Shown in pieces: positions 1 to 64,000 of a stretch of DNA of 64,000 nucleotides. The position numbers and the translations under genes were made by a program. The notes under the pieces are model-generated. The model did not search any database. It saw only the letters and a list, made by a program, of their open reading frames with translations, and was not told the origin of the DNA. Each line of letters opens with the position of its first letter. The first letter of the stretch is position 1. The stretch is from Bdellovibrionales bacterium (GTDB lineage Bacteria; Bdellovibrionota; Bdellovibrionia; Bdellovibrionales; UBA1609), in contig OZ241456.1 in NCBI GenBank assembly GCA_965200875.1, positions 128,001-192,000 on the forward strand, in the 5' to 3' direction.

Positions 1-203
1 AAATCTTTTTGCTTTTGTTTTAAAAACCCTGGCAATTTTTTTTTCAGCAAGTAAAACAAAGCCAGAGCAAACAAAGAAAAGTTAAACACCTGAAAAAATA
101 CAAAGCGCAGAGGGATATTTCCCGCGTCTCCTGCTCCTTCTGCTCCTGTCAGAGGCAATATAAACAACAAAATAAGTCCTAAAATCCGACAGTCCATTTT
201 CAT
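1..203 (-). CDS. atpF: F0F1 ATP synthase subunit b (N-terminal part; runs off window)
   Basis: Own translation from ATG 203: MKMDCRILGLILLFILPLTGAEGAGDAGNIPLRFVFFQVFNFSLFALALFYLLKKKLPGFLKQK; typical b-subunit FQxxNF TM helix; follows the b' gene. Confidence 0.85.
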   Translation of the reverse strand, partial: MKMDCRILGLILLFILPLTGAEGAGDAGNIPLRFVFFQVFNFSLFALALFYLLKKKLPGFLKQKQKD

Positions 204-211
204 TCTCTTCT

Positions 212-649
212 TCAATGGAGCAAACGGTTCAAAGCTGTCTCAGCTAGCGGATTTATTTCCGATTGCATAAGAATTTCTGCTTGTTCCATTTCTTGGAAAA
301 AGTCCGCTTTTTTTTGTTTATACTCTTCCTTAATTACTTTCTCACCTTTTAACCGGCTTTGAGAAAACTTTTCTTTTAATTTTTGACTTCCCTCATTGTA
401 GAGAATATTAAACTTTTCATTGAGACTTTGTGCCTTTGTTTCATATTCTCTCTCTAAGTCCTGCTTTTTTTTCTCCCACTTCTCTGCTTGTTTCAAACGC
501 TCTTTAGTTTCTTTTTCCCTTTGATTTTGAAGATGAAAGTACGGACGAAAAAGCCACCGGGAAAACACCGGATAAAAGAAAAGAAAAATTAGAAACTGTA
601 TCCATAAAGTACCATCTACACCTAAAGCCTCTGTTAAGGAAGAAAACAT
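212..649 (-). CDS. atpF: F0F1 ATP synthase subunit b'
   Basis: DGTLWIQFLIFL...LFRPY TM helix followed by charged coiled coil; lies after parB-bactofilin. Confidence 0.85.
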   Translation of the reverse strand: MFSSLTEALGVDGTLWIQFLIFLFFYPVFSRWLFRPYFHLQNQREKETKERLKQAEKWEKKKQDLEREYETKAQSLNEKFNILYNEGSQKLKEKFSQSRLKGEKVIKEEYKQKKADFFQEMEQAEILMQSEINPLAETALNRLLH

Positions 650-778
650 ATTTTACCTCTCGTTTGTTCCATATATTTATTTATTGGTCCGTGAAAAACC
701 TTTTTATATCAGGAGATTTACCATTTTCACACCCGACTTCTTAAAAATAAGCTTAACCGGAATAAAAAAAAGAATCAA

Positions 779-1129
779 TTAACATATTGGCTTTCTTTTT
801 AAGTCAGAGGCTTTAACTGAAGCTCCTTCAAAAAAAGCTCCTTCTTCAATATGTAGTTGAGGAGTGCTTAAAGCACCATAAAATTCAGAACCTTTTATCA
901 AACTGATTTTCCTTTGGGCAGACACTTCCCCTTTCATCCAACCCTTTAAGATCAACTCCCCTACAGAAATTTTAGCTGTGACATTCGCACCTGGTTCCAC
1001 GATTAAAACACCTTGACTGAAAACTTCCCCTTCAAACCGGCCACAAAGACGAGCTATCCCCTCAAAGCCCAGCCGGCCTTCAAAAAAAGCTCCACGAGTT
1101 AAAATAACATTGGTATTTGGATTTTTCAC
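779..1129 (-). CDS. Bactofilin (polymer-forming cytoskeletal protein)
   Basis: beta-helix pattern FEGRLGFEG...G.V.A...LHIEEGAFFEG; GTG start. Confidence 0.9.
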   Translation of the reverse strand: MKNPNTNVILTRGAFFEGRLGFEGIARLCGRFEGEVFSQGVLIVEPGANVTAKISVGELILKGWMKGEVSAQRKISLIKGSEFYGALSTPQLHIEEGAFFEGASVKASDLKRKPIC

Positions 1130-1217
1130 ACTACACCTTACCTTTAAAAAAAACCTCTAGAAAGTAAAAAAAAAGACAGAGACATTAAAACTCCAGTTTT
1201 GGCATTACAGGAAATTT

Positions 1218-2135
1218 TTATAATTCCGCTTTCAACAAAAGATCCATTATGTGTTTAAGCTCTTCTTCTGAAAAAAAACGCAGACAAAGCTCTCCACCTT
1301 TTTTCTTGAAACTCAATCGGCTTTTTACTCCATGAACATTTTGAATTTGATCTATGGCTTGAGTTTGCCAAGGTATTTGTTTCCTAATTCCACTCGCAGG
1401 CTTTTTCTTTTTCTGAGATAAAAGACTTTGAGCTTCTCTCACTCCTGTCTTGTGTTTGGCAAAATATCTGGCCCACTTTATTTTTGTTAAATGATCTTTT
1501 TCCTGTAATAAAATTTTTGCCAAAGCTAAAGAAAGTTTTTCTTTTAAAATTAAGTTTTGCACTTCTTTCGGTAAATTTAAAATCCTTAAGTAATTAGCCA
1601 GAGTAGGTCGTGCAATTCCCAGCTGATCCGCAAGCTGTTCCTGAGTAAGTTTTTGCTCTTGCAAAAGCTTTTTACACGCCAGAGCCAGCTCCAAAGGATT
1701 TAAATCCTCTCTTTGAAGGTTTTCCACTAAAGGCAAAAAAATATTATCTGAATCCAACACTCTGACAGGAATTTCCTTTAAACCTGCCTGCATGGTGGCT
1801 CTCCATCTTCTTTCTCCAGCCACAATTTGATATTTTGATCCGGAAAGTTTTTTGACAATAACCGGCTGAATCAAACCATTTTTCTTAATAGAATCAGCCA
1901 GATCTTTTAAAAATTCCTTATCAAAAACCCGACGAGGTTGATTGGGGTTGGCCTGTATTTGTTCAATACCCAAGCAAAAAACCTCTCTTTGAAACCTCCC
2001 ATTAGTGGAAGAAAAAGCAGAAGGAGAAGAAAAAAGACTATCCAAACCCCGACCTAAAACCGGTCTGCTCCCGGAAAGAGAAGAAGATTTGGCTTTTTTC
2101 AGTCCTTGATTTTCCCGCAAGTTTTTAAGGCGCAT
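1218..2135 (-). CDS. parB: Chromosome partitioning protein ParB
   Basis: LGRGLDSL, NPNQPR, IVAGERRWRA, ENLQREDLNPLE, HTH. Confidence 0.97.
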   Translation of the reverse strand: MRLKNLRENQGLKKAKSSSLSGSRPVLGRGLDSLFSSPSAFSSTNGRFQREVFCLGIEQIQANPNQPRRVFDKEFLKDLADSIKKNGLIQPVIVKKLSGSKYQIVAGERRWRATMQAGLKEIPVRVLDSDNIFLPLVENLQREDLNPLELALACKKLLQEQKLTQEQLADQLGIARPTLANYLRILNLPKEVQNLILKEKLSLALAKILLQEKDHLTKIKWARYFAKHKTGVREAQSLLSQKKKKPASGIRKQIPWQTQAIDQIQNVHGVKSRLSFKKKGGELCLRFFSEEELKHIMDLLLKAEL

Positions 2136-2937
2136 GAATTAGCCCTCCCTCTTTTACGCTTGTTGGAGAAGTAGCTTTTTCCTGGCCGAAGATCTGCCCT
2201 TGCAACTCCCCGGCCAGCTGTTCGTAGGCCATTGCTCCAGAACAATAGGGTTCATATTGAAAAATAGTTTTTCCAAAACCCGGTGCTTCACTCAATCGAA
2301 CATTACGGGGTATAACAGTTTTGAAAACCTGCTCTTTAAAGTGTCGACGCACCTCTTGCTCCACTTGATGACTTAAAGAATTACGAGTCGCAAAAAGAGT
2401 TAGTAAAATACCCTGAAGTTTTAAAATAGGATTCCATCTTTCCTTTACCTCTCTCGCCGTTTCCAGTAAACGACTTAAACCTTCTAAAGCGTAGTATTCA
2501 CACTGCAAAGGCACAATAAAAGCCGATGAAGCTGTTAAAGCATTTAATGTCAAAAGTCCGAGGGAGGGAGGGGTATCAATGAAAATAAATTCATAGTTCT
2601 TTATTTTGTGCAAAATGTTTTTCAGAAAAAACACTCTCTCAAATTCTCTGGCCAACTCCACCTCCGCACCCGCTAAATCCGCACCGGTTGGAATAATATC
2701 CAAACCAGAAACAGAAGTGGAATAAATAGTTTCCTTTAAAGAGCATTGACCCATCAATGCTTGATAAACACCCTTTTTCAAAGAAATGCCCAAGCCACTG
2801 GAAGCACTGCCCTGAGGATCAAAGTCCAAAAGTAGGATTTTTCTATTTTTCAGAGCCAAAGCAGAAGAAAGATTGAGGGCTGTCGTGGTTTTCCCGACAC
2901 CTCCTTTTTGATTAGCAACACTTATTATCCTATTCAT
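2125..2937 (-). CDS. parA: Chromosome partitioning ATPase ParA/Soj
   Basis: ANQKGGVGKTT deviant Walker A, DPQG, IPRNVRLSEAP. Confidence 0.97.
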   Translation of the reverse strand: MNRIISVANQKGGVGKTTTALNLSSALALKNRKILLLDFDPQGSASSGLGISLKKGVYQALMGQCSLKETIYSTSVSGLDIIPTGADLAGAEVELAREFERVFFLKNILHKIKNYEFIFIDTPPSLGLLTLNALTASSAFIVPLQCEYYALEGLSRLLETAREVKERWNPILKLQGILLTLFATRNSLSHQVEQEVRRHFKEQVFKTVIPRNVRLSEAPGFGKTIFQYEPYCSGAMAYEQLAGELQGQIFGQEKATSPTSVKEGGLIHAP

Positions 2938-3016
2938 TCCTATATCTCTTTTGCTTTGGATTTCACATTCTTTTCCACTTGCTCATTTTTTGTTTTTCTT
3001 TCAAAAAGCAAACTAT

Positions 3017-3096
3017 CTAGAAGCCCGTGAAAAACCCTTTCTTTCCCGTGAAAACGGGAATCCAAGGAAATAACACCCTTTATCAAGGACCACTAG
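3017..3096. repeat. Small CTAG-bounded element containing a REP/dRS3-like palindrome
   Basis: CTAG at 3017-3020 and 3093-3096; internal TTTCCC-GTGAAAAC-GGGAAT (3042-3061); AGGACCACTAG recurs at 5428-5438. Confidence 0.4.
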
Positions 3097-3210
3097 GTAT
3101 TTTCTCCAAACCAGTCTCCCACAAAATAGCTCAACTTGTCCAGACTAAAAGCGTGTTTTAATCAAGCATGAACACTTATTAAAAAAACACCACTTATGAT
3201 TTTTTCCAAA

Positions 3211-3226
3211 TGTTCCACGGGGAACA
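3211..3226. promoter_or_regulatory. parS site
   Basis: TGTTCCACGGGGAACA, 1 mismatch to palindromic TGTTCCACGTGGAACA, upstream of parA. Confidence 0.9.
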
Positions 3227-3269
3227 TTAAGGATATCCAAAATTTTTAGGTTCTGGAAATATTTGCCAT

Positions 3270-3530
3270 CTTATACTAGTAATTAATAATAAAATATTAG
3301 TAGTAGGGAGTAAAAAACTGTTGATAATTATTTATAAATATATGAAATAAATAAGATTTTATACTAAAAAAACTGTTGATAACTATGTTCATATATTCTG
3401 TTGATAACTCAATACCAAAGTGCATAAAAGTGGTTTTCAACACTTTATGAACAAAATATTTATTAATTATTTATAAATATATGAAATAAATAAGATTTTA
3501 TACTAAAAAACATTGTTGATAACTACTTTT
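3270..3530. other. Candidate replication origin (oriC)
   Basis: Four TGTTGATAA (=TTATCAACA) boxes at 3319, 3374, 3399, 3514; variants TTTTCAACA 3434 and TTATGAACA 3445; box + CTCCC + TAC-TAC-TAA trio array on bottom strand; very AT-rich. Confidence 0.7.
3325..3525 (+). repeat. About 60-bp direct repeat (3325-3385 and 3464-3525) within candidate oriC
   Basis: TAATTATTTATAAATATATGAAATAAATAAGATTTTATACTAAAAAA..TGTTGATAACTA present twice. Confidence 0.95.
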
Positions 3531-3678
3531 AAGAAGCAAAATACCAAGAAAAAAATTGAGATAAAAATAACTGTTGGTTTTATGGATTTTGCTTTTTTTT
3601 AAGTGGAGATAGCAAAAAATAGCTTTTATTTATAAGGTTTTTTCTTTTTAAGATTATTCATTTTCAGGACCGGGAGTG

Positions 3679-4146
3679 TTATTTTACTTTTTTTCTTAAC
3701 TCCAAAAAATAATCCCAGTTTTCCTTGTATTCTTCGAGCTTTGATAAAGATCTTGAGTTTCCAAAATTCTTTATATCTTCCACGGGAATTATGTAACAAT
3801 CTCCGTTATGACTATTTATTCCAAAAATAATATCACAATCTTTTTTTGTGTATATGTAAGCGCGACTTTTAGCCTTCCTGTCAATCTGTTTTCCTGATCT
3901 AACACCACCCTGAAAGTTTAAAATGCCTGTACTTGTTCCTTTTATTTGTATTCTTAAGAGCTTTGTCTTGGTATTTGATATATCTATAACAGCATCGTAC
4001 TTAGCATTTGTTATATCCACTTTAGAACAAGAAAATCCGGCTTTTATTATCCGGCCTATGGCAATGAACTCGTCTGAATTGCCGTTCATAGTCCTAAATA
4101 TACCTGGTTTTTTTTCGGTTATATTTACTTTCCAGTCCTTAGACAT
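3679..4146 (-). CDS. PD-(D/E)XK nuclease, probable type II restriction endonuclease
   Basis: E..A..., YDAVID, RIQIKG motifs; overlaps the 3' end of the C5 methyltransferase gene. Confidence 0.75.
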   Translation of the reverse strand: MSKDWKVNITEKKPGIFRTMNGNSDEFIAIGRIIKAGFSCSKVDITNAKYDAVIDISNTKTKLLRIQIKGTSTGILNFQGGVRSGKQIDRKAKSRAYIYTKKDCDIIFGINSHNGDCYIIPVEDIKNFGNSRSLSKLEEYKENWDYFLELRKKVK

Positions 4147-5060
4147 TTTGTCATTTCCTTGGCTATTCTTATAACAACAGGAACAGAAACACTATTGCCT
4201 ATCTGTTTATAGAGATGAGACTTTGCCATATCTGGTAAAATGAAGCTATCTGGGAAACCTTGAAATCTAGCACACTCCCTTGGTGTTAACTTTCTTATAC
4301 CATATTTATCTTTAATAAGTGGAACATTATGGCCACCTGTCCCCATATTAGCCGTCAATGTGGGACAAGTTTTTGATTTGTTTTCCCTCACATACATTCT
4401 GCGCCACTGATAGATTGTGTTTGGCTTTGTTATTTCCTTTTTAAGCTCTTTATGAATAGAAAACTTATGGTAATAAAAATTATCATCTTGTTTTTTCTTT
4501 ATTAAAATATCTTTGATCTTTTTTGTAAGTTTAAGAGGTTTTGGGAATTTAAAATCTGTATTATTTAAAAAGCCAATGATATAAATTCTTTCCCTTGTTT
4601 GTGGAGTATTGCCATATTCTTTTGTGTTCATGATTTTATAATGAACATTATATCCAATATTTCTTAAATCATCCAACATATTATTTAAAATATCTCCTTT
4701 GTTCAAAGAGGAAAGTCCTTTTACATTTTCCAATAGAAAGCTTTCTGGTTTTTTTTCTTTAAGGATTCTTTGTATTTCAAAAAATAAACTCCCGCGTTTG
4801 TCTTTTAATCCCTTTTTATAGCCAGCATAACTGAAAGGTTGGCATGGAAAACCGGCAAGTAATATATTATGATCGGGAATGTCTTTTGATAGAATATTAT
4901 GTATGTCCCCAAAAGGAATGTCCTTAAAGTTTTCTTTATAAGTTATCTGTGCCTGTTTATCTGTCTCACTTGAAAACACACACTTTCCACCGGCCTTTTC
5001 AAAAGCCAATCTTAACCCACCAATGCCGGCAAATAAATCAATAAACTTAAAAGATTCCAT
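4125..5060 (-). CDS. DNA (cytosine-5)-methyltransferase
   Basis: FAGIGG, GFPCQPFS, ENVKG, QxRERIY, YKQIGNSV. Confidence 0.97.
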   Translation of the reverse strand: MESFKFIDLFAGIGGLRLAFEKAGGKCVFSSETDKQAQITYKENFKDIPFGDIHNILSKDIPDHNILLAGFPCQPFSYAGYKKGLKDKRGSLFFEIQRILKEKKPESFLLENVKGLSSLNKGDILNNMLDDLRNIGYNVHYKIMNTKEYGNTPQTRERIYIIGFLNNTDFKFPKPLKLTKKIKDILIKKKQDDNFYYHKFSIHKELKKEITKPNTIYQWRRMYVRENKSKTCPTLTANMGTGGHNVPLIKDKYGIRKLTPRECARFQGFPDSFILPDMAKSHLYKQIGNSVSVPVVIRIAKEMTKCLRTGK

Positions 5061-5386
5061 AAAGCTTTCATTTATTTAAAAGTACTTTATTAAAAATTCA
5101 AATATTTCAGATTTCAAGTCGTTTTGCGTCATCATGTAGATGTTTAGTAATTCTCTGAAAGAATTTGGTTTATTGTAGAACCTTATATGTGGTTCACCAA
5201 ACCAGACTAGATCTTTGGCGGGCTTTATGACTCCACTATCAATTAGCTACTTTATAAATTATGCTTTTGTTCGCGCAAGCTATCAGTTTTGAAGTTCTTT
5301 GTTGTTCGTAAGTTAGATCACCAAGTGCTTCTGGAATATTTTTTAGGAGACTTTTAAGAGTCATGTTGAACAGGCTTTTTCACAAA

Positions 5387-5402
5387 TGTTCCCCGTGGAA
5401 CA
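5387..5402. promoter_or_regulatory. parS site
   Basis: TGTTCCCCGTGGAACA. Confidence 0.88.
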
Positions 5403-5618
5403 TTTGTATTTTAAACAGCCTTTTTCTAGGACCACTAGATGTTTTTAAATTAAAGTTCGGTATAGCCTAAAGACTTAGAAAAACAAAAAAAATCGGGATT
5501 ATCTTTCGGATCTTTATCGGTCCATAACAAGACCTCCTCCGAACCTAGGTATAAAAAAAGTGTTTTTCAATCTCCCAGTGGGTTTTTCCGAAAAGAGGAA
5601 TATAGTTTAAGGGTGATT

Positions 5619-6620
5619 ATGAAAAACTTTATACCAAAGTATTTTTTCCGGGGAGTCATTATTTTATTGATGACTTTTTTGTCAGCTTCATGCTGTAAAG
5701 AAAAACCCATTGATACAAAGCAAGACAAACAAACAAAGACAGATAAAGAATACAAAAGATTAAAAGATAAGGTTCACAATAAAGAAAACGAGTTGGAAGA
5801 AGCTGAGGATGAGTTGGATGAGGTCGAAGATGAGCTGGAAGAGGTCGAAGATGAGCTGGAAGAGATAGAGAAAAAACTAAAAAACAACCAAGATTTAACC
5901 ACTGCAGAACGCAAAAAGTTAGAAGAACAAAAAAGAACCTTGGAATCTCAAAAAAGTACTTTAGAGAACCGGATTACTTCTTTGACCGGGGATATAACAA
6001 GATTAAGAGGGGAGCGGGATAGAGCTTTGCAAGAGCGAGATGAAGCTAGGCGACAAAAAACAACTGCTGAGACAGAACGGGATTGCTGGAAAAAGACAAC
6101 AGGAAATTTTTGTCATAGGCACTCAAAAGTAGTGGCCAGAATTATAGCCAAGATACCTAAGACTGATTGCGCTGAAGTTAATTATTGCGACCTAGAAACA
6201 ATCACCAATCTTGATTTAAGTGGGAGTTATGATCCAGGTGATCACAAATGTTCTGATTATCAGTTTTCTGTACAACCAAGTGATTTTTTAGGACTTACCA
6301 AGCTTGAGACGCTGGATTTGTCTGGGAATTGTATAAATACTATGATGCCTTTTACGGCAAGCAGTGGCTTTTTTAGAGAATTAGACAGCATAAGACAAAT
6401 AAATTTACAGGACACTGATGTTTATAAACTTTCAAAAAATTTTTTCAATGGAATTTTAGATACTTTAGAAGACGGCAAAGTATTGGTCACGGATTTTACT
6501 TATTGCTCCAGTCCAGAATCACCCTATAAAAGTAAATTAGGTGAGCGTGAGGGGACAAATGAGAATTTTGTCGGGAATAGCAGACTCCCTGCTAACCGAC
6601 AAGCTGAATTTTGCTATTAA
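5619..6620 (+). CDS. Lipoprotein with acidic coiled coil and leucine-rich repeats
   Basis: Lipobox-like FLSASC; EDELEEV heptads (21-nt tandem at 5790-5870); Cys cap then LxxLDLSGN LRRs. Confidence 0.8.
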   Translation: MKNFIPKYFFRGVIILLMTFLSASCCKEKPIDTKQDKQTKTDKEYKRLKDKVHNKENELEEAEDELDEVEDELEEVEDELEEIEKKLKNNQDLTTAERKKLEEQKRTLESQKSTLENRITSLTGDITRLRGERDRALQERDEARRQKTTAETERDCWKKTTGNFCHRHSKVVARIIAKIPKTDCAEVNYCDLETITNLDLSGSYDPGDHKCSDYQFSVQPSDFLGLTKLETLDLSGNCINTMMPFTASSGFFRELDSIRQINLQDTDVYKLSKNFFNGILDTLEDGKVLVTDFTYCSSPESPYKSKLGEREGTNENFVGNSRLPANRQAEFCY

Positions 6621-6645
6621 AAAACCCTATTATCAAATACACTTT

Positions 6646-7257
6646 TTAAAGTTTTACAGTTTTAAGTAAGGTTTTTTTGCCTGATAAAAGAGGATGATTA
6701 TAACTTTTTACTTCCTGGATTTTCCAAAGCTTTTTAACTTCTTTATTTCCATTTTCCCATTTCTTTTTCCAGTCTGGAGTTTGTAAATGATAGTAAAAAG
6801 AATTTTTTTCAAAACGGGATTTGGTTAAAAAAAGCCTCTCATTAAGAGAAAGAAAAGCTTTAGAAACAGCGCATTTCAAAAAAGTTTTTTCCTGTTGGAT
6901 AGGAATATTTTTCACTTGGACATTTTTCAATTTCATTTTCCAGCAAGTATATTTTAAAAAATCTGCCTTTTTTTTATTAGGCTCAAAAAGCCAAAACATT
7001 CTCTTAGCATCTAATGTTGCCAAAACAAGCCCTGGGAAACCAGCCCCTGAACCAATATCAGAAATAAGTTCATGGTCTGAGTCCTTAAGCAGTATCTGCC
7101 CGGCTAAAACAGAATCTAAAATCAACTCTTGGCAAAAATCTTTTCCTTTTTTCCGGGAATATAAAGGTATCACTTTATTAAAAGAACAAAGTGCTTCCAC
7201 ATAAACTGAAAACTTTTTTATTTGTGAATCCCTTAAAAACTTATTCCAACTTTTCAT
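6646..7257 (-). CDS. rsmG: 16S rRNA m7G527 methyltransferase RsmG (GidB)
   Basis: DIGSGAGFPG, EPNKKK.FL; follows mnmG. Confidence 0.9.
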   Translation of the reverse strand: MKSWNKFLRDSQIKKFSVYVEALCSFNKVIPLYSRKKGKDFCQELILDSVLAGQILLKDSDHELISDIGSGAGFPGLVLATLDAKRMFWLFEPNKKKADFLKYTCWKMKLKNVQVKNIPIQQEKTFLKCAVSKAFLSLNERLFLTKSRFEKNSFYYHLQTPDWKKKWENGNKEVKKLWKIQEVKSYNHPLLSGKKTLLKTVKL

Positions 7258-7411
7258 TTTTTTTGATTTCTTCAGTAAGAGCTTATTTTTGCAAAAACTT
7301 CTTTAATAAAAGAATAAAAACAATGGCTACTGGCAATAAATCAAGTAAAAAATATATGTCACCACAATAAAAACAGGGAATAGTAGTATTTTAAACAGCT
7401 TTTTTCATAAA

Positions 7412-7427
7412 TGTTCCACGGGGAACA
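7412..7427. promoter_or_regulatory. parS site
   Basis: TGTTCCACGGGGAACA. Confidence 0.9.
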
Positions 7428-7455
7428 TTTGTATTTTGAACCGCATCTGGCAAAA

Positions 7456-7471
7456 TGTTCCTCGTGGAACA
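7456..7471. promoter_or_regulatory. parS site
   Basis: TGTTCCTCGTGGAACA. Confidence 0.88.
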
Positions 7472-7479
7472 TTAAATTT

Positions 7480-9366
7480 TTACGAAGTTTTTCTGGAAAG
7501 GACTTTTAAGTGAATCAGCAAAGCCTGAATGGCAGAAGGTGGCATTCCACTAATGCGACTGGCCTGAGCCAATGTTCGGGGTTTTATTTTCTTCAGTTTC
7601 TCTAAAGCCTCGAAAGAAAGCCCTTTTACCTGTTCATAGTCCATATCAGGAAGTGTAAGATTTTCTATCTTTTGGCTTTGGGCGATAAATTGTTCTTGTC
7701 TTAGAATATACCCTTCGTATTTTATTCTTATCTCCACGGCCTCCCAGGTTTTTTTACTGAAACCAGCTTTCTTTTTTTCTTCAAAAGCTTTTTCTGAAAA
7801 CTTTTTAAGTTTTTGCCAGGTTACTTCAGGTCTGCAAAAAAATTTTTTTAAACTCTGCGGTTGATTTAAATCCGGTAAAGCTCTCTCCTTAAGCCAGGCT
7901 TTTATCTCTTTACCTGGAACAATTTGTGTGTTTTCCAAAAACTCTGAAAGTTTTTTTCTTTGTTTCAGCTCTTTTTCCAATAAAGCTTTTTTTTCGAGAG
8001 TAAGGAGACTTTGTTCAGAACTTAAGTTAAAAAGTCTCTCTAAGGCATTATCTTCTCTTAAAATCAGCCGATGTTCCGCTCGTGAAGTGAGCATACGATA
8101 AGGTTCTTTTGTTCCCTTGGTCACCAAATCGTCAATCAAAACTCCAATATAAGCCTCATGTCTTTTTAAAACCAAAGGAGAATGATTTTTCACTTTACCA
8201 GCCGCATTCACTCCCGCTAAAAGACCCTGTCCCCCAGCTTCTTCATAACCACTGGTCCCGTTAATTTGCCCAGCAAAAAAAAGATTTTTAAAAGCTTTGG
8301 TTTCCAATGTGGAAAAAAGCTCTAAGGGATCTAAAAAATCATATTCTACAGCGTAGCCGGGTCTTAAAATTTCCACTTTTTCCAGACCTTTAATACTTCT
8401 TAAAAACTCGAGTTGAATATCAGCCGGTAAACTAGTGGAAAGACCTTGCAGATAAATGGAAGAACCCTTAAGAGTTTCCGGCTCTAGGAAGCTTTGATGT
8501 CTTGTCTTGTCTGCGAAACGAATAATTTTATCTTCCACACTAGGACAATATCTAGGGCCAGCTCCTTCAATAGCTCCTGAATAAAGAGCAGAAAGTTTTA
8601 AATTTTTTCTGATAATTTCATGAGTTTTTTCATTGGTATAAGTCAAGTGGCAGGCAACTTGTGGAAGTTTTAAAGTTGAAGGGCTGAAAAAACTAAAGGG
8701 CTTGAACTTTTTATCCCCTGTTTGAAGAGTAAGAGCGGAAAAATCAATACTTGCTTTTTTGATTCTGGGAGGAGTGCCTGTTTTTAAACGATAGACAGGA
8801 AATCCAAGGGATTTTAATTGATCAGAAAGACCTTCTGTGGCTTTTTCTCCCACCCGGCCAAAGGCTTTTTTCTGAGATCCTATGTGTAAAAGACCTTTCA
8901 TAAAAGTACCAGTGGTGAGAATCACCGAATGGGCACGAATTTTATCTCCTTTGTCTGTCACCACCCCTTTACAGGAGTTTTTTTCGAATAAAAGAGACTT
9001 TACCTCTGCGGACAAATAAGAAATATTTTTCTGTTTTTCCAGATAAGTTTTTACAAAGGCACTGTAAAGGTCTTTATCACATTGAGTGCGGGATCCCCTG
9101 ACTGCTGGCCCTTTGGAGCTATTTAAAAGCTTAAACTGAATACAGGTGGCGTCTGCGGCCCTTCCCATAAGCCCCCCCAGAATATCCATTTCCTTTACAA
9201 TATGGCCCTTACCCAGACCTCCAATAGAGGGATTACAACTCATGTGGGCAGTACGGTTCCAGTCCACTGTCACCATTAAAACCGAGCAGTTTTTTCTGGC
9301 AGAAGCATAAGCTGCTTCCACTCCGGCATGACCGCTTCCCACCACAATAACATCAAAAATTTTCAT
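7480..9366 (-). CDS. mnmG: tRNA modification enzyme MnmG (GidA)
   Basis: GSGHAGVEAA, SCNPSIGG, GPRYCPS, AGQINGTSGYEEA; ATG 9366 chosen. Confidence 0.98.
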   Translation of the reverse strand: MKIFDVIVVGSGHAGVEAAYASARKNCSVLMVTVDWNRTAHMSCNPSIGGLGKGHIVKEMDILGGLMGRAADATCIQFKLLNSSKGPAVRGSRTQCDKDLYSAFVKTYLEKQKNISYLSAEVKSLLFEKNSCKGVVTDKGDKIRAHSVILTTGTFMKGLLHIGSQKKAFGRVGEKATEGLSDQLKSLGFPVYRLKTGTPPRIKKASIDFSALTLQTGDKKFKPFSFFSPSTLKLPQVACHLTYTNEKTHEIIRKNLKLSALYSGAIEGAGPRYCPSVEDKIIRFADKTRHQSFLEPETLKGSSIYLQGLSTSLPADIQLEFLRSIKGLEKVEILRPGYAVEYDFLDPLELFSTLETKAFKNLFFAGQINGTSGYEEAGGQGLLAGVNAAGKVKNHSPLVLKRHEAYIGVLIDDLVTKGTKEPYRMLTSRAEHRLILREDNALERLFNLSSEQSLLTLEKKALLEKELKQRKKLSEFLENTQIVPGKEIKAWLKERALPDLNQPQSLKKFFCRPEVTWQKLKKFSEKAFEEKKKAGFSKKTWEAVEIRIKYEGYILRQEQFIAQSQKIENLTLPDMDYEQVKGLSFEALEKLKKIKPRTLAQASRISGMPPSAIQALLIHLKVLSRKTS

Positions 9367-9367
9367 A

Positions 9368-10834
9368 TTACTTGCCAATGCAAAATTCTTTGAACACTTG
9401 TTTTATTACATCTTCATTGTATTCTTTGCCGGAAAGTTTGTATAAAACAGATAAAGCTGATTGCAGTTCAAAGATTGTAAATTCAGGAGAGGCATTTTGC
9501 TCCAAAAGTTTTTCTGCAAGCTCCAAAAAATGCTTTATCTTCTTAAGAGCAGTACCTTGACGAGGGGTGAAAAGAAAACTATCAAAAGCCCCTTTTTCAG
9601 ATTTTTTATGTAAAAACTCCTTTAGAACTGAAACACCTTCTCCCGTGTGTGAGCTGAGCCATAAAACCTCTTTAAATTTTGGTTGATAAGTGGAAAAAAC
9701 AGAGCTTTCGGCGGTTGATTTTTGAAAATTTTCTTTTAAAAAGCTTGTTGCAATTTGCAAAAGCTTATCTCTTTCCCTCAAAGAAAGCTTATCTGATTTG
9801 CTAAACACCATAAAAGTTTTTCCTGGATCCATCTTTTGCAGACCAAAAAAACTTTCAGGGTTTAAAGGCAAAAGACTTTCCACTAAAAACAAACAAATAT
9901 CTGCGTGCTTTATTTCCTCTAAAGCTTTCTCTATGCCTTTTTTTTCCACGGAATCGGGGTTTTTCCGAAAGCCGGCTGTGTCTTTTAAACAGAACTCTCT
10001 TTGATTCAGCAAAATCCGTGCTGACAAAATATCCCTAGTGGTACCAGGTTCTTCTGTCACAATGGCTTTTTCCTCTTCAAGCAAACAATTAAACAAAGAG
10101 GATTTTCCAGCATTAGGGGCACCTGATAAAAGAACGGAAAACCCTTCTTTATTTATTCGGCCCTGTTCAAAACTTTTAAGAGTCAATATGATTTCTTGTT
10201 TTATTTCTTTTAACAAAATTTTTTGTTGCTTCCTCGAAAAAGGTTCTATTTCCTGATCACTGAAATCAATACTGGCTGACAGATGAGATATGAGTTTTAA
10301 AAGTTTTTCCTCCAGAGTTTTTAATCGTAGAGAATTACCTCCTTTTAATCCTTTTAAAGCTTGTACATGCGCCTTAGGCGTTCGGCTTTGAATTAATCCC
10401 AAAACACTTTCTGCCTGAATCAAATCCATTTTTCCGTTCATAAAGGCTCTGTAGCTAAATTCCCCTTTTTCAGCGAGCCTAGCCCCTCCCACCCTCAAAG
10501 CTTCTAAAAGAGCTTCAGCAATAAAGGAACTTCCGTGAAAACTTATCTCAAAGCTTTCTTCACCTGTAAAGGAACGACCTTTTTCAAAACAGAACACCAA
10601 AACTTCATCCAAAGCTTTTTTGGTTTCTGGATGAACGAGAGTTCCAAAATAAATAGAGTGGGATTTAATTTTTGAGGGTAAAAAAGGACAAAGCTTTCGG
10701 CTTATTTCAAAAGCTTTTTTCCCGCTTACACGAATCAGGGAAATTGCTCCTTCTCCGGGAGGAGTGGCCAAGGCACAAATAGTGTCTTCATCTTGTTCTC
10801 TCAGTAAAAAGGAGTTTTTAGTTGTTTTCTTCAT
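9368..10834 (-). CDS. mnmE: tRNA modification GTPase MnmE
   Basis: DTICALATP, GAPNAGKSS, PGTTRD, DTAG, C-terminal FCIGK. Confidence 0.97.
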   Translation of the reverse strand: MKKTTKNSFLLREQDEDTICALATPPGEGAISLIRVSGKKAFEISRKLCPFLPSKIKSHSIYFGTLVHPETKKALDEVLVFCFEKGRSFTGEESFEISFHGSSFIAEALLEALRVGGARLAEKGEFSYRAFMNGKMDLIQAESVLGLIQSRTPKAHVQALKGLKGGNSLRLKTLEEKLLKLISHLSASIDFSDQEIEPFSRKQQKILLKEIKQEIILTLKSFEQGRINKEGFSVLLSGAPNAGKSSLFNCLLEEEKAIVTEEPGTTRDILSARILLNQREFCLKDTAGFRKNPDSVEKKGIEKALEEIKHADICLFLVESLLPLNPESFFGLQKMDPGKTFMVFSKSDKLSLRERDKLLQIATSFLKENFQKSTAESSVFSTYQPKFKEVLWLSSHTGEGVSVLKEFLHKKSEKGAFDSFLFTPRQGTALKKIKHFLELAEKLLEQNASPEFTIFELQSALSVLYKLSGKEYNEDVIKQVFKEFCIGK

Positions 10835-10921
10835 TTTAAGCAACTTCAGGCAGAAATGTTACACTGTTGCGAGAGATCCCCCACAGACATTAAACGGAGC
10901 TTTGTTTTTAAACCAACTGAT

Positions 10922-11425
10922 TTATTCAGAAGAGCTTTCAGTCACCGGACTGATGCAAATATTTTTATAAAAACCTTCTCCTACAGATGAGGTTTTTACA
11001 TCTCCTCTTTCTGTTAAAAATTGATGCACTTTTCTTCTTTGGAAGGGGGATAAAGCTTTTTTAAAATACACTGGCCGGCCTGTGGAAAGGGCTTTTTGCT
11101 TCAACTTGCTGGCTAGATCTAAAAGTCTTTGCTCTCTTTCCTTAAAAAAATTCCCGGAATCTATATGCAAAAAGATATTCTGGCCAAAAAAGTGGTGTTG
11201 AACCACTCGATTAAAATAAGTTTGCAATGCCAAAAGCAATCGTCCATCTTTTGCTTTCAACAATCCTTCATCCTCACCAAAAATCTCAACAAAGATTTCC
11301 CCTTCTTCCTTTTCTGTTAATTCCACTGATAGCGAAAAACCGCCTTTTTCCAGTAAATCCTGCAACACCTGTTCTATAAAATCACTTGGACTTTTATCTT
11401 TTCCCTTAAAAAATTTTTTAAACAT
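10922..11425 (-). CDS. jag: Jag/KhpB-type RNA-binding protein (KH + R3H, no Jag_N domain)
   Basis: RRKVH R3H motif, SVGEG; sits between yidC and mnmE. Confidence 0.85.
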   Translation of the reverse strand: MFKKFFKGKDKSPSDFIEQVLQDLLEKGGFSLSVELTEKEEGEIFVEIFGEDEGLLKAKDGRLLLALQTYFNRVVQHHFFGQNIFLHIDSGNFFKEREQRLLDLASKLKQKALSTGRPVYFKKALSPFQRRKVHQFLTERGDVKTSSVGEGFYKNICISPVTESSSE

Positions 11426-11438
11426 TTCTTAAATCCTT

Positions 11439-13097
11439 TCATTTTTTAGAGTTTTCCTTTTTTTCAGGAGAGGAACTTTTAACCTCACTTTTTTTATTCA
11501 GGTATATCTGTTGAACCAAACCAAATATTGTACTGATCAACATATAAAGTACCAAACCACTTGGAAGGTTTATCATAAAAAACACCATAAAAACAGGCAT
11601 AATTTGCATAGCTCTAAGCATTTCCTTATTCATAGCTACAGGGCTTATTTTTTGCTGAATAAACATAAAAACTCCCATTAAAACCGGTAAAATATAATAA
11701 GGATCTTTCCAGCTCAGATCCTGAATCCAGAACACAAAAGGTGCCTGATACAAAGAATAGCTGTTGGAAAGGGCTTTCCAAAGTGACCAAAACACCGGAA
11801 TTTGAAGCAATAAAGGCAAGCAACCCCCTAGGGGATTAGCCTTGTGGCTTTTCATTATGGCCATTACTTCCTGATTCATCCGCTGAGGATCTTTTTTAAA
11901 CTTTTCCCGTACTTTTTGTATTTCAGGATGCACTTTTTTCATCACCTCCATTGAATGATGAGAGGAAATCACCAGAGGCAAAAGAAGAAGTCTGACCAGC
12001 AGTGTCAATAAAATAATGGATACCCCCCAGTTGCTCACTATAGAATAAAAAAACTGTAAGATCTGAAGAATCAAACGGGATAAAGCACCGAACCATCCAA
12101 AGTCCACCCAACGAATTAAAGTCGGAAATTCTTTTTTTAAAAAAGAAAAGTCTTTTGGACCCATGAAAACTTTATAAGAAACTTCAAAATCTTTTTGAGG
12201 GTTCAACACAAAGTGATTGACAAGCCCTATATATTTTTTGTCTTTCGTGATAAATCGTGCCTGGGGCAACACATCAGACTTCTCTTCCACTAGGGCCTGA
12301 CCAAAGTATTTGGTGCCCAAAGCCACGGTCTGCACTTTGGAAAAAGGGGGCTTTTTTTGAAGCTCCTGATAGTCTGTTTCCGACATAATCGGTGCTTGTT
12401 CAAAACCCTGAGAAGAGGATATAAAAAAAGATAAAAAGTCTGGAGGAATAAAAAAAGACAAAAACCCTGATTTTTGATTCTCAGCTTTTTTTGTTTGAGT
12501 GATTATTGTGCTGATACCGGAGATAGAGTTCAGCTGACCCCTTATCTGAATTTTTGTTTTTACCAAAAATCGGGCTTTATCCACAGATAAAGTCTTTTTA
12601 ATCTCCACTTCATTCCAGTTTGCCACGCCCTCCCAAGAATGATCTGAGTTTTGTTTGATATCAAAGTGCAAGGGTTCTTCCAGTCTTTCCACAAGACGAG
12701 TTTCAAAAGGCAGATCTTTTTCCCCGGAAAAAAGCCATATTGATTTTCCTTTTCGATCTAAAATCTGATTCAAAACTACATTTTTAAAACCCATTCCTTC
12801 AGAGGAAATATCAAAAGAGAGTTTTTCACTTTTAAAGGAAAAAATCTTTGGGATTAAAGGTTTTTTTCTTTCCTTCGGGCTTAAAATTTTTTTACTAGAT
12901 TTTGAAAGAGCTTTTTTTTCCGAGGCGGAAAAAGTGGACTTTTCCCTGTTTTCCTCTGATGAGCTTACAGGTGGAGAAGGTTCTTGCCCTTTGGGATATT
13001 TTTTCCTCATATAAGCATCCCACGCGAACCAAGCTAGGAAAACCAAAACCACTGCAATTAAAGTGTTTTTATCCAAAAAATGTTCTTTTTCTTTCAT
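11439..13097 (-). CDS. yidC: Membrane protein insertase YidC
   Basis: DFGW, NWGVSIILLT, NPLGGCLPLLLQIP, PSGLVLY. Confidence 0.97.
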   Translation of the reverse strand: MKEKEHFLDKNTLIAVVLVFLAWFAWDAYMRKKYPKGQEPSPPVSSSEENREKSTFSASEKKALSKSSKKILSPKERKKPLIPKIFSFKSEKLSFDISSEGMGFKNVVLNQILDRKGKSIWLFSGEKDLPFETRLVERLEEPLHFDIKQNSDHSWEGVANWNEVEIKKTLSVDKARFLVKTKIQIRGQLNSISGISTIITQTKKAENQKSGFLSFFIPPDFLSFFISSSQGFEQAPIMSETDYQELQKKPPFSKVQTVALGTKYFGQALVEEKSDVLPQARFITKDKKYIGLVNHFVLNPQKDFEVSYKVFMGPKDFSFLKKEFPTLIRWVDFGWFGALSRLILQILQFFYSIVSNWGVSIILLTLLVRLLLLPLVISSHHSMEVMKKVHPEIQKVREKFKKDPQRMNQEVMAIMKSHKANPLGGCLPLLLQIPVFWSLWKALSNSYSLYQAPFVFWIQDLSWKDPYYILPVLMGVFMFIQQKISPVAMNKEMLRAMQIMPVFMVFFMINLPSGLVLYMLISTIFGLVQQIYLNKKSEVKSSSPEKKENSKK

Positions 13098-13375
13098 CTG
13101 AGCTTTTTCTTTCGGTTTGGTGGCGGGTTTGAACCTGTTGGAGATGGAACGGTATCTAAACTAAATGGCCCAAAAAATCGGCATTTAGAAAGCCTTACTA
13201 CAACTAAAAAAAACGCTTTTAAAGGGGGGTGAGAGGAAAAAGCCTTTTCAGCGTAACAGGAGCAGGAAGGGTAAAAACGACAAGCTCCTCCAAAGTGAAC
13301 AGATAAAAACACTTTATAGACTTTTATAAGAAAAATACAAAACCCTGCGATTTTTTTCATTATGTGCTTACCCAT
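13094..13375 (-). CDS. yidD: Membrane protein insertion efficiency factor YidD
   Basis: CRFYPSCSCY, RLSKC. Confidence 0.92.
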   Translation of the reverse strand: MGKHIMKKIAGFCIFLIKVYKVFLSVHFGGACRFYPSCSCYAEKAFSSHPPLKAFFLVVVRLSKCRFFGPFSLDTVPSPTGSNPPPNRKKKLR

Positions 13376-13471
13376 AAATTATACCTGTGATTCAGTGCCG
13401 ACCATATATAGTTTTTTTCAACACGGAATAATAGCTTAAAATCTGAAAAAAACGGTCGAAAAAAATAGCTT

Positions 13472-13822
13472 TTATAAATCTTTTTGATCTTCTTTCGGCA
13501 AAAGGGCAGAAAATCCTGCACAAAATTCCTTATAATTTAATTTTTTATACCGAGCTTTTTCTTTTTTTTCAAACCCCAACAATAAATCTAAGCCTGAAAG
13601 CTCTTGCTTTTGGTTTAAAAGCATGCGCGCCCATCTTTTAAAACGGTTCCTTTGAACCGCGTTTCCCGAATATCGTGGAAACACAAAAGCAAAGCGAGCA
13701 TAAGAGAGCTTGTTTTTTCGATAAACCACAAAGAAGCCTTTTTGTCTCTGACTTCGGCCATTTTTTTTAAGTTGGGAAAAATCAGGTTTTTTTGGAGAAC
13801 ACTTTTTATTCTCTTTTTTCAT
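13472..13822 (-). CDS. rnpA: Ribonuclease P protein component
   Basis: GNAVQRNRFKRW RNR motif; synteny. Confidence 0.92.
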   Translation of the reverse strand: MKKENKKCSPKKPDFSQLKKNGRSQRQKGFFVVYRKNKLSYARFAFVFPRYSGNAVQRNRFKRWARMLLNQKQELSGLDLLLGFEKKEKARYKKLNYKEFCAGFSALLPKEDQKDL

Positions 13823-13932
13823 AATAATTTCCTGTGTTGGTCTTTAGGGGTCAGATTTAAAAACTGAAGGAAAAATAAAAACTGTTTTCTTTTGGAGTTT
13901 AGAGCGTGTGAGTAAATTTTTTTATAAGCTCA

Positions 13933-14082
13933 TTACTTGCTTCCCGTGGAGACACAAAGTTGTTTCCGGCCTTTTCGTCTTCGTCTGTTTAAGACCTCTC
14001 GCCCGGCACTATCCGACATGCGGGAGCGAAAACCATGTGCACTGCTTCTTTTTTTTCTACTAGGCTGATAAGTTCTTTTCAT
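13933..14082 (-). CDS. rpmH: 50S ribosomal protein L34 (missed by ORF track)
   Basis: [49 protein letters not shown]. Confidence 0.97.
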
Positions 14083-14217
14083 GGACCTTACTCCTATACT
14101 TTGACGCAGTCATAAAAACATATTTTGTCTCTTCCCGTCAAGCAAAGGTTTGTGGTACATCAAAAGTTCTCTTTGCCCTAAAAACTCTTTACCACTTAAA
14201 AGCTTTTCGGAGGTCTT

Positions 14218-15594
14218 TTGTCTGAACAACATTTATGGAATCAAATAAAAAAAGCTTTACAGGATCAATCTCCGGTTTTGCGTTCTGTTTTGAACAATAT
14301 CACTTTAGAAAGCCCTGTTATAAAAGGACAAAAACACTTTGTCTTTCAAACCCCTTCATCTTTTCATCAGGATATTTTGAAAAAACATTTACATGATATC
14401 CAGGTTCAGATGAAGAAAAGAGGGGAAGTTTATAAATCCATTTTAATTAAAACAGATAAAAAAAAGAGGGAGCTTTTAAAAGTTTCCTCCAGTTCAAAGC
14501 CCAGTTTTTCCCGATTGAAAAAAAGACCATCTTCCAGCTCTTTTTTTCATCAATGGACTTTTTCCTCTTTTGTTCCAGGTCCTAGTAACAGTTTTGCTTT
14601 TTCTCTGGCGCAAAATGTTGCAAAAAAACCTATAAAAAATCAGAGTAACCCTCTTTTTATTTATGGACCATCAGGGCTTGGAAAAACACATCTTCTGCAC
14701 GCCATTGGAAATGCTCTTGAACAGGAAAAGCCTCATTTAAAAACTTTTTATCTTCCGGCAGAGCGGTTTTTGAACGACTGTATCACACATATTTCCAAGA
14801 ATGATATGCCAGCTTTTCGGCAAAAGTACAGAAATAACACCCATGTTCTTTTGTTGGACGATATTCAAATTCTAGGGAGAGGGGAAAGCACACAGGAAGA
14901 GTTTTTTAATACATTTGAGTGCCTTAAACAAAAAGGGTGTCAGGTGGTTTTGGCCAGTGATCAAAAACCAAAGAGCATAAAAGGCCTGAAAGAAAGAATC
15001 AAAACAAGGCTTGAAGGGGGGGTTATAATAGATATTCAGGTTCCTGATAAAGATACAATAAAAGCCATCATCAGAAATAAAGCTCGAAAAGCTCTTCTTA
15101 AGCTTTCTGAAGAAATTATCTCTTATATAGCTGATCTTCCCATCAACTCTGTTCGGGAAACAGAGGGACACTTGAATAAAATAAAAATGTACTGCGAATT
15201 GCAAAACCGGCCTCTTTCCCTGAGCTTGATTCAAAAACTCCTTCCAGAAGAGCCTTTATCTCTTCCTAGCGCTGAACCTTATCTTTCTCACAGAAAAACT
15301 TTGGCTACAAAAACTTTGCAAAAAGAGATATGTTCCCGTTATCATATCAAACTTCCGGATTTAAAGTCCAAATCCCGCTCTAAAAACATGGTTAAAGCCA
15401 GAAATATTGCTATATATATAAGCCGAAAAGAATTAAATCTCACTTTAGAAGAAATCGGATATCTTTTTGGAAAGAGAAATCACAGCACGATAGTGCATAG
15501 CTTGAAGAGTGTGGAAAAACAACAAAAAACAAATATCCAAATGTCCAACAGTATCAAAGAGTTAAGTGTTTTTATCCGCAAAAAATATCTTTGA
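14218..15594 (+). CDS. dnaA: Chromosomal replication initiator DnaA
   Basis: NPLFIYGPSGLGKTHL, LLDDIQ, TQEEFF, domain IV GKRNHSTIVHS; TTG start after GGAGG. Confidence 0.97.
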   Translation: MSEQHLWNQIKKALQDQSPVLRSVLNNITLESPVIKGQKHFVFQTPSSFHQDILKKHLHDIQVQMKKRGEVYKSILIKTDKKKRELLKVSSSSKPSFSRLKKRPSSSSFFHQWTFSSFVPGPSNSFAFSLAQNVAKKPIKNQSNPLFIYGPSGLGKTHLLHAIGNALEQEKPHLKTFYLPAERFLNDCITHISKNDMPAFRQKYRNNTHVLLLDDIQILGRGESTQEEFFNTFECLKQKGCQVVLASDQKPKSIKGLKERIKTRLEGGVIIDIQVPDKDTIKAIIRNKARKALLKLSEEIISYIADLPINSVRETEGHLNKIKMYCELQNRPLSLSLIQKLLPEEPLSLPSAEPYLSHRKTLATKTLQKEICSRYHIKLPDLKSKSRSKNMVKARNIAIYISRKELNLTLEEIGYLFGKRNHSTIVHSLKSVEKQQKTNIQMSNSIKELSVFIRKKYL

Positions 15595-15704
15595 TAGAGT
15601 GTGAAAAACCCCGAAATCCCGAAACCCCATCCGGTTGAATAATTTTGCGTGATTATCTCCTGATAATTTGCTATTAACAGTATTATTAAAAAAAGGTTTT
15701 TAAA

Positions 15705-16861
15705 ATGCTGAAAGTTCGAATCCAACAGACAGACTTCCTTAATCTTGCTTCGCAGGCCTATAGCTTGATAGAAAAAAGAAATGTCATGCCTATTTTGTCT
15801 AAGGTGCTTATCAGTGCTGAAAAGGACACTCTTTCCATACAGGCTACAGATCAAAATAATAGTTTGCAAAGCCAGGTTTCCGCAGAAGTGGAAACTCCGG
15901 GGAAAGTTGTTGTGGATGCTCAAAGCCTTTATGATATTTTAAAAGAGCTTCCAGAGGGAGAGGTTCATTTGAGCGGGAAAAGCAGTCAAAAGCTGAGAAT
16001 AAAAAAAGGGGCTTCTGTTTTTCATCTTTTGAGTGTGGATGTTCGGGATTTTCCGAGTTTCCCCCCTTTTCAGCTGAAAAATTCTTTTCAGGCAAAAGTT
16101 TCAGATTTAAAAAATTTTATTGAAAGCACATCTTATTGTTCTTCTGTGGATGAGACAAGTTATCATTTAACAGGAGTGTTTTTTGAGGAGGCAAAAAAAA
16201 TCACAGGAGTATCCAGTGAAAAAGGAGAACCTTGTTTTCGATTTGTGGCTACAGATGGCCATCGTTTAGGACTTGCAGAAATGCCTTTTAAAAAGTCTGT
16301 TTTGGAAAAAGGGGTGATTATTTCCAAAAAAGGAGTGCAGGAAATCAAAAAACTGCTGTATCATGCCGTTTCTGAAGAGGAAGTGGAAATAGCATTGGAT
16401 CCTCCTCGAATACTGCTTCGCTATGGGTTGGCGGTTTTGAGTGTTAACCTGGTGGAAGGGGGTTATCCTAACTATCAGCCTTTTATACCGAAATCCAGTG
16501 CTGTGACTGTGGAATTGGAGGCAGAGCACTTTCATCAGGCCTTAAAAAGGGTGTCTTTACTTTCCAGCAATAAATTTAAAGGTGTGAATTTTCAGATTAA
16601 AGAAAAAAAAATATTAATGGAAGCGGAAAATCCAGATTTAGGCTCTGCTCAAGATGAAGTGACTTGTCTTGAAAAAAAAGGAAAAGATTTAAAAGTACGA
16701 TTTAATGCCAGATATATGCTGGAAGCTTTGAACTCTTTATCCAGTGAGCGAATTTCAATGGACTTTGTCGGCAAGGAAAAGCCTTGTGTTATGCGACCTG
16801 TATCTTCTGATGATAAAAAAGAAATTCAAAACAGCCTTTGTGTGGTTATGCCCATGAAAAT

Positions 16862-16865
<4 letters not shown>
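15705..16865 (+). CDS. dnaN: DNA polymerase III beta sliding clamp
   Basis: VATDGHRL, YPNY, FNARY, VVMPM. Confidence 0.97.
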
Positions 16866-20492
<3,627 letters not shown>

Positions 20493-20574
20493 ATCTGTTC
20501 GGGAATAAACTTTAAGAAACCTTAAAAATTTTTTTCTAGCTGGTGGAGAGTTTTATAAAACACGGAGCAAAAAG

Positions 20575-23028
20575 ATGAACACAGAAAAACAAAACGAAAA
20601 TATTTTCAATGTGGATATTAATCAGGAGATGAAGGAATCTTATCTTCAATATTCCATGAGTGTGATCGTGGGGCGAGCTTTGCCAGATGTAAGAGATGGC
20701 CTTAAACCGGTTCATCGCCGGATTCTTTTCGCCATGAAAGGCTTAAAAAACACATCTGACAAACCCTATAAAAAATCCGCGAGAGTAGTGGGTGATGTGA
20801 TTGGTAAATACCACCCTCATGGAGATATGGCTGTGTATGACAGCATTGTGAGAATGGCTCAGGATTTTTCTATGCGTCACCCTTTGGTGGATGGCCAGGG
20901 GAACTTTGGTTCTGTGGATGGAGATGCTCCAGCTGCTTCTCGATATACAGAAGTTAGGATGACTCCTCTTGCAGAGTCTCTTTTAGAGGATATTGACAAG
21001 GAAACAGTTTCTTTTGGCTGGAACTATGATGACACTCTTCTTATTCCTCAGGTTTTGCCGGCTCGTTATCCTAATTTGCTGGTCAATGGAAGTGAGGGAA
21101 TTGCTGTGGGTATGGCTTCCCGGGTGCCTCCCCATAATTTGGGAGAAGTGATTTCAGCTTGTGTGGCTTTTATTGAAGATCCTGAAGTGTCAGAGGACAA
21201 ACTTTTAAAAATCGTTCCAGGGCCTGACTTTCCCACCGCCGGAATTATTAAAGCTAAGGCCGGCCTCCTTTCCGCTTATAAAACCGGAAAAGGAATTATT
21301 ACTGTTCAGGCAAAAGCCGAAATCGTCCGGGAAAAAGGAAAAGACCTGATAGTGGTAAAGGAGCTTCCCTATCAGGTAAACAAAGCTCGGTTAATAGAAA
21401 GCATAGCGACTTTGGTCAAGGACAAAAAAATAGAAGGCATATCTGACATAAGAGATGAATCCTCCAGAGAGGGTATGAGGGTTGTGGTGGTTCTGAAAAA
21501 AAAGGAGAACGCAGAAGTTATATTGAATCAACTTTTTAAACACACTAATCTTCAGTCACGGTTTGGAATTATTTTTCTAGCCTTGGATCACCAAAATCAA
21601 CCGCGACTTTTTTCTTTAAAGCAAATGCTTAAATCCTTTACAAGCCATCGCTTGGATGTGGTTACTAAGAGATTGATTTTTGACTTAAGAAAGGCCCGTG
21701 AGAGAGCGCATATCCTAGAGGGTTTGAAAAAAGCTTTGGACTCTATTTCTGAAGTGATTAAAATGATTCGTTCGGCCAAGGATGTACCTTCTGCCCGCCG
21801 GCAACTTAAGGAAAGCTTGGATCTTTCCACAAAACAGGCCCAGGCCATTTTGGATATGCGTCTTCAGAAATTAACCAGCTTGGAAAGAGAAAAAATTGCT
21901 CAGGAATTGGATGGTCTTTTAAAGGAAATTGAGAGCATAAAGTCCACTCTTTCCAATGAATCGGCTTTATATGAAATTATAAAAAAAGAGCTTTTAGATA
22001 TAAAAGAAAAGTTTTCCTCTCCTCGAAAAACCTTAATTGTAGCGGGAGAAGATGAAATTTTGGAGGATAAAGATCTTATTCCAAAAGAAGATGTATTGGT
22101 TACCCTTAATTCTGATGGCGGGGTGAAACAAATTTCTTTGGAAGAGTATCGTCTTCAGAAAAGAGGGGGTACAGGACTCAAAGGGAGTTCTCTAGCCGGA
22201 GACACCAGTGTTTGGAAGAGTCTTTGCGCCAGCACTCACAGTATTTTGTTGGTTTTAACAGATCGAGGAAGGCTTTATTGGCTGGATGTGTTTCGTATTC
22301 CCCGGATGAGTCGTACTTCTAAAGGGCGATCTATTAAAAATTTGGTTCCTCTTCAATCAGACGAAACTGTGCAGGTGGTTATTCCTGTGGAATCCTTTTC
22401 GCAGGAAGGGGCAAATCTTTGCCTAGTGACTAAAAAAGGATTATTTAAAAAATCCTCCTTGAAGTTTTTTTCCAATCCGCGTAAAGGAGGAGTGATTGCC
22501 ATTGATATGAATGAAGAAGATCATCTTGTTTCTGCTTGTGTCAGTTCTTCCGATGAGGATATTTTTATTTTCACAAAAAAAGGTTTTTGTATTCGCTTTG
22601 CAGAAGAAAGTGTGCGCCCAATTGGTCGCAAAGCTCGCGGGGTGCGAGGTCTTTCTTTGCGAAAAGGTGATGAAGTTATCAGCATGGATAATGTGAGCAA
22701 AGATACAAAAGCCTCCTATATGACAGTTACGGAAAAAGGGTATGGCAAAAGAACTTTGTTAAAAGAGTGTAGAGCGCAAAGAAGAGGAGGTAAGGGGATT
22801 ACAGCTCATAAAGTCACGGAAAGAACAGGTGATGTGGTTTGTTCTCATTTGGTGGAGGACTTTCATCAGCTTCTTATAATGACCAATCAAGGTCAATCCA
22901 TTCGATTTTCCTGTCGGGAAATTTCTGTTATTGGTCGTTCAGCTCAAGGGGTGCGTTTAATGAAACTGAAAACTGGAGAACAGATAAGAAGTGCAAGTCT
23001 TTTAAATTATGAATATAAAAACCCGTAA
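20575..23028 (+). CDS. gyrA: DNA gyrase subunit A
   Basis: RALPDVRDGLKPV, YHPHGD, RYTE, GyrA-box QKRGGTG. Confidence 0.98.
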   Translation: MNTEKQNENIFNVDINQEMKESYLQYSMSVIVGRALPDVRDGLKPVHRRILFAMKGLKNTSDKPYKKSARVVGDVIGKYHPHGDMAVYDSIVRMAQDFSMRHPLVDGQGNFGSVDGDAPAASRYTEVRMTPLAESLLEDIDKETVSFGWNYDDTLLIPQVLPARYPNLLVNGSEGIAVGMASRVPPHNLGEVISACVAFIEDPEVSEDKLLKIVPGPDFPTAGIIKAKAGLLSAYKTGKGIITVQAKAEIVREKGKDLIVVKELPYQVNKARLIESIATLVKDKKIEGISDIRDESSREGMRVVVVLKKKENAEVILNQLFKHTNLQSRFGIIFLALDHQNQPRLFSLKQMLKSFTSHRLDVVTKRLIFDLRKARERAHILEGLKKALDSISEVIKMIRSAKDVPSARRQLKESLDLSTKQAQAILDMRLQKLTSLEREKIAQELDGLLKEIESIKSTLSNESALYEIIKKELLDIKEKFSSPRKTLIVAGEDEILEDKDLIPKEDVLVTLNSDGGVKQISLEEYRLQKRGGTGLKGSSLAGDTSVWKSLCASTHSILLVLTDRGRLYWLDVFRIPRMSRTSKGRSIKNLVPLQSDETVQVVIPVESFSQEGANLCLVTKKGLFKKSSLKFFSNPRKGGVIAIDMNEEDHLVSACVSSSDEDIFIFTKKGFCIRFAEESVRPIGRKARGVRGLSLRKGDEVISMDNVSKDTKASYMTVTEKGYGKRTLLKECRAQRRGGKGITAHKVTERTGDVVCSHLVEDFHQLLIMTNQGQSIRFSCREISVIGRSAQGVRLMKLKTGEQIRSASLLNYEYKNP

Positions 23029-23827
23029 AAGTATAATGGTAGTGGGGCTTTTGTTTTTTTCCTCCTCCTGTTTTTATTTTATTTCTCCGCTGAGAAGAGC
23101 GGAAAAAGCTCTTAAGAAAGTTCAATGTGAAAAGGCTAGGAAGTTTTTCACTTTGGCACCGGAAAAAAGCTTAAAGTTTGCGGAAAAAGCCGCTAAGATT
23201 TGCCGGCGAAAAAGCCCTGAAGATTCCCTTTGGTTTTATCAATATCTTTCCTTAAGAGAAAAGGATAAAAAAAGAAGATGGATGTTTGAGGAAATACAGG
23301 CTGGGATTTTTTTTGAGGATATGAAAAATTATGAAAAATCCCTAGAAACTTATTTTTTTTTAAAAGAACAAAATTTATCAAAAACCAAAAATCATTTTTA
23401 TTCCTTTCGTATCGCGCTTTCTTATTTTGAAACCGGAAAATGGGAAATGAGTTTAAAGGAAGTGAACATATTGTTAAATAAACTTTTGGTAGGGAGGAAA
23501 AATCTTTTACAGAATCAAAAAAGCAACTCCCAGGAATTTTTGATGAAAGCCTTGTTTCTCAAAGCCCGGATTTTGTTAATGCAGGAAAAATATGAGTTGG
23601 CGGAAAAGGAATTTGGAAAAATTCAGAAAATCGCACCAGGTTTTTTTAAGGACAATAATTTATTTCTTTATTTATCTTTTATTTATGAATCCAGAAAGGA
23701 GTTTCATCGGGCTATTTCAGAGCTGAAAAAATTTCAGAGTACATCAGAATTTTTGGCTGATAAGGTAAAAAGGCTTAAGATAAGGAAAAACAATCAACCA
23801 GGGTCCGCTTTTAGAGGAAATTTGTAG
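23009..23827 (+). CDS. TPR-repeat exported/lipoprotein
   Basis: Signal-like N-terminus with SSSC, helical TPR-like segments (FRIALSYFETG, ARILLMQEKYELA). Confidence 0.65.
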   Translation: MNIKTRKSIMVVGLLFFSSSCFYFISPLRRAEKALKKVQCEKARKFFTLAPEKSLKFAEKAAKICRRKSPEDSLWFYQYLSLREKDKKRRWMFEEIQAGIFFEDMKNYEKSLETYFFLKEQNLSKTKNHFYSFRIALSYFETGKWEMSLKEVNILLNKLLVGRKNLLQNQKSNSQEFLMKALFLKARILLMQEKYELAEKEFGKIQKIAPGFFKDNNLFLYLSFIYESRKEFHRAISELKKFQSTSEFLADKVKRLKIRKNNQPGSAFRGNL

Positions 23828-23951
23828 CTGTTTTTTGTGGGGTAAAAGAATGAGATTTTTTGAAGGCTTTTTTTCGGGCTGATTCTTCGGGTTGAAAGTG
23901 TTTGCATAAAAAGCTAAAACAACTATAAACAGCCTTGGAGGAGGGGGCCTG

Positions 23952-24641
23952 ATGGTACATTTTGAATGGTTGGGGCTTTTGCCTTTTCTGGAAAGCGAAA
24001 ACCTGCACATAGCTAATATGTTGCTGGTTTGCTTTTTATTGTTATTGCTGACTTTTTTTGCAAAGCGGGCTTTAAGAAGATCAAAAGATCCTTTAATGCC
24101 CGAAAGCCGGCTTTCCGTAAAGGCTTTTATGGAAAATTTTACTTCAACTATTACAGCTTTATCTGATTTAGTGGTGGGGCAGAAAGGTCGTATATTTGTT
24201 CCTTTTTTTGCGAGCCTCTTTTTGTTTGTCTGGTTGAGTAATTTATTGGGATTGGTGCCAGGGATGAGTGCTACTACAGGAAATGTCAACACGACTTTGG
24301 CTTTGGGAATATTTTCTTTTTTTGTTTATAATATTTACGGTTTTAAAGAGCACGGCTGGTCGTATTTAAAACAACTCATGGGGCCGGTTTTGTTTTTAGC
24401 CCCCTTGATGTTTGTGATTGAACTTATATCTCATCTGGTGCGCCCTTTAAGTCTCGGACTTAGGCTTTACGGCAATATGGTGGGGGATCATACGGTTCTT
24501 TCCATTTTTTTAAATATGGCACCTTTTTTTATCCCGGTTATTTTTTATTTTCTGGGGTTTTTTGTTTGCACTATGCAGGCTTTTATTTTCACGATTTTAA
24601 GTATGGTTTATATGAGCATTGCTTTGTCTCATGATCATTGA
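23952..24641 (+). CDS. atpB: ATP synthase F0 subunit a
   Basis: SNLLGLVPG, RPLSLGLRLYGN, QAFIF. Confidence 0.97.
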   Translation: MVHFEWLGLLPFLESENLHIANMLLVCFLLLLLTFFAKRALRRSKDPLMPESRLSVKAFMENFTSTITALSDLVVGQKGRIFVPFFASLFLFVWLSNLLGLVPGMSATTGNVNTTLALGIFSFFVYNIYGFKEHGWSYLKQLMGPVLFLAPLMFVIELISHLVRPLSLGLRLYGNMVGDHTVLSIFLNMAPFFIPVIFYFLGFFVCTMQAFIFTILSMVYMSIALSHDH

Positions 24642-24697
24642 TTTTTTTAAAAGAACATTATAAATAACTTATAAATAAAAACGGAGGGAAAAAGAAA

Positions 24698-25030
24698 ATG
24701 AAAAAAATACTTTGGAATATTTATTTAACAGCATTGGTTTTTGGCCTTGGTCTTGTATCCTGTTTTCAGGCTTATGCTGAGGGAGTGGCTGAAGAAGCAA
24801 GTGGTGGTGGAGGACTCTACGCTTTAGCTGCGGGAATGGCTATTGCCATAGCTGCTTTTGGTGGAGCTTTGGGACAAAGTCGTGTAGGAGCTGCGGCAAT
24901 GGAAGGTATTGCCCGAAATCCTCAATCTCAAAAAATTATGTTTATCCCTATGATTATAGTGTTGGCACTGATTGAATCTTTTGTGATTTTTTCTTTTGCT
25001 ATTGCCATGATTATAGCTGGTAAAATTTAA
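24698..25030 (+). CDS. atpE: ATP synthase F0 subunit c (N-terminal signal-like extension)
   Basis: GIARNP, ALIES. Confidence 0.96.
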   Translation: MKKILWNIYLTALVFGLGLVSCFQAYAEGVAEEASGGGGLYALAAGMAIAIAAFGGALGQSRVGAAAMEGIARNPQSQKIMFIPMIIVLALIESFVIFSFAIAMIIAGKI

Positions 25031-25042
25031 CTGGGATTTTTA

Positions 25043-26455
25043 TTATATATTCAGCCAGTGGTAAAAATGTTTTTTTATTTTTTCCACAGCTTGTTTGTTT
25101 TTTCCTCCAAATCGAAAAGTCCATTCATTTTGTGTGTTGGATGTACGAGCTAGGCCCCAGGCCAGACCTGGAAAACTCACTCGTACTCCATCTATAGAGG
25201 AAACCTGTGCAGACTTTTGGGCTTTATAGAATTTTTTTAAATGTTCAAGTTTTTTTTTGGCCTGAACCATATTGGAAATGGACTTTCGGATTTCCGGGGT
25301 TTCGAAACTGTTTTTTTTAAAAATCATATCTTCCGGGGTTTTGTTTTTTCTCATGCAGATATTTATTAATCTGAGAAGTCCATATAGTCCGTCATCCAGA
25401 GGAAAAAAATCGTCACAAAAAAAGAAGTGGCCACTTAACTCCCCGCCAAAAATAGCTTTTTCCTTTAAGGTTTTTTGCCGTATCAGGCTGTGTCCCGATT
25501 TCCCTATAAGGGTTTTCACTTTTTTTCTCTTTAAAAAATCAAAAAACCAGTCACCACATTTTACATCCACCACGAAGCTTGGATTTTTGGGCTTTCGATT
25601 TAAAATATCAGTGATGAAAAGAGACATAAGTTCATCTCCTTCTAGGACTTTTCCACTCTTTCCCACAATAACTAGGCGATCTCCATCCCCATCAAAAGCC
25701 GCACCAAATTCACAGTTTTTTGTTTCCATGATTTTTTTCAGATCTCTTAGATTTTTTTCAAAAGAAGGATCAGGAGGATGATTGGGGAACCGACCATCTG
25801 GAGTAGTATGGAGCCAATGGATTTTTAAAGGAAGGTTAAGGGCCTTAAAAAGCCTTTTGGCCAGAGGGCCACTGGCCCCGTTGGCACAGTCAATGGCAAT
25901 GTTTTTGAGAGGGGAAAGGGGACGGTAATGATGGAGTTTTTGTTTGTGAAAAGCAATATAAGGGGATTTGATGTCAAAGAGAATGTTTTTTCCTCTTGGC
26001 AGGCTTTGAAGGGGAGAAAAAGAAGAGGAATCGGCTATTTTTTTTAATTGTAAAATTTTTCTTCCGCAAACAGATTTTTTGTTCAGAATCATTTTAAAAC
26101 CATTGAAGTTTGGAGGATTGTGGCTCGCGGTTATCATAAGGCTCGCTTTAATATTTTTCATAAAATAACTAGAGAAAAAGCAAACTGGTGAAGGAACTAG
26201 ACCTAAAAAGTACACATCTGCGCCAGCTTGGTTTAAAAACTTTGACAAATATTTGGCAATCTCTGGACTGCTTAAACGGGAGTCGTGCCCTAAAGCTAAA
26301 GCCAGTTTTTTCTTTTGAGCTTGAGGTTTTTTTGGATAAAGACATAAGTGAACAAAAGAAAAGGCCAGAATCTTTACAAACTCAAGGTCAAAGTCCTTTT
26401 TATAAATTCCTCTTATGTCGTTTTTTCTGAAAATATCTGGGTTCCAAGTTTTCAT
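25043..26455 (-). CDS. Phosphomannomutase/phosphoglucomutase
   Basis: NDIRG, TASHNP, DGDGDR, GELSGH. Confidence 0.95.
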   Translation of the reverse strand: MKTWNPDIFRKNDIRGIYKKDFDLEFVKILAFSFVHLCLYPKKPQAQKKKLALALGHDSRLSSPEIAKYLSKFLNQAGADVYFLGLVPSPVCFFSSYFMKNIKASLMITASHNPPNFNGFKMILNKKSVCGRKILQLKKIADSSSFSPLQSLPRGKNILFDIKSPYIAFHKQKLHHYRPLSPLKNIAIDCANGASGPLAKRLFKALNLPLKIHWLHTTPDGRFPNHPPDPSFEKNLRDLKKIMETKNCEFGAAFDGDGDRLVIVGKSGKVLEGDELMSLFITDILNRKPKNPSFVVDVKCGDWFFDFLKRKKVKTLIGKSGHSLIRQKTLKEKAIFGGELSGHFFFCDDFFPLDDGLYGLLRLINICMRKNKTPEDMIFKKNSFETPEIRKSISNMVQAKKKLEHLKKFYKAQKSAQVSSIDGVRVSFPGLAWGLARTSNTQNEWTFRFGGKNKQAVEKIKKHFYHWLNI

Positions 26456-27430
26456 TCAGCCTTTTCCATTAGTTTCCGGGGAGGTTAAGTGTTGTATTGC
26501 CCATGATAAAGCCTGTTTCATGGAATCCGCATTTGCTTTATTTTGTCCAAAAATATCCTGAGCTTTGCCGTGGCTGACACTGACTCTCAAAAACGGAAGC
26601 CCAAGGCTAATTTGAAAACTTTTTTTCCCGTGAATCATTTTAAAGGGAATCAGGGCTTGATCATGGTAAAGACAAAGATACATAAAATATTTTTTCCAGT
26701 TTTCTTTAAGGAAAGCGACATCAGGTACTAACGGCCCTTTCACTTTCTTTTTCCATTTTTTAAGTTCGGTTTTCAGTAAAATCTCCTCTTTTCCCAAAAG
26801 CCCTTCTTCTCCTGCGTGGGGGTTTAACCCCAAAACCCCTAAGGGTTTGGAGTTAGGGAAAGTGAACAGTTTTTTTTTGAACTTCAGGCAAAGAGAAATA
26901 CATTTATGCAGACTCTCTTTTTCAAAGCTTATTTTTTTTAAGGGAACATGGCCTGTAAGCAAAGCCACATTAAAGTACTCCCCCAGAAAAGTCATAAAAA
27001 CAAAGTCACTTTTGGTGAGTTTTTTTAATAAATCTGTATGGCCTTTTTCTTTAAACTTTTCTTTTTTCATCTGTGTTTTGGAAAGAGGACCCGTTACCAA
27101 AGCTTGGTTTTTTTTGTTTTTTAAACAAAGTGTTCCAGCCTCAGCCACCCACTTGGTGGGAGTGGGGGGACAAGCCATATCCCATAAGACAGCAGGATTT
27201 TTCTTAGTTCTCCAAAAGCTTTCCTTAAGAAGTTTTTCGGGAGAGGGAAGGGGTACGTTTACGATCTGAAACCTTTTATTGATCAGCTGAAATATTTGCC
27301 GGGGGGTTTCAGTGGCTCTCCACAGCACAAAGTGTATGTCTTTTACAGGGGCAAGTTGGCTTAAGGCTTTTAAGCTGACTTCCAACCCAATGCCGTCCAG
27401 ATCTCCTGTTGTGATATGAATGATTTTCAT
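26456..27430 (-). CDS. pdxA: PdxA family dehydrogenase
   Basis: GDLDGIGLE, GLNPHAGE, YHDQ, GLPFLRVSVSHG. Confidence 0.93.
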   Translation of the reverse strand: MKIIHITTGDLDGIGLEVSLKALSQLAPVKDIHFVLWRATETPRQIFQLINKRFQIVNVPLPSPEKLLKESFWRTKKNPAVLWDMACPPTPTKWVAEAGTLCLKNKKNQALVTGPLSKTQMKKEKFKEKGHTDLLKKLTKSDFVFMTFLGEYFNVALLTGHVPLKKISFEKESLHKCISLCLKFKKKLFTFPNSKPLGVLGLNPHAGEEGLLGKEEILLKTELKKWKKKVKGPLVPDVAFLKENWKKYFMYLCLYHDQALIPFKMIHGKKSFQISLGLPFLRVSVSHGKAQDIFGQNKANADSMKQALSWAIQHLTSPETNGKG

Positions 27431-28350
27431 TTGTTAATTTGCACAAAAGAGGTTTTCTTTTTTTGCTCCAACCAGTTCTTAAGCTCTTTTTTAAACAAGT
27501 CCTTAAATAAAACTGTAAATAGTTTTTCTTTTCTTTTTTTGTTTTTAGTGGTGATAACCGGTGTTTTCCAAAGAGCTTTGAAAATATGATACCCGGAGGG
27601 AAGAGATAAGACCTGAGAAATTTGTCCAATGGAAAGGGCTTTAAGGGCTTTTTGGATCATGGGGTGCATAGAGGAAAGCTGGATTTTTTTAAGAGTTTCT
27701 TTTTTCTCTCCTTTTTTTTCAGGTGCCCATTTATCAAAGGAGGCGGGATCTTTTGAAAAAAGAAGATAATTTTTTTGAGCTTGTTTTTTTCCTTCCTTTG
27801 TTTGTGGAAAAAGTACATAAGAAAGCTCATACTCGAAAGTGTTAAAAAGGGTTTTCCCCTCTTTTTGAAGAGCATATTCGTTGAGATCTTGATTGGAAAT
27901 TCTTATTTTTTCCATAATTTCCTTTTGTATGAGAAGATTCCTCAGGATGGACTTTTTTAAAAATGCTTTGTAAGAGGAAGAAGTGAAATGATTTTTAACG
28001 AGCTTCCGGCTAAAGGCTTTTTTGGATAAACCCATTTGTTTTCTTCGTTTGCTTAATTCCTTTTGGAAAAAGTTTTGTCCTATTTCCGTTTTTGGGGCAA
28101 AGAGATCTAGGAGTTTTTCATAAACCAAAAACTCCAAAAGTGTGGAATCTTTTTTTTTAAGTGTGGACTTTGAAAAAAGAGTGAGCAGAGGAGAGTCTTC
28201 CAGAAAACCTGTTTTCAATCTTTTGCGGGTTTCTTTTAAATCCATGAGGCTTATCATTTCCCCTTCCACAGTGGCCAGAGTTTTTTCCACAGTTTGAGCT
28301 GGCAGGAAACCACAAAAGAAAGCAAGAAAAAAACTTAAAATGTATTTCAT
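27427..28350 (-). CDS. surA: SurA-like periplasmic chaperone
   Basis: Signal peptide, VEKTLATVEGEMIS SurA N-terminus, degenerate PpiC (GYHIFK); precedes pdxA. Confidence 0.75.
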   Translation of the reverse strand: MKYILSFFLAFFCGFLPAQTVEKTLATVEGEMISLMDLKETRKRLKTGFLEDSPLLTLFSKSTLKKKDSTLLEFLVYEKLLDLFAPKTEIGQNFFQKELSKRRKQMGLSKKAFSRKLVKNHFTSSSYKAFLKKSILRNLLIQKEIMEKIRISNQDLNEYALQKEGKTLFNTFEYELSYVLFPQTKEGKKQAQKNYLLFSKDPASFDKWAPEKKGEKKETLKKIQLSSMHPMIQKALKALSIGQISQVLSLPSGYHIFKALWKTPVITTKNKKRKEKLFTVLFKDLFKKELKNWLEQKKKTSFVQINK

Positions 28351-28370
28351 ATATTTTCCGTTCAACAAAA

Positions 28371-28390
28371 CCCGATAAAGCTTTATCGGG
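28371..28390. repeat. Perfect 20-bp palindrome
   Basis: CCCGATAAAGCTTTATCGGG in the intergenic gap upstream of surA. Confidence 0.85.
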
Positions 28391-28458
28391 AATGAGGAAA
28401 AAAGTCAAATGTCCAGTAGTCTTTTTATTGACCGGAAAGTGAAACGAAACGGGCTTTG

Positions 28459-29403
28459 CTAAAGGAGTTTTACTTTTATTTTTTTTAAATCGGATTCATT
28501 TTTTAAGATCTTTGCTTTCCGGCTTTCTGTATCCAACCATTTTGCAAAAAGAGCTTTTCTCTTTTGTGTCAAAAGAATTTTTCGAATTTCTTTTTTTGCA
28601 GTGGAAAAAGGGCTTAACTGCTCAGATTTTTTGTCCAATACCTGTATGATGTGATAGCCGTAAGCACTGGGCCAAATCGGGCTTATCTCGTTTTTTTTAA
28701 GAGTAAAAGCTTGGTCAAATACAGGAAGTGTGTTTTTTTCCACCCACTCTGCTCGTATAATTTGTGAGCTTTTGAGGAAGTGTTTTGCCCCGGTAATGAG
28801 ATTTTTTTCCAACTTCAAAGCCTGTTTTACTTTTAATAAAGGTTCTTTTTTTTTATGAAAAAGATGATGAATGAGAATCCGTGGGGGGTTTTTAAAAAAA
28901 CTTAAATGGCTTTGATAATATTCCTGCATTTCTTTTTCTGTTGGTTCTTTTGCCTGAGAGCTGATTTTTTGGCTTACTTTTTCATAAAGCAGTTTGTTTT
29001 TGACAATTTTTTTCCAGTCCTTTTTAGTTATTTTTTTTCTTTTCAAATACAGAAAAAAAATTTCATCACTGGGATAGTCTTTTTTTATTTTTTTCAAGCC
29101 GTGATTTAATTCCTCCGGGGAAATAAAGACAGAGTGTGTCTTTGCCCACTTTTGCACCAAATGGGCCATAAGAAGATCCACTATAAGTTGTTCTTTAATG
29201 TTTTCTAGGAGCTTTTCATTTTGAAAATCTTTAAGATTTAAGGTTTGTATTTTTTGGGCTAACAGTTTAGCAAACTGTCGATGTGTCCATTTTTCGGAAT
29301 TGATTTGCAAAATTACAAGATCTTTGGAAAAGAGGGGACAAGAAGTTAAAGTTAAAAAACTTAACAAAAGTGTTATCCGTATGGAGAATGTGAAAATCTT
29401 CAT
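28459..29403 (-). CDS. PpiC-type peptidylprolyl isomerase/foldase (lipoprotein-like)
   Basis: FDQAFTL..EISPI.SAYGYHIIQV. Confidence 0.85.
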   Translation of the reverse strand: MKIFTFSIRITLLLSFLTLTSCPLFSKDLVILQINSEKWTHRQFAKLLAQKIQTLNLKDFQNEKLLENIKEQLIVDLLMAHLVQKWAKTHSVFISPEELNHGLKKIKKDYPSDEIFFLYLKRKKITKKDWKKIVKNKLLYEKVSQKISSQAKEPTEKEMQEYYQSHLSFFKNPPRILIHHLFHKKKEPLLKVKQALKLEKNLITGAKHFLKSSQIIRAEWVEKNTLPVFDQAFTLKKNEISPIWPSAYGYHIIQVLDKKSEQLSPFSTAKKEIRKILLTQKRKALFAKWLDTESRKAKILKNESDLKKIKVKLL

Positions 29404-30284
29404 AAGGGGATATTATTTAACAAAGCTGTATTGGTTTGTATTTTGAATTTGGATTTTAAGCTATTAAAATACTTTTTTAAAACCTGACTTCTTTTTTGAT
29501 CGAAGTAGGCCGCTTTTATTTGTGTGCGATTGGCTTCCCCAAAGGGAATTTTACGATTAAGTTTGACAATGTAAAAGCCGGTACCGGTTCTTATAGGATT
29601 GGAAATTTGTCCGTTCTTCATACTTTGAAGTTTTTTATAAATGGTGGGATAAATAGTATGACGAGAACGAGGAATGTTGAGCCTTCCATTTAATCGGTCA
29701 TCAGAGTAGATATCCACCAGATTCGAAAAAGGTTTTTTACTGGCTTTGACTTCCTTATGGATTTTGGTGGCTCTGGCAGTGGTGGTTTTTATTTGTTTGG
29801 CGGTGGGGTTCATGGGGAGATTGATGACGATAAAATTGATGTCAAACTCCGGGTTTTTTTTGTAAAACCTGAGCATGACATTTTTGGATAATTTTTTGGC
29901 AGTTTTATCCACTTTTGCGATTTGCTTTTTGAGTTTTTTTTCCGCAAAGGTTTTATATAAAAGTTGTTCAAAACCTTCTTTCAACAAAGGGTCTTTAAAC
30001 ATATTTCTTATAGCCGGATTTTTGACTAAACGAGGATCATTATAAGCCTGCTCCACTCCTATACGATAGCGCAAGTATTCTTCAAAAAACTTTTTAATGG
30101 GAGGGGTGTTGGGTGCAACAGTTTTAACCGCTTTGTAAGTGTTTACAAATTCCTGGAGCGTGATTTTAATGTTAACGGGTCCTTTTTTTCCAGAATAGGA
30201 GATAGTTGCCAGATTCTCTGCTTGTGCGGAGAAAATGGAAAAAAAACTTAACAGGAAAATAGCGATAATAGAGTGTACACACAT
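29400..30284 (-). CDS. PpiC-type peptidylprolyl isomerase
   Basis: Signal peptide; YSDD, GQISNPIRTGTGFYIVKL. Confidence 0.85.
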   Translation of the reverse strand: MCVHSIIAIFLLSFFSIFSAQAENLATISYSGKKGPVNIKITLQEFVNTYKAVKTVAPNTPPIKKFFEEYLRYRIGVEQAYNDPRLVKNPAIRNMFKDPLLKEGFEQLLYKTFAEKKLKKQIAKVDKTAKKLSKNVMLRFYKKNPEFDINFIVINLPMNPTAKQIKTTTARATKIHKEVKASKKPFSNLVDIYSDDRLNGRLNIPRSRHTIYPTIYKKLQSMKNGQISNPIRTGTGFYIVKLNRKIPFGEANRTQIKAAYFDQKRSQVLKKYFNSLKSKFKIQTNTALLNNIPL

Positions 30285-30405
30285 AAAAAACCTGAACTCC
30301 AGTATATACTTAATTGTTGTTTCGGATCAAGGAAAGAGGACTTTTGTCTGGTTTAGAAAGAGCAGGAAAGTTTCTAAGGGTTGATTTCCAAAGCTAATTT
30401 TTGTT

Positions 30406-32283
30406 CTAGGAGTCTGGGCCGGCTTTGTTTTCCGGGGGCTGATTTTTTAATTCTTTTATCAGGCACGGGATAATTTCAAACAGATCTCCCACTAAACCAA
30501 AGTGACTTTTTTGAAAAATCGGGGCAGAAGGTTCTTTATTGATGGCTACAATGGTTTTAGAGGCACTCATTCCGGCAAGATGTTGAATGGCACCGGAGAT
30601 ACCACAGGCGATGTAAAGATCAGGGCTGACAGTTTTGCCAGTTTGCCCTATCTGCATGGAATGCGGGCACCAGCCGGCGTCTGTAACGGCCCTAGAAGCT
30701 CCTATAGCTGTTTTTGGTCCTAAAAGTCTGGCTAGCTCTTCTAAAAGTGTAAAATTTTCTGGCCCCTGCATGCCTCTTCCCCCTGAGACAATGATTTTGG
30801 CTTCCGTTAAGTCAGGGGCATTGATTTTTTGAGTGTGTTTTTTTTGGTGCAGGATATGGTTTTCCTTTTCTGGGAAATTCCAACTCATTTCTTGAAAAGA
30901 ATAATTGTTTTTTTCCGGGATATTGTCATTTTTTAGTCGGTGAGGTCTCATCAGCAAAATGGGAGGTTTGTCAGAGGAGGCCTTGAAACTTAAAGATGCC
31001 CGGCATTTTCCGGCATAAAGGCTTTTTTTCATAATCCATTTTGTTTCTGTTTTTTTTAAATCTAGGCAATCTGAAAGAAAAGGGCTTTCTAAACGAATGG
31101 AAATGCGGGGAAAAAGCTCTGTATTTTGTGGGGAAGAGGACGCTAAAATCAAATCCGGTTTTTGTGATTTTATAAAAAGGGATAAAAGCTCAGCCAGAAC
31201 CTCAGGGTTTGAACTTTTATCTCTTTGAAAAAAAACTTTTTCCGCGCCAGCTTTTAGGGCTTTCTTTGAAGAGGTTTTGTCAGCTCCTAGGCATAAGGCA
31301 TGAACTTTCCAGTTTTGTTGAATGGCAAAGGAGATAAGCTCTAGGCTGGAAGTCTTAGGTTGCTGATTTGAACAATTAATATAAACAAGAGCTTTTATCG
31401 TGGAAGGAGTTTTTTCTTTAAGAGAAGGGGTTTTAAATATTTTAGATCCTGGCAGGTTTTTTTTAAGAGAAGGGTTGGATTCCGTAAAGTTCAGGCCCAT
31501 TTGATTTAAGAGATGAATAAGGGTTTTAGCCTGCTCCTTTGCAGATCCGGAAATCATTTGAGGAACCGGAGGTGGCGGAGGAGGTTCGTAGGAATAAAAA
31601 TCTGCTGGTGCCAAGGGAAGATCTTTTAAAGAGGAAAGGGGTATTTGTTTTAAGGGCTTTTTTTTGGCTCGCATGATTCCCGGCAAAGTGGGATAGCGAG
31701 GGTTGTTAATGCCTTTTTCCAAAGTGACGAGGGCAGGGAGAAGTAAGGTGATCTCCTCTTTTGTTTCCGGTTCAATTTGTCTTTTGCAAAGCCATTTTTC
31801 TTCTTCCAGCTCTTTAAGTTCCGTGATAAATCCGGCCTGTGGAATACCAAGCCTTTCTGCCAGCATAGGGCCTGTGGCTGAATGATTTTCGTCAATACCG
31901 ATTTTGCCGGCAAGAATAAGATTTTTTTCCAATCCCTCTTCTTTTATAACCTGAGCTAGGGCATAAGAGGTAAAAAAAGGGTTTTTGCTATAGGTTTCCT
32001 GTGTTTCCGGTGGTGTTTTTGGGGAGGGGCTGATTAAACAAGCTCTATCTGCCCCCATTGCCAAAGCCGTTCGGAGAGCTTTTTCCACTCGGCGAGGTCC
32101 AAGGCTTAAGACCACCACCTCTCTTCCGGGTTTTTTTTCCTTGATTCGCAAAGCCTCTTCCAGCGCAAATTCATCATAAGGATTAATAATCCAGTCAATC
32201 CCGGACTCATCAATGCCTTCTTTTTGTAATTGAATACGGGTTCCGGTGTCCGGCACTTGTTTTAAACAAACTAAAATTTTCAT
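30406..32283 (-). CDS. Fused electron transfer flavoprotein beta-alpha
   Basis: EtfB N-half (VCLKQVPD, NPYDEFALEEA, PRYPTLPGIM) and EtfA C-half (VSGGRG, QIGQTGK, GISGAIQHLAG) in one frame. Confidence 0.92.
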   Translation of the reverse strand: MKILVCLKQVPDTGTRIQLQKEGIDESGIDWIINPYDEFALEEALRIKEKKPGREVVVLSLGPRRVEKALRTALAMGADRACLISPSPKTPPETQETYSKNPFFTSYALAQVIKEEGLEKNLILAGKIGIDENHSATGPMLAERLGIPQAGFITELKELEEEKWLCKRQIEPETKEEITLLLPALVTLEKGINNPRYPTLPGIMRAKKKPLKQIPLSSLKDLPLAPADFYSYEPPPPPPVPQMISGSAKEQAKTLIHLLNQMGLNFTESNPSLKKNLPGSKIFKTPSLKEKTPSTIKALVYINCSNQQPKTSSLELISFAIQQNWKVHALCLGADKTSSKKALKAGAEKVFFQRDKSSNPEVLAELLSLFIKSQKPDLILASSSPQNTELFPRISIRLESPFLSDCLDLKKTETKWIMKKSLYAGKCRASLSFKASSDKPPILLMRPHRLKNDNIPEKNNYSFQEMSWNFPEKENHILHQKKHTQKINAPDLTEAKIIVSGGRGMQGPENFTLLEELARLLGPKTAIGASRAVTDAGWCPHSMQIGQTGKTVSPDLYIACGISGAIQHLAGMSASKTIVAINKEPSAPIFQKSHFGLVGDLFEIIPCLIKELKNQPPENKAGPDS

Positions 32284-32453
32284 ATTTTTTCTAGACAGTT
32301 TCAGGTTTTTTTTGAAATGGCTTGGTCTTTTTATATCCTTGAATAACGGGAAAAGTCAAATATACTGTAAGAGGGGTGGAAGTCTAGATTTTAAAGGAAA
32401 GCTCCGGTGGTTTTTTTTAAACCCGGTGGACATTGAAAAAGAGGTATAAACAA

Positions 32454-33122
32454 GTGAAAAATTTTTTATGGCTTTCCATTGGGCAAAAATATTTAATGGG
32501 AGTGACGGGCCTTGGCCTAGCTCTTTTTTTGTTTTTTCACATGTTGGGAAATCTTCTGATTTTTGCCGGCGAAAAAGCCTATAATCTTTATGCTCATCAG
32601 CTGACAAGCACTAAGCTTTTGGTGGTGTTTGAAGTGGGGCTTTTACTTTTATTTTTGGTTCATATTATATTAGCGGTGGGGTTAAGCATAAAGAACCGCT
32701 TGGCCCGAAAAACGCGCTATGCCCGCCCAGCAAGTGGGATTAAATCCACTGGATGGTATCAAAAAAGTCTTATTGCTCAAGGGGTGGTCATTTTGGTTTT
32801 TGTGATTTTGCATCTTATAGCTTTTAAGTTTGGAGAGCATTATGAAGTGACTTATGAGGGGAAAACAGTAAGAGATTTGTTTCGTTTGGTAATAGAGGCT
32901 TTTCAAAAGCCTTTGACGGTTATATGGTATATGGGGGCTTTGTTAATACTTTCCGTTCATCTTTTTCATGGCTTGACTTCTTCTTTTCAGTCGTTGGGGT
33001 TAAGTCATCCTCGGTTTAATATATGGATAAAGAAAACAAGTGTTGTTTATGCGGTATTGGTGACTTTGGGTTATATTTCTCTTCCTTTGTTTGTGTTTTT
33101 TTTCAGAGGAGCTGGCGGGTGA
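32454..33122 (+). CDS. sdhC: Succinate dehydrogenase cytochrome b subunit
   Basis: SIGQKYLMGVTG, HMLGN, HLFHG; GTG 32454 after GAGG. Confidence 0.93.
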   Translation: MKNFLWLSIGQKYLMGVTGLGLALFLFFHMLGNLLIFAGEKAYNLYAHQLTSTKLLVVFEVGLLLLFLVHIILAVGLSIKNRLARKTRYARPASGIKSTGWYQKSLIAQGVVILVFVILHLIAFKFGEHYEVTYEGKTVRDLFRLVIEAFQKPLTVIWYMGALLILSVHLFHGLTSSFQSLGLSHPRFNIWIKKTSVVYAVLVTLGYISLPLFVFFFRGAGG

Positions 33123-33177
33123 AATTTTTGTTGGCTTTTTGTTGTTCAAGGGGGAACAGGCTTAAAGGGGTTTTGCT

Positions 33178-35085
33178 ATGAAACTTTCGGCTAAAATTCC
33201 CTCCGGGGATTTAGAGGAAAAATGGAATCAGCACTTGTTTGAGCAACCTTTGATAAGTCCTGCTAATCGGAGAAAATACCGATTGATTGTAGTGGGCACA
33301 GGGCTTGCAGGAGCTTCTGCCTCTGCCACCTTGGCGGAGCTTGGATATCAAATAACAACTTTTTGTATTCAGGATTCTCCAAGGCGTGCACATTCTATCG
33401 CGGCTCAGGGTGGAATTAATGCTGCTAAGAATTACCCTGGGGATGGAGATTCTATAAGAAGGCTTTTTTACGATACGGTGAAGGGAGGGGACTTTCGAAG
33501 TAGAGAAGCCAATGTATATCGGTTGGCCCAGATATCTAATCAGATTATTGATCACTCAGTGGCTCAGGGTGTGCCTTTTGCCAGGGAATATGGGGGGCTT
33601 TTGGCGAATCGATCTTTTGGGGGTGCACAGGTGTCCCGCACTTTTTATGCGAGAGGGCAAACTGGACAACAGCTTTTGCTGGGAGCCTACGGGGCTTTAA
33701 TGAGACAGGTGGAAAAAGGTGGAGTAAAGCTTTTTCCCCGCCATGAAATGATGGATCTGATTGTAAAAGATGGGCAGGTTATAGGGATTTTGACCCGAAA
33801 CCTCCTGACAGGAAAAGTAAAAAGTCATTTTGCTCATGCCGTGATTTTAGCCACCGGAGGATATGGCAATATCTTTTATCTTTCCACCAATGCCATGCAC
33901 TCCAATGCCAGTGCTGTCTGGCGTTGCCATAAAAAAGGGGCTTTTTTTGCTAACCCCTGTTTTACACAAATTCATCCCACTTGCATTCCCCGTTCCGGGC
34001 ACTATCAATCAAAATTGACTTTGCTTTCTGAGTCTTTGAGAAATGACGGAAGAGTTTGGGTTCCTAAAAAAGCAAAGGATCTGCGTTTGCCGGAAGAAAT
34101 TCCTGAATCAGAAAGAGATTACTATTTGGAAAGAATTTATCCAGGGTTTGGCAATCTAGCACCAAGAGATATAGCTTCCCGCCAAGCCAAGTTTCAAGTG
34201 GATAAGGGTTATGGTGTAGGCCCTACCGGTGAAGCTGTGTATTTGGATTTTCAGTCGGCAATAAAAAGACTTGGAAAACCCGCGCTTTCGGAAAAATATG
34301 GAAATCTTTTTCAGATCTATGAGAAAATTACAGGAGAAGATCCTTATCAAAAACCCATGCGTATATACCCGGCGGTTCATTACACAATGGGAGGTCTTTG
34401 GGTGGATTATAATTTGGAAAGCACAGTGAAAGGGCTTTTTGTTTTAGGGGAGGCCAACTTTTCTGATCATGGGGCCAATCGCTTAGGTGCCTCTGCTCTT
34501 ATGCAGGGTTTGGTGGATGGGTATTTTATTATTCCTGCAACAGTGGCTCAACATCTTGTGAGCAGAGAGGGTTTTTCAAAGAGTCAGACAGATAAAATCT
34601 TGGAAGAAAGTCAAAAAGCCGGAGAGGAAAAAATCAACAAAGTTTTGCAGATTAAAGGTTCTAGGACTGCGGGTTCTTTTCATCAGGAACTAGGAGATCT
34701 GCTTTGGAATCAAGTGGGAATGCTTAGGACAAAAAAAGGTTTGCTTTCCACCCGGGAAAAAATTCAAGCTCTGAGAGGACAATTTTGGGAAGATCTTTTG
34801 ATACCGGGAGATCAGAACAGTAAAAATGCGGAATTGGAAAAAGCCCTGCGGGTGGCGGATTATCTGGAGCTTTCGGAATTGATGGCTCGGGATGCTTTGG
34901 AAAGAGAAGAATCTTGTGGTTCTCATTTTCGAGAGGAGTATCAGACACCGGAACAGGAAGCTCTAAGGGATGATAAAAATTTTTGTCATGTATCTGTTTG
35001 GGAGTATACTCATAAAGACTGGATTTTACATAAGGAAGATTTGAAGTTTAAAGAAGTTTCTTTAAGTGTGAGGAGCTATAAATAA
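33178..35085 (+). CDS. sdhA: Succinate dehydrogenase/fumarate reductase flavoprotein
   Basis: [31 protein letters not shown]. Confidence 0.97.
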
Positions 35086-35096
35086 AAGAGGGCAGT

Positions 35097-35837
35097 GTGG
35101 AATTAAAGTTAAAAATATGGAGACAAAAAAGAGGAGAGACAACCGGGCGGTTTGAAAGCCATGTTCTTAAAGAGCTTTCTCCTGATATGTCTTTTTTGGA
35201 AATGCTGGACTTTTTAAACGAAAACTTGGTTAAGCAGGGAAAAATTCCTGTAGCCTTTGACCATGATTGCCGGGAGGGAATATGCGGGGCTTGCTCTTTG
35301 GTGGTTAATGGCAACCCTCATGGTCCTTATTCCGGGTCTGCTGTTTGTCAGCTTCACTTACGGTCTTTTAAGAGTGGAGACGAAGTGGAGATAGAACCTT
35401 TTCGGGCTTACGCTTTCCCTGTTATTCAAGATCTGATAGTGGATCGCAGAGCTTTTGATCGCATTATTCAGGCCGGTGGATATGTTTCGGTTAATACAGG
35501 TTCAGCTCCAGAAGCGCAAAGTCTTCCCGTGGAGAAAGCCTTGTCGGAGGAGGCTTTTGCCAGTTCTTCCTGTATTGGTTGTGGGGCTTGTGTTGCGGTT
35601 TGCAAAAATGCCTCAGCAAGTCTTTTTGTATCCGCTAAAGTTTCTCATCTGGCTTTGCTTCCACAGGGGCAGGCAGAGAGAAAAACCCGTGTGCTAAAAA
35701 TGGTGGAACAGATGGAAAAAGAAGGTTTTGGAGCTTGTACCAATACTGGAGCTTGTTCTCGCGCCTGTCCAAAGGAAATTTCCATAAGTTCCATTGCCCG
35801 GATGAACCGGGAGTACTGGAAAGCTTGGTGGAAATAA
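35097..35837 (+). CDS. sdhB: Succinate dehydrogenase Fe-S subunit
   Basis: CREGICGAC, CIGCGACVAVC, CTNTGAC..CP. Confidence 0.97.
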   Translation: MELKLKIWRQKRGETTGRFESHVLKELSPDMSFLEMLDFLNENLVKQGKIPVAFDHDCREGICGACSLVVNGNPHGPYSGSAVCQLHLRSFKSGDEVEIEPFRAYAFPVIQDLIVDRRAFDRIIQAGGYVSVNTGSAPEAQSLPVEKALSEEAFASSSCIGCGACVAVCKNASASLFVSAKVSHLALLPQGQAERKTRVLKMVEQMEKEGFGACTNTGACSRACPKEISISSIARMNREYWKAWWK

Positions 35838-36031
35838 AATGATGTTCAGCCAGAAAGCTCTGATTTCACTCCCTTAAACGCTATTTGTGCAAAAAAACAA
35901 TGTTTTTCTGCTTTAAAATAGTGCCTATCTTTATACAGATTGGTTCTTTGAGCTATTTCCTTGGACAGGTCTTCTAAAAGCTAAACCCACTAAAAAAAAC
36001 CAGAAAAATCAAAAAAACTGTTTATCAGGGG

Positions 36032-36733
36032 TTATGGTTTTTTCTTTTTTGATTTTTTAGGAAAGTCGTAACTGATTTCAATCAAAGTGTTGGCAAAAGA
36101 AATGCGATCACCAGTTATGAGATTTTTCTTTGATATATGTTTTTTATTGAGAAGTACTTTTTCCGGGTAAAGAGTTTTAAACAGCACAGATTTTTTATAG
36201 GGTTTAAGAGAAAAACATATATCAGGAGCTTTGGCCTCTAAGATTGGTAGATCGAGGCTTGCAGACCCCGCCTCTCTTGGACCATAGCAGATCCGCCATT
36301 TGTCACCTTTTTGTGGACCAGACTTGAAAACAAGTATTAAAGGGGGATGTATTACTTGTAGATTTTTTATATGATCTTTTACAGTTTTGTTTTTAAGCTC
36401 TTCTGCAATAATTTCATACCAAGGCTTTTCAGGAGGGGGGGCTTTTTTGACTTCAAATTTGGTGCTACCAATTTGAAAAATAATCCCTGGAGTAAGCACG
36501 AAGAGGTCATTTATTTCTTCTTCAAAATAGGTTCCATTTTTGGAATCCATGTCTTTTAAGTAAAACTTCCCTTTCTTTTTTACAATTTCAGCATGAGGAT
36601 TTGAGGCTTTGGAGTCTTCAATTAAAATGTCTCCTTCCTCTTTGTTGTTTCGAGTGAGAGTCAATCCTTTTTTAACCGGAAATTTTTTGCCTTTATGAGG
36701 ACCATTTAGAAAGTGGATGTTTAAATATTCCAT
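36032..36733 (-). CDS. Tandem FHA-domain protein
   Basis: DSKASNPHAEI...DMDSKNGT; second degenerate FHA ending GDRISF. Confidence 0.85.
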   Translation of the reverse strand: MEYLNIHFLNGPHKGKKFPVKKGLTLTRNNKEEGDILIEDSKASNPHAEIVKKKGKFYLKDMDSKNGTYFEEEINDLFVLTPGIIFQIGSTKFEVKKAPPPEKPWYEIIAEELKNKTVKDHIKNLQVIHPPLILVFKSGPQKGDKWRICYGPREAGSASLDLPILEAKAPDICFSLKPYKKSVLFKTLYPEKVLLNKKHISKKNLITGDRISFANTLIEISYDFPKKSKKKKP

Positions 36734-36911
36734 AATTTTTATTATGTATTTTTAAGGGAGTTTGTAAAAAGTTATTTCATTTGTTTGGAGTTTTGCCCGG
36801 TGAAAGGACTTGATGAAACCGACTGTATGTGTTAAAAAACCCGAACAAACACAGATGGAAACAGTTAGAAGCTTTTGAAAAAGCTCTGAAATAAAATTTA
36901 AGGAGACGAAT

Positions 36912-37328
36912 ATGAACTATGAATCTGTATTGGTTATGGAGCCGACTTTAGGCGAAGAGTCTCAAAAGATATTTTTTCAAACAGTCCAGGACATTTTGAA
37001 GCAATTTAAAGGGAATATTTATCACATAGATAGCTGGGGGGTGCGAAGACTCGCAAATAAAAATTGGAAAAAATGGTCTAAAGGGCTTTATTTTCATTTT
37101 TCGTTTAAAGGAGATACGGGAGTGGTGGAAGAGCTGGTGCGGAAAATTAAAATGGACGAAAAAATCCTTTATTATCATTTTGAAAAGCTTTCTCCTGAAA
37201 AATCCGCTGAAGAGCATTTGGCAGACTTTCGGGAGCTGTTGGAAGAAAATGCGAAGAGAGAAAAAGAGAGATTGGCGAAAATTCAAAAAAGAAAAGCTTT
37301 TTTCGCAACAAAAAAAGCAGGTGTATAG
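36912..37328 (+). CDS. rpsF: 30S ribosomal protein S6
   Basis: YESVLVM.P, DSWGVRRLA. Confidence 0.92.
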   Translation: MNYESVLVMEPTLGEESQKIFFQTVQDILKQFKGNIYHIDSWGVRRLANKNWKKWSKGLYFHFSFKGDTGVVEELVRKIKMDEKILYYHFEKLSPEKSAEEHLADFRELLEENAKREKERLAKIQKRKAFFATKKAGV

Positions 37329-37331
37329 AGT

Positions 37332-37982
37332 ATGCGGGTTATTTTACAAAAAGATGTTAAAAATCTGGGTCAGGTTGGGGATATTGTTTCTGTTAAAAAA
37401 GGGTATGCCCGGCATCTGTTGTTTCCTAAAAAATGGGCTATTCCTTTTACAAAAGGTTCTGCTGATGAAGCGCGCCATCGGCAGGCGTTGATTGAAGCAA
37501 AGAAGAAAAAAGCTTTGAATTTAAGAAAGTCTCTTTTGGAAAAGCTAAAGGGTTTAGATATTTCCTTTGAAAAATCCGCATCTGCTGACGGAAAACTCTT
37601 CGGTTCTGTAACAGTGTTTGAGATTTCAAAAAAATTGCTTGTTCAGGGTTATGAAGTGGATAAAAGATTTTTGAAATTGCCTCAGCCTTTAAAGGAAACA
37701 GGAGAACATAAAGTGCTTTTGGATTTTGGGGCTGATTTGAAAACAGAAATAAGTATTCATATTTCTGCTTTAAAGCCGGCTAAAGAACCTGAAACTGAAA
37801 AGCCTTTGGAATCAGAAACGGAACTGGAATCAGACCAAGAATTAGAATCAGCTTCGGACCAAGAATCAGCCCCGGCACAGGAATTAGTCTCAGAATTAGA
37901 ATCAGCTTCAGACTTAGAATCAGCTTCAGACCAAGAATCAGCTTCAAAACCAGAACCAAAGTCAGAATTGCTTAATAAGTAA
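37332..37982 (+). CDS. rplI: 50S ribosomal protein L9 with acidic repeat tail
   Basis: MRVIL.KDVKNLG..GD...VKKGYAR, GKLFGSVT; ES/ASDQ repeats at C-terminus. Confidence 0.96.
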   Translation: MRVILQKDVKNLGQVGDIVSVKKGYARHLLFPKKWAIPFTKGSADEARHRQALIEAKKKKALNLRKSLLEKLKGLDISFEKSASADGKLFGSVTVFEISKKLLVQGYEVDKRFLKLPQPLKETGEHKVLLDFGADLKTEISIHISALKPAKEPETEKPLESETELESDQELESASDQESAPAQELVSELESASDLESASDQESASKPEPKSELLNK

Positions 37983-38009
37983 ATCTGATTGAATTTCTAA
38001 TCAGTCCCC

Positions 38010-38375
38010 TTATATTGCTATTCCGCATTTTTCAATTATGTTTTTATTCATGTTCTCTTTTAAAAGTGGCGGAAATTTATTTTGAGTGGCTTGTCGGCAT
38101 TTTTCTCCATCACCTGGCACAAGATGTTCTGTTGCGCAATTCAAGGCTATTTTTTGACTTAATTCATATCCTGTTTGGTAACCGCTTTTGAGTGTTGTAC
38201 AAGAAAGACTATCCCACTTTGTTTTGAAACAAGATTCAACATTTTGTATTTGTTGTTCACAGCTTGGTAAATTCGTATTATCCTCTGAGTTTAACTGTGT
38301 GGAATCTGATTCTGTAGAATCTGAACAGCCAAAAAATAATGAAGAGGCAAGCACCAGTAAGATTATTGTTTTCAT
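38010..38375 (-). CDS. Cys-rich lipoprotein, unknown function
   Basis: Lipobox LFFGC; six further Cys; GGAG RBS. Confidence 0.75.
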   Translation of the reverse strand: MKTIILLVLASSLFFGCSDSTESDSTQLNSEDNTNLPSCEQQIQNVESCFKTKWDSLSCTTLKSGYQTGYELSQKIALNCATEHLVPGDGEKCRQATQNKFPPLLKENMNKNIIEKCGIAI

Positions 38376-38543
38376 AGTATTCTCCTTTTTTCTTTATCTG
38401 TAGTATAACTCAAAAAGTGAATCTTTTACACTTAAAAATATGTAAAAATTTGTAAAACCACAGACTGGAATCTTGCGTTTAAATAAGCTTTGCCACATAT
38501 TTTAAGACTGAAGTCTGGTAAAATTTCAGGAATACTTTAAAGT

Positions 38544-39587
38544 TTAAAGCTCCCGGCAAAGGGACAAAAGTTGCTTTATCACTCCTCGGCGATGCTTTGA
38601 TCCTAATATGATTAATCCTTCACCGGATTGTTTTGAAACCCTATTTGCTATGGCTTTATCTCTTTCAAGAGAATTTTCAATAAATGCGTTCGTACTTGAA
38701 AAATATTTTGAGACAAGATCTTTTAAACCCCTGTCACTGAGTCGATCCAAGGCCATTTTTATTTGTGTTTCAGGTATTGTCTCAGTATTTTCCAAAGCTC
38801 TGCTTTGAATGATCTCAATTTTTTCAAATTCGGAGAAAGGAAGATGAATTTGATGACTGGTATAAATAATTTGTCTTTGAAGTGACTGTATTCTTCTCAT
38901 TAATATAATGGCTGTTCTTTTAAGAACATTATCCTCAAGAGGAACAAATTGGATATCTTGAAAAAGTTCTGGATATTTTGAAAAAGCGATAATATAGGTA
39001 TGAAATATAAGGTGAAGAAGGTTGTCTATTTCTTCAAAGTTCAGTTTTATTTCATCTTGATACAGATTTTTCACTTCTTGATAATCTTGTAGCATGAGTT
39101 GTATGGGCATCCGGTTGATTTCCAGTTCTGACGATTCAATTCCGATCCATTTTATTTGCGGGTTATGGGAAAGTAAATTGATAATATCAGAAACATCGTT
39201 TTTTTCTGATTCCACTTTTGTCCATTGACTTTCTAAAAATGCCATTAAATTTTGTATTGTTTTTTCTCTATTACCCTGTATAAAATTGAGGATTTGGTTG
39301 CCTTGATTTGACAGATGGGGTGTAAACAAGCCATAGATATTTTTTTGATTGATTTTAATATTTATGACATGGTTGAAGAGATTTGTGACAGAGTGCGAAG
39401 GAAGAGGACCACGCCAGCCAAATAGAAAGGGAGAGGAGTCACAGAGTTGCTGGGATTGGCCACTTTGAATATAAAGCACACTTAAGAAAAAGATTTTCAA
39501 AGCCCAGCCAAAAAAAGATCTGAGTTTGTTTTTGAAGTCATAATTTGTCTTTTGCTTTTGAAAAAATAAACCACTTTGTATCATCAT
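38544..39587 (-). CDS. Putative exported EreA/ChaN/TIKI-like fold protein
   Basis: Hydrophobic segment then WIGIE...ERDKAIA...GLIILGSKH pattern. Confidence 0.5.
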   Translation of the reverse strand: MMIQSGLFFQKQKTNYDFKNKLRSFFGWALKIFFLSVLYIQSGQSQQLCDSSPFLFGWRGPLPSHSVTNLFNHVINIKINQKNIYGLFTPHLSNQGNQILNFIQGNREKTIQNLMAFLESQWTKVESEKNDVSDIINLLSHNPQIKWIGIESSELEINRMPIQLMLQDYQEVKNLYQDEIKLNFEEIDNLLHLIFHTYIIAFSKYPELFQDIQFVPLEDNVLKRTAIILMRRIQSLQRQIIYTSHQIHLPFSEFEKIEIIQSRALENTETIPETQIKMALDRLSDRGLKDLVSKYFSSTNAFIENSLERDKAIANRVSKQSGEGLIILGSKHRRGVIKQLLSLCREL

Positions 39588-40130
39588 ATTTTTCCTTAAA
39601 TCTTGATCTAGGAATGTACATTAATAAAAAAATAATCTGCTGTATTTTTTTATTGAGTGCAAAACCATTACATCCTTCACTCTTAGAAAGGTGTGTAAAA
39701 CCAATAAGCTTTTTATATTCTTTTATTTTTTGAAGTTTTTATAAAAAATCAAATGATAGCAATATGTTAAAAACTTTTCCCGGACGAGTATTATAATTTT
39801 CTGGAAAAATATCCACAAGAAAAACTGGGAGTGAGTGTAAAACTTTCACATTTGGATATAATTTAAACAATTATTTATTTCAGAGCAGGTTTTTAATATA
39901 TGATATAGATCGATTCTTTCTCCATAAATCAAAATTTTCTTTTATATATTTTTCCAGCTTTTTTGAACCGGAGCACAACACATAAAAGAAAGCCACAGAT
40001 TCTTTATTAAAAATTCCTTAACCAGTTTCAATATATCAGATGAATTTTATAGATGTGTTCCATATAAAAAAAGCGATGGCTATAGAGATAACCACAGTTT
40101 AACAAAGTCTGTAAAAAAGTAACTCTTAGT

Positions 40131-40709
40131 TCAAACTACCACTCTGAAGCCTTTGCCGTGACATTGCTCCACTTTCCCCTCTTTTTCCAGGTCTTGTAAA
40201 ATGTTATGGGTTATACTATGTTGTGGATTATCTTCTATACCTAAAGCCTGATTGATTTTTGCTGAACCAAAGTGTCCTGAAAAATAATTTAAGAAAGCCA
40301 AGATCTTTTGTTTCTTTTCTTCCTTGGTCATACGGGTTGAATTGTTGTTGTTTTGATTATCATTCATTGTGTTGTTCTCCTTTGAGAAAAAATCATCATT
40401 TTTTGTCTTTATAAAGCCAATCTTATTATGATGTAAAATAGCCTTAATTTCCTGAATGGACCAATCTTTAAAAGTTTTAAAAATTTTTTCACTCTGTTTG
40501 GAATAATTTTCAAGCCCTTCCTTCTTGTCAATGTAATTGTAATTTTCGATTTTCATTTTGATACTATCAAAGTGGATATAATTTTTAAAATCTTCATCTT
40601 CTGATAAATCTTCACAAAGTTTGTTTTTATCTCCACCTTCTTTGATTTGCCTATAAACAAGATAAGCTTTCAAATCATGGATTATTTTCCATTCACTACC
40701 TCTACCCAT
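40131..40709 (-). CDS. Hypothetical protein with C-terminal winged HTH
   Basis: AGGAGG RBS before ATG 40709; second RBS + ATG at 40367; C-terminal ILQDLEKEGKVEQ..GKGF. Confidence 0.65.
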   Translation of the reverse strand: MGRGSEWKIIHDLKAYLVYRQIKEGGDKNKLCEDLSEDEDFKNYIHFDSIKMKIENYNYIDKKEGLENYSKQSEKIFKTFKDWSIQEIKAILHHNKIGFIKTKNDDFFSKENNTMNDNQNNNNSTRMTKEEKKQKILAFLNYFSGHFGSAKINQALGIEDNPQHSITHNILQDLEKEGKVEQCHGKGFRVVV

Positions 40710-40727
40710 AATAACGCCCCTCCTTAT

Positions 40728-40763
40728 AAAAAAGTGATGGTCGTTTTGGATAGACCACCACTT
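40728..40763 (-). terminator. Rho-independent terminator after pilin
   Basis: AAGTGGTGGTC-loop-GACCATCACTT followed by T-run on minus strand. Confidence 0.65.
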
Positions 40764-40832
40764 AACGAATCCAAGGTGACCAATAACTAGCCTAGCCCTG
40801 TGGAGTTTAAAATGTTTACCATACATTCATTA

Positions 40833-41453
40833 TTAACGACAAAGTGCGCCAGCACTGACCCATACACCATCTGTCCCTGCCACACTACCATTGCAATCAT
40901 TTGAGGAATCACCTGCACAATTTGAGCTACTTTCTTGGCAGAACCCTGAAACGGCAGACTCATCCCCTGAGGATTTTTTACAATAAGCACCTCCCTGTTT
41001 AGGGGAACTGTTGTTATTCGCCACAGAAAAACCAACTTCGTTTCCGTCAAACTCATTTACAACAGCAAATTTAAAACTAGAACTTCCTAGTGTACATTGA
41101 GATCTTACCATAGACGGAGCTGTATTATCCTCTTCATTTATATCATTTACAGATGCACACTCCCCTGACTCTTTTCTGTCAAAACCTATAAAACTTTTAG
41201 TTCCATAAGTGGAAGACTCTTTTAAAGAATTAAGACCAGCTTGTGCTAAGCTTGCACAAAAGTCCCCTTCTACAGCATTATAGGCATGATACGCCTTATA
41301 AGCATTACCTACATCGGACTTCAATACGGTTTTATTGGCATTTCCTCTGTAGTTGTTATAAGCCGGAATGGCCATAGCAGTTAGGACTCCTATAAGCCCC
41401 ATTGCCACCAGGATTTCGATCAGCGAAAATCCCTTGTTGTTTATTGTTTTCAT
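40833..41453 (-). CDS. pilA: Type IVa pilin
   Basis: Prepilin site KG|FSLIE, AIPAY, Cys-rich C-terminus. Confidence 0.9.
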   Translation of the reverse strand: MKTINNKGFSLIEILVAMGLIGVLTAMAIPAYNNYRGNANKTVLKSDVGNAYKAYHAYNAVEGDFCASLAQAGLNSLKESSTYGTKSFIGFDRKESGECASVNDINEEDNTAPSMVRSQCTLGSSSFKFAVVNEFDGNEVGFSVANNNSSPKQGGAYCKKSSGDESAVSGFCQESSSNCAGDSSNDCNGSVAGTDGVWVSAGALCR

Positions 41454-41680
41454 ATTACCCCCTTGGTTATTGGTTAGTTTTCTTTGGCTAAAACGCCTTG
41501 AGATTCATAATGTTTCTTTACTGTTTGTTTTTCTCTTTGCCCCAGTGTCTAAGCTCATAAGCTTTTTTTCATTTGGTATTTTAATTAACATCTTTTTTCA
41601 TGGTCTTTCTGAGATTTGTGTATTCTTGCTAAGTCGGAAATCCTAGTCAAAAAACTTTTTGTTTTTTAAGCCTAAAATAC

Positions 41681-41707
41681 CTTTCGGCATACATGGAAAA
41701 AACTTTA
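41681..41707 (-). promoter_or_regulatory. Sigma28 (FliA)-type promoter upstream of pilin
   Basis: TAAA-N15-GCCGAAAG versus consensus TAAA-N15-GCCGATAA. Confidence 0.7.
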
Positions 41708-41750
41708 AGCCTTTTGTCTAAAATTTTTGATTTTTTAAAAAATTAAGTAA

Positions 41751-41763
41751 TATCAAGTATTTA
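41751..41763. promoter_or_regulatory. IHF-like binding site
   Basis: TATCAAGTATTTA fits WATCAANNNNTTR; lies between two AAAATTTTTGATTTTTTAA repeats. Confidence 0.45.
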
Positions 41764-41941
41764 AAATTTTTGATTTTTTAAGATTTTTAGCAGATATCAG
41801 GGAGTGGTGAAAAGCAAGTTATTCTCATTTACAACCCCATCAGATCAATTTTTTCTGGACTTTCAAAAAAAGTTGTTTTTTAAATTAAATAAAAAAGGAG
41901 TCATCCAAAGTGCTTGCTAGGCCGGCCCTTCTTATTATTCC

Positions 41942-42298
41942 CTATCTTATTTTTTTATCTTGCAAGGCAATTAACCGACTGGTATTTGCGATTGAATCCT
42001 CAACGAGTTTAAGTATTGTGTTGTCAGTTTTAGATAATTGATTAAGTCTTTTTTCCATATATGCTTTATTATTCTTTATCTCCACTTTCATAGCACCCAT
42101 TTCCGAGCGTATATTATCCATTTCCGAGTGCATAGAGTGAGAATGTTCTTGTAACATCTGCTTATAACTCTCCGTTTTTTCATTCAGCATGACATTTACG
42201 CCTTTCAAAAGGAATGTCTTAAAAGCAATTAAAAAAATGCCGGAAGTCAAAATCAATGCCAATAAAGCCAATAGTACGGCCAGCGTTTCCATATTCAT
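41942..42298 (-). CDS. Single-TM coiled-coil hypothetical protein
   Basis: AGGGG RBS, ATG 42298, N-terminal hydrophobic helix, heptads. Confidence 0.7.
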   Translation of the reverse strand: MNMETLAVLLALLALILTSGIFLIAFKTFLLKGVNVMLNEKTESYKQMLQEHSHSMHSEMDNIRSEMGAMKVEIKNNKAYMEKRLNQLSKTDNTILKLVEDSIANTSRLIALQDKKIR

Positions 42299-42327
42299 AA
42301 TCAATCCCCTTTTGTTGTTTTTTATTA

Positions 42328-42588
42328 TCACTCACTATCCATGCCTAATAACGATAATAACCACCAAGGCAATTTCCTTTTAATCCATTTCAATACCTTT
42401 CCTCGATTTTGTTTTTTATTATCCAAAAGTTCATCTATCTGTTTTAAAGTCCTAAGCTTTTCTTGTAAAATTTTTTGACCTTCTATAGAGTGCATAGCTG
42501 GATAAATATACAAAATATTCCTTATTTCACAATAGACATATTCTTGCAATTTTTCGTTTTCTGTTAATCTCCTTGTGATTTGTCCCAC
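42328..42588 (-). CDS. Small hypothetical protein
   Basis: Overlapping operon arrangement; amphipathic C-terminus. Confidence 0.55.
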   Translation of the reverse strand: MGQITRRLTENEKLQEYVYCEIRNILYIYPAMHSIEGQKILQEKLRTLKQIDELLDNKKQNRGKVLKWIKRKLPWWLLSLLGMDSE

Positions 42589-42752
42589 TGTGATCTTCCT
42601 ACACTTTTATTTAAAAACTCTTTTATAGTCTTTAAATTTTCAATCTTTAATTTATAAAGTTTTTTACTTTCCTCTCCATTACTGAATTTTTTTTCTAAAT
42701 CCTGTATCTCTTTATCTACATCTAGAAAATCTTTTTGGGTATTTTTTTCCAT
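42564..42752 (-). CDS. Small hypothetical protein
   Basis: GGAGG RBS and extended -10 TGTGATATAAT upstream. Confidence 0.6.
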   Translation of the reverse strand: MEKNTQKDFLDVDKEIQDLEKKFSNGEESKKLYKLKIENLKTIKEFLNKSVGRSQWDKSQGD

Positions 42753-42798
42753 GATGCCCCTCCATTGTTTTGTTCTTTTATTATATCACATTGTTTTG

Positions 42799-43038
42799 TC
42801 AATTCTTTTCTGAATAAGAGTATGTATAAACAGAATAAACCGGCCCTGCGAATCTTGGGCCTCCGGGTTCTGCCTTATAACCCCTTATTGTCTCATACTC
42901 TCTCTCTATTGCTAAAGCTTGGTCATAAGTTAAACCAGAATACAGCACTTTAAAGTCTACAACAATAATACCTTTACTTTCCCATTCCTGTTTTCTTAAA
43001 TATGGATCCCGGGCAGTCATACCAATATATCTTTGCAT
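42799..43038 (-). CDS. Minimal GIY-YIG-like protein
   Basis: YIGMT..DP..R..E and ALAIE motifs; GAGG RBS. Confidence 0.55.
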   Translation of the reverse strand: MQRYIGMTARDPYLRKQEWESKGIIVVDFKVLYSGLTYDQALAIEREYETIRGYKAEPGGPRFAGPVYSVYTYSYSEKN

Positions 43039-43244
43039 TATCTATCCTCTGAATTATAATCAGCATTATATTTGACCGCTGTAAATACACCAGTCAAGAT
43101 AATTCCTTGAACTGTGTATTTTTTATACTCCGGGCCTGAAAATAAAGGTGGTACTCATAGGAGTAAAGCATCGCCCGGACAAGCCAGAGGAATACATAGG
43201 ACATTGCGGTTTAAATTATCACATCCAAGACTACTTTTTCCTCA

Positions 43245-43299
43245 AAAGTGCCTTAAAAAGCGGTGAACTAGCTTATCGGTCTGGTTTTTAAGGCACTTT
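43245..43299. repeat. 15-bp perfect inverted repeat with 25-nt spacer
   Basis: AAAGTGCCTTAAAAA (43245-43259) / TTTTTAAGGCACTTT (43285-43299). Confidence 0.85.
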
Positions 43300-43340
43300 A
43301 GACTTATTTCAAAAAAAATAAAAAAGGGCTTTAAATAGTC

Positions 43341-44255
43341 GGGCGTGATAAAGGTGTTAACGCACTGTTATTACTTGATTTTTTTATAATTTTGTTTGAA
43401 AATAATTGCAAGGTTTTACAACAAAGCCCTTTGTTTTCTTGCAAAATAAGGAAAGGAAAAAGCGTTATGATTCCACAAAATAATCAACACTCCGGCCAAC
43501 GAGATTTTTTCAAACAGAGAACAGATGAGGTAGCTCATAAAAACCACCCTCTGGTTATTTTATCAAATGCCTTTGATTGGGATATGTTTAACAAATGCTT
43601 CGGAGAGAAGTTTCATCCTGATAATGGACGTCCTGGTCTTTCCACTCGTTTAATGGTGGGTCTTCATTACATAAAGTATGCCTATAACTTAAGCGATGAA
43701 GCTTTATTGGAAAGATTTGTAGAAAATCCTCAGTGGCAATTTTTTTGTGGATTAGAGTATTACACAGACACTCCACCCTTGGATCGAAGTTCTTTAACCC
43801 GTTGGAGACAAAGAATGGGAGAAGAAAAGCTTACTGTCTTTCTAGAGGAGACAATAAATGTGGCTAGGAGAGAAGGTATGCTAAAGCGAAGTGAGCTTAA
43901 GACAGTGGTAGTGGATACAACCATTATGGAGAAAGCCATAGCCTTTCCAACAGATAGCAGACTTTATTTTAAGGCTTTGCAGTCTTTGGTTAACTTATGT
44001 AAAAAATCTGGGATTAAACTTCGTCAGACTTACAAAAGGAAGTCAAAGAAGAGTTTGTTTAAACAAGCCCGTTTAGCTCACTTGCGCAAATTTGGTAAGG
44101 CCCGCAGAGAACAAAGGAAGTTAAAAACTTACTTGGGTCGAGTGATACGTGATATTCAAAGAAAGTGTCCTTCTTGGAAAAATAATGTTCGTTTGAAAAA
44201 GGTTTTGGAAATAAGCCAAGCAGTGTTTGCACAAAAAAGAAATGAGTGGAGATAG
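43341..44255 (+). mobile_element. IS5-family element, 3'-truncated transposase (CDS 43467-44255)
   Basis: HPLV.L, GRPGLSTRLMVGL, NPQWQFFCG, SSLTRWR.R, VVDTT.MEK.I.FPTD; stops before the rest of the DDE domain; left boundary approximate. Confidence 0.85.
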
Positions 44256-44315
44256 ATTTTTTTATTATCTATGTTTAAAAAGACTTTAACGGACCACTAT
44301 ATAGATTAAAAGAGC

Positions 44316-44603
44316 TTATTTCTTTTGCTTTAAAAGCAATTCATACAATTTGTCAAAACGATTACTTAACTGATCAATACGATCGCTTAATTTATCAATT
44401 TTTTTATTTGTTTCAGTATTAAGAGTTTCAATTTTTTTATTTGTTTCAGTGATATGGTTAGTCAATAACTTTTCGATAGGCTTTATTTTATTGTCTATGG
44501 AGTTTGTAATCAGCCAACCCAGATTTCCAAACAGAGCACTTGTGTAAAGAACAAAAAATGAAAGAGCTACCCATAAACTTTTATCTGACTTTTTTTGGTT
44601 CAT
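44316..44603 (-). CDS. Membrane-anchored coiled-coil protein (dispersed family, copy 1)
   Basis: W-x8-YT TM helix; NHITETNKKI; RFDKLYELLLK; RBS AGGGAAGGA. Confidence 0.8.
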   Translation of the reverse strand: MNQKKSDKSLWVALSFFVLYTSALFGNLGWLITNSIDNKIKPIEKLLTNHITETNKKIETLNTETNKKIDKLSDRIDQLSNRFDKLYELLLKQKK

Positions 44604-44743
44604 ATTCCTTCCCTACTCGATATAATTGAATATAACATATTTAAATTAATACATTCAGATTGAAAAATTGCGTAAAAAGTGAATTTTTACAAGTTGACAG
44701 TCTCCCTGAACTCCTAAAACTGAAAAATAGTTTTTAATTACAA

Positions 44744-46219
44744 TCAAAAGGGAGGGGGATCATTAGGGGAGTTTCTTACAGGAGGTCTTTCCATAGGGGA
44801 GTTACCCATAGGGGGTCTTCCCACATCATGAGGGCCTGTCATAATTTGTGTATTTTCGGCTATGGGAATATAGTTTTCAAACAGTCCAAAACGAGCATCC
44901 CATTTTAAGGTGACTTTTCCGGTGGGTCCGTTTCTTTGCTTGTTTAATATAACTTCTGCTAAGCCCGCTTTTTCACTGTTATCATTGTAGTAATCATCAC
45001 GATAAAGCATCATAATTACATCTGCGTCTTGTTCGAGGGAGCCGGATTCCCTTAAGTCCGAAAGCAGAGGTCGCCGATTCACTCTCCCCTCCACTCCCCG
45101 GTTTAACTGAGAAAGTGCTACTACGGGAATCTGAAGTTCTTTGGCCAGAGATTTGAGAAGTCGGGATATTTCAGAAACCTCTCTTTCCCGGCTCTCCATA
45201 GTTGCTTTAAGGCTCATCAGTTGCAGATAATCCACGATTAAAAGATCTAGGCCGTGTTGAGATTTGAGTTTTCTTGCCCGCGAGCGAATCTCAAAAGGGG
45301 ATAGAAAAGAGGAATCATCTAAAAAAAAGGTCACATCATTTAACTTAGAACCGGCCACTATCAGATTATCCCAGTCTTGGGTTGTAATCTGCCCGGTTCT
45401 TAAGTGAGATAAAGGAACTTTGCCGGTCAAAGATAAAAGCCTCATCAAAATTTGCTCTTTAGCCATTTCCACTGAAAAAAAAGCCACTTTTTTATTGTTC
45501 AAGCTGGCATTTAGAGCAATGTTTAAGCTGAAGGCAGTTTTTCCCATGGAAGGTCTAGCCGCAATAATACTAAGCTCTCCAGACTGAAAACCTGAAGTCA
45601 GATGATCCAGCTCTGAAAAATTAGTGGAAATCCCGGTGACACTTAATCTTTTGCCTTGTAAATCCTCTAGGCGTTTTAAGCTTTCGGCTACCATATCAGG
45701 AACTGGCAAAAGTTGCTTTTGAGTAAGATTTTCTGTAAATTGAAAAAGATCTTTTTCCAAAGAATCAATAAAATGTTCTAATTTGAAAAAATCATGGCTG
45801 ATAGCTCTTTGCCGAAAATCAGAACAAAGATGAATGATTTTTCTTAAAATGGATTTTTCGCGAATGATGTGGGAGCACTCTTCTGCGGAAACGGGAGAAG
45901 CACTTTCTTCCACCAATTCTGCCAGATATAAGGATCCGCCGGAGCTTTCTAGTTTCCCATTTTTTTTCAATTCCTCGCTAATGCGGAGAATATCCCCGGA
46001 CCGATCGGACTTATAGAGTGTTTCCATACAGGAAAAAATATCCTGATGGGCTGGTTTGTGGAAATCTTCCGACTTCAGGATTTCCATCACTTCGTCCCAG
46101 GTTTTTTGTTGTCCGGCGAGCAAAGCCCCTAAGATAAATCGTTCTCCTTCCAGAGAAGAAGGCAGGAATTTATGCTCTGTTTGAGAAAAAGGTTTTTTTC
46201 GGGTTTTAGAAAAGGGCAT
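44744..46219 (-). CDS. dnaB: Replicative DNA helicase DnaB
   Basis: AARPSMGKT, VDYLQLM, ALSQLNR, DLRESGSLEQDAD, KQRNGPTG. Confidence 0.97.
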   Translation of the reverse strand: MPFSKTRKKPFSQTEHKFLPSSLEGERFILGALLAGQQKTWDEVMEILKSEDFHKPAHQDIFSCMETLYKSDRSGDILRISEELKKNGKLESSGGSLYLAELVEESASPVSAEECSHIIREKSILRKIIHLCSDFRQRAISHDFFKLEHFIDSLEKDLFQFTENLTQKQLLPVPDMVAESLKRLEDLQGKRLSVTGISTNFSELDHLTSGFQSGELSIIAARPSMGKTAFSLNIALNASLNNKKVAFFSVEMAKEQILMRLLSLTGKVPLSHLRTGQITTQDWDNLIVAGSKLNDVTFFLDDSSFLSPFEIRSRARKLKSQHGLDLLIVDYLQLMSLKATMESREREVSEISRLLKSLAKELQIPVVALSQLNRGVEGRVNRRPLLSDLRESGSLEQDADVIMMLYRDDYYNDNSEKAGLAEVILNKQRNGPTGKVTLKWDARFGLFENYIPIAENTQIMTGPHDVGRPPMGNSPMERPPVRNSPNDPPPF

Positions 46220-46311
46220 CACAGATGAGGACTTTACAGGCAAGGACCAGGGTTTATCAAGCAAAAAAATTGGACTTTTATTATTAAACTTCTTTTTTTA
46301 CACTATTTGTA

Positions 46312-48675
46312 ATGAAAGCAGTATTTTATGGATACAGAGCGGATATTGTTGGCTTGTTTTGGCTGGCGGTGGCTTTTTTTTTCAGTTTAGCTTTAGGCAG
46401 TTATTATCCTCTGGACCCTTCTTTTAACGCTATTGGCACGGTATTGGCTCAGGCACAAAACAAATGTGGTTATCTGGGCTCCTTTATGGCGGACCTGCTC
46501 TATCAGGGTTTTGGTCTTTCCTCTTGGGTGTTTGTTCTGCTGGCTTTAAGGCAGTCCATGCTTGTTTTTCAAAGAAAATGGACGGAAATGGAATGGATGA
46601 ATAACCTGATAATATTATTTTTAAGTCTTTTTGTTTGTTCTTCGTTATTGGAATTGCATCAACCAGGAAGAAGATTTTTTGAGGGGCATATTCTTCCTGG
46701 AGGAGCATTGGGTCGTGCTGTTGTGAAAATCAGTGAACCATTTTTACATTTTCCAGGGCAGGTTCTTGTATTGTGGTCATTGGCTCTGGCCCTTTTTGTT
46801 TTGATCACAAAAGTTCCTGTTTCCGATTTGGTTTTGAAAACAGGGATTCTTTTAAAAAAAGGAGCGGTGAAAACTTTTTTGCTTTTTAGTTCCCATGTTT
46901 ATAAGATTTTCGTAAAAGCCCTTGGGCTTTTTATTTCTTTTTCGACTGCGAGTTTGGTTTTTCTGAGAAAAAAAACAGGCTTTAAGTTTCCGTTTCTTTC
47001 TTCCACCACCACTACTTCTTCTTCCCTTCCCTCTTTTCCCGCAGATTCTTCTTTAAAGAAATCAGATGGCAAAGGCGTTCTTTTTTCTTCGGTTTCCTCC
47101 GCTGAAAATTATTTTTTTCAGGAAGAAAAATCAGCAGAGGAAGAGGGGGTTGGAACAGAGGAAATGGAGGACGGGGAATATAAAGATCCCGCACAGATAA
47201 AATGGACTTTGCCTACAGCAGATTTGTTAAATCCTGTGATTTCTTCTTGGCAGATGAGTGCTAGGGAAAGCCGGGCAGATGCAGAGAGGCTCAAGGAAAA
47301 ATTAAAACAGTTTTCCATCTCCGGGGAGATCACCAATATTCGAACCGGCCCGGTTATTACTTTGTTTGAGTTCAAACCGGAAGATCATGTTAAAGTGGCT
47401 CGTATCACACAGATGGAAGACGACTTAATGATAGCACTTAAAAGCAAGTCCATAAGAATTATTGCCCCTATTCCTGGTAGAGATGTGGTGGGAATTGAAA
47501 CCGCTCACACTAAACGGCAGATGGTGTATTTAAAAAGCCTAGTGAATGAGCCAATTTTTTTGGAGAAAAACTGTGATTTACCTTTAGTTTTAGGCCGTCA
47601 TGTGGATGGCCGATCCGCCATTTTGGATTTGGGAAAAATCCCCCATCTGATGGTGGCGGGATCTACAGGATCAGGGAAATCTGTATTTATAGTGTCTTTT
47701 CTTTTGAGTTTGCTTTTTCGCCATACTCCTCAGAGTTTGCGCTTATTGCTGGTGGATCCTAAAAGAGTGGACTTAAGTGTTTTTAGTGGTCTTCCGCATC
47801 TATTGGCTCCGCCGGCTCGTGAAGCCAAATCCGCTGTAGAGGTTTTGGAGTGGTGTTTAAGGGAAATGTATAAAAGATATCGCTCTCTTTCCCGTTTTCA
47901 GGCTCGGGATCTTAGAGGATTCAATGAGAGAATAAAACACTTAAGTGCTGAAGAGATTCAACAAAATGAAGAGTTCTCAGAAAGTTTGGAAAAAACAGAA
48001 GAGGATTACTACTTTTTACCACAGCCTTATATTTGTGTTGTGTTGGAAGAGTTTGGCGACTTAATGGCCTCTCCAGAGAGAAGTCGTGTTGAAAGCTTGG
48101 TGGTGCGACTTGCGCAGATGGCCCGGGCCTGTGGGATACATTTGATTTTATCCATGCAAAGCCCTAGGAAAGATGTGGTGACAGGCTTGATAAAAACCAA
48201 TATCCCCGGTCGGATTAGTTTCAAAGTTTCCTCCCGTATTGACTCCCGTATTATATTGGATGAAGGAGGCGCGGAAAGGCTTCTTTCTCAAGGGGATATG
48301 CTCTATTTGGGGCCAGGTCAGGCCCGACCAGAAAGGTATCATGGTCCTTTTGTGAGCGAAAAGGAAGTGTCATCTGTTGTGCAGTTTTGGAAAAGGCAGT
48401 CTCCCGGCAATAACTTTTATGTGGTAAAATTTTCCTCAGAGGAAAAAAGGTTTAGGACTAGGGAAAGTATGTCTTTGGACCCGGAAGAAGATCAAAAGTA
48501 CGAAGAGGTATTTTCTTATGTGTCAGAGCTTAAAGAGGTAAGTGCTTCTCATTTGCAAAGAAGATATGGCTTGGGTTATCCTCGGGCGGCTAGGCTCATT
48601 GATCGTCTGGAAGAAGAGGGTGTGGTGGGTCCTGCCAGAGGGAGCAAACCCCGTGAAGTGTTGGGACATAAATAA
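46312..48675 (+). CDS. ftsK: DNA translocase FtsK
   Basis: 4TM N-terminus, PHLMVAGSTGSGKS, ARACGIHL, gamma domain SASHLQRR..GYPRAARL. Confidence 0.96.
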   Translation: MKAVFYGYRADIVGLFWLAVAFFFSLALGSYYPLDPSFNAIGTVLAQAQNKCGYLGSFMADLLYQGFGLSSWVFVLLALRQSMLVFQRKWTEMEWMNNLIILFLSLFVCSSLLELHQPGRRFFEGHILPGGALGRAVVKISEPFLHFPGQVLVLWSLALALFVLITKVPVSDLVLKTGILLKKGAVKTFLLFSSHVYKIFVKALGLFISFSTASLVFLRKKTGFKFPFLSSTTTTSSSLPSFPADSSLKKSDGKGVLFSSVSSAENYFFQEEKSAEEEGVGTEEMEDGEYKDPAQIKWTLPTADLLNPVISSWQMSARESRADAERLKEKLKQFSISGEITNIRTGPVITLFEFKPEDHVKVARITQMEDDLMIALKSKSIRIIAPIPGRDVVGIETAHTKRQMVYLKSLVNEPIFLEKNCDLPLVLGRHVDGRSAILDLGKIPHLMVAGSTGSGKSVFIVSFLLSLLFRHTPQSLRLLLVDPKRVDLSVFSGLPHLLAPPAREAKSAVEVLEWCLREMYKRYRSLSRFQARDLRGFNERIKHLSAEEIQQNEEFSESLEKTEEDYYFLPQPYICVVLEEFGDLMASPERSRVESLVVRLAQMARACGIHLILSMQSPRKDVVTGLIKTNIPGRISFKVSSRIDSRIILDEGGAERLLSQGDMLYLGPGQARPERYHGPFVSEKEVSSVVQFWKRQSPGNNFYVVKFSSEEKRFRTRESMSLDPEEDQKYEEVFSYVSELKEVSASHLQRRYGLGYPRAARLIDRLEEEGVVGPARGSKPREVLGHK

Positions 48676-48692
48676 AAACTAAGGATTAAAAA

Positions 48693-49574
48693 ATGAAAAA
48701 GATGGAAGGGATTATTACAGCTCTTGCCACACCTTTTCAGGAAGGAAAATTGGATGAAGAGTCTTTTGGAAAACTCATTCAGTTTCAAAAAGATCAGGGG
48801 GTGGATGGCTTTGTGATAAACGGCACCACGGGGGAAAGTCCTTGCCTGTTTCCAAAAGAGGTGGAAAAGCTTTTTGAATGGACTAAGGAGAAGGCAGGAG
48901 AAAAACTTCTTATACTGGGGGTGGGGGGAAACTCCACTGAGAAGACTTTGGAAAATATCAAGATCGCGGAAAATTTACAGGCAGATGCAGTATTGGCTGT
49001 GGTGCCTTATTATAACAAGCCTCCTCAACGGGGGCTTATAAAGCATTTTAAAAAGCTTTCGGAAAAAAGCTCTTTACCGATTCTGTTATATAATGTTCCA
49101 GCTCGTACCGGAGTGGGGCTTTCTCTAGAAAGTGTTTTGGAATTAAGCCGTGAGACTAATATTTTGGGTATTAAGGAGGCCAGTGGTGACTTACAGTTTG
49201 GAAGGGCAATTATTGAAAAAACGAATAAAGATTTTGTTGTATTAAGTGGAGATGATGAAACCGGCCTGGATCTTTTTGCCCTTGGTGGAAAAGGTATAAT
49301 CTCTGTCATAAGCCATATTCTGGGGAAAGAAATGAAAAACTTGCTTCAAAGGATAAAAGAAGGCCAAAAAGAAACTCCTTTAAAAGAGTATAAGGAAAAG
49401 TACGGAGAACTTTTAAAAAATATTTATGCAGAAAGCAACCCCATAGGAATTAAAATGGCTTTAAAGCTGAAAGGTGTTTTTAAATCCGCAGAACTCAGAA
49501 GTCCTTTGGTGAGTCTAGAGGGGCAAAAGGTAATCTCCTTAAAAGAAACTCTTAAATCCAAAGGGTTATTATAA
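48693..49574 (+). CDS. dapA: 4-hydroxy-tetrahydrodipicolinate synthase
   Basis: GTTGES, PYYNKP, LYNVPART, GIKEASG. Confidence 0.96.
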   Translation: MKKMEGIITALATPFQEGKLDEESFGKLIQFQKDQGVDGFVINGTTGESPCLFPKEVEKLFEWTKEKAGEKLLILGVGGNSTEKTLENIKIAENLQADAVLAVVPYYNKPPQRGLIKHFKKLSEKSSLPILLYNVPARTGVGLSLESVLELSRETNILGIKEASGDLQFGRAIIEKTNKDFVVLSGDDETGLDLFALGGKGIISVISHILGKEMKNLLQRIKEGQKETPLKEYKEKYGELLKNIYAESNPIGIKMALKLKGVFKSAELRSPLVSLEGQKVISLKETLKSKGLL

Positions 49575-49603
49575 AGGTTCTGGCTGGAGCAAGATATGGA
49601 GGC

Positions 49604-50383
49604 GTGTTGAATCTAAAAAAAAGTAAAGCTTTAAAAAACCGGTCCAGTTTGCGTCATCGGAAAATCAAAGTGGGGCTAAGTGGTGCGAGCGGGCGAATGG
49701 GGCAGGCCGTAAAAGAGCTGATACAGGTAAAAAATTCCGACTTTGTACTCACTTCGGAAATGCCTTCGCCTTCTGTTGAGCATAAAGGGGTTTTGCGAAC
49801 GATAAAAGCTGGTTTTGATAAATGGGATTCTCGGCAAATAACTGCTGTGATTGACTTTTCCTCTCCGGAACTTTTTGACAAAGCCTTAAACTGGTGTCTT
49901 TCAAATAAAAAACCCTTCGTGAGTGGCACTACGGCTTTAAGTTCCATTCAGAAAAAAAAACTTAACCAAGCCAGCAAAAAAATTCCTGTCTTTTATGAAG
50001 AGAACATGAGTTGGGGAATTTGGCAGATAAAAAAGTGGATCCAAAGGATATCTAATCAGGCTGGAAGGATTTTATTGGAGGATATTCATCATAAAAACAA
50101 AAAAGATAAACCCAGTGGAACAGCCTTAAAATTAAAAAGACATTTACCGGCTTTTGCTCAGAAAAAACTAAAAATAAAAAGCTTTCGTAAGGGAGAGGAA
50201 TTTGGTACTCACCGATTTGTATTTTTTGGTGAAGAGGAACAGGTGATTTTAGAGCACAAAGCTTTAAGCAGGCTTTTATTTGCAGGAGGAGCTTTAAAAG
50301 CTTTAAAATGGTTGGTAAAAAAACCTTCCGGGCTTTATTCTTTTGAAGATCTTTATAAAGAAAACCTAAAAAAGAAAGGATAA
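49604..50383 (+). CDS. dapB: 4-hydroxy-tetrahydrodipicolinate reductase
   Basis: GASGRMG, IDFS, GTT, HHKNKKDKPSGTA. Confidence 0.93.
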   Translation: MLNLKKSKALKNRSSLRHRKIKVGLSGASGRMGQAVKELIQVKNSDFVLTSEMPSPSVEHKGVLRTIKAGFDKWDSRQITAVIDFSSPELFDKALNWCLSNKKPFVSGTTALSSIQKKKLNQASKKIPVFYEENMSWGIWQIKKWIQRISNQAGRILLEDIHHKNKKDKPSGTALKLKRHLPAFAQKKLKIKSFRKGEEFGTHRFVFFGEEEQVILEHKALSRLLFAGGALKALKWLVKKPSGLYSFEDLYKENLKKKG

Positions 50384-50388
50384 AAAAA

Positions 50389-51054
50389 ATGCAATTTTTT
50401 GTGGATACAGCGGATTTAAAACAAATAAAAGAAATAAATAAGTGGTTTCCTGTGGATGGAGTTACCACTAATCCCACTTTAGTGGCAAAAAGTGGTGAAG
50501 AGCATATAAGCCTTATTCGTTCCATAGCAGAAACTGTGGAAGGTCCAGTGAGTGCTGAAGTTATCACGACTTCTTCTGAAGAAATGATAAAAGAAGCTCG
50601 AGTTTTGTCGAAAATTCATCCTCAGGTGGTGGTGAAACTTCCTTTAAACCCAGAGGGGCTTTTGGCAACCCAGATTCTTTCGAAAGAAAATATTTCCACC
50701 AATTTAACGCTTTGTTTTTCCGCTCTTCAGGCGTTATCTGCTACGCGTGCTGGTGCGAATTTTGTCTCCGTGTTTGTGGGTCGTTTAGATGATACAGGAG
50801 GGGATGGAATGGAAATAGTGTCTCAGATCATAAATATTTTTACCCAATATCAAATAAAGTCAAAAGTCATAGTAGCAAGTGTTAGGAATGTGAGCCATAT
50901 CCTGACTTCAGCCAATCTGGGTGCGGATATTGTGACAATTCCTCCTGCTTTGTTTTTACAAATGGTTCAACATCCTCTTACAGATAAAGGTCTGGCTCAA
51001 TTTCTTGCTTCGGCAAGGGGAGCAGAGAAAAAGAGGAAAAATGCCAAGAGCTGA
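50389..51054 (+). CDS. tal: Transaldolase (short TalC/FSA type)
   Basis: FFVDTAD, GVTTNP, VVVKLP, FVGRLDD, HPLTDKG. Confidence 0.93.
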   Translation: MQFFVDTADLKQIKEINKWFPVDGVTTNPTLVAKSGEEHISLIRSIAETVEGPVSAEVITTSSEEMIKEARVLSKIHPQVVVKLPLNPEGLLATQILSKENISTNLTLCFSALQALSATRAGANFVSVFVGRLDDTGGDGMEIVSQIINIFTQYQIKSKVIVASVRNVSHILTSANLGADIVTIPPALFLQMVQHPLTDKGLAQFLASARGAEKKRKNAKS

Positions 51055-51123
51055 TCATCACTGCTACTATATAAAATAACACCACTTGCAAAAAAATGCT
51101 GTTTACGGGCTTTTTACCCATAT

Positions 51124-51152
51124 TTGCTATCTTTACTTATGGGTGATATAAT
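51124..51152 (+). promoter_or_regulatory. Sigma70-type promoter of family copy 2
   Basis: TTGCTA-N17-TATAAT with TG extension. Confidence 0.6.
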
Positions 51153-51187
51153 AATTACTTATAGTAATACACCTTTTGGGGGTTTTT

Positions 51188-51487
51188 GTGGCGAATTGGT
51201 CATTTGGGGTTTTTGTTGTTGCTTATACAGGATTAATTCTGGGTATTTTAAAATTGATGCTGGATAATCAAACAAAGCTGATAAATGAAAAGTTGGATAA
51301 TCAAACAAAGCTGATGAATGCTCAAATACAGCCAATAAATGAAAAGCTGGATAACCATATCTCAGATACGAATAAGAAAATTGATGATACAAATAAGAAA
51401 ATTAATAAACTGGAAACTGAAATCAAATCGGAACTTAGAGAGATAAAAGCTGATATGAAAGAATATTTTGCAAAGAGACCTTCTTAA
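51188..51487 (+). CDS. Membrane-anchored coiled-coil protein (dispersed family, copy 2)
   Basis: W-x8-YTGL TM helix; NHISDTNKKI; start uncertain (GTG 51188 or TTG 51176). Confidence 0.75.
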   Translation: MANWSFGVFVVAYTGLILGILKLMLDNQTKLINEKLDNQTKLMNAQIQPINEKLDNHISDTNKKIDDTNKKINKLETEIKSELREIKADMKEYFAKRPS

Positions 51488-51511
51488 TATCACATTCAAA
51501 ATCAGGATGAT

Positions 51512-51643
51512 ATGCTTATAAAAAGAAAAGATATTTTATGGACTCTTTTTTTTCTTTTCATGGGATTTCTGGTTTGGTTTTTTCCAAGGTTTATGGATTC
51601 CCTGAAATTTTTAGGTTTTTCTGAGCCTTTGATTTTGCAATAA
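51512..51643 (+). CDS. Possible 43-aa membrane peptide
   Basis: MLIKRKDILWTLFFLFMGFLVWFFPRFMDSLKFLGFSEPLILQ; AGGA upstream. Confidence 0.35.
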   Translation: MLIKRKDILWTLFFLFMGFLVWFFPRFMDSLKFLGFSEPLILQ

Positions 51644-51697
51644 ATTCCCCAAGATTTAGTTCTGGAAACTTTGATTTTACTGGTAAAATAATTTTTT

Positions 51698-53260
51698 TTA
51701 ACCAGTGGTTTTTTTTCGGATCAGAGGATCCGGTCTGAGGGTTCTTCTTTCCAGCTTATAGTCTTTTACTTTGGACACCAAAGCTGCCCTAGAGATACCA
51801 AGTTTTTTCGCCACCTTGGTCTTGTTCCAACCCTCTTGTTTTAAGGATTGGGAAATCATTTGTCGCTCTAATTGGGCAATGGCTTTTTTCATGGCCTTTC
51901 CACTGTTGTTTGTGTTTAAAAAAGAAGCAAATTGTAAATTGCTTTCCGGGTTTTTGATTTTTTCAGAAAGAAATTCTTCCTTAATATAAGTGTCGTTTCC
52001 GGTAAAGACGGCTAATCTTTCCGCTTCATTTTGAAGTTCTCTCACATTACCAGGCCAGGGATACTGACGAAGTTTTTCCAGAGCTTTTTTTGTAAAAATT
52101 TTAGGGGTTTGGCTGAAACGATTGATAAAAAACTCTGCTAAGAGTTCGATGTCTTCTGTTCTGTCTCTTAAGGCGGGGGCTTGTATATTGATAACATTCA
52201 GGCGATAATAAAGGTCCTCTCGAAAAGTGCCTTCTTCCACCATTTTTTTAAGATTTTTATTGGTAGCTGCGATAATACGCACATCCACTGTCTTGGGTTC
52301 TATGCCTCCCACAGGAAAAAAAACACCTTCCTGAATAACCCTTAAAAGCTTAACCTGCATGGCCGGGGAAGTGTCTCCCACTTCATCTAAGAAGAAGCTT
52401 CCCTCGTGGGCTGATTCAAAAAGCCCTTTTTTATCTTTGTAAGCTCCTGTAAAAGCTCCTTTTACATGACCAAACAATTCTGATTCCAGAAGATTATCGT
52501 TTAAGGCAGAACAATTTTGCACCACAAAAACCTGATTTTTCCTCGGGGAATTTTGATGAATGGATTTGGCAATTAGTTCTTTTCCCGTGCCATTTTCTCC
52601 CTGTATGAGGATGGTGTTTTGCGAGAGCTTGATTTTATCCAATAGATTGTAAAGTTGGTGCATGGCTTTGGATTTTCCCACCATATCTCCATAAGAAAGG
52701 CTTGAGGATTTAGAGGTTTCATTTAATTGTTGTTTTTTTTCTGTAAATTCTTTTTGGACAGAGGCTATTTCTTTTGCCATCAATTCCATAAGATCTATGA
52801 AGTAACTCTTGTCTTTTTCCAGTATCAGGGGAATATGTTCTTTTTTTTCCAAATATTTGGAAAGCCCATTTTTCAACCAATCTTGTGTTATGACTTCTTT
52901 GTTTTGGGTTTCTTTGGAGAAGGCAAACCCTAAGGCAATGACAAAACCCGTTGTGTGGAAGTGGCTTTGAATGGGGAGTATTAACATATTCAATCCCGTA
53001 CCGGGCCATTTTTCCAAATTTCCATCTTGGTGATTTTGCTTTTGAACAAATTGAAGGGTTTGAAAGAAAGACTTTTTTAAGGATTCCTGTTCAAAAAACT
53101 CCTGTATTAAAGGGTTTCGAAGATTTTTTTTAAAGTCCAAGGCTTGATCCATAATATTTTTTTCGGAGATAATTATGACATCTGTTTTCCACCATTGGTA
53201 AATAATACTTTTGGTTTGTTTTACAACATGAAGATTTTTTAAATCATTCCAGTTAAACAT
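51698..53260 (-). CDS. Sigma54-dependent transcriptional activator with PocR-like sensor region
   Basis: GENGTGKE, GAFTGA, FREDLYYRL, WPGNVREL, Fis-type HTH. Confidence 0.93.
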   Translation of the reverse strand: MFNWNDLKNLHVVKQTKSIIYQWWKTDVIIISEKNIMDQALDFKKNLRNPLIQEFFEQESLKKSFFQTLQFVQKQNHQDGNLEKWPGTGLNMLILPIQSHFHTTGFVIALGFAFSKETQNKEVITQDWLKNGLSKYLEKKEHIPLILEKDKSYFIDLMELMAKEIASVQKEFTEKKQQLNETSKSSSLSYGDMVGKSKAMHQLYNLLDKIKLSQNTILIQGENGTGKELIAKSIHQNSPRKNQVFVVQNCSALNDNLLESELFGHVKGAFTGAYKDKKGLFESAHEGSFFLDEVGDTSPAMQVKLLRVIQEGVFFPVGGIEPKTVDVRIIAATNKNLKKMVEEGTFREDLYYRLNVINIQAPALRDRTEDIELLAEFFINRFSQTPKIFTKKALEKLRQYPWPGNVRELQNEAERLAVFTGNDTYIKEEFLSEKIKNPESNLQFASFLNTNNSGKAMKKAIAQLERQMISQSLKQEGWNKTKVAKKLGISRAALVSKVKDYKLERRTLRPDPLIRKKTTG

Positions 53261-53434
53261 GCCTTTTTCCCTTTTAAAAACTGTTCATTTTCTTTAATTG
53301 TACTTGTTTATATATATATCGTAAGGCCAGTGTTTAAACTTTAGACATTTTTTGGACTTAAGTTTGCCAAGGTGGGAGAGGGAGGCCACGGATATTTGTA
53401 ATACAGATGAAAGTTTTAGGACATATAGAAGAGA

Positions 53435-53507
53435 TGGCTCGGGACGGAATCGAACCGCCGACACAGAGATTTTCAGTCTCCTGCTCTACCGACTGAGCTA
53501 CCGAGCC
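53435..53507 (-). tRNA. tRNA-Phe(GAA), CCA not encoded
   Basis: GGCTCGGTAGCTCAGTCGGTAGAGCAGGAGACTGAAAATCTCTGTGTCGGCGGTTCGATTCCGTCCCGAGCCA folds as a cloverleaf. Confidence 0.97.
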
Positions 53508-54658
53508 TTAAGATGTTTAAAAGCTTGTAAAAAGTCTTCTTTTAAATCTTCTATATTTTCAATACCCACACTGACACGAATCAGGGATTCCGGGGGGGGA
53601 TGAGGAGAGCTGGCATGAGTCATGCTGGCCGGATGTTCCACCAAAGATTCCACTCCTCCCAAACTTTCCGCCAAAGTAAAAACCTGAAATCGGCTTAAAA
53701 CTTCAAAAACCTGTTTTTTATTTCCATTGAGAAAAAAACTAAGCATCCCTCCAAAACCCGACATTTGTTTTAAAGCCAGAGAATGTTGTGGGTGGGATTT
53801 TAAGCCAGGGTATAAAATTTTTTTTACCTCTTTTCGGCTTTCTAGGAAATGGGCTAATTCCTTTGCGTTTTTTTCATGTTCTTTCATTCGCACGGCCAAG
53901 GTTTTAAGGCTTCTCAGTAAAAGATAAGAATCAAAAGGAGACAGAACCGGCCCCAGAGATTTGCTCAAAAAAGCCAGTTTTTCTGCGAGCTTAGGGCAGT
54001 TTGTGGTAATTGTTCCTGCCACAATATCTGAATGGCCGCTTAAATATTTGGTCGCTGAATGGATCACAATATCCGCGCCCATTAAAAGCGGTTTTTGGAA
54101 AAAAGGACTCATAAAGGTATTATCCACTGCCAGCAAAATTTTGTGTTTTTTCGTAAAAGCACTTAAGTTTTGAATATCCATTAATTTCATAAGAGGGTTG
54201 GTGGGGGTTTCCACCCAAACCATTTTTGTTTTTTCAGGAATATTTAAAATATTTTCTTTTCGTGAAAGATCTTTTAAAAAAATACGCACCCCGCGGGGTT
54301 TTAAGATTTGTGTGAGAATTCTAAGACTTCCCCCATAAAGATCTTCTTCAGCCACCAGAAGGTCTCCAGGTTTTAAAAGCTCAAATATCAGGGAGCTTGC
54401 GGAAACTCCAGAGGAGCAGGCAAAGGAAAATCGTCCTTCTTCAAGGGAGCTGATACATTTTTCCAGGGCTTTTCGGGTGGGGTTTGCGACACGGGAATAT
54501 TCATAACCTTTGTGTTTTCCCGGTGCACTTTGAGCATAAGTGGAGGAAAGAGTGATGGGGGTCATAACCGCACCAGTTACGGGGTCAGGTTCCTGCCCGG
54601 CATGAATGGCTCGTGTGGCAAAGTTTTTCCTATTCTGATTTTGGTTCATAGTCTGCAT
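53498..54658 (-). CDS. Cystathionine gamma-lyase/synthase (Cys/Met PLP enzyme)
   Basis: YSRVANPT, ETPTNP, VDNTF, HSATKYLSGHSD, AESLGGVES. Confidence 0.95.
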   Translation of the reverse strand: MQTMNQNQNRKNFATRAIHAGQEPDPVTGAVMTPITLSSTYAQSAPGKHKGYEYSRVANPTRKALEKCISSLEEGRFSFACSSGVSASSLIFELLKPGDLLVAEEDLYGGSLRILTQILKPRGVRIFLKDLSRKENILNIPEKTKMVWVETPTNPLMKLMDIQNLSAFTKKHKILLAVDNTFMSPFFQKPLLMGADIVIHSATKYLSGHSDIVAGTITTNCPKLAEKLAFLSKSLGPVLSPFDSYLLLRSLKTLAVRMKEHEKNAKELAHFLESRKEVKKILYPGLKSHPQHSLALKQMSGFGGMLSFFLNGNKKQVFEVLSRFQVFTLAESLGGVESLVEHPASMTHASSPHPPPESLIRVSVGIENIEDLKEDFLQAFKHLKAR

Positions 54659-54783
54659 AATATAATGAAGAATGGAGATTTAGGAAAATGTTTTTTAAGG
54701 TTTTCTAAATCCCGCTGGTTAAGAAAATCATGCCCCTCTCAAAGCCGATCTAAAGGGCTAAAAAAAGCATTGCTTTTAAGCCT

Positions 54784-55659
54784 CTAAAAAATCAACACAG
54801 TCAATATTCCAAGAGGCCAAAGATAAAAGGCAAAATAGGGAAAAAGATTCTTTTTAAGGGAATAAACAAGCCCCTTTAAAGCCAGGCTCCCAAAGAACCA
54901 AGAACTGAAAAAAGCCAGACATAAACTAAAGCCTGAAGAGTTTTTTTGCGGAGGGTTATCAAACCATTCCCATAAAGAACCTCCTGATATGATCGGGATA
55001 GCCATCAGGAAACTGAAAAAAATGGCTTGTTTTCTGGGCCACCTCAGGAACAAAGCCGTGGAGATGGTCCAGCCCGATCGACTGATTCCCGGAAAGAAAG
55101 CTAATGTTTGCGAAAGCCCAATCAAAAGGATTGTGAAGAGCAGATAGTTTTTTTTTAATTGTAAAGTTTTTTCGGGAAGAGGTATGGACTTTTTGGATTC
55201 AGGGGAAGAAGAGGAATGCGTGAGAGGAAAAAAAATTTCATTATTGGCTTTTTTAAGTTTGTAGCGGGTGAGAAAAAGCAATATACCCGTTAAGATGAAG
55301 CCCACACCTGTCCATTGTGGTTCATGGAAAGCTCTTTCCATAAGCGGTTTAAAGGTAAAAGCTCCTAAAATTCCGGGCAATGTAGCCAGAGCTGTTAGAT
55401 AAATCCATCTTCCATCCCCTTTCGGTTGTAAGGGGTTTGAGCTGAAGTCTCTTAAAATATTCCAAAGATATTTTTTGTAGTGGCCTAAAATGGCCATCAA
55501 AGTTCCTAAGTGTAAAATGAGAACGAATAATAAATCAAACTCCGGGATTTTGAAAAGAGAGCTTAACAAAACAAGGTGTCCTGAGCTGGAGATTGGTAAA
55601 AATTCAGAAAGTCCTTGAATGAAACCCAGAAGAAAAATATAGAGATATAATTCTGACAT
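54784..55659 (-). CDS. uppP: Undecaprenyl-diphosphatase
   Basis: QGLSEFLPISSSGHL, PGISRSG. Confidence 0.95.
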   Translation of the reverse strand: MSELYLYIFLLGFIQGLSEFLPISSSGHLVLLSSLFKIPEFDLLFVLILHLGTLMAILGHYKKYLWNILRDFSSNPLQPKGDGRWIYLTALATLPGILGAFTFKPLMERAFHEPQWTGVGFILTGILLFLTRYKLKKANNEIFFPLTHSSSSPESKKSIPLPEKTLQLKKNYLLFTILLIGLSQTLAFFPGISRSGWTISTALFLRWPRKQAIFFSFLMAIPIISGGSLWEWFDNPPQKNSSGFSLCLAFFSSWFFGSLALKGLVYSLKKNLFPYFAFYLWPLGILTVLIF

Positions 55660-55672
55660 AGTGTCTTTCTTT

Positions 55673-56791
55673 TTAGAAAAAATCCTTATCTCTTAAAATT
55701 ATTTTTTGGCCACTGGTTAAATAGATATATTTTACACCGGATTTTTTGTAGCTTTCCCATTTTAATTTGTAAGAGCCGGGTTTTTTGACCCGAATATCCA
55801 GAGGTGGATAACCCGTAAACCCTGACATTTTCACATACACCCATTTTTTCGTGCGAATCAGCACTTCTGCAGGATGTGCAGAAGGTTTGTGTTTGCCATA
55901 AGAGGTAAAGGGATTGGCAGTAAACACAAGAAGGAAGAATAGCAAGGTACAGCTGATAACAGATTGATAGGAAAATAGCTTTTTTTTGGGAAGAGAAGGG
56001 TATTTAGGCTTTTTTTTCCGGGAAAAGCAGTTCTTGATAAACAGGCTATGATGAATTTTTTGTCCTAGGGAGGATAAAGCTTTAGGGGAGAAGGAAAAGT
56101 TTTTTTCTTTTCTTTTTTCCGGGGATGGATCCAAAAGAGGATCTTCTTTGTGGATAAAGTGCTCGCTTTCTAGGCTTGAAAGCTCCTCTTCCAGAACTCT
56201 TCCGATTAGCACTTTTTCTAAAACACCTAAAGAAAAGAGATCCGACTGAAAACCCGCTGATTTACCTTTGTAAAGCTCTGGTGCTGTGAAGGGTTTTGTG
56301 CTGTAGGTGAGGTTTTTTGTGTAGTTGCTCAAACCATAATCTGTCAGATAAACAGATCCATTGGTATCAATTAAGATATTGGAAAGACTTATATCCCCGT
56401 GTGAAAGCCCGTTTTTCAAAAGCTCTTTTAAGCCCGTGAGTACTTGTGAGCAAATACAGTTTATTTCATTTTTGTTAAGAGAGGTGTTTTTTACCAATTG
56501 TTTAAGGTTTAAACCGGGAATGTACTCCAAAATTAACGCGGGGCGAGAATGAAACTTTTCAAAGGAAAGTGCTTTTACCAAGTGAGTGCTGTGTCTGGCT
56601 CTTAACAGGGATTCCATTTGCAGGATCGAAAGCAATCTTTCTTTTTTTTTAAAGAGCTTGATAATCACCGGCATTTTGATTTTCAGATCTGTATCGGTAC
56701 GGTGGGCCAAATACACTATATTAAAAGGACTTTCTCCTAAAATTTCTTGAACTTCATAGGAATGCGAGGAGGTGATAAACCTGTTGGACAT
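55673..56791 (-). CDS. Membrane Ser/Thr (Hanks-type) protein kinase
   Basis: HGDISLSNIL, DYG, APE, SDLFSLG, TM helix, short extracytoplasmic tail. Confidence 0.85.
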   Translation of the reverse strand: MSNRFITSSHSYEVQEILGESPFNIVYLAHRTDTDLKIKMPVIIKLFKKKERLLSILQMESLLRARHSTHLVKALSFEKFHSRPALILEYIPGLNLKQLVKNTSLNKNEINCICSQVLTGLKELLKNGLSHGDISLSNILIDTNGSVYLTDYGLSNYTKNLTYSTKPFTAPELYKGKSAGFQSDLFSLGVLEKVLIGRVLEEELSSLESEHFIHKEDPLLDPSPEKRKEKNFSFSPKALSSLGQKIHHSLFIKNCFSRKKKPKYPSLPKKKLFSYQSVISCTLLFFLLVFTANPFTSYGKHKPSAHPAEVLIRTKKWVYVKMSGFTGYPPLDIRVKKPGSYKLKWESYKKSGVKYIYLTSGQKIILRDKDFF

Positions 56792-56831
56792 GTCCTTTTT
56801 TTAAAGGAAAAAACTCAAATGTCAAAAGCTT

Positions 56832-57281
56832 TTATGGAATATCATGTAAATGCCATTTTAATATATTTTCAGGAGCTTGATCTCTTAACTGATATTCTAT
56901 CAGTTTTTTCGCTCGTTTTATTTGTTTTCGGCAAAATTCACTTAAATGTTGTTTTTGCAAAATTTGTTTTATTTGTTCGGGCTTTTTCAGTCTCCCGGAA
57001 AACTCTTCGCATTTTTCATTTAAATAGGATGTCAATAAGGTATTTTTTTGAATGTGCGGGTTTTTGGAAAAATTTTTCCATTCATAACAGGCATAGGGTA
57101 CGGTTTCTTTTTGTAATTGTAACAGGCAGAGGGTTTTCAGTTTTTCTTTGGTTTCCTGTTTTTCTATCATTTTCTCCAGTTCTTGGGTACTTCTGGCAGA
57201 CATCCATTGTTCATTTGGGAAGCTGAGTAAAGGGTATGGTAATAATAGAATGTAAAAAAGTTTTTGGAAAAATGTTTTCAT
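56832..57281 (-). CDS. Exported hypothetical protein (4 Cys)
   Basis: Signal-like N-terminus, AGGAG RBS, sigma54 promoter upstream. Confidence 0.7.
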   Translation of the reverse strand: MKTFFQKLFYILLLPYPLLSFPNEQWMSARSTQELEKMIEKQETKEKLKTLCLLQLQKETVPYACYEWKNFSKNPHIQKNTLLTSYLNEKCEEFSGRLKKPEQIKQILQKQHLSEFCRKQIKRAKKLIEYQLRDQAPENILKWHLHDIP

Positions 57282-57321
57282 GGGTCAAATGCTCCTTTTA
57301 AAGTTTTTATTTTTCGTAATA

Positions 57322-57337
57322 AGCAAAATCCGTGCCA
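57322..57337 (-). promoter_or_regulatory. Sigma54 -24/-12 promoter
   Basis: TGGCACGGATTTTGCT = TGGCAC-N5-TTGCW. Confidence 0.85.
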
Positions 57338-57366
57338 GATATTATTATTCTGGAATAAAAGTGTTT

Positions 57367-57798
57367 TCAGTTAAAGCTTGCTTGCAGTTCGAGCAGTAAA
57401 GGGGCTAGTAAAAGAAGAAAGAAAGCGGGCACCTGAAATAAAAAAAGCGGAATAAGAGAGATAAAGGGCAATGTTTGAATTTGTTGTTCTAAATCCTCTA
57501 GAGCAATTGTTTTCAGTTCTTCTTCCAGATCCTGAAGAAGGCCCAGTATAGGTTCTCCTTTAAGTCCCCGCTCAAGAATGTCTAAAAGAGTTTTTCTATA
57601 GGGTTTTTTTGTCAAGCTTAGGTCAGTAAATGTTTTTCCGGTTTCCCGGCAAAACAGCCACTGCCGAAGAGAGGAGGCAAAAGCTGAGTCCGGCTGATTT
57701 TTCAAATAAAGATGGATGGCTGAGCGGACAGACAGTCCATTTTTAATATTCATCTGAATTTGAAGCAAAGCGTTTAAAGGGGGAGCTAAACAGTCCAT
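57367..57798 (-). CDS. TadC-like (T2SSF-like) membrane protein
   Basis: MDCLAPPL...GLKGEPI...LIPLFLFQVPA; overlaps the TadB-like gene. Confidence 0.55.
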   Translation of the reverse strand: MDCLAPPLNALLQIQMNIKNGLSVRSAIHLYLKNQPDSAFASSLRQWLFCRETGKTFTDLSLTKKPYRKTLLDILERGLKGEPILGLLQDLEEELKTIALEDLEQQIQTLPFISLIPLFLFQVPAFFLLLLAPLLLELQASFN

Positions 57799-58541
57799 TT
57801 TATTTTCCTTCCACATTGAAATAAAACAATAAGCCCGGTTAAAAACAGAAAAAGAGATAACAATAAAATTTGCAGGTACTTTAAACCATATTTTTGCAGG
57901 ACAAACAGAAAAAGCCCGGAATAAAGAATCAACAGAATAAAAGATTGAATGTGAATTTGAAGGAGAGCGGACTGCACTTTTTTTCGAAAAACAGATCGTA
58001 CTTTCACTTGATGTCGTAAATTTTCCAGATGCTCCAAACATTGTGGGGAGAGGTCTGCTTGTTTCAGCTCTTCAATCATTTGCCGGAGCGGGGGAAAACA
58101 AAATTCTTTTCGGAGACTTTTTGCATAAGAGATTATTTCCAATATTTCCATAAAATAATTTTGAAAATGTCTATGTGAAAGCATTGTCAAAGCTATTTTG
58201 AAGCCGGCCCGAAAACTAGAGCCTATTTTAATTTGGGCTATGAGAGCATTTAGAAAAAGTTCAAATTGCAAATAAAACTGTTGTTTCCATACGAAAAGCA
58301 GGAACCACTGCAAAAAGAAAGTCAGTATTAAAGGAAAGTAAATAACTAGATATTTAAAAAACAAAATGGGCAGAGAAAGTTGAGAAAGGAGAAAAACAAG
58401 TAAAACACTGAAAATAAACCAGATTTTCCAGACTATTGGAGATAAAAAACTGAGAAAGATACTTTTATGAAGAGTGTTCCAAAGTATCTTCAGACAAATA
58501 AGAATATGAAAAAATAACAATAAAGATTTTGTGTCAGTCAT
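57786..58541 (-). CDS. TadB-like (T2SSF-like) membrane protein
   Basis: FL..LI..IKIGSSFR...LENLR...FRKKV..LQ pattern with flanking TM helices. Confidence 0.6.
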   Translation of the reverse strand: MTDTKSLLLFFHILICLKILWNTLHKSIFLSFLSPIVWKIWFIFSVLLVFLLSQLSLPILFFKYLVIYFPLILTFFLQWFLLFVWKQQFYLQFELFLNALIAQIKIGSSFRAGFKIALTMLSHRHFQNYFMEILEIISYAKSLRKEFCFPPLRQMIEELKQADLSPQCLEHLENLRHQVKVRSVFRKKVQSALLQIHIQSFILLILYSGLFLFVLQKYGLKYLQILLLSLFLFLTGLIVLFQCGRKIKWTV

Positions 58542-58675
58542 ATAAATATTATGATATGCAAAATAGAGAGCATTTTTTTATTTGACTGGAAAAGAAAGTG
58601 GAGTGACACTAATTAAAAAATCGGTGGAAGTTTTTTTTCATCGTGAAACATCAGCACTCAACATGAGGAGGAGCA

Positions 58676-58906
58676 ATGGCTGGCAAAAAAACAAAGAAGA
58701 AAGCCAAGAAAAAGGTAACCCGGAAAAAAGCTGTAAAGAGGAAAGTAAAGAAGAAGGTCAAGAAAAAGGTAACTAGAAAGAAGGTTACTAGAAGAAGGAA
58801 AGCGGGTAAGAAAAAGGTAACTAGAAAGAAGGTTACCAGAAGAAGGAAAACGGGTAAGAAAAAAGTTAAAAAGAAAGTAAAGAAGAAGGTTAGGAGAAAA
58901 AAATAA
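58676..58906 (+). CDS. Extremely basic histone H1-like protein
   Basis: Composed only of K/R/V/T/A/G/M; GAGGAGG RBS; 48-nt tandem duplication 58760-58855; terminator follows. Confidence 0.85.
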   Translation: MAGKKTKKKAKKKVTRKKAVKRKVKKKVKKKVTRKKVTRRRKAGKKKVTRKKVTRRRKTGKKKVKKKVKKKVRRKK

Positions 58907-58918
58907 TTAAGATAGTTT

Positions 58919-58961
58919 AGACCTCTCGATAACTTTTCCTTTTCGGGAGGTCTGTTTTTTT
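58919..58961 (+). terminator. Rho-independent terminator
   Basis: AGACCTCTCGA/TCGGGAGGTCT stem followed by T7. Confidence 0.8.
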
Positions 58962-59221
58962 CAGAAATCAAAACTGAGTTTATTTTATCAAGCGGGAGTC
59001 GTGTCCTAAAGGTATTGATTTTTGCTCCGCGCTTTAATTCTGGTTTTTGTCAAATATGTTTAAAAGTCAGAAAAACACAAGCCCTAAGGCCAGATTATTC
59101 AGGATCGGTTTGGTGGAATCAAATCATCTTTTGCTCTGATACTTTGAGTAAAAAAGGTTTTTAGGGCTTGAAAAAAAATAGTTTTGAAAATGGAACAATT
59201 TTGGGCTTAAAGGTTTTTTTT

Positions 59222-60148
59222 ATGAAAAAGGCAAAAATTTCTATTATTGGCGGTGGGTTTGTAGGTTCCACTTGCGCGCATTGGCTTTTAAGTCGGGACT
59301 TAGGGGATATAGTTTTACTGGATATTGCGGAAGATATGGTAAAAGGTCGTGCTTTAGATCTTTTTCAATCCCGCTCTTTGACCTCCTCCAGTCTGCAAAT
59401 AAAAGGAACTGCAAACTATCAGAATATTGAAAATTCAGATATCGTGATTATTACGGCCGGTCAGGCGCGAAAACCGGGAATGAGTCGGGACAGGCTAAGA
59501 GATATAAACGCAAAAATAATAGTGCAGGTTTGCGAACAGATAAAAACAAAAGCTCCTTTAGCCTGTGTCATTATAGTGACCAATCCTTTGGATGTAATGG
59601 CTTATCTGGCTTGGAAAACTCTGGATTTTCCGGCTGAGCGGGTAATGGGTATGGCTGGAGTCCTAGACAGTGCTCGTTTTAAGGCTTTTGTTGCGCAGGA
59701 ATTAGGAGTAAGCGTTCAGGATGTGCAGGCTTTTGTTTTAGGTGGGCATGGAGATACTATGGTGTTGCTGACTCGTTTGTGTCATGTGGGAGGTATTCCT
59801 TTGAAGGAGTTGTTGCCAAAAGAGAGAATTAACTTTTTAGTGGAAAAAACCAAGTCCGGTGGTGCAGAAATTGTTTCTTTACTTAAAACCGCTTCGGCTT
59901 ATTATGCTCCGGCTTTAAGTGTGGTGGAAATGGTTACGGCGATTTTAAAAGATCAAAAACGAATTTTGCCTTGTTCGACTCTTTTAAGAGGAGAATATGG
60001 AGTCCAGGATTTATTTATGGGTGTTCTTTGTTGCCTAGGAGCAGGTGGAGTGGAAAAAGTGATGGAGTTTTCCCTGAAAGAAGAGGAAAAAGAGCAGTTT
60101 CAAAAATCGGTTTTTGCTGTTAAAAACCAAGTGGATCCGTTGAAATAA
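59222..60148 (+). CDS. mdh: Malate dehydrogenase (LDH-like)
   Basis: GGGFVG, TAGQARKPGMSR, VTNPLD, GGHGD. Confidence 0.96.
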   Translation: MKKAKISIIGGGFVGSTCAHWLLSRDLGDIVLLDIAEDMVKGRALDLFQSRSLTSSSLQIKGTANYQNIENSDIVIITAGQARKPGMSRDRLRDINAKIIVQVCEQIKTKAPLACVIIVTNPLDVMAYLAWKTLDFPAERVMGMAGVLDSARFKAFVAQELGVSVQDVQAFVLGGHGDTMVLLTRLCHVGGIPLKELLPKERINFLVEKTKSGGAEIVSLLKTASAYYAPALSVVEMVTAILKDQKRILPCSTLLRGEYGVQDLFMGVLCCLGAGGVEKVMEFSLKEEEKEQFQKSVFAVKNQVDPLK

Positions 60149-60196
60149 AAAGGTTTGAAATTCCTTTTCTTTATTTTTAAGGAGTGTAAATTTATA

Positions 60197-61387
60197 ATGG
60201 AAATTCATGAGTATCAGGCAAAAGCTTTGCTTAAGCAATTTGGTGTTCAGATTCTCTTAGGTCAGGTGGCAGAAGATGCCGATCAGGCTTTCAAAATCGC
60301 GAAGGAAATGCCATCTTCCAAAGGATGGGTGGTTAAAGCGCAGGTACAGGCAGGGGGGCGTGGTCTGGCAGGCGGTATAAAAAAAGCGAGTGATCCCGCG
60401 GAAGTGAAAAAAATCACCAAGCAAATGATAGGTCAGAAATTAGTAACCGCTCAGACAGGTGCGGAAGGAAAAATCATCCACCAAGTACTGGTGGAAAAAA
60501 TGTGTGAAGTGGAAAAAGAGTTTTATCTGGCTTTGCTTTTGGACAGATCTGCTCAAAAACTCTGTTTGGTAGCGAGTGCTGAAGGGGGTGTTTCTATAGA
60601 GGAAGTGGCGGAAAAGTCCCCGGAAAAAATTCTTAAAATGGAAATTGATCCTCTCACCGGCTTGCTCTCCTTCCAAGTGATGACTCTTTTAAAATGTTTT
60701 AATCTTTCGTTTTCTTTTTTTGGAAAACTGGATCTTTTTTTGCGTTCTCTTTATAAATTGATGAGGGAAAAAGAAAGCACCTTAATAGAGATAAATCCTT
60801 TGGTTTGCACAAAACAAGGGGAAATTCTCCCTTTGGATGCCAAGATGAGTTTTGATGATAACAGTCTTTTTCGCCAAGCGGAAATAAAATCTCTGATGGA
60901 CTTAAAGGAGTTGCCTCTGGAAGAGCAAAAAGCTGAGGAGCATGGACTTTCCTTCGTGAAAATGTCCGGGGGAAACATAGGTTGTATGGTAAATGGGGCG
61001 GGCCTAGCTATGGCCACAATGGATATAGTCAGCTTAAAAGGAGCAAAACCGGCTAATTTTTTGGATGTAGGGGGAGGAGTGGATAGTGAAAAAATTGATG
61101 TGGCTTTTCAGATTTTAAAAGAGGACTCCCGTGTACAGGGAATATTGGTGAATATTTTTGGAGGGATCGTCAGATGTGACTTGATAGCCGAGGGTCTCAT
61201 TAAGGCCATTAACCTTTTGGAGATAAAAATTCCGGTGGTGGTGAGGCTTGAGGGTACGAATGCCAGTAAAGCGCGTCAAATATTGGAGGCATCCGGCCAG
61301 GATTTGAGTTTTGCGGATAAATTGGATTCTGCCACGGAAAAAATTATTTCCCTGGTGAATCAAAAACCACATCAGGGGTTGAGATGA
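60197..61387 (+). CDS. sucC: Succinyl-CoA synthetase beta
   Basis: [29 protein letters not shown]. Confidence 0.97.
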
Positions 61388-62256
61388 GCATTTTAATTGA
61401 TAAAAACACCAAATTGATTTGTCAGGGGTTTACCGGCAAGCAAGGCACTTTTCATTCTGCCCGTGCTTTGGAATATGGTGCTTTTCTCAAAGGAGGGGTC
61501 ACTCCCGGTAAAGGAGGTACAAGTCACTTAGGTTTGCCAGTGTTTGACACCGTAATGTCTGCTAAAGAGGCTACAGGTGCTAATGCTTCCGTGATTTATG
61601 TTCCTCCGGCTTTTGCTTTAAGTGCCATTTTAGAGGCAGTGAGTGCTGAATTGGATCTGGTGGTCTGTATTACAGAAGGTATTCCTCTCCATGATATGTT
61701 GCAGGTAAAGCAGTTTATGAAAGGAAAGAAAACCCGGTTGATTGGCCCTAATTGTCCAGGTGTTATTACTCCTGAACAATGTAAAATCGGTATTATGCCG
61801 GCTTATATTCACCGCAAAGGACCAGTGGGAGTGCTTTCCCGATCGGGCACTTTGACTTATGAAGCTGTGTGGCAATTAAGCTCTTTGGGCATAGGACAGA
61901 GTACCTGTGTGGGTGTGGGAGGAGATCCCATTCCTGGAACAGATTTTGTAGATCTTTTGAAGCTTTTTAAGGAAGACGAGCAAACGGAAGCTTTAGTAAT
62001 TATTGGAGAAATAGGCGGAGATTTAGAGGAGCGAGTGGCAGAGTACATCCAAAAGGAATTTAAGAAACCGGTTGTGGGTTTTATCGCTGGTCATTCCGCC
62101 CCTGAAGGAAAACGAATGGGGCACGCAGGGGCTATTGTCAGTGGAGGGAAAGGAACTGCCGAGGGAAAAATACAGGCTCTTAAGTCAGCAGGTGTTTTTA
62201 TAGCCAGATCTCCTGCGGAAATTGGTCTTACTTTAAAAAACAAGCTTTTTAATTAG
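61384..62256 (+). CDS. sucD: Succinyl-CoA synthetase alpha
   Basis: [26 protein letters not shown]. Confidence 0.97.
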
Positions 62257-62334
62257 TATATATGCTAAGTTCTGTTATTATTGTTGATCCCGGTTGCAAT
62301 TCTGAATATACATTTAAATCAAAGGGGGCTTTTT

Positions 62335-62745
62335 GTGGCTCAAAATATTACTTTTTCCATGATTAAGCCGGATGCTGTTTCCCGTGGCCTGATAGGGGCT
62401 ATCCTCCAGAAACTGGAATCTAAGGGTTTGAGAATGCGGGCAGGAAAGCTTATTCGTATGGATAAAACTCTTTCTGAAGCTTTTTATCAGGATCATAAAA
62501 CAAAACCTTTTTTTGATTCTCTTGTTCAGTTTGTTTCATCCGGCCCTGTTTTTGTAATGGCTTTAGAAGGGGAAAATGCCGTGGCAAAAACCAGAGAGCT
62601 TATGGGACATACAGATCCTTCTCAAGCTCTCCCTGGCACTATTCGATCTTTGTACGGGGAAAATATAGAAAGAAACTCCATTCATGGAAGTGATTCAGAA
62701 GAAAATGCAAAAAAAGAGCTAAAGCTTTTTTTTGAAGAATTGTAA
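62335..62745 (+). CDS. ndk: Nucleoside diphosphate kinase
   Basis: TFSMIKPDAV, PGTIR, NSIHGSDS; GTG start after GGGGG. Confidence 0.96.
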   Translation: MAQNITFSMIKPDAVSRGLIGAILQKLESKGLRMRAGKLIRMDKTLSEAFYQDHKTKPFFDSLVQFVSSGPVFVMALEGENAVAKTRELMGHTDPSQALPGTIRSLYGENIERNSIHGSDSEENAKKELKLFFEEL

Positions 62746-62857
62746 GGGATATAATTTTCATTTGATTAAAGGGTTTTGAGCTTCTTATGCTCCTTGCAAA
62801 AAAACCTTTTTTATTATTAGTTGCGCACTATTTTTAGCCTGTGATATAATAAAAAAG

Positions 62858-63178
62858 ATGAAGTTTAAAAATATATGGCCTGTAGCCTCTGTTGTTTTGC
62901 TTTATACTGGCTTAATTTTTGGTGGTTTGGCATGGATGTTTAACATTCAAACAGAGCAAATAAATGCCAAATTAGAGCAAAAAATAGGATTCATAAATGC
63001 CAAAATAGATGGAAAAATAGGATTCATAAATGCCAAAATAGAATCTATTCAAGAAACCTTAAATAACCATATCACTGACACAAATAAAAAGATTGATCGA
63101 TTAAGTGATCGTTTTGACAGATTAAGTGTTCGTTTTGACAAATTGTACGAAATCCTTTTGAAGGATAAAGAAAAATAA
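62858..63178 (+). CDS. Membrane-anchored coiled-coil protein (dispersed family, copy 3)
   Basis: W-x8-YTGL TM helix; NHITDTNKKI; RFDKLYEILLK; TTGCGC-N18-TATAAT ends 7 nt before ATG. Confidence 0.8.
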   Translation: MKFKNIWPVASVVLLYTGLIFGGLAWMFNIQTEQINAKLEQKIGFINAKIDGKIGFINAKIESIQETLNNHITDTNKKIDRLSDRFDRLSVRFDKLYEILLKDKEK

Positions 63179-63204
63179 GTGAGCTAATCCCCCAAATTCA
63201 TATT

Positions 63205-64000
63205 ATGAAGAAAGCGCGAAAAGTATTTCTGATTTTATGTGTATTTCTTGTTTCTTGTGTGTCCAGTGAAAAACAAACAAAAAAAGCGGAACTGCACCAT
63301 CAGCTGGCCATCTCTTTTATGAAGAAATGTCAATACCCTTCTGCTTTGGCGGAACTTAAAAAAGCTTTGAAAACAAAACCAAAAGATCCTTTTTTACATC
63401 ATTCCATCGCTTTGCTTTATTTTCAGTTTAAAGAATATAAAAAAACCCTCAAGCATCTTAAAACCGCTTTGGCTTTGAATCCTGAATTTACAGACGCAAG
63501 GGTGTATTTGGGAAGAAGCCTTATTGAAATCGGCCAGGAAAAAGAGGCCTTAAAGGAACTGGAAAAAGCCCGCAAGGATTTAACCTATAAATACTCTGAA
63601 AATATTCATGCGCATTTAGGGCTTGCTTACTACAAGCAAAAAAAATATTCTTTGGCGGAAAAGCATTTTAGCGTAGCCAGAATCATAAAAAAAGAGGATT
63701 GTTTTCTGGCTTTGTATCATGCTAAAAGCTTTTATTTTCAAAATCAGTTTCAAAAGGCTTTGGAAGTTTTGGAGCCTGCAAAGAAGTGGTGTCAGACAAA
63801 TCTGCCCTTGTGTTTCCCCCCCTCTTTTTCTGCTTATTTTTTTGCGGCTTTGGCTTATGATAAAACTGGCCAAAAGTTGAAAGCTTTGTCCAATCTGAAA
63901 ATTTTTTTGAAAAATGCGGAAAAAAACAATGTATTCTTAAAAGAAGCAAAAAAGCTTATGAATATGTGGCAGGGTTTTCAGCAGGATCCGTTGAGAAAAA
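63205..64000 (+). CDS. PilF/Tgl-like TPR lipoprotein (runs off window; missed by ORF track)
   Basis: MKKARKVFLILCVFLVSC lipobox; ALAELKKAL..P, ALALNPEFTDARVYLG, DLTY; near ndk. Confidence 0.8.
   Translation, partial: MKKARKVFLILCVFLVSCVSSEKQTKKAELHHQLAISFMKKCQYPSALAELKKALKTKPKDPFLHHSIALLYFQFKEYKKTLKHLKTALALNPEFTDARVYLGRSLIEIGQEKEALKELEKARKDLTYKYSENIHAHLGLAYYKQKKYSLAEKHFSVARIIKKEDCFLALYHAKSFYFQNQFQKALEVLEPAKKWCQTNLPLCFPPSFSAYFFAALAYDKTGQKLKALSNLKIFLKNAEKNNVFLKEAKKLMNMWQGFQQDPLRK

Follow-up and report, generated by a model that had tools for sequence, protein, structure and literature searches.

The 1.87-Mb genome of a Bdellovibrionales bacterium, from a lineage found in sponge metagenomes, carries a dispersed and labile family of short coiled-coil genes. 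Subfamily A, with 14 genes including three ORFs of the window (the whole 64,000-nt stretch of DNA analysed here), and the homologous subfamily B, with 15, together make up 29 genes at 24 loci; profile matches number 0-36 per congener, sites are gained and lost quickly, the proteins are under purifying selection, and their stalks change length in register-keeping steps. Modelling predicts that the products form three-stranded rods anchored in the inner membrane, as parallel homotrimers whose core contains a conserved L-H-I-T hendecad. Taken jointly, it is probable that expression is constitutive and often leaderless, that the homotrimer is oriented N-out/C-in, and that promoter and ORF spread as a unit without a transposase.

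The three window ORFs lie where a sequence-only reading of the window had placed them and have the features it described: W-x8-YT, LxNHI[TS][DE]TNKKI[DE] and, in copies 1 and 3, the ending LS.RFDKLYE.LLK. Copy 1 (95 aa; 44316..44603, minus strand) contains one exact 23-nt repeat at 33-nt spacing; its upstream region (44604..44693, minus strand) has a purine-rich ribosome-binding-like stretch, an extended -10 box, TG-n-TATATT, 25 nt upstream (TG at 44637-44636, TATATT at 44634-44629), and CTTGTAAAAA at 44693-44684. Copy 2 (about 100 aa; 51176/51188..51487, plus strand) has an uncertain start codon, the candidates being TTG at 51176 (103 aa), GTG at 51188 (99 aa) and an in-frame ATA at 51161, 8 nt 3' of the -10 box. 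Its promoter (51085..51152, plus strand) is full, with CTTGCAAAAA at 51085, a -35 hexamer TTGCTA at 51124-51129, 17 nt, and a TG-extended TATAAT at 51147-51152. Copy 3 (106 aa; 62858..63178, plus strand) consists of a hydrophobic segment (about residues 9-27), hendecads (33-nt spacing), the core LNNHITDTNKKID and heptads. In its promoter region (62793..62857, plus strand), similarity to two other genomic copies starts, on the 5' side, at a CTTGCAAAAA A/T tract at 62793; a TG (62842-62843) and TATAAT (62845-62850) follow, the latter 7 nt before the ATG, and the transcript is predicted to be leaderless. Identity to copy 3 is 49% for copy 1 and 44% for copy 2.

The region had been credited with three copies, but a fourth, more distant member is also present, a subfamily-B gene (41942..42298, minus strand) with anchor and coil and without the NHITDT core. 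Nor does copy 1 sit alone beside housekeeping genes, as had been supposed: it ends a variable island of about 6.7 kb between rplI and dnaB (37983..44743), which also holds a pilin-like gene, the subfamily-B gene, an IS5-type transposase ORF (43392-44255; DUF772 transposase domain) and a small ORF (42799-43038) that we take to be GIY-YIG-like. Copy 3 lies in a 459-nt insert (62746..63204, plus strand) between ndk and a pilF-like TPR gene; the insert's 26-nt 3' tail resembles the tails of two other genomic copies.

The expectation of many copies genome-wide was borne out, a profile search with a threshold of E<1e-4 picking out 33 ORFs among 31,473 from six-frame translation. Subfamily A has the core LxNHITDTNKKI and aligns with subfamily B at an HH probability of 95.8. 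The same genome contains nine CCDC90-like genes (subfamily C; PF07798 over cut-off), 3-4 chimeras joining a CCDC90-type head to a subfamily-B anchor and coil (HH probability 89.9), and five more sequences, spread over subfamilies A-D, that are fragments or broken copies; some members lie in tandem arrays. An earlier comparison with Bdr and CCDC90 proteins was therefore apt, if understated. One congener has up to 12 CCDC90-like matches. The versions found in the genus are N-anchored, C-anchored, chimeric and anchor-less, the last in 2 of the 14 subfamily-A genes. The family is present in 10 of 14 congeners; 4 of 14 have no A-profile match and 6 of 14 no B-profile match (one such genome is 83% complete). 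Among 300 genomes of the phylum there was one weak match, and the family appears nearly genus-restricted. Other large dispersed expansions in the genome comprise 52 paralogues presumably of pentapeptide-repeat type and 31 that we take to be PD-(D/E)XK transposase-like.

Searches of Pfam, PHROGs, NCBIfam and PADLOC for a family identity yielded scattered coiled-coil look-alikes only: no Pfam family passes its cut-off for copies 1-3 or for subfamilies A and B, and the earlier reading, which recognised no named family in the genes, stands, no characterised family passing its cut-off. PADLOC gave nothing for copies 1 and 3, and for others only partial matches in the coil, none stronger than E 8e-5. 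The closest look-alikes with a comparable build are phage proteins: phrog_1009 (39 of 108 members), DUF2730 and viral Atlas clusters, the last at up to 0.88, which is a lead only. In addition, phrog_739, a profile for Rz-like spanins, hits 18 of 108 members of subfamily A and 5 of 12 of subfamily B. These phage-protein matches may reflect nothing but coiled-coil composition. No homologue was found in IMG/VR viral contigs (subfamily A), phage genomes (two queries) or JGI metagenomes. The bin of this genome includes a phage-like contig, whose anchor-plus-coil gene has no detectable kinship with the family. When viral structures were searched with the fold of the single helix, one uninformative match came back (E 7.2), and a weak PDB match to influenza HA2 (E 2.4e-4), in which a hydrophobic peptide is followed by a trimer coil, was set aside as compositional. 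The literature searched (main texts, with a leaning to open access) held no paper on this coiled-coil mini-gene family. "Undescribed system" nevertheless overstates the case: these are single genes without a partner, and other lineages too are known to have expanded families of small coiled-coil proteins.

Promoter and ORF form the common unit, in keeping with the notion of an expanded, self-contained gene cassette. An extended -10 box lies at most 45 nt upstream of 14 of 14 subfamily-A and 9 of 15 subfamily-B genes (background 34/699), and a promoter-like box is present in 32 of 53 copies of relatives. The TG-n-TATAAT boxes described for copies 2 and 3 are there, copy 1 having its TATATT counterpart, and 11 of the 14 subfamily-A genes look leaderless. 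Expression would be constitutive, often leaderless, from the extended -10 promoter. The data sets listed as containing this genome included none of RNA, which bears on expression in neither direction. The motif CTTG(C/T)AAAAA does precede all three window copies (at -90, -91 and -65 for copies 1, 2 and 3) and is enriched (5/42 members vs 4/887 long ORFs), but with 4 of 14 genes in subfamily A it is no family hallmark. It comprises a -35-like hexamer and an A tract, in some copies with correct spacing to the -10 box. As a family-wide signal of cassette ends it was ruled out; only in one subgroup does similarity between copies stop at it on the 5' side. The GC content of family genes is 0.31 vs 0.38. 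An orientation bias relative to the upstream gene was also observed (background 395/702, neighbour calls being rough).

An N-terminal hydrophobic segment is present in 187 of 222 family proteins, starting at residue 5-16 in 27 anchored A/B genes; in subfamily C the hydrophobic segment starts at 94-187. Of 187 proteins, 162 have more Lys/Arg on the C-terminal side of the anchor and 12 on the N-terminal side, the N-terminal flank being net acidic on average; because of this charge bias a cytoplasmic stalk (N-out/C-in) is predicted. The chimeras have an N-in anchor, which would put the homologous coil that comes after it in the periplasm. Inspection by eye found no cleavable signal, lipobox or outer-membrane partner. 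The monomer of copy 3 is modelled as one helix (residues 3-105, pLDDT 92). Its trimer, the sole stoichiometry modelled, scores 0.78 (best control 0.00), with runs agreeing in at least 91% of contacts at pLDDT of at least 86; the mark used for trimer models, calibrated on two copies, is reached by 20/30 solved homo-pairs and 1/23 single chains. Among the contacts between chains, His71-His71 and His71-Thr75 rank with the best supported. The core hardly varies, with His in 92 of 103 matches in a search without word seeds, whose profile itself favours His.

Pooled dN/dS is 0.27 (18 pairs), and a value near this implies selection at the protein level; no sign of positive selection was seen in the family. 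A nearly invariant core with no sign of positive selection is less in keeping with an arms race than with an unchanging structural requirement or a partner in the host. Stalk length is shown to vary by heptads and hendecads: 23 of 28 indels measure 4, 7, 11, 14, 21 or 22 residues. In strain contigs of copy 2, 33 nt (one hendecad) are absent from X3 and X5, 21 nt (one heptad) from X5, and 27 nt at the start from X3; since the W of copy 2 sits in these 27 nt, W-x8-YT is not fixed in that copy.

Comparison of filled and empty sites across congeners shows that the copies, which are many, do not occupy fixed orthologous loci. All three window sites are empty of a member in congeners: in all 13 congeners that have a match to ndk, the ndk-pilF site is without one, the gaps computed there running from -13 to 109 nt, and rplI adjoins dnaB in 12 of 14. 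Of five syntenic sites holding copies in relatives, four are empty in this genome. Near-identical copies share promoter and ORF only (about 55-100 nt upstream, 0-100 nt downstream), with staggered ends and no terminal inverted repeats; copies 1-3 have no flanking repeats as read from the filled sites. Strain contigs, at thin cover, contain no joint skipping a whole copy. Among 87 neighbours scanned there is no constant partner gene; transposases number 4, from three families, restriction/defence/ATPase-type genes 12 (a raw count, with no genome background) and housekeeping or ordinary genes 28. No endolysin or phage gene occurs among these 87 or beside 42 genomic members. One member lies on a plasmid-like contig with a recombinase/primase. 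A motif scan with crude patterns detected one tyrosine-recombinase-like ORF and no reverse-transcriptase-like ORF.

The features of an IS/MITE-type element are missing, and a transposon-like mini-element, one of the two natures first proposed for the genes, is not supported, because the ends are ragged and terminal repeats, target duplications and a constant transposase are lacking. Probably the 300-450-bp promoter-plus-ORF unit spreads without a transposase, through illegitimate recombination and through tandem slippage, and sometimes travels on small plasmid-like elements; an inserted unit would be expressed from birth and would not necessarily silence the genes downstream. The family would then document a minimal way for genes to spread without a transposase.

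The family is an undescribed N-anchored relative in kind of the Bdr, DUF16, paREP15, CCDC90 and DUF2730 expansions; Borrelia, Mycoplasma pneumoniae and Pyrobaculum are unrelated microbes that have expanded small coiled-coil families of unknown function. Like the membrane-anchored, trimeric CCDC90-like/DUF1640 proteins (PF07798), which we take to be those named MempromCC, its members are single-pass membrane proteins with a long coiled-coil stalk; unlike them, they have an N-terminal anchor, no head and no ATKxD beta-layer neck. ATKxD is the neck motif of CCDC90-like proteins (PMC4786415), and ATK is absent from family alignments A3/A4. PF07798 does not match copies 1-3; its best E is 2.4e-5, in 3 of 108 members and not over cut-off. 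In Borrelia Bdr proteins the anchor is C-terminal, whereas in this family it is N-terminal and the host is a Bdellovibrionales bacterium; its members do have the KKID tripeptide. According to PMC4370689, Bdr proteins (PFam80) are a set of inner-membrane coiled-coil paralogues in which KID/KIE tripeptides occur and the number of repeats varies; they are described as Borrelia-only and plasmid-borne. The KID-repeat model is absent among the Pfam matches shown for the family.

The best named match of the family profile is the Pyrobaculum paREP15-type (E 1.9e-9; HH probability 96.9), with which it has in common the stalk hendecad L-x-x-[RH]-I-x-[ED]-T-N-K-[RK]-I-D. On 119 paREP15-type proteins the profile scores a median of 42 bits vs 5 on their reversals. 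The paREP15-type stalk repeats the LSARIDETNKRID hendecad, while the family usually has one related hendecad with His in place of Arg (NH[IV]T in 0/119 paREP15-type proteins); paREP15-type proteins also differ in being archaeal and in their soluble N-terminal helical head (hydrophobic segment in 1/119). The part of PMC3558965 on paREP elements, where paREP15 itself is unnamed, describes them as multi-copy and tied to strain-specific regions. The likeness may reflect either shared ancestry or convergence on a polar trimer motif. M. pneumoniae RepMP1/DUF16, as far as PMC3472980 covers it in the sections concerned, has up to 20 dispersed copies of a core of about 300 bp, encoding coiled-coil proteins of function unknown, with 21-nt repeats that differ among strains and with domain shuffling; unlike the present family, its copies are there positionally conserved among strains, with no shared N-terminal anchor. 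The DUF16 model matches 3 of 108 members weakly.

The Mu releasin gp25/DUF2730 (PF10805) is, in the pertinent section of PMC9239132, about 100 aa long with an N-terminal anchor, a predicted N-out/C-in topology and a cytoplasmic domain, and DUF2730 genes in transposable phages lie within five genes of the endolysin. The window copies, by contrast, lie among host genes, with no endolysin or phage context found and no PF10805 match. Five genomes gave 11 weak PF10805 matches, one of which, an ORF of a congener, exceeds the cut-off; this genome has none that does. A DUF2730 label is attached to 4 of 87 subfamily-B homologues. Phage morons and small superinfection-exclusion membrane proteins are single genes with their own promoter that exclude other phages. 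The family resembles them in being of single genes with a promoter-like box and lower GC, inserted between conserved genes (ndk/pilF), and differs in occupying dozens of sites on a bacterial chromosome, with no conserved terminator seen and no phage homologue found.

Several roles can be considered. The one preferred here, tentatively and with less than an even chance of being right, is that the rods are constantly renewed, moron-like decoys against invading phages or plasmids. A rod would bind or co-assemble with a coiled-coil or membrane protein of the invader (e.g., phage DNA-ejection or lysis proteins) and so poison it, as phage moron exclusion genes poison invaders. Patchiness and dispensability, site turnover, own promoters, dN/dS, the trimer and the phage look-alikes likely count for this, as do the member on a plasmid-like contig, the co-binned phage-like contig and the want of a constant partner. 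Counting against it are the lack of a full-length PADLOC match or viral homologue, the invariant core, the housekeeping neighbours, a topology derived from charge counting, the periplasmic coil of the chimeras and the two anchor-less subfamily-A genes. If the rods block phages, they would represent a new class of single-gene defence; if not, a lineage-specific expansion of modest interest. As genes of about 300 bp with their own promoters, they make rod function testable in E. coli.

A rival that seems somewhat unlikely but deserves weight is a dosage-type scaffold, in which the rods would line the cytoplasmic side of the inner membrane, serve as spacers there or tether host complexes, a role also proposed for Bdr and mitochondrial CCDC90; one paralogue could stand in for another, and different paralogues may join in mixed trimers by way of the common core. 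This is supported by the co-expansion of CCDC90-like genes, the head-anchor-coil chimeras, the invariant core with purifying selection, the strong consensus promoters, and the use of the same hendecad, with Arg for His, to build the paREP15-type stalk. The 4 (A) or 6 (B) of 14 congeners without a profile match and the lack of a conserved locus speak against it; because of such congeners, and with no matches in the other genera searched, a core cell function is not indicated. Rather unlikely as a whole is an undescribed, partner-free immune repertoire of sponge-dwelling Bdellovibrionales, made of dozens of leaderless, self-expressing mini-genes hopping as promoter-plus-ORF units, with N-terminal modules (two anchor types, a soluble head and a CCDC90 head) swapped on a shared His-hendecad trimer core, stalks tuned by slippage, and mixed trimers by which the entry or lysis machines of phages would be jammed. 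Were this true, a first function would be known for the Bdr, DUF16, paREP15 and prokaryotic CCDC90 class, for which the genus offers the clearest evolutionary series so far, with filled and empty sites, strain-level slippage and anchor variants side by side.

Slightly less credible still is near-neutral or selfish spread, by which a 300-bp promoter-bearing unit would be tolerated anywhere in a repeat-rich symbiont genome while selection removes misfolders: the pentapeptide-repeat and PD-(D/E)XK transposase-like expansions, the broken copies and tandem arrays, and the perhaps decayed start codon of copy 2 are consistent with it, but the conservation of the core His and of the promoters speaks against it, and neither terminal repeats, target duplications nor a mobility function encoded by the unit were seen. 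The envelope or host-interaction role also suggested from the sequence would require outward-facing rods, as a factor for contact with prey or sponge host or an i-spanin-like periplasmic spacer, varying in length and sequence to alter the envelope. Despite the phrog_739 matches, the periplasmic coil expected of the chimeras and the family's confinement to a sponge-metagenome lineage, this is improbable, because the charge bias predicts a cytoplasmic stalk; inspection by eye also showed no cleavable signal, lipobox or outer-membrane partner, and there is no head domain. A metal or ion sink, in which three invariant His residues meeting in the trimer core bind Zn, Cu or Ni or sense pH, finds some basis in the His71 contacts and the near-invariance of His in subfamily A, but is very improbable given a subfamily B without the motif, Arg at the same position in paREP15-type proteins, and metal-related neighbours limited to one superoxide dismutase and one Fur among 87. 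A holin-like or type I toxin-like membrane toxin can hardly be credited, the 87 neighbours including neither a constant partner of antitoxin type nor an endolysin or structural gene of a phage, with no match to the BhlA/UviB holin PF10960 at E 0.1 in five genomes and, since leaderless genes with strong promoters lack one, presumably no 5' leader for antisense control; in its favor are a small single-pass build like that of phage lysis accessories, with a size and topology like those given for the Mu releasin in the relevant section of PMC9239132, and holin PHROG matches in 4 of 108 members.

The three window ORFs (copy 1, 44316-44603, minus strand; copy 2, 51176/51188-51487, plus; copy 3, 62858-63178, plus) are all found in the window sequence, with the motifs, extended -10 boxes and upstream CTTG(C/T)AAAAA claimed for them in the sequence-only reading, and its expectation of many copies genome-wide is borne out: an iterated profile retrieves 33 of the 31,473 six-frame ORFs of the genome at E<1e-4, a number that rises to 47 when the limit is E<1. 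Once two fragments and three weak, unrelated hits are set aside, 42 of the 47 remain, and these genes were sorted by eye. Subfamily A (14 genes, including the three copies, a four-copy tandem and two anchor-less genes) has the core LxNHITDTNKKI; subfamily B (15 genes, one doubtful) has anchor and coil without it. Subfamily C comprises nine C-anchored CCDC90-like genes with PF07798 over cut-off, six of them in tandem (main contig G000 C1:1721090-1724404, 348420, 463141, 793222), and subfamily D three or four chimeras in which an anchor and a second coil follow a CCDC90-type head (three at C1:444448, 850474, 1252291); the CCDC90-like and chimera set is an unusual prokaryotic expansion of the CCDC90 family. 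A and B are alignable across anchor and coil (HH probability 95.8), D and B from the anchor onward (89.9), and D and A hardly at all (28.6). Together A and B make up 29 genes at 24 loci, with a GC of 0.31 vs 0.38 in long ORFs; further family fragments are present in the genome. An island in a related genome, G003 (L146:5633-6700, 8893-9144, 9596-10024), has small coiled-coil genes of five kinds: a pair with an N-terminal anchor, a pair of head-anchor-coil build, and a single one that has no anchor and carries an NHVTDTNKKI core.

A TG-extended -10 box lies at most 45 nt from the start in 14/14 A and 9/15 B genes, vs 34 of 699 background genes with free upstream space, and in 11/14 and 2/15, vs 8/699, it stands 4-9 nt ahead of the ATG, which predicts a leaderless transcript; in these counts paralogues are non-independent and start calls rough. 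Among relatives' copies, three loci without an ATG start excluded, 32 of 53 have the box and 24 of 53 are predicted leaderless. CTTG(C/T)AAAAA, upstream of 5/42 family genes vs 4/887 long ORFs, is enriched, yet no hallmark. The dN/dS check proposed earlier gives a pooled ratio of 0.27 (18 non-overlapping A-D pairs, identity at least 72%, a filter that pulls the ratio downward), indicating constraint at the protein level in family alignments. Indels are mostly (23/28) of 4, 7, 11, 14, 21 or 22 residues. In other strains, copy 2 lacks 33, 21 and 27 nt, all in frame; its start codon is uncertain, and its Trp falls within the 27 nt absent from another strain's contig. Substitutions between strains, listed for copies 2 and 3 from low-depth contigs (5 of 6 alter the residue), show no synonymous excess at that scale.

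What is it that spreads? A self-contained cassette had been proposed, and comparison of copies upholds a common promoter and ORF, with staggered rather than sharp ends. Four near-identical copies on one record, one a truncated ORF, have in common about 55-100 nt upstream, the ORF and 0-100 nt downstream; pairs in this genome, among the matches listed, are similar from -33 to -60 until about the stop. An A/T tract at -65 is common to copy 3 and two other copies, and the copy 3 3' tail, about 25 nt, resembles the tails of two others. Neither terminal inverted repeat nor target duplication was found at copies 1-3. The pattern fits copying of promoter plus ORF without a transposase; gene conversion among old copies could produce the same sharp similarity. 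Small elements can carry a member: a 31.5-kb contig of relative G010 (C2:8000-27999, locus L143) looks like a doubled 15.4-kb unit, carrying one subfamily-A gene, a serine recombinase, primase-like ORFs, a pilin-like gene and an ORF also on the phage-like contig of the window's genome, and is possibly a plasmid or phage satellite.

Family sites turn over fast, as counts at the window sites and in relatives indicate. Between ndk and the pilF-like gene, where copy 3 lies, no member occurs in any of 13 congeners having an ndk match (computed gap -13 to 109 nt, vs 459 here). rplI adjoins dnaB in 12/14 congeners, and A and B profiles have no match at any of the 14 dnaB loci; one holds an unrelated-looking anchor-plus-coil ORF. 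Downstream of tal no member is present in 14/14; a member does occur upstream of tal in one congener, where the context differs. In the reverse test, 25 of 56 relatives' loci have both flanks with orthologues here and five are syntenic, four empty here and one occupied by a B gene. Close species may share some sites.

The range is narrow. Copy 3 finds matches in 9/14 congeners and, weakly, in 1/46 other relatives; a deeper A profile in 10/14 congeners (0-36 matches each, which are not copy numbers) and, partially, in 1/300 phylum genomes; the B profile in 8/14 and 0/46. A family-alignment search of 185,579 species genomes returned 56 loci, all titled Bdellovibrionales MAG. At the protein level there were 212 hits in one search, 401 (E 0.001) in another against 1.84 billion representatives, and 87 with B as query, with no named protein among the matches listed for the 212-hit and B searches; searching viral contigs, genomes of phages and JGI metagenomes brought up no family homologue. 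Copy 3 as a query of the ESM Atlas finds clusters of unnamed look-alikes, at 0.90 in Pseudomonadota and 0.87 in Acidobacteriota, a lead that anchor-plus-coil mini-proteins may have expanded in other lineages too.

An N-terminal hydrophobic segment is present in 187 of 222 homologues, with more Lys/Arg after it in 162, before it in 12 and a tie in 13, a bias that predicts N-out/C-in with a cytoplasmic stalk; caution is due because the chimeras' homologous coil would then be periplasmic. AlphaFold2 models the copy 3 monomer as a single helix (residues 3-105). The oligomer check suggested earlier was run: the three-copy model scores 0.78 vs 0.00 for the best control, a mark reached by 20/30 solved homo-pairs and 1/23 single chains in a two-copy calibration and possibly inflated by likeness to solved trimers, with at least 91% of contacts common to runs and pLDDT at least 86. 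Modelled core contacts L68-H71-T75-I79 form a hendecad in which His71 meets His71. The His is present in 92/103 hits of a search without word seeds; in paREP15-type proteins Arg takes its place in an otherwise equal hendecad, so the motif may be structural.

Members were said to be solitary among housekeeping genes, which fails for copy 1, at the end of a 6.7-kb island with a fourth, subfamily-B member (41942-42298). Around relatives' copies, 87 of 112 neighbours were scanned (25 family members or short shadow ORFs dropped by eye); by our sorting they comprise 12 of restriction, defence or ATPase type, 4 transposases, 7 proteins with repeats, 28 that are housekeeping or other and 36 that fall in no family, and no constant partner or lysis gene was found among them. 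Nine small ORFs of 60-80 aa, which we take to be GIY-YIG-like, lie at window 42799-43038 (minus; no Pfam, PHROG or PADLOC match) and C1:970734, 288472, 687910, 1536549, 1044200, 287903, 924409 and 1692214. One directly precedes each of three B genes, and the window's B gene is two ORFs after one; another precedes a presumably CD-NTase-like ORF, and another stands two ORFs ahead of one we take to be TIR/ThsB-like. They may be a leader gene that recurs in defence cassettes. The 43-kb contig C2, binned with the genome, is phage-like (on inspection by eye its ORFs include some resembling terminase, portal and capsid genes, and there is a weak match to an endolysin); its anchored gene (L147:1222-1554, minus, 110 aa, N-anchored coiled coil) has no detectable relationship to the family.

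As to function, a single always-on gene, dispensable, quick to turn over and partnerless, with a fixed binding core and variable reach, would resemble a moron-type conflict gene, the concept of which is phage exclusion. The proteins nearest to it in build come from phages, and their functions are unknown or lysis-accessory; together with this profile they favour, tentatively, a decoy against invaders, whose rod, at the inner membrane, would bind or co-assemble with a membrane or coiled-coil protein of the invader. However, neither a homologue in phages nor a match to a defence model was found, and positive selection was not seen; the decoy is the leading reading, yet less likely than not. A dosage scaffold is rather unlikely, near-neutral spread improbable, and an outward-facing envelope role, set beside the predicted topology, more improbable again. 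A His-based metal site is very unlikely and a holin or toxin barely credible.

Judging by the passages available, CCDC90/DUF1640 (PMC4786415), Bdr (PMC4370689), RepMP1/DUF16 (PMC3472980), paREP families (PMC3558965) and DUF2730 releasins (PMC9239132) are similar in working, but the family is a member of none; the passage available from bioRxiv 10.1101/2025.10.14.682030 has nothing on prokaryotes. No account of the family appeared in the literature searched, most subscription journals being outside its scope. The family is real and, as an N-anchored, headless, predicted leaderless and roaming one, is not described in that literature.

The contig that carries the window is 1.83 Mb long, in a genome of 1.87 Mb and 37% GC, and sponge metagenome runs contain the window's DNA (share 0.47 and 0.24; contigs matching at 95-99% identity or better). 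It includes the replication-origin region (14218-23028; dnaA, dnaN, recF, gyrB and gyrA identified by eye, with the GC skew switching near 14-16 kb), a type II methyltransferase with an adjacent nuclease-like ORF (3679-5060), a tRNA-like stretch (about 53435-53510) with high depth from other organisms, and a 76-aa Lys/Arg-rich repeat protein (58676-58906, plus) that presumably resembles histone H1-like proteins. C1 also carries several IS families, dispersed repeats of 100-300 bp, and two gene groups that are dispersed in large numbers, one of 52 paralogues for secreted pentapeptide-repeat proteins and one of 31 PD-(D/E)XK paralogues, the latter, which we take to be Rpn-like, a candidate source of illegitimate recombination.
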